From NCBI RefSeq assembly GCF_035594765.1, contig NC_085842.1, positions 157,617,036 to 157,681,035 of the forward strand: a DNA stretch of 64,000 bases. Direction: 5' to 3'. The translations under genes were made by a program, and so were the position numbers. This document shows, one piece after another, positions 1-64,000 of the stretch; position 1 is the first letter of the stretch, and the number at the start of each line of letters is the position of its first letter. The DNA comes from Anolis carolinensis (lineage: Eukaryota). Under the pieces are notes generated by a model that did not search any database, was not told where the DNA came from, and saw only the letters and a list, made by a program, of their open reading frames with translations.

Positions 1-2212
1 ATTAAATATTTACACACAAACTAATACTGTAATTCTTCAACTTTACATCAGCCATGCAGACATAGCTTGCAAACCTAAGTTATGTTTTTATCTCTGTTTT
101 GTACTAGCATTTTATTCTATACACAGACATAAAAGACAGTGAAATACTTTATTAAAATATGGTTCATTTCCATGCCCTTGGGCTGCATAAATTGTTTACA
201 ACATACTGGTGTTACGTTAGTTTGTTTAAAAAATGATTTCCCAACAGCCTCCTCTGGTATTGAGGTTTTCCCTTGCATGATAGTTTACAGTAAAAACATT
301 ACCTTAATATTTAGTATTATCACAGAATATTAAATAAAATTCATGTTCCATCTGTTAAGTCATTTTTGGGGGGAAAATAGCAAATTAGCTAGCACCAGAG
401 CGACCAAACACAAGTCCCAAAATGTTCAGCTTCAATTATAAGATGCCTTAGTAATCCTCAGGGATTTCATTGTAGCTAAACTATAAATTGCCCCATAAAT
501 TTATGCAACTTGCGCTACTTGACTCTTAATTTAATAAAGCCTTTTTGCTAAATAGATTGTGTCCTGAATTAAGAGTGACTGAAAGCTGCTGCTCACTATT
601 CTCTCTGAGAGAGCACCACCATTTCATTTTTAAGGCAAAAAATTCAAAATTCCAATTTAATGCTCAGTTATCCTGTAGGGATTAGAGGATAAACCGAGCA
701 TAGGATAATCTGCACTGGTGCAAGGTGAACCCTTCTGTTCTAACATATAGAGTCCAAAATACAGCTCTTCTGTATTATATTTCTTCTATAATCTTAGATA
801 AAAGCTATGAAATTCTAGGAAACTGCAAGTCCAAATACATCGTAACATTATGGGAATAAATTAAAATTGCATCTTAATCTCAGATCTTAACTATGTTTTA
901 ATGTAATAACTATGTTTTAAACTAATAATCAGAAGTAATATTTTGTACTTTGAAACCATATTGTGCAAAAATTGCTTTAGCAATCCACTGACTGTTATAT
1001 CATTGGATACTGAACAGCTTTTACAAAATGGCTTAGTGTCATTATATTGTTAAGGGATCAAATAAAAAGTGAATGGAAACTATTTATTCAAACAACACAA
1101 TTCTAAGCATGCACGTCCCACCGCATGCTACAAGGCTTATTCCCTAGCAAGTGCATTTAAGATTGGAGACCAAGTGGCAATTTTGCTTCACTATTTTCCA
1201 TATTTATGGATTCCGTAAGTATGACTACAGAGGGACAAGAGAACATGCAACAGAGTGTTAAAGAGTCCTGTAAAGAAGTATGAATTTTAATTTACAGAGG
1301 CCATGTTTAACTGTGTTTTAAAAAGGGTTAATATTTCAGGCAGTGGAGAAAGAACTGATGTTTTAAGAAGTTTGGAACACCTCAATATAGTTTTGCAACT
1401 GTTCAGTAACGTGCCTCAAACAAGAAGAAAAGTTATTGTAACCATCAAGCTTGTGCCTAAATAAATGTGTTATTATTCCTTCAAACATCTCAGTCTCTGT
1501 CATATATACACACATCAAGAATAAACAAGAAGAAAGAAGAAAAATAAAAGTCTCCTCTCTAAGTAGCTAGTGGCTACGTATTCCTATAGTGGTGGCAAGA
1601 ATTGATGATCCCCTTGACATCTGGTGGCCGCATTATAAACATCTTTACCTCTGGTGGCAGCGGATATAGTTAAATATATAATAATTAATTAATTAAAAAC
1701 AACCTCCATCTCCACATCTCCACAATTGGTATAAGAGGTGGGATTTCAAAAAAAGATTTCCCTTTCTGATATCCTTACAAGACAATTTCCACATTCGGAT
1801 TCTTTAGCTTAAGTTGAAAGAGTGAGCACTGAAATAGCTTATTCTGTGCTTGTGGTGAGCACAGTCGAATTAAGGCAGAAAAAACCTGCTTTACACCACA
1901 AACAAGATTATCTATCCTGTTGTCATCAGTGCCCTTAAACTACAGTAAAAACAGCTGCTTAAAGTAATAGAGAAATTCTTTTCTGAGCCACCAGCTAAAA
2001 GATTCTCTCTCCCAGCCTCAGGCAAAGTCTTGCCACAAGATTATTCATCAGGGTGTCATGTTCCATTCCAATAAGCAGAGTTTCTGTGATCCTGCCTGCC
2101 ATCACTCCACATTTCTATCACAAATGCCTTTCTATCTTAAACAGACCTACTTCTGGCACATTGTTATGGGATCAATTTTGAAGCAAACGTTTCTCATGGA
2201 GCCTCAAGAAAT

Positions 2213-2250
2213 GTTTATATATTACATTATATATTATATTACATATTATA

Positions 2251-2290
<40 letters not shown>
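2213..2290. repeat. (TA)n / AT-rich microsatellite
   Basis: Directly visible. Confidence 0.9.
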
Positions 2291-2294
<4 letters not shown>

Positions 2295-2703
2295 CATGGG
2301 CTGGGCAAGTGGCAGATTGATGGAGAGTGTTTGCGTGAATTAATTCACACAGTGCAAAAAAAGAAAAAAACGAACAATACAATATTTAAAATGAAGAACA
2401 ATTTTAACCAACATAAACTTAACAATACTTCAGTGGAAGACCCCAGAGCCATCTAGTCCAACCCCCTTCTGCTGTGCTTGGGGGGGGGGGTCTGGGCGGC
2501 GAGGGAGGCGGGGTAAAGGGTCAGTGTCTAGGGAGGACGCTGCTGCTGTTGATTCTGACAGCACAAAACTTTGATTTCTTTGCATTTCTCAGGAGGAAAG
2601 CACTGCTTCTTAAACTGTGAGTCCTGACTCCAAAGGGGGGTCCCCTTAGCTAAATGTTAGTGTCAGTAAAATTTGGCAACACTAAAAGGGTTTATTCCTA
2701 CTT

Positions 2704-2871
2704 CATCACATTAGAGAAAAAATCCATTTAAAATCTGGTTTCTGCCTCCTACAGAATTCTGGGGTTTGTATTTTATTGAGGCTGTTAAAGGCTTCTCCCT
2801 AAACTACAAACCCTAGAATTCTGCAGAAGGCAGAAACCAGATTTTAAGTGGATTTTTTTCTCCAGTGTGAT
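2704..2871. mobile_element. Palindromic MITE-like element
   Basis: ~65-bp imperfect inverted arms CATCACATTAGAGAAAAAATCCA.. / ..TGGATTTTTTTCTCCAGTGTGATG. Confidence 0.7.
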
Positions 2872-4029
2872 GATGTCTTAAACCCTAACAGGTTAACAGC
2901 AACAGCATGCAGTGTTTAATAGTGAACTCTGCTGTACTCCACAAATAGAAAAATCAGCCTGTTTAGCAAACCTTGTAAATGTTGGTTTATTTTCAGTAAA
3001 TGTTTGATTTTTATACCAATTTGATATAGCTATATACTTGGGGTCATATAAACATTTCATGGGTGGAAAGTGGAAAGGAGTTGTAAATGGAAAAAGTTGT
3101 AAAAGCTCTGGTCTAGAGAAGAACAACACTTCAAGTGCATCTCATTCATGACACTGCTGCTTCTTATGCTTAGTTTCTTCATGTAGCCTTGCAGTACAGA
3201 AGAGGCCATGGAATCAATGCCTCTTTAGAGGCACATAAGAGTCACTCTTCAACCTCTGTTCACACTTCAAAGGTACCTTCCAAAAAAGTAAAATTATTCA
3301 TCTCATAGGTCTCCTTAAACCTCTGCTTCCTATTAAGAACTATTTTTAACTTACTAGATCCTTAACTATTCTGTCTTACCAAAAGGGCAGTTTCCAAACT
3401 TTGCTGGCAAATTTCCTGTGCTGTGAAGCCACACCACTCACACCCCATACCAAGCAGAAGTTTCTGAGCTTTAAGCTCATTGGGGCAGGGACCTGGTTTT
3501 TATTTTCTTATTGCTGCAGTAAGCATCATGCACATCAAGGGCAATATACAAATATCAAGTCAACAATAATGCATTCTCATACTTCTCCCTTCCTAAAAGG
3601 CTCTTAGGCTATAAAGACTAGATGCAACTTTCAACCATCCCCTCACCCATTCTATCTTTCAAAACATAGCATGAACAACGGCGCCACGGGAAAAAGGCTG
3701 GGATTTCTGGGAGTTGGAGTCCAAAATACCTGGAGGCCCAAAGGTTGGGAACCATTGCCTTAGACATACCTTATGTTCAGGGCGGTTTCCTCATACAGTG
3801 TGGAGGCCAGAACTGATTGGAAGTGCTTGTCAAGCCTTGGAAGAGGCGCGTCTACACTGTGGAATTGATGCAGTTTGACCCCACTTTAACTGCCATGACT
3901 CAATGCTGTGGAGTCGTGGGAGCTACCATTCGGCAAGGCCTCGAGCCTTCGCGGCCCAAGGAGGCACACTCCACACCTCAGGATGCCACTACACGGAGCC
4001 ATGGCTGTTCAGGTGGCATCAAAGCGCAC

Positions 4030-4570
4030 TGATTGCACAGCGGGCCTCCCTGGCAACAAGGGCGTCAAAGGCGCGACCGCCGGCGGCCCTCAGTCAGGCG
4101 CCGTGTTTCCAAACAGATCCCCCCCCCCCCCCCCCCCGCGGCCTTTCCCGGACGCCCGAGGAGGCACAGCCCCGCACTCCCCGCCAAGCCTCGGCCTACC
4201 TCCCGCGAGGCCCCGCTGCGGGTGGGGGCATCCGCCGCTCCGCCGCTCGCTCCCCCACCCCTTTCTTTCTCCCTCACAGCCACCACCGGAAACACGCCAG
4301 CTCCAATCCGGATGCCCGTCTCTCCCTCGCTCTCTCTGTGCACTCACAGAGGCGGGGATGGGGAAGACTGAAGGAGGGCGCGCGAGGCGGACCACTCTAG
4401 CCACCTGGAAAGAAACGCGGCTCGCTCTCCCAGGGCTTCGACCCCGCCCGCTCTGTCCGATGCACAAGGCGGAAAGGCACGCGACGACCGAGTGGGCGGG
4501 CTTTGAGCGTGGGTGGGCGTGCCCGGTGGGCGGGGCTTGTTTGCAGAGCCCCAGGCGGTAAGCTCCTGCC
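4030..4570. promoter_or_regulatory. CpG island, probable bidirectional promoter
   Basis: GC/CpG-rich with GC boxes (gggcggg at ~4494 and ~4528). Minus-strand donor AG|gtaggc at 4200/4199; plus-strand donor CG|gtaagc at 4557/4558. Confidence 0.8.
4200..4400 (-). other. Probable non-coding first exon of a minus-strand gene (RNF41 by synteny only; 5' boundary approximate)
   Basis: Splice donor at 4199 inside the CpG island. No coding exon recognised in 1-4000. RNF41 is head-to-head with NABP2 in human. Confidence 0.5.
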
Positions 4571-4892
4571 TTCCTCAGTGCCCTGGCTGAGTGCTCTGGA
4601 AATAGGGGAGTTGCACTTTTAAAAGGTCTGTACCCTTCCCTGCCAAAAAAGTTCCTGACCAAACTATAATTCCCAGGATTCCACAGCATGGAGCCATGGC
4701 AGTTAAAGTTGTCAAACTGCATTCATTTTACAGTGCAGATTTAACCTCAGTCTGCTATTTAACCTCAGCGGACTGAAACCCAAAACTTTTGGAAAATGGA
4801 AATCTCCATAACCTTTTGGAGAAATTATGATCTTTGGAAAGGCATGACCTTGTTAGAAATCATAACCTTTTGGAAACAAAATGATGTATAAA

Positions 4893-5221
4893 AAAGGTAA
4901 AGGTTTTCCCCTGACATGAAGTCTGGTTGTGTCCGACTCTGGGGGTTGGTGCTCACCTCCATTTCTAAGCTGAAGAACCAGCGCTGTCCATAGACACCTC
5001 CAAGGTCATGTGGTCAGCATGACTGCATGGAACGCCGTTACCTTCCCGCCGGAGCGGTACCTATTGATCTACTCACATTTGCATATTTTCGAACTACTAG
5101 GTTGGCAGAAGCTAGGGCTAACAGCGAGAGCTCACCCTGCTCCCTGGACTTGAACCACCAACCATTTGGTCAGTAAGGTTAACAGCTGAGTAGTTTAACT
5201 CATTGCGCCACCAGGGGCTCC
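4893..5221 (-). mobile_element. Sauria SINE, copy 1
   Basis: tRNA-derived head at the right end, (ACCTTT)-type tail at the left; TSD AAATGATGTATAAA at 4879-4892 and 5222-5235. Confidence 0.88.
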
Positions 5222-5235
5222 AAATGATGTATAAA

Positions 5236-5539
5236 GTTAAAGGTTTCCCCTGACGTTAAGTCCAGTCATGTCTGACTCTGGGGGTTGGTGCTCATCTCCA
5301 TTTCTAAGCCAAAGAGCCAGTGTTGTCCGTAGACACCTCCAAGGTCATGTGGCTGGCATGACTGCATGGAGCACCGTTACCTTCCCACCGGAGCGGTACC
5401 TATTGATCTACTCACATTGGCATGTTTTCGAACTGCTTAGGTTGGCAGGAGCTGGAGCTAACAGCGGCCGCTCCCGGGGTTTGAACCTGGGACCTTTCGG
5501 TCTCCAGCTCAGTGCTTTAACGCACTTCGCCACCGGGGC
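5236..5539 (-). mobile_element. Sauria SINE, copy 2
   Basis: Highly similar to copy 1, same orientation. Confidence 0.88.
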
Positions 5540-6539
5540 GAATATATATGATATATATTCAAATTCAAAATCAAAATGGTGTATATTCAGCATTTAATTT
5601 TGCCATGCTTATGTTGGAAACCACTTTAAGTCCCCCCACCCATGGTATATAAATAAATAAATAAATACCATAATCTTTTGGAAAATGGCATTCGTGCAAG
5701 GCAATTAGGTTTCTCAGCTGTTAAACTGATGTACCCAGATATCTCTTTGAACTGTTAGGGACAAAGATATGCCAAAGCACAAAACACACACACACACACA
5801 TATATAGCAGAGTTTCTGAAATGTTCTTTCAGTTGCCCAAAACACATCTACTCTCCCTTAAAACGTCTTGGTTTAAATCATGGTCTCAAGAGATAAAAAT
5901 AAGTAGACTTCTCTAAAAGTAACATATTTGGTTTACTCACAAACTTCATATATTCAGCATACATTGCTCATCAGTCCAGTTGCAGGTGAGATTTTAAAGT
6001 AGTTTCTCTGTGTAGATAACACAGGGCATCTTTCTTAGAATCAACACTCCATAGCCTAAAGCATCTCTCTGTTCTGAGAGTCTAATAGAGTCTCTTTTCT
6101 ACAGTGAACATTTAATGGCTTCTGTACAGCATTCTGTTTTGCTGACTTCTAAAAACATACATTTGTTTCTACTGATTTCTAAAGCATACTGTTTTTAAAA
6201 TGGAGTCTGAGTCCTGAATAGTCCCAGATTTGATCACATGGGGCCCTTCCACACAACCCTATATTCCAGAATATCAAGGCAGAAAATCCCACATTATCTG
6301 CTTTGAACTGGAATATATAGCAGTGTGGACTCGGATAACCCAGTTCAAAGCAGATATTGTGGGATTTTCTGCCTTCATATTCTGGAATATAGGGCTGAAC
6401 GAAAAAGCCCATAGTCTGCAGCCCCTCCCATATCACAGAGTTAAGGAAAACTGCATATCAATACACATATATACAATACAGTGAACAATTTGAATTATAT
6501 ACATAGCAAATAATTAATTGAGGCTTAAATAATGTTGCT

Positions 6540-7720
6540 ATTTCCAACAAAAATCGAGTCACAACAATTTTTGTTAATACAACTCCAATATGCTGATGAT
6601 AATGTAGTCTGTGCTTGTTCAGAGGAAGGCCTACAAGCCACTCTAAACGCCTTTGCAAAAGCATACGAAAAGCTTGGCTTTCTCCATATTGAGAAAGCCA
6701 AAGTGCTCTTCCAGCAATCGTCAGCCAATCCCTCTGCAGTGCCGGAAATACAGCTTAATAGTGTAATGTTAGAAAACATAGACCATTTCCGCTACCTTGG
6801 CAGCCACCTCTCCACAAAAGTCAACATTGACACTGAAATACAACACTGCCTGAGCTCTGCTAGCGCAGCATTCTTCCAAATTAAGCAGAGTGTTTGAGGA
6901 GCTAGACATTAATAGGTGGAGACCAAGGGCCCTTCCACAGAGCCAGCCATATAACCCAGAATATATGGCAGAATAATCCATAATACCTGCTTTAAACAAG
7001 GTTATCTGAGTCCACACTGCCATATATCCCAGTTCAAAGCAGATAATGTGGGATTTTATTCAGCTGTGTGGAAGGGGCCTATGATGCTTATTTATAAAGC
7101 TATTGTTCTCCCAACCCTGTTATATATGCCTGCGAAATGTGGACCATTTACAGACGTCACACTCAACTCCTGGAACGATTCTATCAGAATTGCTTCCGAA
7201 AAATCCTGCAAATATCTTGGGAAGACAGGCGGACAAATGTCAGCGTGCTGGAAGAAGCAAAGACTAAAAGCATTGAAGTGATGCTCCTACGTCCATTGGA
7301 CTGATCACATTGTCCAAATGCCCGATCCCCAGCTCCCACAGCAGTTGCTATACTCCCAATTCAAGAATGGAAAATGGGATGTTGGTGGACAAGAAAAGAA
7401 ATTTAAAGATGGGCTTAAAGCTAACCCTAAAAATTCTGGTATAGACATTGAGAACTAGGAAGCCCTGGCCCTTGAGCACTCTAGCTGGAGATCAGCTGTG
7501 ACCAGCAGTGCTGTGGAATTTGAAGAGGCACAAATGGAGGGTGAAAGAGAGAAAAAGGAAGGCGCATCAAGCCAACCCTGACGAAGATCGCCTTCCACCT
7601 GGAAATGAATGTCCTCACTGCAGAAGAACATGCGGGTCAAGAATAGGGCTCCACAGTCATCTACGTACCAACCGCCAGGACACTACACTTGAAAGGCCGT
7701 AATACTCGGGCACAAGTGAT
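6540..7720 (+). mobile_element. Degenerate 5'-truncated RTE-clade LINE, interrupted by a MITE at ~6927-7079
   Basis: LQYADD and FRYLGS RT motifs; terminal C2H2 CPHCRRTCGSRIGLHSHLRT; frameshifts and stops. Confidence 0.8.
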
Positions 7721-8210
7721 AGCCGATTATGACAGTGTAGATGCATCCTTAGGGTTTTTATATTTGGCATGGGTGGGGAGCGGTCTTCTGCTTCTGGAAT
7801 CAAATAGTTAGCCCTGATGTCATTTCCCTTCCACTTTTTCCCCCTTTGCACAAGTGTGCACAAAGGTCTAATTGAAGGCAGAAATATATATGTATGTGTG
7901 TTCAAGCTACACAAAGCTTAAAACAACATTTGACTTGACATCAGTACTTTTTGAGGCCTGACTAATCAGATATGATCAATGTTCCTTTTTTTAAAGGGAA
8001 AAACAGGTTTTTCTGCCTCTTATATAACATCTGTTGCAAGTTTAGCAGATTCTGAGCAACTTCCTTCATTCCTCACCTTCTGTAAAGAAAATGCTTTTCA
8101 TCTTGCTTTCCCCCCTGTTCTCATGTTACTTCATGTTGACGATGGAGTCCCTATCATGGTATTTTCTTCTCAAATGTATTCAGAAGGGGTTGGCAATGGC
8201 CTTCCTCTGA

Positions 8211-8493
8211 GGCCCCTTCTACACTGCCATATAAAATCTGCTTTGAACTGGATTATATGGCGGTGTAGACTCATATAATCCAGGGCCCTTCCACACAGCC
8301 ATATAACCCAGAATATTGGCAAAATAACCCACAATATCTGCTTTGAACTGGAATATCTGAGTCCACACTATAGTATATCCCAATTCAAAGCAGATAATGT
8401 GGGATTTTATTCAGCTGTGTGGAAGGGGCCCCAGTTCGAAGCAGATAATGTGGATTATATGCTTTGATAATCTATGGCAGCATAGAAGAGGCC
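8211..8493. mobile_element. Palindromic Harbinger-like MITE with a related MITE nested inside (8283-8430). Family members at ~6241-6410, 6927-7079, 11595-11745, 15592-15666, 15803-15941 and 45035-45207
   Basis: TIR GGCCCCTTCTACAC / GGGCCCTTCCACAC; 3-bp TSD TGA (outer) and apparently CCA (inner). Confidence 0.75.
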
Positions 8494-9044
8494 TGAGACT
8501 GAGGGACCATAATTAACACAGGGCTCTTCTACACTGCCATATAAAATCCAGATTATCTGCTTCGATAAAATGGATTATGTGGCAGTGTAAAATGGGTCCA
8601 GAAACAGTAAAAGAAGGTAGATTAGAATCTACTTGTTTATCACTGGACAGATTAGATTCCCTGTAAACTTGCAGGTTGCAGAAAAAAATAATGCTGGAAG
8701 ATGGGAAATGGGGGAGGGGGTTATGTGAACATTTTATGAACTGAGGCAGGATCTACATTGCCAAATAATGCACTGCACTGCACTTCACTATATGAGTCTC
8801 TACACTGACCATATAATGCAGTTCAAACTGCAGCATAGCTCCAGCCTTAATTCTGGTGCTGACCACAAATTCCTGGGCAGAGAACATGCCCAGAGGCACC
8901 CTGTTCCTTAGCATCTCTCTGCCCATCTGAGTCATTATCTGACTGGTTGGTGGCTCTAGAGCAGGGGTCCCCAAACTTTTTAAACGGGGCCGGTTAACAA
9001 TCCTTCGGACCGTTGGAGGGCCGGACTATAGTTGGCCACCGAGC

Positions 9045-9095
<51 letters not shown>

Positions 9096-9353
9096 CAACA
9101 ACAACAACAATTTAAAAAACCCTTTGGGCCATTGAGTCCAATCCCCTTCTGCCTTTGTGCACCGAAAGCACAAGCAAAGCACCCTTGACAGATGGCCACA
9201 CAGCCGCAATGTTTATTATTATTATTATTAATAATAATAATAATAAAAAGGGTTGAACGAGACCCCTTGGGCCATTAAGTCCAACCCCCTTTTGCCTTTG
9301 TGCACCAAAAGCACAAGCGAAGCACCCCTGACAGATGGCCACCCAGACTCAAT

Positions 9354-9402
<49 letters not shown>

Positions 9403-9519
9403 GTTGGAAGAGACCCTTTGGGCCATTGAGTCCAATCCCCTTCTGCCTTTGTGCACCAAAAGCACTAGCAAAGCACCCCTGACAGGTGGCCACCCAGCCT
9501 CAATGTTAATAATAATAAT
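9045..9519. repeat. Tandem array of three ~100-bp units separated by (AAT)n tracts; partial fourth unit at 11224-11286
   Basis: Repeated CCCTTGGGCCATTGAGTCCAA..AAAGCACCCCTGACAGATGGCCAC..CAATGTT. Confidence 0.9.
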
Positions 9520-11096
9520 CAAACATCTAAGAATTCTCACAAAATTTCACATTTGATGTACATGGATGACCTGAAGCTATATGGGAAAACAGAAACTGAA
9601 ATTCAGTCTCTGACCAACACTGTCCGAATTTTTAGCACTGATATCAACATGGAGTTTGGTTTGGACAAATGTTCGACAGTGGCATTGAAGAAGGGAAAAA
9701 TCATTAAAAGTGAGGGCATAAATATGCCCAATGGCCAAACAATAAAGTGTCACCAGCCAGAGGCCTATAAATATCTGGGCATATTACAGCTGGACAACAT
9801 CAAGCATGAACATGTGAAAACTGTGGTCAGCAAAGAATACACACAAAGGGTCAGAAAAATTCTCAAAAGCAAGCTCAATGGAGGCAACACCATCAAGGCC
9901 ATAAACACCTGGGCCATACCTGTCATAAGATATACTGCTGGCATCATAAACTGGACACAGATGGAACTGGACAATTTGGACAGAAAAACAAGAAAACTCA
10001 TGACCATTCATCATTCACTGCACCCTCGCAGTGATGTTGACCGGCTATATCTGCCTAGAAGATCAGGGGGCAGAGGACTCCTACAAGTAAAACAAGCAGT
10101 CAAAGAAGAAGAACATGCCCTGGCAGAATATGTAAAGCAAAGTGAAGAACCTGCTTTGATTGAAGTCAAAAATCAGAAATTCCTCAAAGCACAGCAGACA
10201 AAAAACCAGTACAAGAAAACCACACTACAAACTAGAGCTGACAACTGGCACAACAAAACATTGCATGGAAAGTTCCTTGACAAAATTGAAGGAAAAGCTG
10301 ATAAGGAGAAGACCTGGCTCTGGCTCACAAATGGGACCCTGAAGAAGGAGACAGAAGGCCTGATCCTTGCAGCCCAGGAGCAAGCCATCAGGACAAATGC
10401 AATTAAGGCCAAGATCGAAAAATCAGCTGATGACCCAAAATGCAGACTGTGCAAGGAAACAGATGAAACCATTGATCATATCCTCAGCTGCTGTAAGAAA
10501 ATTGCACAGACAGACTACAAACAGAGGCACAACTATGTGGCCCAAATGATTCATTGGAACTTATGCCTCAAGTACCACCTGCCAGCAGCAAAGAACTGGT
10601 GGGATCACAAACCTGCAAAAGTATTGGAAAATGAGCACGCAAATATACTGTGGGACTTCCGAATCCAGACTGACAAAGTTCTGGAACACAATACACCAGA
10701 CATCACAGTTGTGGAAAAGAACAAGGTTTGGATCATTGATGTTGCCATCCCAGGTGACAGTCACATTGACGAAAAACAACAGGAAAAACTCAGCCGCTAT
10801 CAGGACCTCAAGATTGAACTGCAAAGACTCTGGCAGAAACCAGTGCAGGTGGTCCCGGTGGTGATGGGCACACTGGGTGCAGTGCCGAAAGATCTCAGCC
10901 GGCATTTGGAAACAATAGACATTGACAAAATCACGATCTGCCAACTGCAAAAAGCCACTCTGCTGGGATCTGCACGCATCATCCGAAAATACATCACACA
11001 GTCCTAGACACTTGGGAAGTGTTCGACTTGTGATTTTGTGAAACGAAACCCAGCATATCTATCTTGTTTGCTGTGTCATACAACGTCGTTGTGTCA
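9520..11096 (+). mobile_element. 5'-truncated R4/Dong(Rex6)-clade non-LTR retrotransposon with an open RT C-terminal half + REL endonuclease ORF (9553-11007)
   Basis: YMDD and KYLGI RT motifs, CCHC knuckle CRLCKETDETIDHILSCC, RHN motif, and PDITVVEK..DVAIP / KLSRYQDL restriction-like endonuclease motifs; flanked on both sides by (TAA)n. Confidence 0.9.
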
Positions 11097-11115
11097 ATAA
11101 TAATAATAATAATAA

Positions 11116-11169
11116 TGTGATTTTGTGATACGAAATCCAGCATATCTATCTTGTTTGCTGTGTCATACA

Positions 11170-11170
<1 letters not shown>
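11116..11170 (+). mobile_element. Ultra-short second R4/Dong 3' end (~55 bp)
   Basis: Near-identical repeat of 11029-11083, set between two (TAA)n tracts. Confidence 0.8.
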
Positions 11171-11223
<53 letters not shown>

Positions 11224-11911
11224 GGGTTGTAAGAGAAGAAGATACCCCTTGGGTCATTTAGTCCTACCCCCTTCTGCCCTTGTGCTGTGGGGGCCGGATA
11301 AATGGCTTTGATGGGCCGCATCCGGCCCACGGGCCTTAGTTTGGGGACCCCTGCTCTTGAGGTTCTGGTAAAAAAAAAGAAAAGAAACCCACAAAGTAAA
11401 ATCTGCAGATCTGCATTCTGGCAACTCTGTGCCACAAGCGGGAATGAATCAAGGATCTTTCTAACACTATAGTATTCAAAATGGAAGAATACCATTAATT
11501 GAAATGATTGATTCTATGATATTCAGAGCACGAGAGTGATAAGTTAAAAGCAGCGAAGAATTTCTTTGTGGAGCAACGGATGCAATGAGAATAAAGCCCC
11601 CTTCTAAACTGCCCTATATCCCAGGATCTGATCCCAGATTATCTACTTTGAACTGGGTAATATGAGCCTCCATTGCCAGATAACCTGGGATGAACAAATA
11701 ATCTGGGATCATATCCTGGGATATAGGGGCAGTATGGAAGGGGCCTAAGGTAACAATATTTAATTTACTTTATTTGTATAATGAGTAATGGTTTGAATTT
11801 ACTGACAAAATATAACTTCTTAACAGTCCCCTCCTCCAAAGTTCTACCTCATTCACTTACATGTGTGATGTGTCCTCAAGTTACCTATCTATTTATAACA
11901 ACCCCATGAAT

Positions 11912-12165
11912 AGGTTGCTGTGAGTTTTCCGGGCTCTATAGCCATGTTCTAGAAGCATTCTCTCCTGACGTTTCACCCTTATCTATGGCAGAGGTATCCT
12001 CAGAGGTGTATATATCTGTGGAATGTCCAGGGTGGGAGAAAGAAAGAACTCTTGTTTGTTAGAGGCAAGCGTGAATGTTGCAATTGGCCAGCTTGATTAC
12101 CATTGAATAGCCTTGCCGCTTCAAAGCCTGTCCGCTCCCTACCTGGGGGGATCCTTTGTTGGGGG
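11912..12165 (-). mobile_element. Penelope-like pLTR fragment, solo
   Basis: Same family as the GIY-YIG-bearing copy at 28.9-30.5 kb; contains the hammerhead motif. Confidence 0.8.
11962..12006 (-). ncRNA. Minimal hammerhead ribozyme motif, core intact but stem II altered
   Basis: Reverse complement reads cct-CTGAGGA-tacctctgccatagataagggt-GAAAC-GTC-agg. Confidence 0.55.
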
Positions 12166-12199
12166 GATGCCTCAGAAAACTAGAAATTCTCCTTCCTCA

Positions 12200-12560
12200 G
12201 GCCAGAGAGCACCACAGCGCCCTCTGCTGCCAAACCGATGAAACCTCGGAGGTTGTTACTGTCACTTTAATACTCTGCCAGCTTCCCATTGGCTGGAAGA
12301 TTGGAACATTCCTGCATGTCGAACGGCAACTCGAGGTCGCGATTGGCTGTTCTGAACGCTGCAGGATACTTCCTGGAATGTCTGCGAGCCAACAAGGCTG
12401 TTTCCTCGGAAAAGTGCTGGGGGACCTTCTCGTGTTCAAAATGTAATTGGTTGCCTTGGAATTGCTGGTAAGGAAAATGCTTAAAAAACACACCAGTATC
12501 TTTGGTATTTTGGAAATAGTGTATAAATAAATGCGGACGCTGCAGGGCTGGACGCAGGAT
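12200..12560 (+). promoter_or_regulatory. CpG-retaining promoter and probable non-coding first exon of NABP2
   Basis: Four ATTGG (inverted CCAAT) boxes at ~12288, 12300, 12342 and 12446; CTCF-like GCGCCCTCTGCTG at 12217; donor CTG|gtaagg at 12467/12468; local CpG enrichment. Confidence 0.6.
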
Positions 12561-13080
12561 CCATGTTCTTTAAGGGTAAATCTCTGCCTGTCAGCACGTT
12601 TTAATAAGTTGTTTCATTGCAGTTTTTAACCCATTCATTCTTCTGTTGTCATTTTTATCGGGGTGTAGGAATTAACCGATCCGGAGTGCATCTCCATTGT
12701 AGAATGATTCGATTTGACCCCACCTGGGCTGCCATGGCACAGTGCTGTGAAATCCTGAGATTTGTAGTTTGGCGAGGCACCACCAGCATCCTTTAGTAAA
12801 GAAGGTAAAGAGCCATGCAGATCTACAGCTCCCATGATTCCATCGCATTGAGCCATGGCAGTTACCAAGCGGGGTCAAACCGCAGTAATTGCACAGTGGA
12901 GATGCAGCTTCAGCCACTTGGTGCTTTGCACAGAAAGGAAAGCTGGAGTCAAAAGAACTCACCAGATGGTCCATTTTGTTTTGCTTTTGATCAGAACTTG
13001 AAATTGACTAAAAACAAGGGAAGGTGTCTTTTTCTGAATTGTCCCCTGGATAATGATGCCGTGTTTATTATTATTTTATT

Positions 13081-13292
13081 ATGACACAACAAACAAGATA
13101 GATATGCTGGATTTCGTATCACAAAATCACAAGTCGAACACTTCCCAAGTGTCTAGGACTGTGTGATGTATTTTCGGATGATGCGCGCAGATCCCAGTAG
13201 GGTGGCCTTTTGCAGTTGGCAGATTGTGATTTTGTCAATGTCTATTGTTTCCAAATGCTGGCTGAGATCTTTTGGCACGGCACCCAATGTGC
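13081..13292 (-). mobile_element. R4/Dong 3' fragment in a (TTA)n tract
   Basis: Encodes the same C-terminus (TLGAVPKDLS..ARIIRKYITQS) and 3'UTR; flanked by TTA/TAA microsatellites. Confidence 0.9.
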
Positions 13293-13321
13293 AGATCATA
13301 TTATTATTATTATTATTATTC

Positions 13322-13354
<33 letters not shown>

Positions 13355-13460
13355 TTATTATTATTAATGTTATTATTATTATTATTATATTTATATCCCA
13401 CTTTTCTCTCTTAAAATAGAATCAAATCAGCAAAAATACTAAAAACAATACGCTATACAA

Positions 13461-14109
13461 TGTGTTGTCGAAGGCTTTCATGGCCGGAATCACTGGGTTG
13501 CTGTGAGTTTTCCGGCCTGTGTAGCCATGTTCCAGAATCATTCTCTCCTGAAATTTCGCCCACAACTATGGCAAGCATCCTTAGAGGTGATACGGTCAGT
13601 TGGAAACTAGTAAGTGGGGTTTATGTATCTGTGGAATGTCCTGGGTGGGAGAAAAAACGCTCGTCTGTTTTTGGTGAGCGTGAATGTTGCAATTGGCCAC
13701 CTTGCTTAGCTGCCAGTATTAAAAATTGGCTTCCAGTGTTGAAAAATTATAAAATAAGAACAGTACATAAAGAACAACACTAAAAAAGGGAATTCCAGAC
13801 AGGAAACAATCAGGGACAGCTAACACCTCCCAATAAAGGATTCCCCAAGGCAGGAAGCAGTGAGGTTTTGAAGCTGCAAGGCTATGCAATTCTAATCAAG
13901 GTGGCCAATTGCAACATTCACACGAGCCTCAAACAGACAAGTTCTTTCTCCTACCCTAAACATTATTCCACAGATATATAAATCCACTTGCCTGGTTTTC
14001 CAACAGACCTCACAACCTCTGAGGATGCCTGCCATAGATGTGGGTGAAACGTCAGAAGAGAATGTTTTTGGAACATGGCCATACAGCCCGGAAAATTAAC
14101 AACAACCCA
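13461..14109. mobile_element. Penelope-like inverted pair
   Basis: Minus arm ~13461-13710, plus arm ~13711-14109; ATACAAT repeated at both flanks. Confidence 0.85.
14016..14058 (+). ncRNA. Minimal type I hammerhead ribozyme motif, core intact
   Basis: cct-CTGAGGA-t-gcctgc-catagat-gtgggt-GAAAC-GTC-aga. Confidence 0.7.
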
Positions 14110-14559
14110 ATACAATATACAACTTAAAAGTCTAAAACACTAAAATAGAATTAAACTAGGAACCTTTCTCCTGAGATTTCAGTTAAAATAGCATCTTGTG
14201 TCCTACATTCAAAACAGGTAAAAATAGTCGCTGTGCGGACAGAACTGGAGTTGCAACTTTCACAAAATACCAGGATGGGTGTATAATTTGTATCATAATT
14301 ATGTGAGTATCCATAACCATGGGAATAACAAGCGCAATAATGTTTTCTCTGTGTCTGGTTGGGAGCATAGGGTGGTGAATCTGGTTTTGCCTGTCCCCAT
14401 CCCTGTAGAATCTGATTTGGGATCATTCAACTGAAGAGGTTGCAACTTCTCCTGCTTTTTAAAATGACTTATGTCAAAGACTGTAAATACAGAACAAGGG
14501 AATGTGCAACATGGTTTGATCTTGAGTTGTAACCAGTAAGGACACTGATGAGATTATCA

Positions 14560-14855
14560 CAATCAGGGCCAGCTAACACCTCCCAACAAAGGATCCCCCC
14601 CGGGCAGGAAGCAGCCAGGCTTTGAAGCTGCAAGGCTATTCAGTGCTCATCAAGGTGGCCAACTGCAACATTCACACTTGCCTCAAGCAGGCAAGAGTTC
14701 TTTTTCCCACCCTGCACATAATTCCAGAGATATATAAATAAACCCCACTTGCCTAGTTTCCAACAGACCTCACAACCTTCGAGGATGCCTGCCATAGATG
14801 TGGCCGAATGCTTCTGGAATATGGCCAGACAGCCTGGAAAACTCACAGCAACCCA
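14560..14855 (+). mobile_element. Penelope-like pLTR fragment, solo
   Basis: Family similarity; internal deletion in the ribozyme motif. Confidence 0.8.
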
Positions 14856-16739
14856 ATATACTATTATTTAGAGTTTTATAGTCTGATAGCGATAACAACT
14901 TCTGTGACATCAGAATGGAGTTCTTTTTCAAACTAAAAATAACTATAGACATTTGTTTTGTTTTACATTCCTTTTTGTAGAGCAATGCTTAAAATACCCA
15001 TAGGTATTATCTTTAAAAATTCCAAATGCCGTAAAGAAAAACCTAACAAAATAACTCCTGATGTATATAAATGCCCACCCAACCACCCAGATGATGCTGA
15101 TATTGCATATGTGTCTGTATGTTTTCAGACCAGGACAATATAAAGGTGGTCTGAAACATTTGCCTTGTAGATTGTCATTGTGACTAATAATGGTTTCATG
15201 AAACTACTAAAGGATTTACAGCCTGATGATCCCAGACTGTGGAATTCATAGTCTGTACAAACTACAAAACACTTGTAGTTTGATCTTTGGTTTTTTTTAG
15301 CTGAATTTTGTTGTATTCATATTGGATCCCATGTTGTGAGAAACGTGGAATATGAACCAACTCATATTCAGATAGTTGCCAGAACTATGGCAATATTCTT
15401 TTTTAGATTTTGATTAGAGTTCATACTCAGGTCACAAAAAAAGCCACCAAAATGATCCTTGTAGTAAGTGTTTGTGGATTTAAAGTCCAAAATACCTGCA
15501 AGATTAAACATCCAAATCGACAAAACAGTGATACCTTTATTAGGCCAACCGAAAATACACAATGTAAGCTTTCGAAGCACCGCTTGACTTAGGCCCCTTC
15601 TACACTGCCATATAATCCAGTTTGAAGAAGATAATCTGGATTTTATATGGCAGTGTAGAAGGGTCCATTCTCATTGAAAAAGCGTTTTGAAAGCGTGCAT
15701 ACTATATTTTGTACGTGTTTGGTCTGCTATCCAGCTCATAGAGCTGGAGACAAATTTCTTCAAAGTTCAGAGTCCTTTATGTATGCATTATCTCATGTAC
15801 GGAGCTTCCAGACAGGCCCTATATCCCAGGATTTCATCCCAGGTTTTCTGCTTTAAATTGGATTATATGAGTCCACACTGCCAGATAATACAGCAAAGTT
15901 GAGATCACATCCTGGGATATAGGGCCTATCTGGAAGAGCCCTACATTTTCAAAACAGTTTAGCCATCTCTGTTTTACATATACAGGATTCAACATTTTAT
16001 TTTATAACAAAAGCTGATCTATATTGTTTCCTGGATATCTACATGTTTTTCATGAGTATTTTTGGATGCATACTGCAAGTCGCTTCTGGTGTGAGAGAAT
16101 CAGCCATCTGCAAAGACGTTGCCCAGGGGATTCCCAGATGTGTTATGATCCTGTGGGAAGGCTTCTCTTTTGGTCAAAGGAAATCTAGTATTATATCAAG
16201 TTTTCTAACTTTGTGTGTGTGTTTTTTAAAAAAATACATTATAACTGTACCCCCAATTTGTTTCAGACATGATAAATAAATAAAATTTGTATTTTTGCTA
16301 CAGATTTGCTGTTTGAAAATGATTTCCTCTACTTTTAATTCTTTTGAACACACAGCAGATTATATGAACAATTAAAATATTCTGTTTAACCACTACTGTA
16401 GGCACACTTCTGAAAAGTTTATGATTCTGTCCAGGTTTTTTATTGGTTTAGGTGTTTTTCCTGGTAGATTAAAAAAGTAGTAAGACTATAGATACTTCAA
16501 TCTACAAGCCAAGAGTACAAGCTGTGGTTGTGGGATTTGTGGAAATGTAATGATAGAATGAACCACTCATATCAGGACAGTATGGAATATAACTTCTATG
16601 TCCTTAGTAAAAAAAAAAAAAGGGGGGGGGGCACAGGATTGAAATAAAGCAACAATGATTCAGTTCAGCATTAAAATAAAATAAAAACATTGTCCACTGT
16701 AGACAACATGTTTTTGTTTGTTCCACTTGCTACTTGTGA

Positions 16740-23672
<6,933 letters not shown>

Positions 23673-25957
23673 CAGGCGAGGGATTAAGGGGTGCTTTTAT
23701 AGCTCTTTCATCCTCTATCTGTCTGTTGTGCTACCTTTTCTTACCTGCTGATCAGTACTGAGGAGATGATACGGAGTAGAAGAGATAGAACCAGGCAGGT
23801 GCAGAGACTCTGAAATCAACTTAAGTCTAGCCATTCACATGTGCTTTGAACATGTGATGCTGCCCAGGGAAGATATATGATCTCCAACGTGTTTCTAGTG
23901 ATGTTCCAGGTCAACTTTGTTATCCCCCCCAAGGATTTGCCATTTATGTACTGGCAGGAAATTAAAAAGTTTTAATTCCTTCTGTGTACCTCCTGTGCTA
24001 TGGGCATGGCTCCTTGAATCAGTTCCTGTTTCCAACTCTAAAATCCTTAAAACATGACTGTGGATGCATGGTTACATCTATAAAAACTGCTTCAGGTTTT
24101 AGGATTGTGGGCTAAGACAGTAGTGTTTGACTGTCCAAGAATGCGTTAGCCCTAGGAGGCCTTGTACAGAGGAGGTATACATAAGCAAACAAACAATTTA
24201 AGCCCATTTTCCCAAGGCAGACTTATCCATTGTTAAAACTATCCCAGACTAGGATAATAAGAAGGCACTGTTTGTCCAAAGATGATATTGATTGGTATTA
24301 CATGCATGTTTCTATGGATGTAAGTACAGTATGTTAAAAGTGCAGCGAAACTGTCAAGAAAAGAAATATTAGTTTTTTAAAGAATTTGTCATAGGAAACA
24401 CAACATTTTGTTGCTTAATGAATGGATTATTTTGCTGAGAACTTGAAATGGGACTGTATTTTTATTTTAGAAGGCTTCAACATGGCTAATGTTTTATTTC
24501 AGAAAACTTAAGTGTGGCTGGTCTTGAGAGTTGGCATGCATTGGGATCGGTGACACCATTTTGGTTCTTATCCATTTCTAGATGTAATTAAGTCACAGGG
24601 GATGCATAGGTTGGCCAGGTCTTTGTATGAAATAAACCTTCACAGACTTCCCTGTGGCAGTTTTGTGGGAAATTTAAATTAATACTTTGCGCTCCTCATC
24701 AGATATACTTCTCCCACACACAACTTAAGTAAAGTGCCCACAGTCCACAAAAGTCTTGGTTTCAGTTATCTGAAAGATCACAGAAGAACTGCCTACATCA
24801 GCAAAGAGTATAATACATATTTTGAAAGGAGAATAGACTGAAATAGTAACACTACAACTTTTGCCAAAGTAAACACAATTTCTCCAAAGCCAATAATAGG
24901 TAAAAATAAATGTCTTAACTTTTTTGTAATTGTGGCTTAATTGCAAGTGCTGAACTATATTTTAAACTATTCTAAAATGTTGTTTTAACTTGCGGTTCTG
25001 GTCCTACCCTCCTCTGTTCTCCACTTCCAAAAACAATTCCTTGACTTTCTTAACTGAAAGATTTTGCTTTTCAGTGTGTTTTTAAATAAAGAAATATCAC
25101 TATTGTCTAATTCTGATGTGGCTGTTTGAATGTAGCATCTATGAATGTTTGGAAAATAAATATTTTAATTGGCCTCTTGATCTGGTAAAAGTACCGTAAT
25201 TGTGCGATTCCATTGAAACTAAGGATACGAGTGTTCATGTTGGCTTACAGATCTAGGACAAACGGACATAATAGCATAGCTAACAATATCTCAGTTGATA
25301 TAGCAATTTGACATGTAGCAACTGTTTTAAGATTAGACAGCCTTAAGGGAAGTAATGTGAGTTATATGCAGCTCCTGGATAGGTTTACTCAGTGGTATGG
25401 AAAAGGTGGGCACATTAGGGGCATATGCAGATATGCCACTTTTTTTCTTTTTCTCAAAAGTTACGACATTTGGGACAGCTTGCCTTAGTCCTTTTTCATA
25501 TCCAATTTCGAGTTGGTGTTGTGTGTTTGCTGTAATTAAATTGCATGGTGCTGCTTTCATGAGGCCTATTCACACCACATGATTATGGCACCACAATTCC
25601 ACTTTAACTGTCATGCTTCCATCCTCTGAGTTGCTGGTACTTGTAGTTTGGTCAAGGGCAAGCGAATTCTGAATGCCTTTCTCTCAACTGCAGCTCCCAG
25701 GATTTACACTATGCAGTCATGGAAGTTGAAGTTGAATCATAGCACTGTAACTGTGTCGTATGAATGGGCCCCTGGATATGGAAATAATGTTTAAAATGTA
25801 TTTTTAATATTTATGCCTCTTCACTCAAAAATTATTCATTAGCTGCAACAGGTCACACAAAAAGGATAAAAGCACAGCAACCATACCCAGCAACAAGCTC
25901 AGGGGCAATACTGTTCATATGTATTTTAGCAGTATCACTCAAAATATGTGAATTACT

Positions 25958-26540
25958 TGGCTGCTGTGAGTCTTCCAGGCTGTATGGCCATGTTCCAGAA
26001 GTATTCTCTCCTGATGTTCCGCCAATATCTATAGCAGGCATCCTCAGAAGTTGTGAGGTCTGTTGGAAACTAGGCAAGTGAGGTTTATATATCTGTGGAA
26101 TGTTCAGGGTGGGAGAAAGAATTCTTGTCTGCCTGAGGCAGGTGTGAATGTTCCACTTGGCCGGCTTGATTAGTATTGAGTAGTCTTGCAGCTTCAAAGC
26201 CTGTCTGCTTCCTGCCTGGAGGATCCTTTGTTAGGAAGTGTTAGCTGGCCCTGATTGTTTCCTGTCTGGAATTTCCCTGTTTTCTAAGTCTTGTTCTTTA
26301 TTTACTGTCCTGATTTTAGGTTTGTTTTTTTTAATACTGGTAGCCAGTTCTTTCTCCCAATCTGGACTTTCCACAGATATGCAAACCCCAATTGCCTAGT
26401 TTCCAACAGACCTCACAACCTCTGAGGATGCCTGCCATAGATGTGGGTCAGGAGAGAATGCTTCTGGATCGTAGCCATACAACTCGGAAAACTCACAGCA
26501 ACTCAGTGATTCCGGCCATGAAAGCCTTTGACAACATACA
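25958..26540. mobile_element. Penelope-like inverted pair
   Basis: Minus arm to ~26346, plus arm ~26346-26540. Confidence 0.85.
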
Positions 26541-26956
26541 CATTAGATATGGATCCCATGTCTAAACCGTCAATAACTGAAGTTTCATAGATAACCTTCT
26601 ACACATAGCCTTAAGATTACCTTTCCTATGATATTTTTAACATTTTGTGCACAAATGTGTCCCTGAACCACTTGAAGCAAAGGTGTGACTACCTTAGCCA
26701 CCCACCTGGATGGTTTCAGACTTTGGAGTATTTTGGATTTCTGATTTAGACATGCTCAACCTATATAAACTATTCCAGAGTACTATATATAGCTTTGGGG
26801 ACACCTAGAAAGTTGAACCACAAAGTGTGGAATGGAACACAGTTTTTCTTGGGGTGCATCTACACCATTTTAACTGCCATAGCTCCCTGCTATAGGATGA
26901 TAGAAGTTGTAGGTTGGTGAGGTGCCATCACTCTTCGGCAAAGAAAGCTAAAGGCT

Positions 26957-27281
26957 GGGTTGCTGTGAGTTTTCCGGGCTGTATGGCCATGTTCCAGAAG
27001 CATCCTCAGAGGTTGTGAGGTTTGTTGGAAACGAGTCAAGTGAGGTTTATATATCTCTGAAATAATGTCCAGGGTAGGAGAACTCTTGTCGGTTGGAGGC
27101 AAGTGTGAATGTTGCTGTTGGCCACCTTGATTAGCATTGAATGGCCGTGCAGCTTCAAGGCCTGGCTGTTTCCTGCTTGGGGGAATCCTTTGCTGGGAGG
27201 TGTTAGCTGGCCCTGATTGTTTTCCTGTCTGGAATTCCCGTTTTCAGAGAGTTGCACATTATTTACTGTCCCGATTTTAGA
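26957..27281 (-). mobile_element. Penelope-like pLTR fragment nested in a palindromic MITE (26851-27372)
   Basis: Family similarity; splits the MITE arms. Confidence 0.8.
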
Positions 27282-27379
27282 GGCCTTGCAAAACTACAAC
27301 TCCCAAGCTATAACACTGAGCCATGGCAGTTCAAGTGCTGTGAAACCGCGTTAATTCTACAGTGTAGGTGAGTGCCGAA

Positions 27380-28030
27380 AGAGGCGGGAGGTGAACCAGG
27401 GCACGGCTCCTTCACCCACTTGTTGATAGCCACGTTGCACTCCGAAAGGGACGAGTTGAGCTTGAGCTTTCCAAATTCACATACTGCACACTTTTTTGTA
27501 AGTGGGCGGGAAAAGCCAGTCTTCGAGAAAGGCGTGGCCGACTGGCAGCCACGCCTCCTTAAACATAAACGCGCCCACTTTCACTCCCTGGCCACGCCTC
27601 CTTTCGCCTAGCCACGCCCATGCCCCATCGGCCAACCGCACTGTTCGCCACGCGAGCCGAGGGGCCCTGAGGGGGTCCTTGAACAAGATTGAGTCGTCTT
27701 GAACGCGCCTGTATTGCAGAGAGGCCGCTTTTTTCTGCGGGAGTTCAACAAAAGGTGTTCGAGAAGCGCAAAATCAGGGTGCGTGGTACGGCCGTGGGTC
27801 ATCTTTCTCGTGTGGCGTTGACAAAGTTGGACCAGGGGAAGACTTCAGTAATCAGGCAGTAATTGGACACCCGCAAAGAAGAGGCATCTCTGAGGCGCCG
27901 ATGTAGCCGGCACTGAGTTGGGGATTGAGGCGGTCTCGGGTCTCGCGGTGAGAGCAGCGTGTTGGAGGACCGGGGAGATCACTGTAGGAAGCAACGGAGG
28001 CATTTAAAGTGGGTAGTAGGTCAGGAAGTC
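27380..28030 (+). promoter_or_regulatory. CpG island promoter and non-coding exon 1 region of CNPY2
   Basis: CpG-rich, with a GC box and six GCCACG/CGTGGC motifs, ~3 kb upstream of the ATG exon, which has its own acceptor. Confidence 0.7.
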
Positions 28031-28590
28031 TGTGGGGTCCACCCACACTGCACAGTTAATGCAGTTCGGTACCACTTTAATGCAATAGAATAATGGGAGG
28101 CACCAGCACTCTTTGGCAGAGAAAGCTCAGGGCTTGTAAAACTACAATTCCCGTGATTCCATCGCGTTGAGCTAAAGCGGGGTCGAACTGCATTAATTCT
28201 ACCGTGTAGGTCACATCCTGGGTTGGACTTCCTTCCTCTCAGCCACGCATTGCCTCCATCAAATGGGGATAAATCGCAATGGCCTCCCTTGCAGGTTGTT
28301 GGGAAGGTCAGGGAGATTCTGCATTGCACGTCTTGGAAGTCTTGTTGTTAAAGAGGACGCTCCCGACCAGTGGTCGGTTCTCCAAGAATATTGCACTACA
28401 ACAGAGGGGAGCAGGCAGATTAAGGATGGTGCAGGTTCTCTCTGAGAATATGTATACATGGAATACCAACACTTGCAGGGCGATGGGACATAGTTTTCTG
28501 TCGGGGGAAGATGCAGGCCAGGAATGGTGATGGCCAAACAATGGAGGATTGTTATGTTTTCAGTACAGAATGAGAGAACAACTCAACGTA

Positions 28591-28899
28591 CAGTAGAGTC
28601 TCACTTATCCAACATAAACGGGCCGGCAGAACGTTGGATAAGCGAGTATGTTGGATAATAAGGAGGGATTAAGGAAAAGCCTATTAAACATCAAATTAGG
28701 TAATGATTTTACAAATTAAGCACCAAAAACATCATGTTATACAACAAATTTGACAGAAAAAGTAGTTCAATACGCAGTATTGCTATGTAGTAATGACTGT
28801 ATTTACGAATTTAGCACCAAAATATCATGATGTATTGAAAACATTGACTACAAAAATGCATTGAATAATCCAGAACGTTAGATAAGTGAGACTCTACTG
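28591..28899. mobile_element. Tc1/mariner-superfamily (pogo/Tigger-like) MITE
   Basis: TIR CAGTAGAGTCTCACTTATC; TA TSD. Confidence 0.88.
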
Positions 28900-28910
28900 T
28901 ATATCCCACA

Positions 28911-30488
28911 GAGTTGCTGTGAGTTTTCCAGGCTGTATGGCCATGTTCCAGAAGCATTTTCTCCTGACGTTTCACCCACATCTATGACATGCATTCTCAG
29001 AGGTTGTGAGATATATTAGAAACTAGCTCAGTGAGGTTTATATATCTCTGGAAGGTCCAGGGTAGGAGAAGGAACTCTTGTCTGTTGGAGGCAAGTCTAA
29101 ATGTTTCAATCAGCCAGCTTGATTAGTAGTGAATAGCCTTGCAGCTTCAAAGCCTGGCTGCTTCCTTCCCGGGGATCCTTTGTTGGGAGATGTTAGCTGG
29201 CCCTGGTTATTTCCTGTCTGGAATTCCCCTGTCTTCTGAGTGTTCTTTATTTACTGTCCTGATTTTAGAGGTTTTTAAATACTGGTAGCCAGATTTTGTT
29301 CATGGTTTCCTACTTTCTCTTGAAATTATCCACATGCTTGTGGATTTCAGTGGCTTCCCTGTGTAGTCTGACACTATAGTTGTTATAGTGGTCCAGCATT
29401 TCAGTGTTCTCAAATAATATTATGTGTCCAGGTTGGTTCATCAAGTGCTCTGCTATGGCTGACTTCTCTGGTTGAGCTCATCTGCAGTGTCTTTCATGTT
29501 TCTTGATATTCATGTTCACTTAATGAACCAACCTGGACACAGCATATTATTTGGAAACACAGAAATGCTGGACCACTCTAACAACCACCATGTTAGACTA
29601 CACAGAGAAGCCACTGAAATCCACTAACAATGTGGACAATTTCAGCAGAAACAAGGAAACCATGAAAATGAACAATATCTGGCTACCAGTATTTAAAAAC
29701 TCTAAAATCAGGACAGTAAATAAAGAACAACATTCTGAAGCCAGAGGAATTCCAGACATGAAACAATCAAGGCCAGCTAACACCTCCCAACAAAGGATAC
29801 CCCCCAGGCAGGAAACAGCCAGGCTTTATCGCTACAAGGCCATTAAATGCTAATCAAGGTGGTCAATAGCAACATTCACACTTGCCTCAAATCGGCAAAA
29901 GTTCTTTCTCCCACCCTGGACTTTTCACAGATACAGTAGAGTCTCACTAATCCAAGCTTCACTTATCCAAGCTTCTGTATTATCCAAGGCAGTCTGCCTT
30001 TTAGTAGTCATTGTTTTTGTAGTAAATGTTGCAATGTTTTGGTGCCAAATTAGTAAATACAGTAATTACTACATAACAGTACTGTGTATTGAACTGCTTT
30101 TTCTGTCAATTTCTTGTAAAACATGATGTTTTGGTGCTTAATTTGTAAAATCATAATGTAATTTTTTCTTAATCCCTCTTTATTATCCAAGATTTTTGCT
30201 TATCCAATGAGCACCAACCCCTAGAGTCGGTCACGACTGGACTTAATGTCAGGGAAAACTTTACCTTTTTAAAAATGTTCTGCCGGCCCGTTTATCTTGG
30301 ATAAGTGAGACTCTACTGTATATATAAACCCAACTTGCCTTGTTTCCAACAGACCTCACAACCTCTGAGGATGCCTGTCATAGATGTGGCGACACGTCAG
30401 GAGAGAATGCTTCTGGAACATGGCCATACAGCCCGGAAAACTCACAACAACCCACTGGTTCTAGCCATGAAAGCCTTCAACAACACAT
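28911..30488. mobile_element. Largest Penelope-like inverted pair, with GIY-YIG C-terminal remnants, interrupted by a Tigger-like MITE
   Basis: Minus arm (to ~29510) encodes KHERH..QPEKSAIAEHLMNQPGH; plus arm (from ~29520) encodes MNQPGHSILF..MLDHSNNHHVRLHREATEI. Both match the C-terminal half of a PLE GIY-YIG endonuclease. Confidence 0.85.
29934..30318. mobile_element. Related Tigger-like MITE in opposite orientation, containing a Sauria SINE 3' fragment (~30207-30268)
   Basis: Same TIRs and TA TSD; inserted into a TATA of the Penelope arm. Confidence 0.85.
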
Positions 30489-31104
30489 TGACTAAACTGG
30501 CAACAACTTATTGGTCCAAAGCATCTAATGGACCAAAGTTTGGGAGCAACTGCACTACAAGTTCCATTACTCCAGCCAGTATGGTCATAGGAGATGAGCA
30601 GGCAGATTAAGAATGGCGCAGGATCTCTCAGACAATATATATTCCTGGAATACCAACACTTACAGGGCGATGGGATACAGTTTTTGTTGAGGGAAGATGC
30701 AGGCTAGGGATGCTGATGGCCAAACAATTGAGGATTATTATGCTTTCAGTACAAATTGAGAAAACAACATCTATCCCACAGAGTCAGTAAGGGAAGACAC
30801 AGGGAACACTCTGGGAACCAAAAATAACGGTTGCCTATGGACAGTTTGCACAAAGAGCACTTTGTGCTTTAGACCTGAGCCTTGGCAGCAAATGCTACCT
30901 TCCAGAATACAGCTTAGCATAGTATGCTGTATTAAAGCAGCCCTGGATGAATATGAAGGGACACATGCACATATTTTGAAGTTTTGTGTAGTTTTTCCTT
31001 CTAATTCAAGAAGTTTGCTTTGGGATTTCAAGAAGCAGCTTGAAATAGCTTCCATAATGTCTGACTTTCCATGCAGATTGTGGCTCTTGCCCCCACCCAC
31101 AAAG

Positions 31105-31204
31105 ATGAATAGGTGGATTTTGAGCACGGCTTGCCGCTCCATAATCCTCCTGCTGCTTTTGAGCGGTGCTTTTGCCCGGAGGAGTCAAGATCTCCGCTGT
31201 GGAG
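31105..31204 (+). CDS. CNPY2: CNPY2 coding exon 1 (exon starts ~31077)
   Basis: MNRWILSTACRSIILLLLLSGAFARRSQDLRCG; G|gtaaac. Confidence 0.92.
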
Positions 31205-34200
31205 GTAAACTAACCTATTTTCTCATTGATTTCATTCATAATGTGGAGTAGATAACATTTGAAAAATATGAATTCAAAAATAATGATATGCCAGCTCCTT
31301 TCAAACTTTTTTTCTTCTGTAAATTCTTTCCATACTGGCCCAGTCTACTGATTTTTCTGAGATTTTTCCTGAGTATAAAGTCTACATTAGATTGCAGGGA
31401 GAGACTGGTATGTTGGGAAAACTGTCTTTTGTGGAAGGTTATCCATAGTTACTGCTAAGTCTCATCTTGAGAAATCCTTGTAGTTCTCCTGAAGAACCTC
31501 AGAGCTACTGTACTTACACTACTGTATGGGCTCCCCAAATATGATTTAAAGGTCACTTCCCATATTGCCCTTTTTCTGGTTTTTAAAATAGAGAATGAAT
31601 TGCCTCTCATAGAAGACTTCAGAACTGTCAATCATCTTTTAAATATGGTAGGTTTTTGGGGGGAGGGGGAATTGCACTATTTAACATCAAAAGGTACTAA
31701 TATTTCAAAACAAGAAGCACACTTGTATTCTTGTTTTGTTCTTCTTTTGGAGCATTTTTGGAATTTGACAGTTCCAGAGGCTGCTCTGTTCTTTAACATG
31801 CAGGCACGAATTATGTTCTGTGTTCTGTCTCTCTCTCATTTCATTGTTGCCTGGAGCCAAAAAGTAAAGCAAGGGAATGCCTTATGATAAGGATACAGAG
31901 TTGGGAGCTGTGGGCTCCACCCACTCACCCGTGGTCTCTCATCTAACTCTTACCATAGGCTAGTGGTTCTCAACCTGTGTTTTGGCTTTCAACTTCCAGA
32001 AATCCTAACAGCTGGTAAACTGGCTAGGATTTCTGCTAGTTGTAGGCCAAAGCACTTGGGGATCCACAGGTTGAAAACCACTGTTATAGACCCTAATCCC
32101 AAGGATCTGTCACTTATCATACATTGCCTACTTTTTGCAGCAGAATTTTCTCACACTACATATACCTCAGCTGTATGCTGTGTGTGCATGCGTGTGAAGC
32201 CCTTTGCCTGTGTCTTGAATGTGTATATTAAGAGGAGGACTTTGCTACAGACATCATTCCTATTCAATAGAATGAAAAGAACCCCTTTATGGAATGCAAC
32301 TTGCCAGCCCTTTCAGGCATGGCTCAGTTCTGAATATAGCTCCAATACATGCCTGGAACCATGTTCTTTCCCCTTCCTAATTGTTCAGCTAACTCATTAC
32401 TTAAACAGTTAAGGATTAACTTATGGGGAGGCTGCTTAATGGTGGTTTCCAAGTGGCATAATTTTTCAGGAGGGGAGGTGGGAGACATGCATATTGGAGT
32501 ATTGTCCTTCATGGTTCAAGAAAGTAGCTGAGGGGATGGGGACTGACAAGCAGCTAAGCAGAATAAAACATAAAAGAGACAGTGGTAAAACCTCTGCTGA
32601 AAAGGTCCTCCCTGAAACCCACTATACAGTAAGACCTATGTCTCCTAATTGATTTTCTCCTCACTATCTACAGCTCTTGTCTCTCTAATGTAGGTTGTAA
32701 ATCCTCTGTTCACGCCTTGCTTAAGTAGTTTTCAGACATATGCACCTTTCCATGAGCTGCTCCCATATTTTGAGGAAAATGTTTGTTTAGTGGCCAAACT
32801 TGGGGACTATTCCTAACATTACTAGTAAACCTCAGAGCTAAAGTTTGTGTGATGGAAGGAAAAAAGGGCAGTTGGATTTATCCCCTATCCCTTGAACTAA
32901 TGAGAGGAGTTGAAAGGGTGAAGTGGAACCTGTTAAAGGTGACATTGAGTAGAATGAGAATATTTGGTGTATTTTTCCAGAAATTTTTATCGTCAGGCTG
33001 GTTAGGAGATGAAGATAATGTGGTTCAATTTTGTGGTAATGTGGGAAGATAGTGAATGTTCTTTTTTTAAAGGTCTATAAGCAATTTACCTTGAATGTGT
33101 TTTTTTATTATTTTCTCTTTCTGCTTTAAGCATGCCGGGCCCTGGTGGATGAGCTGGAGTGGGAAATTTCTCAAGTAGACCCCAAGAAAACCATCCAGAT
33201 AGGTTCCTTTCGCATCAATCCAGATGGAAGTCAGTCCATTGTAGAGGTAACACTTCTCATACTTTCATTATAGTAGTTGAATTTTCAAGGGTTTTGCTGC
33301 AATTCTCAAAATAGGAAGTCAGAGACATGGGCCCTATTTCCCCCATTTGGATTCCTTCTCTAAATCTATATTTAATGTGGCAAGAATGTGCTCCTACTCA
33401 GAAGGAGATAGGATAATCCCCAGCATTTTATATTTAATGTTGTCACAGTAAATAGAAATATTTTTCCTGTAATACCAACACTGCTGAAAATTCTGATTCA
33501 GAGTTCAATAACAGAATCCATAAAATTGCAGCGTAGATGTGAAAATATGTCAAAACTGTTCAGCATTATCTCCCAGGATATTTTTTCCAGGATATTCTAT
33601 ATGCTCCTTGGTTTTAACTGAATTTTAAAACTGACTGATGCTTTTCTGTTGAAAGAATTTAAAAATATATTTTATGATAGATGGTTTAGGAGCCTTAGTG
33701 TGCAAAACAGTAATTAGTAATGAATGATTTAATAAAGAAACCAAACAATTAGGTGAACATTTAGCAGCTCCATGTTCACTGCAAACAAGCAAAGCTGCAA
33801 AAATGATAGAAACTAAAGTATGCTCCTGCCCCTAAAAGCTATCTATAAATAGGCTTTTGCATACCTTTTTAGTGCAAACATACAGTTGTATTCGGATGTT
33901 GCTTTACAAGATCCTGATAAACTTTAATTGACTGTGAGTAGTAGACAGGTTTTTTTCCCAATCCTCCTAAGCACCTGTCAGACAGGTGTTCCTCAAATGT
34001 CAGAGCTCTGTTTGTAGCAGTACTTTCATATCTGCCTCTGAGAAGGCTAATGGAAAAATAATTTTAGCTCTTTTTAATATTACATCTTGGAGAACTACTT
34101 ACAGAGATTTGGAGCTGATTTCAGAAGGCCCTGCCTTCTTCCTTCAGCAATTACAGGATGTCCTTGACAAGATCTTTGATCTTAAATAAGAATGTCCCTA

Positions 34201-37200
34201 CAGTGATTGAGATGCTCTCTGAGACCTACAGATCCCAAGGGAAGAAGTATTTGAAAGCCAACATTTACAGCATGAATGCTTGTACTAGCAGCATTGTGGA
34301 TGTAGTTGAAAATCTTCAAACGTTAGAGGCAAAGCTGAGAGCATAATGAAAGGGATCTTGGAGTCAGGATTTCTGGAGTTTTTATTCCTGACACTGTATT
34401 GTAAAAGTTTCAGCTGGGTTGCTAATGCATTTGTCTACAGCAGAGAAATTAGGCGTTTCATAAGCTCCTGTTGGCTCCTGTTTTATGTGTGATTATACTG
34501 TTTTTGTGTGATGATGTTCGTGTTGTCCAGTTTATCTAAATGATTGGCGACTCCTCAGTGGTAGGTTGTGTGAAACAGCCCTAAAGATCACTTGTTGAAC
34601 CTCCAGCAACTGGTAATAGAGTGGGAAAATGGCTGGATTTTTTCCCAGATAATGGAAGAGATGGTGTGCTTTTTCCTGTAGGTGCCCTATGCCAGGTCTG
34701 AAGCTCACTTGACAGAACTGTTGGAGCGTGTCTGTGAGAAGATGAATGACTATGGAGAGAAAGTAGACACTTCTACCAGCCGGAAAAACTATGTGAGAGT
34801 GATCTCTCATGACGGAACCAAGATGGATCTTTCTGAAACCAAAATTGATGGTGATGTGACATCCAGCCTGAAGTTTGCAGTGAGTAATACATGGAATGAA
34901 GTTGGGTTAGGGACTATCCTTGTAGATTTGGATTACTAGGGGAAAATGCTGGATCCTCCTGGCTGTGTGGTCTTCTTCCTGTGTTTGAATGTTTTACTTG
35001 GGAATGTACAGTCTGTGACCCATGACTGTTCTGGGTGCAGCTGAGGAAATGGTTACAGAAAACAGGATAAAAGGAGCCTATAAAGTAAGGATGAAAAATC
35101 TGTGGCCTTGCAGACATTTTTGGGATCTGTGTCCAGAATCAGTAGAAATTGTAATCCAATAAAATCCAACAAAATCAGCAGGCACAAAGTCTCTTTCATG
35201 GTTGCCGAAAGAGCAACCATGATGTATGTATGGGTTACATACAAAGACTGTCTAACTCTTCTGAAAATATAGGGATAGTTTTAAGGGTTATAAGATATCA
35301 AGGTAATCTCTCAGTGATTACAGCACATTTAAAACTCGAGGGAATCTTTTTAATTCAGAGATTGCATACAATGTATCTGTGACAATGCATATATTTGGTA
35401 ACCATAAAAGATGAATAAGATCCTACCCACGCTTTTCCTGTCCTGAACAATCTCTCTCTTTTTTTTTCCTGTCCTGAACAATCTCTCATATGCTGGGATT
35501 ATGCTTCTTTGTGCACCTTTTTGGTACAATAGTGTCTCACTTATCCAACATAAACGGGCCAGCAGAATGTTGGATAAGCGAATATGTTGGATAATAAGGA
35601 GGGATTAAGGAAAAGCCTATTAAACATCAAATTAGGTTATGATTTTACAAATTAAGCACCAAAACATCATGTTATACATCAAATTTGACAGAAAAAGTAG
35701 TTCAATACGCAGTAATGCTATGTAGTAATTACTGTATTTACGAATTTAGCACCAAAATATCACGATGTATTGAAAACATTGACTACAAAAATGCATTGGA
35801 TAATCCAGAACGTCGGATAAGTGAGACTCTACTGTATATATTTTTATGGTTGAAGCTCTGAGCTGGCCTAACATTGGTGGGTTGAAAAATAGGCTTGCTT
35901 AGTATACCCTTTGGATGGGGAGCAGGGATGTGGAAAACTGACTGGCCGATCTCCTTGGATCTCCTGTGCAGTGTGAGAGCATAGCTGAAGAGTATGAAGA
36001 TGAGCTCATAGAATTCTTCTCCCATGAGGCAGAAAATGTCAAGGACCGACTATGCAGCAAACGAACAGGTAAGCATGAGGTCATCCACTGAAAGAATAGG
36101 TTGTCCATCATTAAGAGTAGAAAGCATACACAGTAGCTTATAATACCATCTGTGTAGTTCAGAGGATAGGAAGTATGGCTGCACTGCTGAGTTGATTGGT
36201 CAGTTAGATTAAAAATGACTGATCAATTTTTAAAACTCACTCACTTGATTGGGCAGCCCATGCTTTTAAATACACACACACACTTGCAGTAATAACAACA
36301 CCAACAACAAAACCTTTGCTGTCATAACGTGTATGGAAAGAAATTCCCTTGATTCAGAGAGAAAATAATTATGTTCTAAAATAGCACCTTGTGCCTAGAA
36401 TAATGTGTCTTGTGTGCACAATCTTAAATGAAGTAAAGAACATTCTCTTTTGTAGAAGTGTTGTTTAATACATACGTTTCAAACTTGTCCGATCAATGGA
36501 CTAAGATTTTTTTCACCCAGGTGATGGTCCTAGACAAGCTTGAGTTCATATTTGAGTATGCACAAGTTAAATCTTATTTCAGTAGATCTGTACATTTCCC
36601 ACAAGAAATATCTGACCCAAGAACAATGAATAATATGTTCTGTTTGTTAGCAGACAGGAACAGTACATTGTTAGCCAAAAAGTCAAATCTGAGCCCTTGT
36701 ATGCCCTACAGCAGAATGGGCAACCTGTAAAATACCTCTACCTAATTTCTTGTTGCCCTCAGTCTTGTCTGAAATGCCCTCTGCAAGTGATCAGTTCACA
36801 TATCTGTGAGCAACCTGTTGCTCCTACAGCAGTCCTCTAGTTAGGGAGGGAAGGTGGTTGCAATGGATCAACAGCTGACAGTGGCAGAAACAAGAGAACC
36901 AGCTTCTCAATTTGGGGTTAATTCCTTACCCATCACTTGACTTTGAGCTCACCAGATCACATCATGCAGCTTCCAAAAGTTACCATGAGGGGCCTCTAGG
37001 TATTGTTGAACTGTAGTTGTCAGTCTTAGCCAGCATGGTTGCCTCATAATGGGAGCTGCATTCCAGCAAAATATGAAAAGCTGTGAGTTGCCCAATCCTC
37101 AATTACTTGAGGAGAATGCAGCTGTCAGGAGAAAAAAGGCTCTCAATTGCTGTCCTATATCTTTGTTTCTATGTCTCAGTTTAGACATTAACACCAAAAT

Positions 37201-39517
37201 TGTTTCTATTAACTATCATTTAGGATGCATACTGTGGTTTTGATTTGTAAAGTTAATGTGTTAATGTTAGAGCTGTGAGTTTAAGAGCAGGGAAACCAAG
37301 GTTTAAATCCTTGTTCAGGCTAATGTTGAGCCAGAAACTCTGGCAGCTTAAACTATATACAGAACAGTTGTGAGGATAAATATGAAGGAAGACATCTGAG
37401 GTCCTTGGAAGAAGGACAGTGAGATGTAAACATGACAAGACAAACAGACACACCTTGCTCTAGAACTTTTTTTGATTATGTTGTTCATCTTTTCAGTACT
37501 CAGCTTTGTTTATTCGCTGTAGTGTCCATACGGTGGCTGCCTCTGGTGGTAGAGCAAAGTCGGGGCATTAGGATTTTTCAGTTTCATCCTTGCTCCAAAT
37601 GCGATGAGCAGGATTGTGGTTTGTGAAGCCATTTCAGATTGTGGTTTACAATTTCAATTTGCCAGCCAATTTCAAACTATCATTGCAATAACAATAACAT
37701 TATCCAACAGAACAATTTGTTTTGGTTTTTTTGGCGTTTCAATGTTAAACCTGTTCAGAACATTGCATTGCATAGACCAATTTATAAAATTATTTCTTTG
37801 GTATGAAATAAGTAGATTTTCATGCAGTACACTTCTTTTAATTTTTAATATGTTTCCTTCATACTTAAAAAGACATTAATTTAAACACATTAAAATATCC
37901 TGATTATTTATAGGTGAGCAGAGTGAAGAGTAGTATATGGCATATCTTTTGTATCTCAAAAACTAAACTGATCGGAGAAAACTGGTGCCAGTTTTGGAAT
38001 TATCAGGTCAAATATACTCCGAAACAGATCTAAAATTTGAGCACCAAACTGTGTGTTGTAATTGATCTTTGACTGTTTGATGTGATATTTGCATAATTTA
38101 TTTTGGAATACCGTGGCCCTATGTAAACTTCCATATAATGCAGTTTTGTAATGCAGTATAAGTGTATTGAACTACATTATATAGTAGTATAGATGGACCT
38201 TTGACTTTTGAATTATTTGCTTGCCTGGCAGGAAATACACTTTCAGTAGCATAATTAAAATATTGCTCTTGTAAAACAGCTTCTTCTGTTTTGGGGCTTA
38301 GGCTAAGTTATACTTCTTTTATTGTCTCAAAGTGTCCAGGAAACCTAAATTATTTGCAGTTGGAAGAATGCTGAGATACTCTTTTCTTTTATAAGCCCCT
38401 TCAGATAATTTTGAGTCCCCTTTTCCTTTTCCCCCCCGCATCTCTGGATTTTCACTGCCTGTGAGTAGAGTGTCCAGCAGCCAGTTGACAGCATGTTGTT
38501 CAGGAAACTGGCTCTTCCTGTAACATTGAGCTATTTTTGGACAACAAACCTGACTGTGCTGGTTTCCACCTGACCTTTCCCCTCTAGTGTTTGAGGACTC
38601 AAGGCATGCTGTGGCAGTGCTGCCAAAGTACAGCACCTATTTCTGACACTCAGAATCGTATGTGGTGCTTTGTTTCACAATAGGCTTCCTGGAGTATCCA
38701 GCCAAGGAATTAACACACAAATCCTCCTGTTTTAGGTGAAAAGCTGACTTAACCGAGGAGGTCTAGACAAAGTCACTTCTTAATAGCCATTAATGCTGTT
38801 ATAGATCAACAAGATGAGGCTGGCAGCTGTTGTTGGCAGACATAAGTGGCCTTAATGATTGGCTCGCAGCCAAATCAATTGCATATTCACCTGATCTGGC
38901 CATACAAACTATTTGCCAAAGCTGTTGGGATTGCGTAGCTAGTCTCATGATGTTCATGGTATTTAGATAAGTTAACCCTGTACGATCCCATGATCTCAGA
39001 GCAATTGCTAAGTCATCGTTGGCTCAATTTCTATTCACAACAGAGAAGGGAGATTTTAAGCCTTATTTTTCCATCAAGTAAAAAATGGCTTGAACCAAAC
39101 AGCTTTGAAAAGAGGAGCCAGACTGAGAGAAGTGTTTCAACAAGGAACAATAGAATGAATATCGCAAAATGATCATGGGCTTCTCTTGCTATCTCTATTT
39201 GACTCACAATATCTTGTATTTGCTCCCTCGGGATTTCACAAACATATAGATGTGGCCTGCAAATTTTTTCATTCACAATATGACTGCAGGCAGGCATTAT
39301 GTGGATTAGCAGGTCATACATTTGGTAGGCATAGAATTATGCAACATCGTTATACTGCTAGTTCATGTTATTATGATATACTGTGATATTGAGTAAACCT
39401 GAATCAGCCTGCCTGTCTAGCTGGAAGTTCCAGTACTTGTACTAAGTTACTTGTTTTTGTGCTTCCTTTGTAGATCTTTGTGACCACGCCTTGCATCTCT
39501 CACACGATGAATTGTGA
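31105..39517 (+). CDS. CNPY2: Protein canopy homolog 2 (ER saposin-like protein, MSAP), spliced CDS, 184 aa
   Basis: Exons 31105-31204, 33131-33246, 34682-34879, 35972-36068 and 39474-39517 (555 nt, GT-AG). Signal peptide, then ARRSQDLRCGACRALVDELEWEI...VPYARSEAHLTELLE...CESIAEEYEDELIEFFS...DLCDHALHLSHDEL; C-terminal HDEL retention signal. Confidence 0.96.
31961..32083. mobile_element. hAT MITE, same family, internally deleted
   Basis: TIRs and core similarity. Confidence 0.8.
33131..33246 (+). CDS. CNPY2: CNPY2 coding exon 2
   Basis: taag|CA; CRALVDELEWEISQVDPKKTIQIGSFRINPDGSQSIVE; |gtaac. Confidence 0.95.
34682..34879 (+). CDS. CNPY2: CNPY2 coding exon 3
   Basis: gtag|; VPYARSEAHLTELLERVCEKMNDYGEK...SSLKFA; |gtgagt. 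Confidence 0.95.
35527..35834. mobile_element. Tigger-like MITE
   Basis: Near-identical to 28591-28899; TA TSD. Confidence 0.88.
35972..36068 (+). CDS. CNPY2: CNPY2 coding exon 4
   Basis: gcag|; CESIAEEYEDELIEFFSHEAENVKDRLCSKRT; G|gtaagc. Confidence 0.95.
39474..39517 (+). CDS. CNPY2: CNPY2 last coding exon
   Basis: gtag|AT; LCDHALHLSHDEL-TGA. Confidence 0.95.
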
Positions 39518-42219
39518 AATGCAGTGGCTTGATGAATGGGTTTATTAGTCCTTTGAAGACCACCTCCCTTTTTCCAGTTCCTCTAAGTCTGTTCCAGAAA
39601 CCTCATTTCCATTTTGGGATGTGCTCGCTACATTCAGTCTGGAAACCAACGAACTGACATGTAAAAGAATACACGAGCAAAGCTTCTTTGTAGACTTTCT
39701 TTAGGAAAACAAAAGATGCTGTGTCCCCATTTGACTTTTTGTAAAATCTCTCATGTGGAACAGAAGAAACTTCCATTTCAGGAGTGCGGTTCATTTTTTC
39801 TACTGCATTGACAATGATTCTGTGTTGCAAAGTTTTTTTAAAAAATGCTATTGTCATTCTGCAGATTAATTAATCTGTAGGTTGAGCCACATAATTCATG
39901 GATTCCCTCCAAAGTTCACTAAAACTTGAATCATTGAATCTTATGAGTTCTATTGTTATTCTGCTACTATTTTATCATGACACTAGGCAGATGATTCCAT
40001 TTCTCTATGTAATCTCTTGAAGAGCATAATTGAAGAAGGCCCCCCACTTATTCATTCCAAACAAGGAGCTACTGTAAGGAGGATCAGTCAATGGCATAAG
40101 AGTGAAAAGGTTGACCAGCCACGTGGAGGCCCAAGAAGCTGTTGCCAGTAACTGTTTCACGCTGTTGGTGTAATAGTAGGGTTACTTCTTGGATTTGTTG
40201 GATTTGTCTTGGATATGGGAAATTCATATGAACCAGATGAGCTAGGTCGCAAGCCAGTCTGAACAGAATGCCTGTAAAGAAGTGATTCCAAGTTCTCTTT
40301 GAACCAGTGGGCTGACCTTTGGGAAAGGCCAATATCCATCTTATAGAGTCCAAGAAGGTACTGGTTTGAAGCATTAAGCATTTGGAAAATTAGGGAAAGG
40401 TGGGTCATATTCTTCAAAGGGCTTTTTAAACATTTGATATCTTTTCTTCTTATCACCTATTTTCAGGATTTTGGATTAAAAGTCTGTCAGTGATGGCAAG
40501 AAAATAAATCATGCTGTGATTCAACTGGAGTTGTAAAAGATTATTAAGATAATAGATGGGATGCATTTTGGATACTGAAAATGCAATATATAAATGCAGC
40601 ATATTACCATGTAATGAGAGTGGTTTTCAAGTGCCTTGCAGAATTTTCTTACTGCTTTCTTCCATTATGCATGTTGTGGTATTTTCTGAATTTGATGTAT
40701 CTTTGAGTGTTGAAGGGCCTGACTGATCCAAAGCTGGGACCTCTGGGACTTAAAATGCTTGGAGACAGAAAAACAAATGTGGTTAAATTCCTTTTTCTCA
40801 CCTATTTATCATTAACTGACTGATATAGTATGCCTCTCTCTGCTTCCTCCACCTTAATTTTCCTTCTCCTAAACCTTGGATTACAACTCTTGCTACCTAA
40901 GCATGTTATGCCTTACTATTTTGCCCATGGGATAGTGTAACGTATCTGATTTCTAATTAATGTGGGCAGTGAAGGAAGATTAGAACAAATTATGATTGCA
41001 AATTACTTATTAATAAGTAACTTAAGCACAACATTTAATACATTTGTATAATTGCTGTGTTGCCTATTTGGAAGAGGAAACTATCCTCTTCCTAATAGGC
41101 TTGTTTCAGTAGTTGCTCCCTAACATTAATTGTAACAGTGTTCTCTTAAATGTTAGTCCCCAAAATGCTTCAGGACTGCTGATTTTGGAGGAAATAAGAA
41201 AGCTAGTGGAAAAAGCCGATCATGAATGGATGGAACGGCAGATTTGGTAGCAAGAGCATATTCCAAAAGTGACCTGTTGAAATACAACTGGCGGACATAA
41301 AAGAAAAATCCGAAAGGTGGAGGAGATCCTACATTGTGGGGATAATTCATTGCTATAGAAGACTAAATTGCCCTTAAAAAGTTTCCAAAACCTTTGGAAA
41401 CTTCCATTGGTTCAGAATGTACCAGTCAGAATACTATTTTGTGTTAAAATATTCTGCTCATGTGATCTCAGTATTGTTTCAGCAGCTCCTGCGCTACATG
41501 TCAACTCCCAAGCCCAATTTAAAGTGCTGGTCTCTATTTAAGGCTATAAATAGCCAAGGACCAGGATAACCTGAGGGCAGCTTCTTTCCATGTTCAGGGA
41601 TTTCACCTCTACTCTCAGAATCACACTGATATCCATTGAAGCTGCGGATAACATACCTTGGAAGAAAAATAAACTTTCAGGGCAAGATTGACTGCAACCG
41701 TCCAGATGTTTGAATTGCAACTCCATAATTCTTCACTTTTGGTTATGCTGGCTGGGGTGAAAACTGAATTAAACTATGTGGCAGTCATAGCTGCCATCTT
41801 GTTAGAGAAGTAAAATATTACTTTCAAAATAGTTATTTGTTTTCTCTTTAAGACAAGCTGAAATGGGATGACTACCCTCCCACCTCACTCCACCAAGTAC
41901 AGAAAGTTTACCAAAAAAATCCCTTCCATACAGAAAAAGTGTTTCCACAACTGTCCCAAAAGAGACAGGAGTGAATGAAAATGCCATTTGGACAAGGAAT
42001 GCTGCTACAATGACCTGCTTTTGGTTCATGCTGGGGACTCTGTACTCTTATCACACATTTGCTGCATGAGGGCCATCAGGACACTGACTAACAGCAGGAT
42101 ATGTGTTTGAGGCTTGGCAGCGAACGCAGCATGGGAAGGCAGCGGCCCAAATGGCAGTAGACAGAGTTCAGTGGTGTGACACTGTCTGCCCAGCTCATAG
42201 AATATCGTTCATTCTATAG

Positions 42220-42483
42220 TAATTCCCTCAGGCAGGAAGCAGCCAGGCTTTGAATTTACAAGGCCATTAAATGTTAATCGAGGTGATCAGTTGCAACATT
42301 CACACTTGCCTCAAACAGATGAGTTCTTTCTCCCAACCTGGACTTTCCAGATATATAAACTCCACTTGCCTAGTTTCCAACAGACCTCACAACTCTGAGG
42401 GTACCTGCCATAGATATGGGTGAAACATCAGGAGAGAATGCTTCTGGAACATGGTCACACAGTCCAGAAAACACAGCAACCCA
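42220..42483 (+). mobile_element. Penelope-like pLTR fragment, solo
   Basis: Family similarity. Confidence 0.8.
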
Positions 42484-43589
42484 ATAATTTTTGTGTTGTC
42501 ACTCTCTTACCACATTTTTAGTTCTGCTATACCGGGCTGGTCCGGGGTGGGGGGGTGGGGGTGGGGATCCAGCATAATGTCGATATTAACATAGTGCCCA
42601 GTGCTGTTCCAAGCTACTGCAGTGCTAATGGGCATGTTTTGTATTCCCTTTTATAAAGTAGACCTGTCTCAAGACTTATGCTGCTGTGAGGAAAGGAAAG
42701 AAAGAAGGTAATGTTCACTTGAAGCAAAGCAGAACAGAGGGGGGGGACATTGTCTTACTTCAAATTTGATCATGAGATTATATGCTTCAGGGCACCACAT
42801 ACCTACAGGGTTCAGGGCAGGTTGCATGTCACATACAGCTCTCTAGTGTTTTGTGTGAAATCGTTAGCCCAAACTACCTTAACTGGCAGGCAGGCTAAGA
42901 AAGTGGCACGGGGACCTGGCCTGGCGAAGGAGCAAGCAAGCAAGCAAGGGCCTTTGCCACCTCCTTCACTCGCCCGCCCACCGTCCCTTGCTCACTTACC
43001 CAGCTGGGTTCCGGCAGCACCGGGACCCGATGGGGTGAGTGAGAGCGAGAGGGGGAGGACATCTGCCTCGGATAATACGGAGTGTCGGATAAGCGGAACT
43101 CAGATAAGCGGGACTTTACTGTACTAGGCACATAGACGACTGGGCGACTTGGAAGGCGCTGAAAAGACTGCGCTCTGGCACCACGAGATGCAGAGCCAAC
43201 CTTAAGAAATGGGGCTACAAAGTGCAGTCCACAACATGCCAGTGTGGAGAAAAGCAAACCACAGATCACTTACTACAATGCAGTCTGAGCCCTGCCACAT
43301 GCACTATGCAGAACCTTCTTACAGCAACACCAGAGGCACTCTAAGTGACCAGCTACTGGTCAAAGGATAAGAAGTATAATAATGCCATTATTTTTTTACT
43401 TTGTCTTTCCAAATACAATACAACTGTGCCCTCGGTTCGCTTCTGACACTATAAATAAATAAATATACTAGGATGAAGAATTGCTATTAAAGAGAGAAAA
43501 AAATGCCTTTATCGGAATGTCACTCCCAGAATCCCCCAGGCAGCTATGGAATGCGAGCAACTCCCTGAGTGGAGAGCTCTCAGGCACCT

Positions 43590-44330
43590 AAATTAGACGC
43601 CTAACTCCCCCGTGAGACCACGCCCTTCCAGTTCCCGCCCGGCCACGCCCCTCGCCCCACCGCACCCAATGGCGTGACCCCTCTTCCGCCAGGGGAAGGG
43701 GCGGGACTATTCAGATGAACCCGAGCGGCTCGGTGAGTGATTGGGGCCTTCGAGCCGCGCTCCGCCTCGCGTTGCCGACGCTGCGAGGACTGTATCCGGC
43801 GCCGTCCGCTCTTTTCTCCCCCTCCCCCAGTCGCTGCTGCTCTTTTCAACCTTGGTCTTCGCAGCCTGCTTCCTTCCCCCTCTCCTTTCTCTTGAGGCGG
43901 CCGCTGGTCTCTCCCTTCCTCCGCCGCCGCGTCCGCGCCAGTCGCTGCTCGCCATGACCTTGTTGACTGCAAGCAGTAGGGCGGCCGCGCGCCTCTTGGG
44001 AGCCAAGGTGATGACGCCCCCCCTTTCCCCCATATTGGTCTTTCCCTGTCACCCCCTCGATTGCCTTTCTTAGAAGGGAATGGAACAGGCCGCTCTTAAA
44101 GGGGCCGCGCCCATTGGCGAGCTTGGGCTCAGATTCTCTTAAAGGGGTGGGCGTTTAGGGTAGGGTTCCCCTCAGGTTTTTAGGGAGCCTGATAGTGTTG
44201 TGTCTTGCGTAGGATTATGTCGCTTTGGGCACAGCTTCTCAGTTTGGCGGGGGGAGCTCTTTGCAGTGGATGGGTCGAGCCAGACGGGTACACGCGTATT
44301 GTACGTGTGAACATGGCCGTGTCCTTGGGT
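43590..44330 (+). promoter_or_regulatory. CpG island promoter of CS
   Basis: GC boxes and CCAAT/ATTGG boxes (~43666, 43740, 44113); surrounds exon 1. Confidence 0.85.
43954..44007 (+). CDS. CS: Citrate synthase, mitochondrial: first coding exon (start of transit peptide); no further exons found in the window
   Basis: gccATG in a CpG island; MTLLTASSRAAARLLGAK resembles human CS exon 1 (MALLTAAARLLGTK); phase-0 donor AAG|gtgatg; CNPY2 lies directly upstream of CS in the same orientation, as in human. Confidence 0.85.
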
Positions 44331-45718
44331 TGGCCCTGTCTTCCCTGTGCTACCCATGTTTCTTCTCCTATAATCATTTAAATTGCCTTTTCTAATTCCC
44401 CTTTGCCTGTCTTTCCCAAGTGAAATTTTGCAGAAAGAGGAACCATTCCTAAGGGCGTGTCTATACTGCAGCATTAACGCAGTCTGAGATCACCTTGACT
44501 GTCATCGCTCTAAACCATGGGCAAACCTTGACTGCCATGGCTCTGCCATGGGCAAACTTAGGCCCTCCAGGTGTTTTGGACTTCTACCGGCTGTTAGGAA
44601 TTGTGGGAGTTGGAGTCCAAAACACCTGGAGCGCCCAAGTTTGCTGATGCCTGCTCTAGACTGTGGAATCGTGGAATTTATAGTTTAATAGCTGCTGGTG
44701 CTAGATATGTTTTAATCATGTGAAAGATTTATAATTGATACATATATGTCTTAATAGTTTTATAATACTGTGTTTTACAGCCATTATTATTGTCTGAATC
44801 TGGCATTGAATTATTACCATAGTTTGTAAGCTGCCCTGAGTCCCCCTTCCTGGGTGACAAGGGTGGGGTATAAGTACAGTAAATAAATAATGATAAATAA
44901 ATAAGGCCCCACCACTCTTTGGCAGAGAAGGCCAAAAACCTTGTAAACCAATAATCTTCATCAATCCATGGCGTTGAGGCATGGCAGTTAAAGTGGTGTT
45001 AATGTGCATTAATTGTACAATGTATATGCAGCCTACTGCCTCTCCCACACAGTCATGTAAACCAGAATATCAAGGCAGAAAATCCCACATTTTCTGCTTT
45101 GAACTGGGATATATGGCAGTGTGGACTCAGATAACCCAGTTCAAAGCAGATATTGTGGGATTTTCTGCCTTGATATTCTGGTTTACATGACTTGTGTGGA
45201 AGGGCCCTAAGTTTGGTTTTTTGGAATGCTGACCAAAAGAAAGGAGCGGGTGGGAGCTGTGGCCTTTGTCAGACTTCAGAAGCCAGGGCATATGCTTCTC
45301 TTGCCACCCATTGCAACCAGGGCCCTGTTTTGTGGGTGTTTAGGAAGTTTGGGGTTCCTGGGGTGGCTAGGCCTTGGCAGGGGCACACTGACCTCTTTTC
45401 CTCTTGACCTCTAAATGGGAAGGCCCTGTCTTCCTCTGGGAGGATCAGTTTATATATAATACAGAGAGACAAGTTTGGTATTTAGGGAAAGGTGCATCCT
45501 GGGTATCTGGTTCCTTTTTTTAGCCTCTGATTGAAGCAGCTAAACTCTTGCCTTGGTGGAAACAGTCGGTGGGACTTTGCTTCCTTTTTGCTTTTCTTTC
45601 GAGTCTCTTCTGTTACTGCCCAGCCTGGTCTCTTGAGGAAGAGGTATGGTGCCTTTATAGTAGGGTGCTATAGTAGGATGACCTCTCTTTCCATGCTACA
45701 GAGGTGGGAAGAGGCTTT

Positions 45719-46215
45719 GGCTGCATCTACATTGTAGAAATAATGTAGTTTGATGCCACTTTCGCTTCCATGTCTCAATGCTGTTGAATCATAGTTGTAA
45801 TGGAGCTGTAGTGGTGCAATGTGTTAAATCCTTTTGCTGGCTGAACTGCTGACCTGAAGGTTGGGTTGCTGACCTGAAGGTTGCTGGTTCAAATCCATGA
45901 GATGAGGTGAGCTCCCATCTGTCAGCTCTAGCTTCTGGGGACATGAGAGAAGCCTCCCAGGTAACACATCCGGGTGTCCTCTGGGTCATGTCTCTGTAGA
46001 TGGCCAATTCTCTCACATCAGAAGCGACTTGCAGTATGTTCTCAAGTCTCTTCTGACACGATAAAAAAGGTGCTGTAGTTTTGTGATTGACCACAACTCT
46101 TCGGAGGAGAAGATAAAGGACTTTGTAAAACTTCAACTCCAATGATTCCATAATATTGAGCCATGGCAGTAAAAGTGCTGTCAAACTGTGTTGATTTGAC
46201 AGTGTAGATGCACCC
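45719..46215. mobile_element. Palindromic MITE with GGGTGCATCTACACT-type TIRs. Family members at ~3845-4040, 4655-4745 (half), 12683-12908, 21440-21661, 25563-25771, 26851-27372, 28034-28218 and 44453-45033
   Basis: Long imperfect inverted arms (..TTTAACTGCCATGGCTCAATGC.. / ..TTGAGCCATGGCAGTTAAAG..). Confidence 0.75.
45802..46068 (+). mobile_element. tRNA-derived SINE with A-tail, nested in a palindromic MITE (related minus-strand fragment at ~16065-16170)
   Basis: A-box-like GTGGTGCAATGTG and B-box-like GGTTCAAATCC; ends CTGACACGATAAAAAA. Confidence 0.75.
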
Positions 46216-47435
46216 ATTGTTCAGCCTGTGCTGCTTCCTCCATAGTTTATGGAGTGGGAATGGGGTGTTTCATCACATTAGGCTAGCTACTAGGATTTCC
46301 AAAAGTGGAAGTGGTCATAAAAATCACTTGAGACGCAAAATCTGTGCAAATCTGCATCCCAGGGCGATGAAACACTGTGGGGTAAAACCGGCCTCCAAGG
46401 ATGTTGCTGTGTCGCCTGACCTGCTTGTAAAATAGCTTCCTCTTCCTTATCTTTCTCTCTTAACTGCAGGCTGGCAGTATTGAAATTGGGGAATGTGTCA
46501 GAGGCATTTAACTCCACCTACCCCATGCCCTGCAGCAAGTAGCATCAGTTGTGGGAAGCATGTTCACTAAAATGGAGATTCTCCTGTTTCTGTTTTGGCC
46601 CTTGTGATTTGTGAATGGCTCTCTGTCTGCCTCCTGCTGAACATTCAGCTGCTACTTTGCTGCTATCTTGCTGGGAAATCTGCCCATGACCTCTCTATAG
46701 GGCAAAGGGCCTCATGACAATTTTATTTGGACTCCAGACTCATGAAAGCTTCATATCGATTGCAAATGCCGGGTCCCAAAAGTGTTTATTTCTAGCTTAT
46801 TTGCCTTTCCCCATTTCTGCTGTGCCACTTCTGTCTCTGACAGATAGTGTTTATTCATTTGGATGGGGAAGTTAAAATTAGGACATACTTAGCTTGTGTC
46901 TGTAACAAAAGCCAGATGAGCTAGACATCTAGTGACCCAAGTAAGCTGTTCAGGGTTTTGCTTCTAATCACCTCTCAAGCACCCTCCCCTTTCCTTTAAC
47001 ATTACTGTCTTTTTTTCCTTTCTGCATTAAAAATGGATTCTTAATGTGCTGCCTGTTCTTGTCTCTTTTAGGACTAATTGCATTTCTGATGCCCCTAATT
47101 CTATTATGAGGGGTGTTTGGGGATTTTCAGCCTTTTCTTTGTTGTTGTCTGCCTTGGACCTGAGACTTGGATTTATGGTAACTGTCCTTGGATTTCCTTG
47201 GCAAGTGAGGGGCAAGTTACTCTATGGCTTAGCTTCTTATGAGGGAAAGAGAGAGTGTAATTTGCTCAAGGACAGCCACTGAACCTTCTTGGAAGAATAA
47301 GGATTCAAATCATGATCTCCCAGAGTATTAGTCCAACATTCACATCACTATATCATGACGCTGGATCCCCTTTTCGTGTGATTGTGAAGAAAATAACTCT
47401 TGTGGGTAGTTTACTGCTCTTGGGCTTTATGTGGT

Positions 47436-47640
47436 ATATTTATTTATCGTGTTAGAAGTGAATTGACGATACTGTTATAATGTATTTAAAAACACAAACA
47501 AAGTTAAAAACTTGGCATTATACTAGATTTTTTTTTTACCAGTAGCTGGCCGCTTGGAGTGCCTCTGATGTCACTGTGAGAAGGTCCTCCATTGTGCATG
47601 TGGCAGGGCTCAGGTTGCAGTGTAGTAAGTAGTAAGTGGT
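47436..47640 (-). mobile_element. Vingi/ingi-like LINE 3' end
   Basis: Minus-strand peptide LLHCNLSPATCTMEDLL..ASYW, followed by a 3'UTR ending ACACGATAAATAAAT. Confidence 0.55.
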
Positions 47641-48014
47641 ATAAATTGATATACTTAAGAGTCCAGGAAATCCATTTAGTTTGCTCAAATTTGAAGTGGT
47701 GATCTGCCAAAGGGTCTTCTTGTGTGTGTGTCTGGCTATAATCTCACTCATTCAGCATTACGTATTTTCCTTTTTTGACAGGTATTTTGTTGTAGCAGTA
47801 TCTACTCAAATTACAGGAACAAGGAGGATTGGCTCTAGTTAGGCCTTTAGATGAACAGGAGGATTTGCCAGGCCTGTTCTTCCAGAACCTTTGATAGTGT
47901 TTCTGAGCCACTTGGAAATACTCATTCAGTTTGTGAACTGTGTCCACTGACAATCTGTTCAGCAGCAGAAGAAATGCTACTAGCGGAACAGATTTTGCAG
48001 CCATCCTGATGTAG

Positions 48015-48200
48015 TGGAGATCAGAGTTTGAGGTCCCACTCAGCCATGAAACCCACTGGGTGACCTTGGTCAAGCTACACACTCTTAGCTTCAAAGAAAG
48101 GCAATTGCAAACCTCAGTTGAATAAATCTTGCCAAGAAACCCCTGGGACATGTTCTCCTTAGGGTCACCGTAGGTTGGAAATGACTTGAATAAACACAAG
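48015..48200 (+). mobile_element. Old squamate SINE (Squam3-like; related fragments near 8150, 11860 and 50650)
   Basis: CAGCCATGAAACCCACTGGGTGACCTTGG..GGGTCACCGTAGGTTGGAAATGACTTGAA; family recognised from memory. Confidence 0.55.
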
Positions 48201-51200
48201 AATAAAACTCTGTTTCAGAGGATTCTCCAGCCCACAACGTAGATGGGATGGAGTGGACATCATTAGGGTTGCAGAGGGAGGAGTGGAAAAGCAATTCCTT
48301 GATAGCTCACCTCTGCTCTTGAAGTATTAGATGTAGCTTAGTTCCATGTGTGTTTACATGATCATATGAATGCCTTGACAAGTATGAAAGAGTGACTCTG
48401 CTTGGTACTGTATTTCTTCAATTTTAAGGTCCCGTTTCATCACAGCCACTCCAGTGACAAGAACAGTCAGCCTTACTTTTCTGTTCTTGTATTGTTGTAG
48501 CTTGTTCCTTCATACAACTCAGAGAAACGTTGGACATGATAATTGAAAAAAGACATACATTTTGTGTAGTGTCAGACTTCAGTATTGAATGCTTATCATT
48601 AAGCATAACAACGTACAATTGGTATATTCAAAATTGTGCGTGGTTTTTAAAGAACTTGCCAGTGTCAAGAGGTTTTATTCAATTTTTAATCTGGTCATTG
48701 TCAGAAATAAGGATTCATTTATTTGGTTGATGGAGGCAGGTGTAGTCATTGTGATCTTCCTGCTGTGTTCTCATGTTCACAAAGATTTATAATATCTTGC
48801 AACCCATTGCCCTGGTTGCAAGACCGGTCTCTACTTACCAGGCTTTTGAATTACAGGTGAAATAAGCAAAAATGAGTGGGGTGTAAGCTTCTGTTCCCTG
48901 AAGCAATAATGGAGGAGGTAAGCACTTACTTACCTAGGGTTTACTTAAGATCATCTTCCTGATCTTGTGATCATAGCCTCTGCTGTAAAGAGTGTGGGAG
49001 AAGCTGTTAGTGTACTTGGATAGCATCTACAGCTAAGTCTACCTCTTGAGCAATCATATACATATATGATTCAGAGATCCACCCAGTCTCATTCAGTACT
49101 TTATGGGTGTACACCCACCATTTGGAGTGAGATGGTTGAAATTGCAGCTTTGCAATTTTCTCCCACAAATTTGGGTTATTACTCTTCCATTAACAATCCA
49201 GGCTTCACTGTTTTTTACAAGAAAAAAGGGTGAATTTTGAGTTAATACTATTGGTCTGCGGCTCAAAACAGGTAACACAAATTTCTTTATTACTCCTCAC
49301 CTGTGGACATTTTTTCTGTGTGGTTTGTTTAGCTCCTAGGAGCCAGTATTTGAAAGGGGAAATCAGTCAGGAATCAACCAAGTAGGTTTGTGAGCACATG
49401 CTGCAGCATAATCTCATAGTGGTCTCTCCAGCTGTTTGACTCTGGAGTTCAACATGAAACAGGTTTGACTGCTGCTTTATTTATTGTAAACTTCAAGGCA
49501 CAGTGGTATCTGTGTTCTGTGACTGTGGCAGACCTTGGCTGGAAGATCAAAGGTATGCTTTTACTAGGCCAAATAAGGATCTTCACTATTGGTATAGCAT
49601 TGTTTCTTCCAACAAACTAACAAAAATCAGACCTTCACTGTAACTCAAACTAACAAAATTGCTCTGGAGATCCTTCTATATTTATGGCATTTCTATATTG
49701 TGTATCTTTAATTCTCTAAGATGCCTTTTATGTCTATATCAAAAAAGTGGAGTAAAAAATAATAAACCCAAAGTAAACAAAACTACACAGTTTTGTAAAA
49801 CTCATATCTCTTTCCATGGTGTGAAAGTGAAAAGTTTCTGCATATTCTATTTAAATATCAACATGTAGTCAAAATGTATTGTCACAGCCAGGTAAGATTG
49901 ACTTCAAGCAAGTTGAGATTTGTGGGACACAACTGATTGCTTTGATTTTGTATTTTTAGGAGACTCTTCCTGTTGATTGATAGTTGCCCTGTTAGATGTT
50001 ATAGGAACCTTTTACAGAATTTGTGTCTGATTTCATCTTGGATCAAACAGGTTTGTAATCTGGATCTGCTGAAATCTTCATTTAGTGGGACTGCTGTTGC
50101 CAATGACACTAAAGGTATCTTAGGATAAGCACAGTCATGGCATAAGCAGTAGAATGTTGTTTGATTTGGCATCCTTTAAATGAAAGGCAGCTCCACATTA
50201 GCACTGTAGGAAAGTGCTATGATGAGAGAATTGTGCAGCAGTGAAACTCCAAGGTGACTCCTCTGACTCATGGGGGTTCCTCCTGTGGAGAGTTAACAGT
50301 CTTGTTGAAATGTGCCTAGTAAAGTGGCCAGTGACTGAATTGCACCATCTGGATGTCGATAACAGGGTTGAAATGACATGGAAATGTTTCATTGGCCTTG
50401 TCACTGTAACTGTGCTTACTGTTGACTGAAGAGATTCATGTGATCCTAAACATTAAGATTTGCTAATAAGAGCAGGGCTAGGAATCAGGACATTTTCCAC
50501 ATCTTTTTGGACTGCAGCTCTTCACCACTAGCTATGCTGGTTAAGGCTGCTGGGATTAGCAGTCCAATCACACCTGGAAGACTACATGATTCCCGCTCTT
50601 CAGAATTTTTTCCAAGTAATCTGGCATGATATGACTGCGTTTATGCATATATGTGTAGCTTCAAGTCACTTGTTGATTTATGACGACCTCATGAATTTTG
50701 CAGGGTTTTCTTAGGAAAGGAGTACCTAGAAGTGATTTTGCCAGTTCCTTCCTCTGAAATATAGCCTACAGTACTTGGTGTTTGCTTGCAGTCTCCCATC
50801 CAGACAGTAGCCAGGGCTGATCCTTTTTATCTTCCAAGATCAGGTGAAACTGGCACCCCCTAAGGTATTTAGCCCAGGTTGACCTGAGGAAATAACCTAA
50901 GTAGGGGAGTTTGTCTGCACTTTATGGGTTTGAGAAGAAGGTAACCAAAAGGTTAGGTTGCAGAGGTTAGATGCACACTCTGTGTCACAGCATTTCCATT
51001 TGCTTGTACCTTAAACAGATTTGTCTTTGAATCTCTTAAGTGGATTTGACTCCTGCTGGTAGGTTAATACAGAAAGGCAACATTATCTTTGATCATGTCT
51101 TTACCTGCTATCTTTCTTGCAAGGGCAAGGTGTGACATTTATTTACACTGTTATTCTAGCTTCTTTTAGGAATTGCATGCCAAGAGGGTACTAGGGCTCC

Positions 51201-52087
51201 TAAAATGTATTTAATTCTGATATTACGAAAACAGAGCTCCTGATGAGCCTTCTGCCTTATTAGAAGCCTTCTGTGTAAAACCTAGGAAAGCTATTTTTTC
51301 TTGGACTACATACAACTTCGTGGATGTTCAGTGAAGGACAGAGGACTAGTCAGGGAAGGGAGATACTAAACGTAAACGATTGGCAGTAGATGTTGCCAGT
51401 CAGTGCAGAGTGACAGTTTAATACTTAGACGCTGCAGTATAATTTGCTGTACTTCCATATGTGGTTGGCTGCAACAGCCAGTGTTGTTATTTGGGGTTTT
51501 TCACTCTGGTGATTCTAAGGAGGGAGCACACTTCACGAAGCTTCCTGGAAGGGAAAAGGAAGACTGGGACCAGTTGCCTTTGCCAAAGGGAATGCTGGTC
51601 ATTGCAGAAGATGCCTAGGAATATGTGTCACTCATACAGTCCTGTTCTTGGCCTTCTGCAGTTCAGCAACTGCAGATATTAATGCACTCGGACTAAAAGA
51701 AAAGGTGATAATTGGCATGATGGTTTTGCGCCCATGTGATGATGTTTTTAATCAGTCTGTGTACTGTACAGGTGTCCCCTGTAATTTGATCTTTATTCTG
51801 TGTTTTTAAGGGGCTCTGAGGAGGCAGTGGTCACTGCTAACCTTGTCGAGGCCTGAATTTTCATCTCCCTAGCTGATTAGCAAACCCAATGTAACCCAGA
51901 CACTCCTTACTGTATTCCTCAGCTGGCCTCTTCAGTTTAAAGGTAGTTTGTGCTCTCTTTTTATACACATCCTTTTAAACATTCTTTTATTAGGATTTTT
52001 AAATACTGCATAAAGAATATTAACTATGTAAAAGTAACTGCAGTTTCTGATTTGCCAGATCAGCAGATTTCATCCATGACTTTACAG

Positions 52088-52222
52088 CAGTGTTCTCAAC
52101 CTGTGGGTCCCCTGGTGTTTTGGCCTACAACTCACAGAAATCCCAGCCAGTATGCCAGCTTATTAGGATTTCTGGGTGTTGAAGGCAAAAATATCTGGGG
52201 ACCCACAGGTTGAGAACCACTG
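52088..52222. mobile_element. 135-bp hAT MITE
   Basis: Perfect TSD CTTTACAG. Confidence 0.9.
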
Positions 52223-52799
52223 CTTTACAGAATACCCTCAAAAATACAATGAAGGTCCCATACCATTTGCCAAAAAAAAAAAAGGGGGGGGGGAGACAAT
52301 GTTGATTTTAAGAATGTGATACATTTCTTTTCTCAAAAAACTGGAGGAGTGATCTATAATGCAGGCTCCATTTCCCTTTTATCAACTGATAGATTTCTTT
52401 AATTTGCTTCAAGGACAGAGTTTGCATCTTTATAATTCTAAAGCACTGTGCCAATACCTCAAAGGGTAAGAATACGTCATACATAAGAATAGATACCTTT
52501 CCATAAAAATATTTTGGAATGTTTCTTGACGTTTGTTCTTCAGTGTGCACAGCATCCTTTAAAAATTATTTTAAAACTCCACTGGATGGGTATGGGTGTA
52601 TTTGCATCTGTTGACATCTGTGGTGGTCATTTGGTATAAATTCTGTCTTGATAAGACAAATGAGAAATGCTTCGTACCCATTGTGCTGTTTTTGTCCTTC
52701 CAGATTTGAGGGAAAATTGAGCCTTTATTACTAAATTCTTTCATCTAAAATCTGCTGATAGGTTTGTCTCAACTATGTAATATGCTGACATTACATAGC

Positions 52800-53253
52800 G
52801 CCGGGCTGTGGCGCAGCTGTTGAGCAGCTGCCTTAAATCACTCTGACCATGAGGTCATGAGTTCGAGGCCAGCCCGTGGCGGGGTGAGCACCCGTCAATT
52901 AAAAATAAAAAATAGCCCCTGCTCGTTGCTGACCTAGCAACCCGAAAGATAGTTGCATCTATCAAGTAGGAGATAAGGTACCACTAAAAGTGGGGAGGCA
53001 AGATTAACTAATTTACGACCTGGAATGAGGAAGTGCCGTCAGTGTGGATGATGAAGCAGCTGCTCCCCCCTGTGGCCAGAATCGAACATCCCCTCAGAAG
53101 AACGTTAACTTGCCTCTGTGTGTGTCTCTCAGTCTCTGTTTGATGTGTTTATGGGCATTGAATGTTTGCCCTTTGTGTGTTATAATGTGATCCGCCCTGA
53201 GTCCCCTTCGGGGTGAGAAGGGCGGAATATAAATACTGTAAATAAATAAATAA
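52800..53253 (+). mobile_element. Full-length, CpG-rich tRNA-derived SINE with L2-type 3' tail (Anolis SINE2-like)
   Basis: A-box TGGCGCAGCTG and B-box GAGTTCGAGGC; 3' end CCGCCCTGAGTCCCCTTCGGGG..(TAAA)n. Confidence 0.8.
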
Positions 53254-55716
53254 TAGTCACTATGTTTTTATCTGAGGAAAATACGTTTTTAATATTGTAT
53301 GCCATCTGGTAATAACGGGCACCTTGGAAGTGTTCGTAAGAAATTAATTTAGTAAGCAATCACTGACATCCCCTTCTATAGTATAAGTAAGTACATGCCT
53401 TGGGCAATGAAGAGGAAGAAGCAGGTTTCCAGAACACATAGGCAATTTTTAAGACAGGAGGAAACAACCTATTTGGTGGTGAAGCTCATGTTTCTTCCAG
53501 TGCTTTCAAACAGCATTCAAAATGGATACCTAGTACAGTTAAGTGATTGCTTGAGGAGTTGGGACAGAGATTTAATACCATGGAAAGGAAACATTTTGGA
53601 CTGCAATTCCCAGAATCCCCCCCTTTGATATGACCATAGTCGTACTCCTTGTGATCTAGCAATCAGTGGGAGAAATCCTGAAGAGAGGTTCCCTGCTTTG
53701 CGTCTAAATTATCTATGATTTACATTAGCAGCCAGACTTTGTTCTTAATAATTGTACCAGTGGGCAATATGTGTAATGGTAGAATAGGTCTGTGACAAAT
53801 ATGTGGCATAGCGTGAACTGTTCTTGTTCAATGCAGTTTTTGGTTCAAGTAACAATTCTACAGGTCCAGCTTCTGGTATATTGGAAAAGCAAATGTGAAA
53901 CAGGTACAATTAATTGGAAAAGCTTTGAAGTCAGAGTTGGGTCTGTTGCTACATGCATGCATACACATTTAATGCTGGGCTTTTTCTGCTTCCATTGTAG
54001 AAAATCCTGAAAGTAAATACAGCTGGAAGTCATTTCCTGCATTTGAAACTATCTGAATATTTATCTATGTCGCTGGCTCCCAGGAATCTTTCCTCCACTG
54101 CCCTATTTGTGATTTTTGTGGTGCTTTTTCAGTATGAGGATAGTATGTATTCTCTCTTATTTTTTTATTTAAAAAGGAGTAGTCACGTCAATGAATGTAT
54201 TGGGGCTTGAATCCTCCATTTCTAGTCCAAAGCCTAGTTTTTTGTCTTGAATACTTTGGAGAAACACTAGAAAGAACAGAAAGAGGCTACTCCAGTGTGT
54301 GGGACTTTTGTTCTACTTGTAGGGAGGTTGGCTGCCTTTACAGCAGAGTTTTCAGAACTGTGTGTCAGGACACACTTGGTGTTTTAGCTGCGGTCTGTAT
54401 GTGTGCCATGCAAATACAATGAGAAATGACAAAAATCATGGAAACGTGATTATTTTATTAATCATATTTTTGTAAAAATATATAAATGAAAAGTCTTAAT
54501 GAGGTGTGTTTTGTCTCCATATATTTTGTTATTACAATTTGTGTATGTGTTTGAATCTCTTATAAGGGATTGGCCTAACCTCCAGTTTGCTAGTAAAACT
54601 CAATTGCTGTGCTGCAAGATGATGCATATCTAAAAGTGTCTTACCAACATAAAATGTTTGGAAAGCTCTGATTTACAAAATGGGGTGGCAAAGTGGGAGG
54701 AACCGTTAGCCTTTAGTTGCTATTCCTTGTGGTCATTGTCCAGGCTGCTTGAGGCTGCCAGGCCTGCAGGTGCCCTTAAAGCTGTATGGGTGCTGTGGGT
54801 TGAAGTGCTTTGGTCTCCCAGACACACATGTTCCCCCATGTTTTGAACACTCTTTTCCAGCAAGATTGCGTATGTAGGTCAACTTGCTGAATCTTAGTAG
54901 AGCACACTCAGTGGGATTCATACATATTGATTTATAATCCCATGGTTGGTTCAGAGGACCTAACAATTTAGGCTCAAGTGTCATCTTTGCCTTCTCTTTC
55001 AAACTTAAATATATTACTCCTGTGTGTTATACTTCAGGTTTACACATTCAGTTTATTTCAGCCTGCTAGGAATTGAAAAAAGAAAAAAAGAGCAAATGAA
55101 CAGGAGATGGAGAAAGCATTTATACAGAGTGCTGTGTGTTATATAGTAGGTGTATTAGATTGAGGGGGGAAATCATAAACTGCTCCCTTTCAAATGTTTT
55201 CAGTAAGCACATATAGTGGCTCATTAACCAAACTCAATTTGTTTGCACAGTGGCTTTCTTATGCCACAATTTATCTCAAGCCAAAGATTGAAGCACTTCA
55301 GAGGAAGACAAAGCCATCAGAGTAGATGAGAGAGAGAAGGAGGGAGGGAGAGCAAAACAAGAAAAAAAAGAAAGAAAAGAAAAAAGAGACCATAATGTAC
55401 TTGAGGAGATGTCTTGTGGTACAAACAGGCTTCTGTAACTGTGTCACACAGTGTACCCTCTCTTTTACTGTTCTAGTATTGGACTTAGCTCTGTGTTGTT
55501 GTCTGGCTTCCAGCGGCTGGCATGGTCTTTTTTATTGTCTAGTATTCCTAAGCCTCTGAAATGAATTTCTGCTGACACATGGAGTGCCTCCTCTATTCCT
55601 GTCTCTCTTCAAATGTGTAAATGTTTGTTGTGGGTTTATTTATGAGGTCTCTAAAAATGGAATGACTGCTAAGTTGGTTACACTTTGACTAGACATTTTC
55701 TTTTAGGTAAGCAATA

Positions 55717-56024
55717 CAGTAGAGTCTCACTTATCCAACATAAACGGGCCGGCAGAACGTTGGATAAGCGAATATGTTGGATAATAAGGAGAGATTAAGA
55801 AAAAGCCTATTAAACATCAAAATAGGTTATGATTTTACAAATTAAGCACCAAAACATCATGTTATACAACAAATTTGACAGAAAAAGTAGTTCATTACAC
55901 ATTAATGCTATGTAGTAATTACTGTATTTACGAATTTAGCACCAAAATATCACAATGCATTGAAAACATTGACTACAAAAATGTGTTGGATAATCCAGAA
56001 CGTTGGATAAGTGAGACTCTACTG
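55717..56024. mobile_element. Tigger-like MITE
   Basis: Near-identical to 28591-28899; TA TSD. Confidence 0.88.
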
Positions 56025-58029
56025 TACCTTGTGTGTGTGTGTGAAAGTGGTGGAAAGTAGAAACATTTTGTAGGACTGGTCCTCCTTAAAAAACAAACAA
56101 ACTAGCATCTAGCCAAGAATTTGTACATGTGCATAGGTCTGTATCCAACACATGTGATTGCTCTAGGTCCATATTAGCCTTGGGAAGATTAGGTGAAAAA
56201 AGAAGTAATGTGAAAAGTACCCAGGCTTCCTGACCCACTAAAGACATCAGAATAATATCATGTTAACGTAAAATTTACTTGCCATATTTTGTAATTTGGT
56301 GGCTAATAAAAAGTTATTTTCAGGATTTGGATGGAAACTTGGTGTGGAGCCTGTTTGGACCCTCATAGTGGGTGGCATGGAATGGCCTTGAGAGACTTTG
56401 GTACCATACAGTCTCTCTTGTACTATGAAACACGCTTTTAATAGGGCAGCTTCACCTTTCTCTTGTGATAAGTTTACTTGCATGGAGAGTTAGTTTAAAT
56501 GGTTTTGCCAAATCTGTCTGTAATAATTGACTTTATAAATTGCTTTTATGTGGTTGCTAATTATGGCTGTAACAGTGATTGTAATGATCAGGGGTATGGG
56601 GAGAAATATGAGGATAAGAAAATAATTTAGAAAGAAGGAATCTTCTGTCTATCTCACAATAGACAGTCATCCTGTGCTGCTGTCTCGCTGTAATGTAATA
56701 AATGCTGCTAGATCTCAGTGCCTTGTATTGTGGCCAGTGCAACCACTTAGCAGAATGGCTGGAGAACTGTTTGCAAAGGTAGCTTCGTGAAAGAGCCATA
56801 TTTCAATTGAACACCATTTGGAATCTTAACATGGTCCTTTAAAAAGCTCTTGAGATTAGCTTTGACTTGGTGCTCCTGACTCCTAATAAAACTGCATTAG
56901 TGGATCTAATAAAGGGATGAGCAACTTTTGCAGATCAGGGAAGGTCATTTTACTTCCCTTCAACTTTATGGTAGATATACAGAGTTGCCTGTAATTGTGC
57001 TTAAGTTTGACAGGAAGAAAAGCAGTGCTGCTTCCACTTGAAAGAAAACAAATTAGTTAAAGCACGTAGCTCTTTGTACACCATCTGCTGAAGTATCAAT
57101 GTTTCTGGGGCTGCAAATGTACTGGCTAACAATGCTGAATTAGCTCTGTAAAAGGGCATCTGTAGGTTCCTAATTCAGAAATCTATGCTAGCCCACCTGC
57201 TCCAATATCTGTGCATACTGATATTACCTTTGTGTCAATATTAGAGGCAGTTTTAACTTGTCCTGGTCTTCCAAGTTAATGGCTATTTACAAGTCTCCTA
57301 GAGTTCAGCTTCTTAATGGGAGAGTTTTATTGGATACACAGATAGCAAATCCTGAAGTGCTTCTTAAAAATTAATTTGGTACACTGAATTGCTCCCAGAG
57401 AGGAAATTACACTATATTAGTGCTAGTGTAGAACTGTAGATCAAATTACTACCATCCCACTTAGACACCTACCTAGCTGTTATTCTAAAATAATTGAAAC
57501 TTGTTTGATCCTCCAAATAGCATATTCTGAAAACAGCTCAGATATCTGCCTGCAAATAAGGTATGTGATGACCGTTTTTAGTGTATCTTCCACTGAATAT
57601 TTGTGTGTCTTCCAAGCTCTTTCTGAAGTTCAGAGGAGAGAAGAAAAACTTGTTGCCTAGATACTGCTCTGGAAGCACACCACTTGTTCTAAGGCATCCT
57701 CTGTTTGCTTTGAACATTGACCGAGTTTTTGATTATTTACTCTGGGAATAAAGCCATTTCCTTTCCCAAGCGGAAGCTAAGCCGTATTGCAGCCTTTGTT
57801 GATACAATCTCAGTTGTTGGATTCTGTAGTAGTCCTAAGTCAGAACCTGGAATATTAGTCTGGGGTGCATCATATGCCAGTAACAACATGCCTGCTGTCC
57901 TCTTCCCCTCACATAGATGTACTGTGCCTTCAAATAATTTCTGAGTTATGGTGGTCCTAAGATAAACCTTTTTATAGCATTTCTGGGGCTTAGTTGTTGC
58001 TGGATTGATCTATCTGTCCATTCCATAAT

Positions 58030-58329
58030 AGTCCCATTGTTGTTGTCTTGCCATTTTATACCGCACTTTATTGTACAATTGTGAAATTTCCTTTTCCCAT
58101 TTCGTAACACTCTGCATTTCGCCTGGGATCTACGAATTAGTCTCCTGTTTTTAACATTGTATCCTGCTTGTTGATTTTAATGATTGTTTTTATTGATGTT
58201 GGTGTTTTTTACTGGGATAATTGTTTTATTGCTTTGTTACTGTTATTTGTTTGTTTTATCGGGCCAGGCCCCATGTAAGCCGCCCCGAGTCACTTCGGGG
58301 AGATGGGGCGGGGTATAAAAATAAAGTTG

Positions 58330-58370
<41 letters not shown>
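58030..58370 (+). mobile_element. L2 LINE 3' end with (ATT)n tail (similar L2 end at ~44700-44900)
   Basis: GTAAGCCGCCCCGAGTC..GGGGAGATGGGGCGGGGTATAAAAATAAA followed by a microsatellite. Confidence 0.65.
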
Positions 58371-58372
<2 letters not shown>

Positions 58373-60417
58373 AAGACTGTATGACTTGCTGGTGGATTTC
58401 TATGGCTGAGCAGGAATATGAATCCTGCATTACTTAGACTGATTTTGGAAAAGCTGAGATCGCACTCCCTACTAATCTTCCAAGAGACCCAGGACTGTTT
58501 GTTAATGGGATTAGCTACTAGCAATCTATATGGCAGAGTATCTGTTTCCTGTTTTACATGTTCAACCAAGTAGTTTGGTTTCAGTATGGGCAACCCAGGA
58601 GTGGAATCATGTTTACATACACTGCTCAGAAGGAGTTACAAGGATGAGTGCTGAAGAGGCAAGCAGGGAAAGGAAGATATCCTGAATCTATACCTACCTC
58701 CAGAACTTGAAGGAGGATCTGCTCACCAGGACTAGCCTCTTGAAATTTGACTGGGTCCTAATCTGCATTGCTAGCCCGTGCGCTTTGGGGGACAGGGGCC
58801 TGCATATTCTCTGGTTCTACAGGTGCGTGGAAACTTCTCTTCCAGGAGCAGCAGCCATCATAGTTGGTAGCTGCTGAGGAACTGAACTGAACCTGCACCC
58901 CTTGTCCTGGCAGCAGATATCTGACTTAAAGAATCGAGAAATCTGACTTAAAGAATCGAGAAGCAAATACGAAATTTCATAGAATCTCTGATCAGTGGTA
59001 GATGAACTTGGGTACTTTACTGGGACATTTGTATTAGTGCCATGAAGCCCACCAACCAGAGCTTGGTGCAAAACATGTACACTTAGAATTAAATGTTTTA
59101 TGAGGCTGAAATTTGTTTCTGAATTCACTCTGTCCTATAAACTGGGTATACCTCCAAACTCATTTGCACACACCTATGCCTCATTCGTGCTAACTTTCTT
59201 CATTTCTGTATATAGTATGTTATAATTTTGGACAGTGGGGAAAGGGGAACATAATGTTGCTACTATTGCTAAATAATTGCTGATGTTAAATAATCCCTGC
59301 TCATCTATTGTATGTCACTAATGTTATAGTTATGTTCAGTGTATCTGCTTCCCAACCTTTGCCACAATCGTCATGAGTAATGCTTTCATTTTTTACTATG
59401 ACTCTGCTTGCTTGTTTGTGTTCACTGAACAGATACCAGCAGACCTTCTCGATTATACCAATTGGGTTTAAGAACCCTTTTTCTTGATGAGATATTCTCG
59501 TATTTTTATGAATGTCTACCTCAAATCACCTTTATTGCTAACAAATCATAGTTATCAGAGATAGAGGTGGGCTGGTTCTTGTAACTTGAAATTCTCGGTC
59601 AAACCCCTTTGGTTTATTTCCTGTGGAACCACGCCTTGATTTTCCTACTGCCTTAAACACATTCTGAAACCTGTTTAGTCTCACGTAGTATTTTGCCCTT
59701 CCATCGCAAAAATGTCAGAACTGGAGAACAAACTTTTATTTGAGGTGACTGGTTTGTTATTCTGTACAGCAGAAAACAGGAGAGATACTAGCTTTTTCAG
59801 TGATGTTTTAAGTATGGCAGAACTGTCAGATTAGTTGATATTCTAAGAGGCACCATGTTATATGTTCAGAACAATCTGCTTCTGTCCCTCCGGGATTGAT
59901 AATAAAAAAGGCAGATAAACAGTACATGCTAAAACCTTTGAATCAGATGGAATGCCAGTTTCCAGTCTCTCTTTTTTTTCTTTGTAACTGAGTTTTTTGA
60001 AGTCTCCCTTCTCTCTTTTGTTTCTGTCTTCCTATGTATGGGTATCAGAGAGTCCCATTCCTCCATCTGGTCTTCTTCTGAAGCACTTTGCATTAGAACA
60101 GTGACAGTGATTTCTGATTATCATGATGGGTTTCAATCTGTACTTTAAAGCAGCTGTTGAAGGATGCTAAGCCCTATCTCTGACATACTTCTGCATGTAG
60201 GTCATTTAAAGTTACAGCTGAAATCTGGAGCAGAATAATTACTCCTTTGACATTGGTGTCACCAGACACCATGAGAGAGGTTTTAACTTGGAATCTTACT
60301 TCATGATCTGTTACATATGTTTAATGTTTAAAGAGAGAATTCTAGCATTTGAGTGGTAGTAAATTCCTCTCTGGGTTTTCAAAGTGCATGTGCATGTATA
60401 TGATTGTTTGTCTAATG

Positions 60418-60535
60418 CAGGCATGGGTAAACTTTGGCTCTCCAGCTGTTTTAGACTTCAGCTCCCACAATTCCTAACAGCCGATACGGAGTTGAAGTAC
60501 AAAACACCTGGAGGGCCAAAGTTTACCCATGCCTG
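60418..60535. mobile_element. hAT MITE (related copy at ~44545-44654)
   Basis: TIRs CAGGCATGGGTAAACTT / AAGTTTACCCATGCCTG; TSD GTCTAATG/GTCTAATA. Confidence 0.85.
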
Positions 60536-61169
60536 GTCTAATATATATGCACCCATCCCTTGAGATGCTTTCCTTGAGATGCTCCAAATAGAGGTATATG
60601 TATATAGTTTGATGGGCCATTGCTTATTCCATGTGCAGGCTACATGGGGACAAGATGAAGTGCATTTGAGGGCAGGAGAGCTGTATGGACATGTCTCTCT
60701 CTCTATAAAGGGAGATGGACTGCAATGAATCTCAAGTGTTCCAGTCCAATATGGACTAATTCTCATTCTTTTATGGCTTTCTGTCTAATTGCTTTTTCTG
60801 TTTATGAGGGAGTGGGAAGGAAACAGTGAAAAAGAAACTTGACTTTTCCAGAACAAATTAAGGCACAATACAAAAGAAAAAGAATATAATACAATGGGGA
60901 ACAATTTCCAATTGTGCACTCTATGTTGTATCAAGAGTTGTCAGTTCAATGAAGGAAATTCCATTGGGTTGATGACAGAGTAGAAGCCCTCTTGATTCTG
61001 TCATAATAAAAAGAATGTGGATCAAGGTTTCCTTAGATAATCTCATCCAGTGGAAGAATACATGGGTTCCAAGAATATAGCTACTGAATTTTGCATTTAT
61101 CAAAGTATAGATTTTCCTGACCTTAAAATACACAGCCCCCCCCACCCCCCACCCCCCCACACACAATCT

Positions 61170-61408
61170 TGATGCCTTGGTTTTTAGGCCTGTTCCTGGG
61201 GCACTGATTCAGAAAATTGTATTTGATAAAACACATCAGAGATGGCTGATATGGGCAAGGAGGGTGAAGAACAATATGTGACATATGTTCTGTATCTCAA
61301 AAACTAGAATTGATAGGGGAAAAGTGGTGCCATTTTTGGAATCAGCAGGCCAAATATACCCAGAAAAAGACTTAACATTTGAGGCGCCAAAGTGTGTGTT
61401 GTCCAGTG
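61170..61408. mobile_element. DNA transposon end, possibly Chapaev-like (related copy at ~37935-38060)
   Basis: Two dispersed copies share TATCTCAAAAACTA..TGGTGCCA..CAAATATAC..GTGTGTTG; the family name is tentative. Confidence 0.45.
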
Positions 61409-62144
61409 TTATTAATCCATGTCGGTGGTCTGCTGGCAATAGTATAGCACCTTTTTAACACCCCCATAACTCAAATATTCTGCAAAATACAGCAGTTTTG
61501 CTTCACTTTCAATTACTCCAAAACGTAGACTGAAATTGAAACCAGCCCACTGGGAAATGATACATTGGTGAAAATTGGCCCCACTGCAGTTGCCCACATT
61601 TACCTTTAAATTGTGCTTATCTGGAATAATTCAAGTTTGTATGGAATGTAGCTAAGAGTTTTTTCAATCCAAGAAGCAGGCTCAGGTTATCAATTCCATA
61701 TTTATATGACACATTTAGGTTTAGAGGATCTAGGAAGGCCTGGCCCACAAATACTTCCGTAAAACCTTGAATATTGAATCCATGGATTAGGAGGTCATAG
61801 TATATACCAAAAACAACCTGGAAAATTTAAATATTGAATTATCAAGACCTAAGCGCTACAGGTATTTGGTTACTCCTGTGAAGTGTGAAAATTAAACAGT
61901 ACCTGTTTATTTTTCTGTAGCATGCATTTTTCTTGACCTGTAGGAACCCACAGATGATACACAGGTCTGGTTATGCTCTGTGAATATTTTTGAGTTGGAC
62001 AGATACTGGGATGGATTTCCAAAAGTATCTGTTCATGCTTTGGACAATTGAGGCTTTGTTGTCGTATCTTTGGTAATAGATTAATGATTTCTGTTGGCTC
62101 CTTTGTACGATGTTTGTCATAACTCTGTTGTCGTCTGATTAAAT

Positions 62145-62537
62145 CAAGCTTGTCCAACCTGTGGCCCAATATAAAATGATAAACTAAAGCATAATGAGTT
62201 TTTTTACAAAAGACTCAATCATGAACTCCGTAAACAACAACAGAACGGGATGGAATAATCAGAATATGTTACGTCTACAAATATTGGAGTATTATCCGAA
62301 ATTCACATAATAGTTGCAAACAGTCCGGCCAGAAGACCTGCACAATTATTTTAAAAGACCCTCCAAACGGGGTGGTACATAATTAGGACTCTTTTTTGCT
62401 TATCTGTGGTGGCAGATACCACAAAAATTACGTGTTTTTGGATTTTTTTGCTCATCGATTATTGTTAGCATTATGGTGGCCCAAGACAATTCTTTTTTCA
62501 TTGTGGACCAGGGAAGCCAAAAGGTTGGATATGCCTG
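62145..62537. mobile_element. Non-autonomous hAT-like element
   Basis: Imperfect TIRs CAAGCTTGTCCAACCT / AGGTTGGATATGCCTG. Confidence 0.65.
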
Positions 62538-64000
62538 ATTTACATTTTGCCCATTCAGATAACGGTTTCTGTGCCTCTCAACACAAGAATGGAATGAAAC
62601 TGCAGCTCTGTCATTCTGGTGTTGACCCTCGTCAGTTTGCAAAGTATCCAATGCTGCTAAACCAGCAGTATTGCTGGACTGTGAAACTGTAACACACTGT
62701 GCTTTTCCCTTGTGAGAGAAACTCGTGGCGCTTGACCAAAACTCTTGGCAGTCTGATGCTAGGCCTCTACAACATTAGTAGCAGGATCTGTAGAGGTGAA
62801 AACAGAATTGTACACAAGGAAAATGTGTGTGTTAGTGAGGAGAGTACCTTGAGTGGGACAAAGTATTACTTGTTTTCTGTGGCTGAGGAGTGGTCAATTT
62901 GTGGCCACCCAGGTGTTACTAGACTGCAATTCTCATGAGTTCTAGACAGCACAGACAAAGATAAGATAACAGATTTTCCATCTCTGCTGTAGTAAAACAG
63001 GGCTGGGCGGCATTTGATCTTCAAGTTGTTTTGGATTTTATTTCTCAAAAGCCTGGTCAGCAAAGGAAACGTTTCAAGCATATATACAGTAAGGCTTTTG
63101 TAGCCATGAAACCCATATCTGCAGTTTCACTAAATGTGAATGGTCCTTTTAAAAATTTGCTAGGTCTTCCATATTCTGCGGTATGCTTGCCCTACATGTT
63201 ACCGTAGAGTTGCATCGGAGGAGCTAGGCAATTTCTATAAAATTGCTCTCTAGCTATCTCTAGATCTTGCAACTCCAAGGTATGCTGAGAAGGGAAGTGA
63301 GCTAATTCAATGGCATTTAATTGTATCCACAGTTTCAGATAATCATGGTTCAGCTGGGAATATATCCCCCACAGATACAAGGATTTTGCTGTAGAAACAT
63401 TGGAAACGTTCCCTACTTTAATATAAATATAATATTGCTGCAACATAATACTGCTGGTTTGCTTTTAGTTTCATAGATGTACAACAGAAAAAGCTGAATT
63501 TGGTTACTTAGAGCAGGGCTTCTAAAACATTTTTCCACTCGCAACCCCTTTTCGCCTGAGGCATTTTACATGACCCCGGGTATATAGGTAAATAACATTG
63601 ATAAACAAACCATAAATTTACTGATGATTAATGTCAAATGAGAGTGAGAATTAATGTGTTGTGAGTTGCATGGGGGAGTGGGACATGGATCTTTAAAGAG
63701 GTAAACTTCATCAGAATTTTGAAGTCATGGAGATTTTTTTTTTTCAAAGTCTAGGTTTTGCAAGAAAAAAACAATTGAGGAGAATTGAAATAAATGCCAT
63801 ACTTTATTCCTTTTCATACTTTTTTTACTGTTTTGGCAATGTAAAATGCTTAATTCATAATTTAACAAGTGAATAAAACAAGAATATTTGGCATATTTCT
63901 TAAGTTTAAAAATAGAAAAGCCTAAATGTAATACAAACAAAATTGTAAATATATCCCGTAGAAGAAAAAGAGTTGCAAACTGTTGCATACTATGCTACCT

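Follow-up and report, generated by a model that had tools for sequence, protein, structure and literature searches.

Our analysis indicates that the segment at 8962-11353 of the window (the whole 64-kb stretch of Anolis carolinensis DNA analysed here) is very probably one nested insertion, in which a 5'-truncated R4/Dong-type element entered a ~740-bp non-autonomous Anolis hAT element whose interior is a tandem array of CR1 ends and (TAA)n tracts; Dong would have integrated at a TAA tract, in a single event of target-primed reverse transcription. The composite measures 2,392 bp, and removal of 9520-11170 leaves 741 bp. Between the TIRs, the only ORFs of at least 120 aa are the reverse transcriptase (RT) ORF of the passenger and one antisense frame inside it; there is no transposase ORF.

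The outer boundaries of the composite are those of a non-autonomous hAT element with hAT-HT2-type ends. The TIR CAGGGGTCCCCAAACT is present at 8962-8977 (plus strand) and at 11338-11353 (minus strand) as a perfect 16-bp match, and these are the only two such ends in the 64-kb window when up to 3 mismatches are allowed. The 8-bp TSD is imperfect, with CTCTAGAG on the left (8954-8961, plus strand) and CTCTTGAG on the right (11354-11361, plus strand) agreeing at 7 of 8 positions. A preliminary description of this DNA had claimed intact hAT TIRs with an 8-bp TSD; the TIRs are indeed perfect (16/16), but one position of the TSD is mismatched. The left TSD fits NTCTAGAN of the hAT-HT families, and TIR and TSD both agree with the pattern in Table 1 of PMC3014272, which upholds the assignment of the carrier to hAT. 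Inside the TIRs lie GGCC-rich subterminal arms at 8978-9044 and 11286-11337 (both plus strand). GGCC occurs 3 times in 83 bp on the left, compared with 3.2 times per kb window-wide, and the left arm is likely to be a putative transposase-binding region.

TIRs of the CAGGGGTCCCCAAACT type are listed in Table 1 of PMC3014272 for hAT-HT2N1, N2 and N3, hAT-HT3N2 and hAT-N4_AC. The TIR found here is identical at 16 of 16 positions to the one printed for hAT-HT2N1 and HT3N2, and falls within CAGGGGTCCYCAAACT of HT2N2, HT2N3 and hAT-N4. Two of these families are close in size to the passenger-free element: hAT-N4_AC, of 732 bp, with >1,000 copies and no homology to hAT-HT2 beyond the TIRs, and hAT-HT2N3_AC, of 780 bp, with 1,372 copies (PMC3014272). 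Both share with the present element (~741 bp) the 16-bp TIR and an 8-bp TSD of NTCTAGAN/NYYTARRN type. The copy described here differs in holding a 1.65-kb insertion, and for neither family does the available text of PMC3014272 state a tandem CR1 or microsatellite interior. We therefore regard the element, from its TIR and size, as a member of the hAT-HT2-ended MITE group for which both families are candidates. Anole hAT MITEs often carry pieces of other elements, CR1 included (PMC3014272). The non-autonomous hobo_AC families are a close parallel, being anole hAT MITEs in which fragments of CR1, Penelope, SINE and Chapaev elements are nested as fixed family features; however, they have another TIR and their fragments are not reported to be tandem (PMC3014272), whereas the present element contains 3.5 tandem copies of a CR1 end, spaced by TAA tracts. 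We found no description of a tandem CR1/(TAA)n interior in the literature searched, which was available in part; Repbase entries or earlier anole LINE work may hold one. The word 'microsatellite' is absent from the available text of PMC3014272, whose three mentions of CR1 concern hobo families or references, and the motifs and family names were not found in 12 of the 15 supplement files of PMC7561263.

The interior consists of three near-full units of ~100-105 bp and a half unit, with an AAT tract ahead of each, as the preliminary description had seen. Following the left arm, an (AAT)15 tract and then a few AAC repeats (9045-9112, plus strand) lead into unit 1 (9113-9210), a minus-strand CR1 3'-end fragment with its terminal ~12 nt eroded. 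A (TTA)6/(TAA)5 tract (9211-9246, plus strand) separates it from unit 2 (9247-9355, minus strand), and a (TAA)15 tract (9356-9401, plus strand) separates unit 2 from unit 3 (9402-9506, minus strand). The fourth tract is split by the passenger into (TAA)4 upstream (9507-9519) and (TAA)17 downstream (11171-11223), both on the plus strand, and is followed by unit 4 (11224-11285, minus strand), which holds the terminal ~60 nt of the CR1 end and is fused to the right arm. The unit periods are 143 and 151, and pairwise identities are 82/96, 87/96 and 93/104. The same hairpin stem was drawn in all three units that were folded, but it stood out from shuffled sequences in unit 2 alone (the terminal hairpin, z = -3.24), the other two having z scores of -0.27 and -0.12. 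CR1 elements end in an octamer microsatellite. The CR1 octamer is absent from the whole element, in which (ATT)n occupies the tail position instead; (ATA)n tails have been reported for snake1 CR1 (PMC3157835).

The preliminary description had suggested that the unit resembles the antisense 3' end of CR1, and the alignment with a CR1 consensus agrees. In a comparison by eye, unit 3 (minus strand) is identical to Anolis CR1_AC_1 (PMC4316615, supplement data S2, in the part available) at 62 of 71 positions, in two blocks that lie in the same order (30/33 at 9501-9469 and 32/38 at 9440-9403), the second ending where the CR1 tail starts. The 28 nt between the blocks fall outside this comparison because the source authors removed boundary columns. 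At the level of these aligned blocks, the identification of the unit as a reversed CR1 3' end is confirmed. All three full units break at one shared point and diverge from each other by 10-15%, far more than the family divergence of 1.5-1.75% given in Table 1 of PMC3014272; hence one captured end was likely duplicated before the family spread. This accords with the earlier proposal that a DNA transposon captured and tandemised a LINE end, in that a single piece with a breakpoint common to the full units likely underwent tandemisation. The TAA-unit-TAA module is multicopy in all four contig runs, with 55-122 contigs per run running into TAA past 9519, and A-rich or AAT runs precede 9402 in 55-80 contigs per run (4/4 runs). 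From size, we infer that these multicopy units elsewhere sit inside the same TIRs. With the unit profile, no free CR1 end was detected on the window, which yielded only the four units and a weak match at 2437-2475, and a two-part unit pattern matched neither metagenome contigs nor viral contigs (0 matches in each set). The weak match (nhmmer E 5e-4) is a degraded match to the unit, with the G-rich ending seen in half unit 4, and possibly belongs to an older MITE relative.

It could be argued that the array is not a family feature but was built up in the present copy, as several CR1-like sequences inserted independently into a TAA run, since the units differ by 10-15% and no second TIR-bounded copy was directly seen. 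We consider this extremely improbable. Independent 5' truncations would not be expected to leave three units with an identical breakpoint. The module occurs in many copies in 4/4 runs, flanked by TAA on either side, and the length of the empty element fits catalogued families (PMC3014272).

The passenger, an insertion of 1.65 kb, separates unit 3 from unit 4 and is flanked by TAA runs. Its main part (9520-11083, plus strand) is a 5'-truncated R4/Dong-type non-LTR retrotransposon, in which an ORF that begins at 9520, right after (TAA)4, encodes the end of an RT (YMDD), a CCHC knuckle and a PD..D endonuclease motif, with a stop at 11007 and a short 3' UTR. The preliminary description had placed a Dong-type element inside one tract of the array, and this is where the RT/CCHC/endonuclease ORF lies, flanked by (TAA)4 and (TAA)17. 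The ORF is 98% identical to an Anolis carolinensis protein of 1,137 residues (cluster of 42) and covers its final 495 codons (residues 643-1137); what is missing is most of the RT, together with the N-terminus and the 5' UTR. As the truncation lies inside the RT, the passenger would have been dead on arrival and incapable of self-retrotransposition, and from its reading frame it is a truncated, non-autonomous copy. N-terminal C2H2 fingers are not known from R4 elements. The full protein (P0001) has a Pfam RVT_1 domain at 475-730, CCHC at 950, PD..D at 1035 and no C2H2 pattern, and its nearest solved structures are R2 proteins. Judged by motifs and target, the passenger has the features of an R4/Dong-type element, namely a single ORF, RT, C-terminal CCHC and a PD-(D/E)xK-like endonuclease, in a comparison that contained no named R4, Dong or Rex6 reference. 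R4 is, judging by endonuclease type, the sole non-APE clade of the five main anole LINE clades. Its place among these five is given in PMC5389967, which in the part available describes 2 families, ~3,000 copies, a length of 3.8 kb and 1,729 polymorphic insertions. Dong is known to target TAA and is placed in the R4 lineage (PMC3812793, PMC3774820). We rejected the 'APE-type' label for Dong (PMC3812793), against which stand the R4 lineage placing in PMC3774820 and the RLE-like motifs seen here. The passenger thus resembles Dong of Bombyx mori and the Anolis R4 clade (PMC5389967) in its single ORF with RT, CCHC and restriction-like endonuclease motif, in sense-strand TAA at both junctions and in 5' truncation; it differs in being a fragment.

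Both junctions of the passenger are with TAA repeats. The last 2 nt (AT) of the upstream (TAA)4 match Dong as well, agreeing with the sequence that precedes the break (microhomology), and contig data from run X2 show the same 2-nt overlap of the TAA run with upstream Dong sequence. The Dong 3' end is present twice, at 11029-11083 and at 11116-11170, with a short spacer that resembles the extreme Dong end plus (AAT)7 in between (11084-11115, plus strand). The second 3' end (55 bp, plus strand) has the family-majority base at both sites where the long copy differs, these bases making up ~56-73% of the family at 11042 and 95-99.5% at 11049. These two sites rule out a recent tandem copy of the first end and point to either another hit in this TAA tract or re-priming there; a duplication before the long copy mutated is possible. 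The window contains one independent Dong copy, a 219-bp 3' fragment at 13080-13298 (minus strand) that is 94% identical and lies between TAA runs outside any hAT element, and which serves as a control. TAA hence adjoins 3 of 3 Dong 3' ends in the window. In the contig data, the loose ends of other truncated copies join AAT runs, and a full-length relative on a metagenome contig (L001, 65% identical) has plain AAT runs at both ends. The TAA association of the R4/Dong-type passenger, which the preliminary description had taken from known Dong/Rex6-type elements, is thus evident in all three window 3' ends, in the loose ends of other copies and in L001. A tRNA-like stretch was noted by eye in L001 (1-380), directly after the 5' AAT run.

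Several other repeats occur in the window. At 13080-13400, the Dong 3' fragment stands beside a mixed TAA/TTA array that resembles the tail of another retroelement, presumably an L2/SINE-like one. A (TTA)13 tract at 58270-58371 ends a 3' sequence, which we take to be SINE/L2-like, with no clear Dong insertion. Many dispersed copies of one further repeat, 79-90% alike, lie in both orientations at 11911-12170, 13460-14110, 14577-14855 and 20678-21110 and are, we presume, probably Penelope-type terminal repeats. A 122-aa RT-like fragment at 6529-6897, without a Pfam hit at E 0.001, appears to us to resemble RTE/BovB.

If MITE and Dong fragment had been copied together as 2.4-kb cargo, the composite would be present at several loci. 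Such a composite is suggested by the perfect TIRs, by a length of 2,392 bp close to that of the very young autonomous hAT-HT2_AC (2,246 bp) and by the nested TE fragments that are family features in anole hobo elements (PMC3014272). The contig data argue against it. Contigs of four of 24 runs, X15, X2 and X9 with one species label and X10 with another, were placed on 9400-11150, with 11088-11150 skipped as repeats; contig depth in these comparisons is not copy number and is a rough guide only. None of the 32 contig pieces listed (there being 325,589 further pieces) spanned the 9519/9520 junction. Depth for the family rises ~9- to 29-fold from bin 9577-9635 to bin 10993-11051 in the four runs, the usual gradient toward the 3' end because many copies are 5' truncated. 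Position 9706, 186 bp into the passenger, is G in the family and A in the window. The summed non-G depth at this site was at most 192 of 881,800 in X15, 69 of 615,426 in X2, 0 of 126,186 in X9 and 557 of 260,396 in X10 (0.02%, 0.01%, 0% and 0.2%, respectively), with some differences in X15 and X2 uncounted. Single listed contigs had depths of 60-133 in X15, 12-112 in X2, 8-26 in X9 and 37-53 in X10. The residual therefore corresponds to roughly one to three contigs of ordinary depth in X15 and in X2; in X9 it is nil, and in X10 it amounts to a dozen or so at most. The zero depth of the window base in X9 contigs is no proof of true absence. A base at one-to-few-locus depth speaks against amplification after the 9706 change, whereas an earlier move is untouched by this argument. 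Two observations count against a single-locus reading: residuals are larger at the other three near-private bases (0.3-3% at 9603, up to 3.9% at 10081), which are therefore common to some other copies, and there is a mild excess of depth in the junction bin 9518-9576 over the next bin (1.6-fold in X15, 0.9-1.2 in the other runs). Further evidence against joint copying is that the TSD has already mutated and that no 2.4-kb family with the CAGGGGTCCCCAAACT TIR appears in the available part of a catalogue that reaches down to 16 copies (PMC3014272). MITE-derived sequence was found in 0 of 252 proteins, Anolis gene models included, a tblastn search of these proteins against the MITE parts giving no hit, although this is a weak test. 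Co-mobilisation of MITE and Dong is thus not supported, and cargo copied to several loci seems to us very unlikely; a rare or earlier joint move is possible, as is mobilisation of the whole composite as cargo.

The hAT family may also matter to Dong without any movement of the composite, if Dong preferred TAA tracts in a MITE context and the family thereby spread safe targets, in a landing-pad partnership like that of Tx1L in Tx1D. Two Dong 3' ends in one tract of this copy, the 4-5 tracts per MITE in candidate families of >1,000 copies (PMC3014272) and the precedent for targeting of one TE into another (PMC6719617) would all fit such a preference. In Xenopus laevis, Tx1L/Tx1D is likewise a site-specific non-LTR retrotransposon within a DNA transposon (cited in PMC6719617); Tx1, however, encodes an endonuclease of the APE type and is directed at the DNA transposon itself (PMC4640811), whereas the target here is a generic microsatellite that is also used outside the transposon. 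Indeed, of the two Dong sites in the window, one occupies a TAA tract that belongs to no hAT element, and hence no restriction to the DNA transposon of the Tx1L/Tx1D type is seen. Dong 3'-end depth is also roughly 3- to 10-fold above that of the unit bins in 4/4 runs, which would place most Dong ends outside these arrays, and the 65%-identical L001 is flanked by plain AAT runs. A rough null expectation can be derived from the 2 TAA loci outside the MITE in 64 kb, which for the 1.8-Gb genome of A. carolinensis gives ~55,000 loci (n = 2), while 1,000-1,400 MITE copies with 4-5 tracts would add 4,000-7,000 further TAA tracts. Chance alone would then put roughly one in ten R4 insertions, or a few hundred, into such MITEs, and one nested case therefore needs no special partnership; we think a preference for MITE tracts improbable. 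The preliminary description had proposed a three-tier mobile system of hAT carrier, CR1/TAA array and Dong. This is not supported, given a passenger that is truncated and non-autonomous, a 9706 base at one-to-few-locus depth, a catalogue without a 2.4-kb family with this TIR and a second window Dong copy outside any hAT element.

Under the preferred reading of a single nested insertion, the following history may be proposed. An ancestral MITE with hAT-HT2-type ends would have gained a single CR1 3' end of ~105 nt, in reverse orientation and tailed by (ATT)n, for which the similarity is observed and the history conjectural. The piece would then have been tandem-duplicated before the spread, with slippage or unequal exchange within the microsatellite as the probable mechanism; this step is suggested by the shared breakpoint and the 10-15% unit divergence. 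The hAT-HT2 transposase, acting in trans, may have produced a MITE family of >1,000 copies, in line with the literature and the size match. In the present copy, Dong would have nicked the fourth TAA tract and reverse transcription would have halted after ~1.55 kb, a mechanism that is suggested by the hallmarks described above; the extra 55-bp Dong 3' end would derive from another hit or from re-priming. The composite would afterwards have decayed in place. On this reading, the TAA tracts of the MITE are passive targets, the same as other TAA runs.

A further lead concerns the origin of the R4/Dong-type family. The passenger protein (9520-11004) is 83-85% identical, without gaps, to proteins of Centruroides sculpturatus and C. 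vittatus (P0136, P0150, P0190 and P0147), as against 77% in Phrynocephalus and 64-66% in Hemicordylus. A tree of 23 rows unites the sequences of anole, Phrynocephalus and scorpions in one clade (100/100) and leaves Hemicordylus outside. In the two scorpion species, the copies are spread over several scaffolds, 0.27-2.9 Mb in length. These protein comparisons suggest horizontal transfer between lizard and scorpion, in either direction, with contamination and ancient paralogy as alternatives. No paper title on such an R4 transfer was found among the titles of one literature listing. If true, this would add a site-specific non-LTR clade to the known reptile-arthropod horizontal transfers.

In summary, the most likely reading is an annotation-level result that shows the interior make-up of an abundant anole hAT family. 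It indicates that a DNA transposon can seed TAA microsatellites via a captured CR1 end. Squamate CR1 3' ends with (ATA)n-type tails are also known from microsatellite seeding by snake1 CR1, but there the LINE itself spreads the tail, whereas here a captured CR1 end is likely to have been spread by a DNA transposon (PMC3157835, PMC6050309). On a broader and, in our view, unlikely interpretation, a >1,000-copy hAT MITE family made of a tandemised CR1 tail would be a major, preferred source of targets for a TAA-specific R4/Dong element, and some MITE-Dong composites would have been mobilised together; the system would then be a counterpart of Tx1L/Tx1D mediated by a microsatellite, with both partners maybe acquired horizontally by anoles. 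If enrichment or co-movement were true, the anole elements would provide a clean case of one transposon that both supplies and carries the target of another.

Follow-up and report, generated by a model that had tools for sequence, protein, structure and literature searches.

The 64,000-nucleotide stretch of Anolis carolinensis DNA analysed here (the window) carries two host genes, NABP2 (SOSS-B1) and CNPY2, that provide the context for the repeats considered below (Table 1). An NABP2 exon is identical to SOSS-B1 at 45 of 45 residues. A CNPY2 exon matches the A. carolinensis protein at 98% and that of the next species at 92%, and the A. carolinensis CNPY2 protein maps exon by exon across the window, from 28263 to ~39514–39518. 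A further gene, starting at 43954, we take from its first exon to be citrate synthase.

Distributed around and within these genes are copies of a repeat, 100–400 bp long across the 14 copies in the window, that bears a hammerhead ribozyme motif. A blastn search with the motif at 14008–14062 gives 14 matches in the window, namely the 13 copies listed in an earlier note on this DNA, all of which are found where that note had placed them, and a 14th, unlisted, at 27000–27020 (−). All except one fall inside 11.5–31 kb. Motif counts nonetheless overstate insertions, as the 14 motifs make up only nine of these, five head-to-head pairs and four singles, the 5' ends of which are ragged. The Poseidon family to which they are assigned below covers 4,234 bp of the window sequence.

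Table 1. Host genes and hammerhead-bearing repeat fragments in the window; pairs are numbered from left to right.
Feature	Coordinates	Strand	Remarks
NABP2 (SOSS-B1), start to stop codon	16797..23672	+	host gene, context
CNPY2 coding span	28263..39518	+	host gene, context
Single pLTR fragment, tailless end	11911..12166	−	ribozyme 11964–12006: core and ACGU kept
Pair 1 left arm, tailed	13458..13709	−	ribozyme 13547–13587 broken: G5A, palindrome lost
Pair 1 right arm, tailless	13721..14109	+	ribozyme 14016–14056: core and ACGU kept
Single, tailless	14559..14855	+	remnant 14776–14803: C3/U4 changed, 14-nt deletion over cut site
Pair 2 left arm, tailless	20679..20952	−	ribozyme 20732–20772 broken: G8A, palindrome lost; NABP2 intron
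Pair 2 right arm, tailed	20953..21110	+	ribozyme 21004–21027: 17-nt deletion, loop II to GAAA
Pair 3 left arm, tailless	22100..22201	−	ribozyme 22152–22192 fully intact; antisense, last NABP2 intron
Pair 3 right arm, tail to +117	22208..22340	+	ribozyme 22215–22255, 12 core bases kept
Pair 4 left arm, tailless	25952..26352	−	ribozyme 26010–26050 broken: A13G, palindrome lost; between NABP2 and CNPY2
Pair 4 right arm, tailed	26346..26536	+	ribozyme 26419–26452: 7-nt deletion of GAAA
Single, tailless	26956..27279	−	ribozyme nearly all deleted (~37–39 nt lost) between ATGC repeats
Pair 5 left arm, tailless	28907..29507	−	ribozyme 28963–29003 broken: G8A, stem II damaged; CNPY2 intron
Pair 5 right arm, tailed	29508..30490	+	ribozyme 30362–30401 broken: A14C
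Single, tailless	42222..42484	+	ribozyme 42393–42432 broken: A9G, palindrome lost; downstream of CNPY2

The introns separating NABP2 coding exons hold pairs 2 and 3, and a CNPY2 intron holds pair 5, whose right arm is interrupted by a MITE-like insert at ~29959–30318. The first NABP2 coding exon is preceded by pair 1 and by the remnant near 14790, with the ribozyme at 14016–14056 on the NABP2 strand. Because CCAAT boxes are found near 12290–12345 and a GT donor near 12467, we infer a 5' intron of NABP2 that would hold these three copies.

The majority sequence of the motif reads, in order, CCU, CUGAGGA, an extra U, a 6-bp stem II, GAAA, the palindrome ACGU, GUC and AGG. Stem II of the majority contains two G-U pairs and is capped by a 7-nt loop, and the pair G10.1-C11.1 is a G-U pair in four of the ten aligned copies. 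The anatomy put forward in the earlier note, with CUGANGA and GAAA cores, a 6-bp stem II and a short stem I, is confirmed on the aligned copies, as is the ACGU palindrome; what that note had termed stem III, on the other hand, does not exist as such in the monomer, in which only the 4-nt palindrome stands in for helix III. With the core scored as C3 U4 G5 A6 N7 G8 A9, G12 A13 A14 A15.1, U16.1 and H17, all 12 core bases are present in the majority and in four of the 14 copies, 11962 (−), 14019 (+), 22170 (−) and 22235 (+), the first three of which also keep ACGU. These three had been described as intact. This holds for core and palindrome, but they are not equally intact, as AGA replaces AGG at 14016–14056 (+) to leave a 2-bp stem I beside a 6-bp stem II, and the copy at 11964–12006 (−) has a 2-nt insertion and a stem II of only 4 bp closed by an A-U pair, with a 33-nt deletion immediately upstream. 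Only at 22152–22192 (−), antisense to NABP2, are all helices kept together with the core and the palindrome. The copy at 22215–22255 (+) had been counted among the mutated ones, and it does read ACAU in place of ACGU, and the base of its stem II holds an A-C mismatch, yet its core is complete. Core substitutions are seen in six copies, including the one near 14790, which is deleted as well, and four copies carry motif deletions of 7 to ~37–39 nt.

The identity of the element that carried these motifs follows from its coding sequence. Two coding remnants of an endonuclease C-terminus are present, one in each arm of pair 5, at 29271–29507 and 29508–29805. A protein search with one remnant returned four proteins from seven candidates, exclusively from Anolis, the best match being an 836-aa A. 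carolinensis protein (hereafter P0002) with 89% identity across the query. The two remnants are 81% and 69% identical to P0002, respectively, and the first of these aligns to its residues 724–804. This protein has an RVT_1 domain (E=9e-14) and a GVY..YIG motif that can be read from its sequence, a Pfam search of P0002 having reported no GIY-YIG domain. At the other end of the protein, the N-terminus (first 41 residues) is matched by 13 of the 14 motif copies. Because the C-terminus of P0002 matches the remnants and its N-terminus matches the motif copies, the repeat is, by sequence, the pLTR of a Penelope/Poseidon element, running from ORF end through a short UTR and the ribozyme to ORF start; pair 5 displays just this order, from the endonuclease end to the UTR, the ribozyme and the ORF start. 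Neither an RT core nor a catalytic motif is present in the window, for which the Pfam scan covered 300 of the 400 stop-to-stop frames of at least 55 aa, the other 100 lying beyond 45.5 kb.

The Poseidon protein of A. carolinensis has been purified by Frangieh and co-workers (Frangieh et al., 2024; PMC11167929), and Poseidon_Ac has a Repbase entry. Compared by eye with the 361-nt published PAc RNA, the window majority is the same over the stretch that begins at the stem I region and takes in the ribozyme, except for a single C/T site in stem II at which the published RNA has C and the window copies have C or T. The reading frame of the published RNA is the start of P0002, and the distance from ATG to cut is 26 nt in the window majority and in PAc. 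Outside the ribozyme, past the endonuclease as well as upstream of the motif, most window copies diverge from the published RNA and consensus, and they are probably members of older Poseidon subfamilies rather than exact copies of PAc. Element, ribozyme and tail alike are already known, and published for A. carolinensis down to the family; the anole data set of Bourgeois et al. (2020; PMC7561263) lists 16,208 Penelope insertions.

What the published work on PAc reports bears directly on how the window copies are to be read (Frangieh et al., 2024; PMC11167929). The ribozyme and the start codon overlap, the ORF start being placed at stem II and the cut site 26 nt past the ATG, and no cleavage was seen without the element's own protein. 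PAc insertion in vitro was unaffected by ribozyme mutations and so does not depend on the ribozyme. Reverse transcription has two start sites, one at 111–118 and another at a distance of one tail length, and the tail is 30–40 nt long; both target strands are cut and extended, and a protein dimer is predicted. The window copies share with PAc/Poseidon_Ac, as far as it is described in that source, the ribozyme sequence, the ATG inside the motif, the 26-nt cut distance and the host genus, as well as the ORF N-terminus, the endonuclease C-terminus, the tail and the positions of the ends. Unlike PAc, the window holds only truncated, mutated fragments that lack the RT core.

The minimal hammerhead motif was defined by Cervera and de la Pena, who found mostly dispersed solo copies in the genomes described (Cervera and de la Pena, 2014; PMC4209133). 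The window motifs resemble these metazoan Penelope minimal type I hammerheads in the extra base between positions 9 and 10.1 and the long stem II, in the short stem I, the lack of helix III and the palindromic 15.2–16.2, and in their arrangement, mostly dispersed and solo with some close opposite-strand pairs. They differ from the motifs depicted there in having a stem I of just 3 bp, in the two G-U pairs of their 6-bp stem II and in the G-U reading of G10.1-C11.1 in the four copies mentioned above, and the portions of the paper at hand name turtle and snakes, not anoles, as hosts. The class named in the earlier note, minimal type I hammerheads in Penelope-like pLTRs, is correct. Its statement that such motifs cleave efficiently as dimers, on the other hand, is not supported for this family, since PAc requires the element's protein (PMC11167929), and the Schistosoma minimal motif is reported to cleave only weakly, even as a dimer or trimer (PMC4209133).

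Nor is the proposal that such copies are usually unannotated supported, for although Rfam reports none of them, Repbase has Poseidon_Ac and the ribozyme has been published. The covariance-model search that the earlier note had suggested as a check returned no hammerhead match, and no match of any other kind, for the whole window at the gathering score. With the threshold relaxed to E values up to 10 over 11500–31000, no hammerhead family appeared among 20 weak matches; these were miRNA models placed on hairpins, and they were rejected as products of the inverted repeats. Rfam, then, misses Poseidon hammerhead motifs. A 35-nt family pattern, allowing at most three mismatches, does find four matches in the window and none in 100 shuffles, far more than chance would give, whereas a loose CUGANGA..GAAA pattern, with 11 matches against 5.7 ± 2.15 expected, is uninformative alone. 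Outside the window, a pattern of core plus stem I hits three viral and 28 metagenome loci; none of these 31 matches the window by blastn, and most resemble chance.

The ends of the insertions are more orderly at 3' than at 5'. Counted from the ATG, nine copies have a 3' end between +84 and ~+92 and the other five between +115 and +121, two classes to be set beside the published start at 111–118 and tail of 30–40 nt. The resultant tail of ~33 nt is found on exactly one arm in all five pairs and on none of the four singles, and under independent end choice the one-tail status of all five pairs would have a probability of 0.02–0.03. On either side of pair 3 stands a 12-bp direct repeat (22093–22104 and 22341–22352) that overlaps the short end by 5 nt; pair 1 has a weaker, AT-rich 7-bp candidate repeat overlapping the tail end by 4 nt; and the remaining seven insertions show words of 5–6 bp or no target-site duplication. 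Because reverse transcription starts 55–90 nt downstream of the cut, almost any fragment, even one of 100 bp, would contain the ribozyme, and with internal start sites so near the ribozyme the abundance of the motif therefore needs no function.

The pairs are like the inverted pLTR insertions previously described, which are head-to-head and 5'-truncated, with a 30–40-bp tail at one end and short target-site duplications (for the latter, the candidates here are the repeats at pairs 3 and 1), and no difference in kind from them is apparent in the available parts of those accounts (PMC3846280; PMC8557442). Arkhipova et al. (2013; PMC3846280) noted that one of the inverted pLTRs bears a tail, and according to Craig et al. 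(2021; PMC8557442) the tail is often at a single end. The window pairs bear on how Penelope-like elements come to have inverted ends with a single tail. It is possible, though we would put it forward only tentatively, that the one-tail pairs arise by twin priming, in which a dimer of the Poseidon protein would nick both target strands and prime at different start sites. Of the two start sites, +84 would serve one end and +117 the other, and the two cDNAs would meet head to head, so as to leave exactly one tail per pair, as is observed in five of five pairs with none of the four singles tailed. Against this, partner arms have no clearer likeness to each other than to other copies, ranking 2–13 of 13 in similarity and sharing a mean of 1.4 non-majority letters (five pairs) versus 0.78 (86 other comparisons). 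For PAc in vitro, no difference in start site between the strands was seen (PMC11167929), and Arkhipova et al. (2013; PMC3846280) prefer a different origin, by self-priming with antisense RNA as the template. A twin-priming account of Penelope was not found in the literature searched, which did not extend to subscription journals, in which it may be in print.

We are highly confident that the 14 motifs represent the Poseidon ribozyme preserved in truncated end fragments of nine insertions, likely inactive here, and the copies at this locus are very probably relics with no remaining activity. Their substitutions accord with decay at the neutral rate. Non-CpG substitutions amount to 8/137 in the core and 97/1300 in the flanks (Fisher p=0.61), with 19/323 in the rest of the motif (motif versus flanks, p=0.29), and ~18% of CpG sites are substituted. 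The core substitution rate does not differ from that of the flanks, purifying selection on the core is not seen, and the number of core-intact copies, four, compares with 5.9 expected from substitutions alone. In the 10 undeleted copies, with the four deleted ones omitted, a two-sided change from the commonest pair occurs in none of nine pairs, and the covariation score of 0.146 compares with 0.155 for shuffled alignments, 363 of 500 shuffles scoring as high. The earlier note had held that absence of stem II covariation would refute the motif. This inference fails, because the copies are dead descendants of one ancestor, and the motif has been validated experimentally for the family.

Folding of the three intact copies is consistent with this reading but weak as evidence, since the hammerhead core is outside what such programs model and even a motif that works would be expected to score poorly as a monomer. 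The monomer hammerhead fold lies 5.5–9.3 kcal/mol above the best fold, with a stem I probability of at most 0.02 and folding z-scores near zero, although stem II reaches a probability of 0.97–0.99 in 22170 (−). The ACGU self-duplex is worth −1.9 kcal/mol. An active fold would need either a second copy, pairing via ACGU, or the element's protein, and no copy in the window appears to have an intact same-strand tandem partner. For RNA read along the + strand, base-pairing between the two arms is predicted in every one of the five pairs, engaging at least 26 of the 41 positions of the + motif, and intronic copies on the strand of the host gene would be held in long hairpins formed with their inverted partners. 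A sequencing-run search with 21600–22700 listed no RNA runs.

One feature of the decay departs from this pattern. Four of seven deletions of at least 5 nt overlap the 41-nt motif, for which the expected share is 0.23 (p=0.055, post hoc), and decay may accordingly not have been wholly neutral. Selection against intact ribozymes on the transcribed strand, or a reverse transcriptase that skips the structured motif, would enrich breaks in the ribozyme in this way, and would leave the pattern seen in the introns, where each of the five same-strand copies is damaged in at least one helix and the sole fully intact copy is antisense. We nonetheless consider it unlikely, as three of four antisense intronic copies are broken as well, and substitutions are raised neither in the core nor in the motif as a whole. 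The test itself was made post hoc on 14 copies, and the deletions are flanked by short repeats (GAA, ATGC), like those of ordinary slippage.

It is very unlikely that 14019 (+) still works and cuts the NABP2 pre-mRNA with the help of Poseidon protein or of a second motif in trans. Its 12 core bases, ACGU palindrome, 6-bp stem II and location on the NABP2 strand are what one would look for in such a copy, and the family ribozyme is indeed protein-assisted (PMC11167929). Its stem I, however, is only 2 bp, pairing with the inverted arm 300 nt upstream is predicted to engage 36 of the 41 motif positions, and under neutral decay this copy would keep its core intact with a probability of 0.34. Even the 5' intron that would carry it into the pre-mRNA is itself deduced from promoter boxes and a GT donor, and for the family RNA-seq yielded no read with its end at the cut site, according to the sections of the published account available (PMC11167929).

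We find it scarcely credible that the copies belong instead to a family of non-LTR retrozymes, that is, to a tandem non-autonomous repeat making circular RNA. Retrozymes, too, are short non-coding repeats with a type I hammerhead, and they have been proposed to derive from pLTRs (bioRxiv 10.64898/2026.07.22.740005), but they form head-to-tail arrays, and no such array of the motif repeat is found among 14 tandem-repeat rows. The window copies are single or inverted with ragged 5' ends, and pair 5 continues into endonuclease coding sequence.

That the hammerhead likeness is merely a chance by-product of the element's coding sequence can be dismissed, for although the motif overlaps ORF codons 1–10 and neither covariation (10 copies), folding z-scores nor Rfam speaks for a hammerhead, the stretch from C3 to G8 lies upstream of the start codon, and C3G or G8C alone abolished PAc cleavage, which was restored in part when C3G and G8C were combined (PMC11167929).

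One and the same G-to-A change is common to three of the Poseidon ribozyme copies, 11962(-), 22235(+) and 42410(+), where it converts the start codon to ATA and also affects the first base pair of stem II. The altered base faces a T in two of the three, and there it still pairs. Pair 3, a head-to-head Poseidon insertion in the last NABP2 intron, is predicted to form a hairpin of ~100 bp with ~90% identity, which accounts for the weak matches to miRNA models. This hairpin would be a candidate target of RNA editing or a candidate source of small RNAs.

Pair 5, the head-to-head insertion in the CNPY2 intron, is flanked on both sides by a 174-bp direct duplication whose copies are 87% identical, a length and divergence excessive for an ordinary target-site duplication. 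The right arm of this pair is itself split by an older copy of a MITE-like repeat that is 310 bp long and has inverted ends; the window contains three further copies, at 94–95% identity. Two short, near-perfect hairpin repeats, giving weak scores against the mir-5408 model, probably represent another MITE family.

Coordinates of repeats and element remnants in the window, and of hammerhead-like matches in outside loci
Feature	Position	Strand
174-bp direct duplication	28409-28582, 30596-30768	
310-bp MITE-like repeat	28591-28900, 35527-35835, 55717-56025	
Older MITE-like copy	29959-30318	
Short hairpin repeats	19636-19780, 22868-23005	
Pair 3 hairpin	22094-22307	
Probable Sauria SINE	5241-5597	+
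RT remnant	6529-7281	+
151-bp unit, three repeats	9062-9519	
512-aa frame	9469-11007	+
Motif in L004, L008, L029	about 501-546	
Motif in L002	about 601-646	

Probable non-LTR remnants lie toward the start of the window, together with the probable SINE. The 512-aa frame encodes an RT end and a zinc-binding domain, has (TAA)n runs on either side, and looks to be part of a 5'-truncated non-LTR element of the R4/Dong type. The RT remnant, a weak RVT_1 match, resembles an RTE/BovB LINE.

Outside the window, the C-terminal end of P0003, an annotated A. carolinensis AKAP7 isoform, is the Poseidon endonuclease domain, and the isoform may be an exonized element or an annotation artefact. A hammerhead-like motif unrelated to those of the window occurs in four viral and metagenome contigs, with a strong 7-bp stem II and a small ORF directly downstream; in two copies, a stem C-G pair is exchanged for one of the U-A/A-U type.
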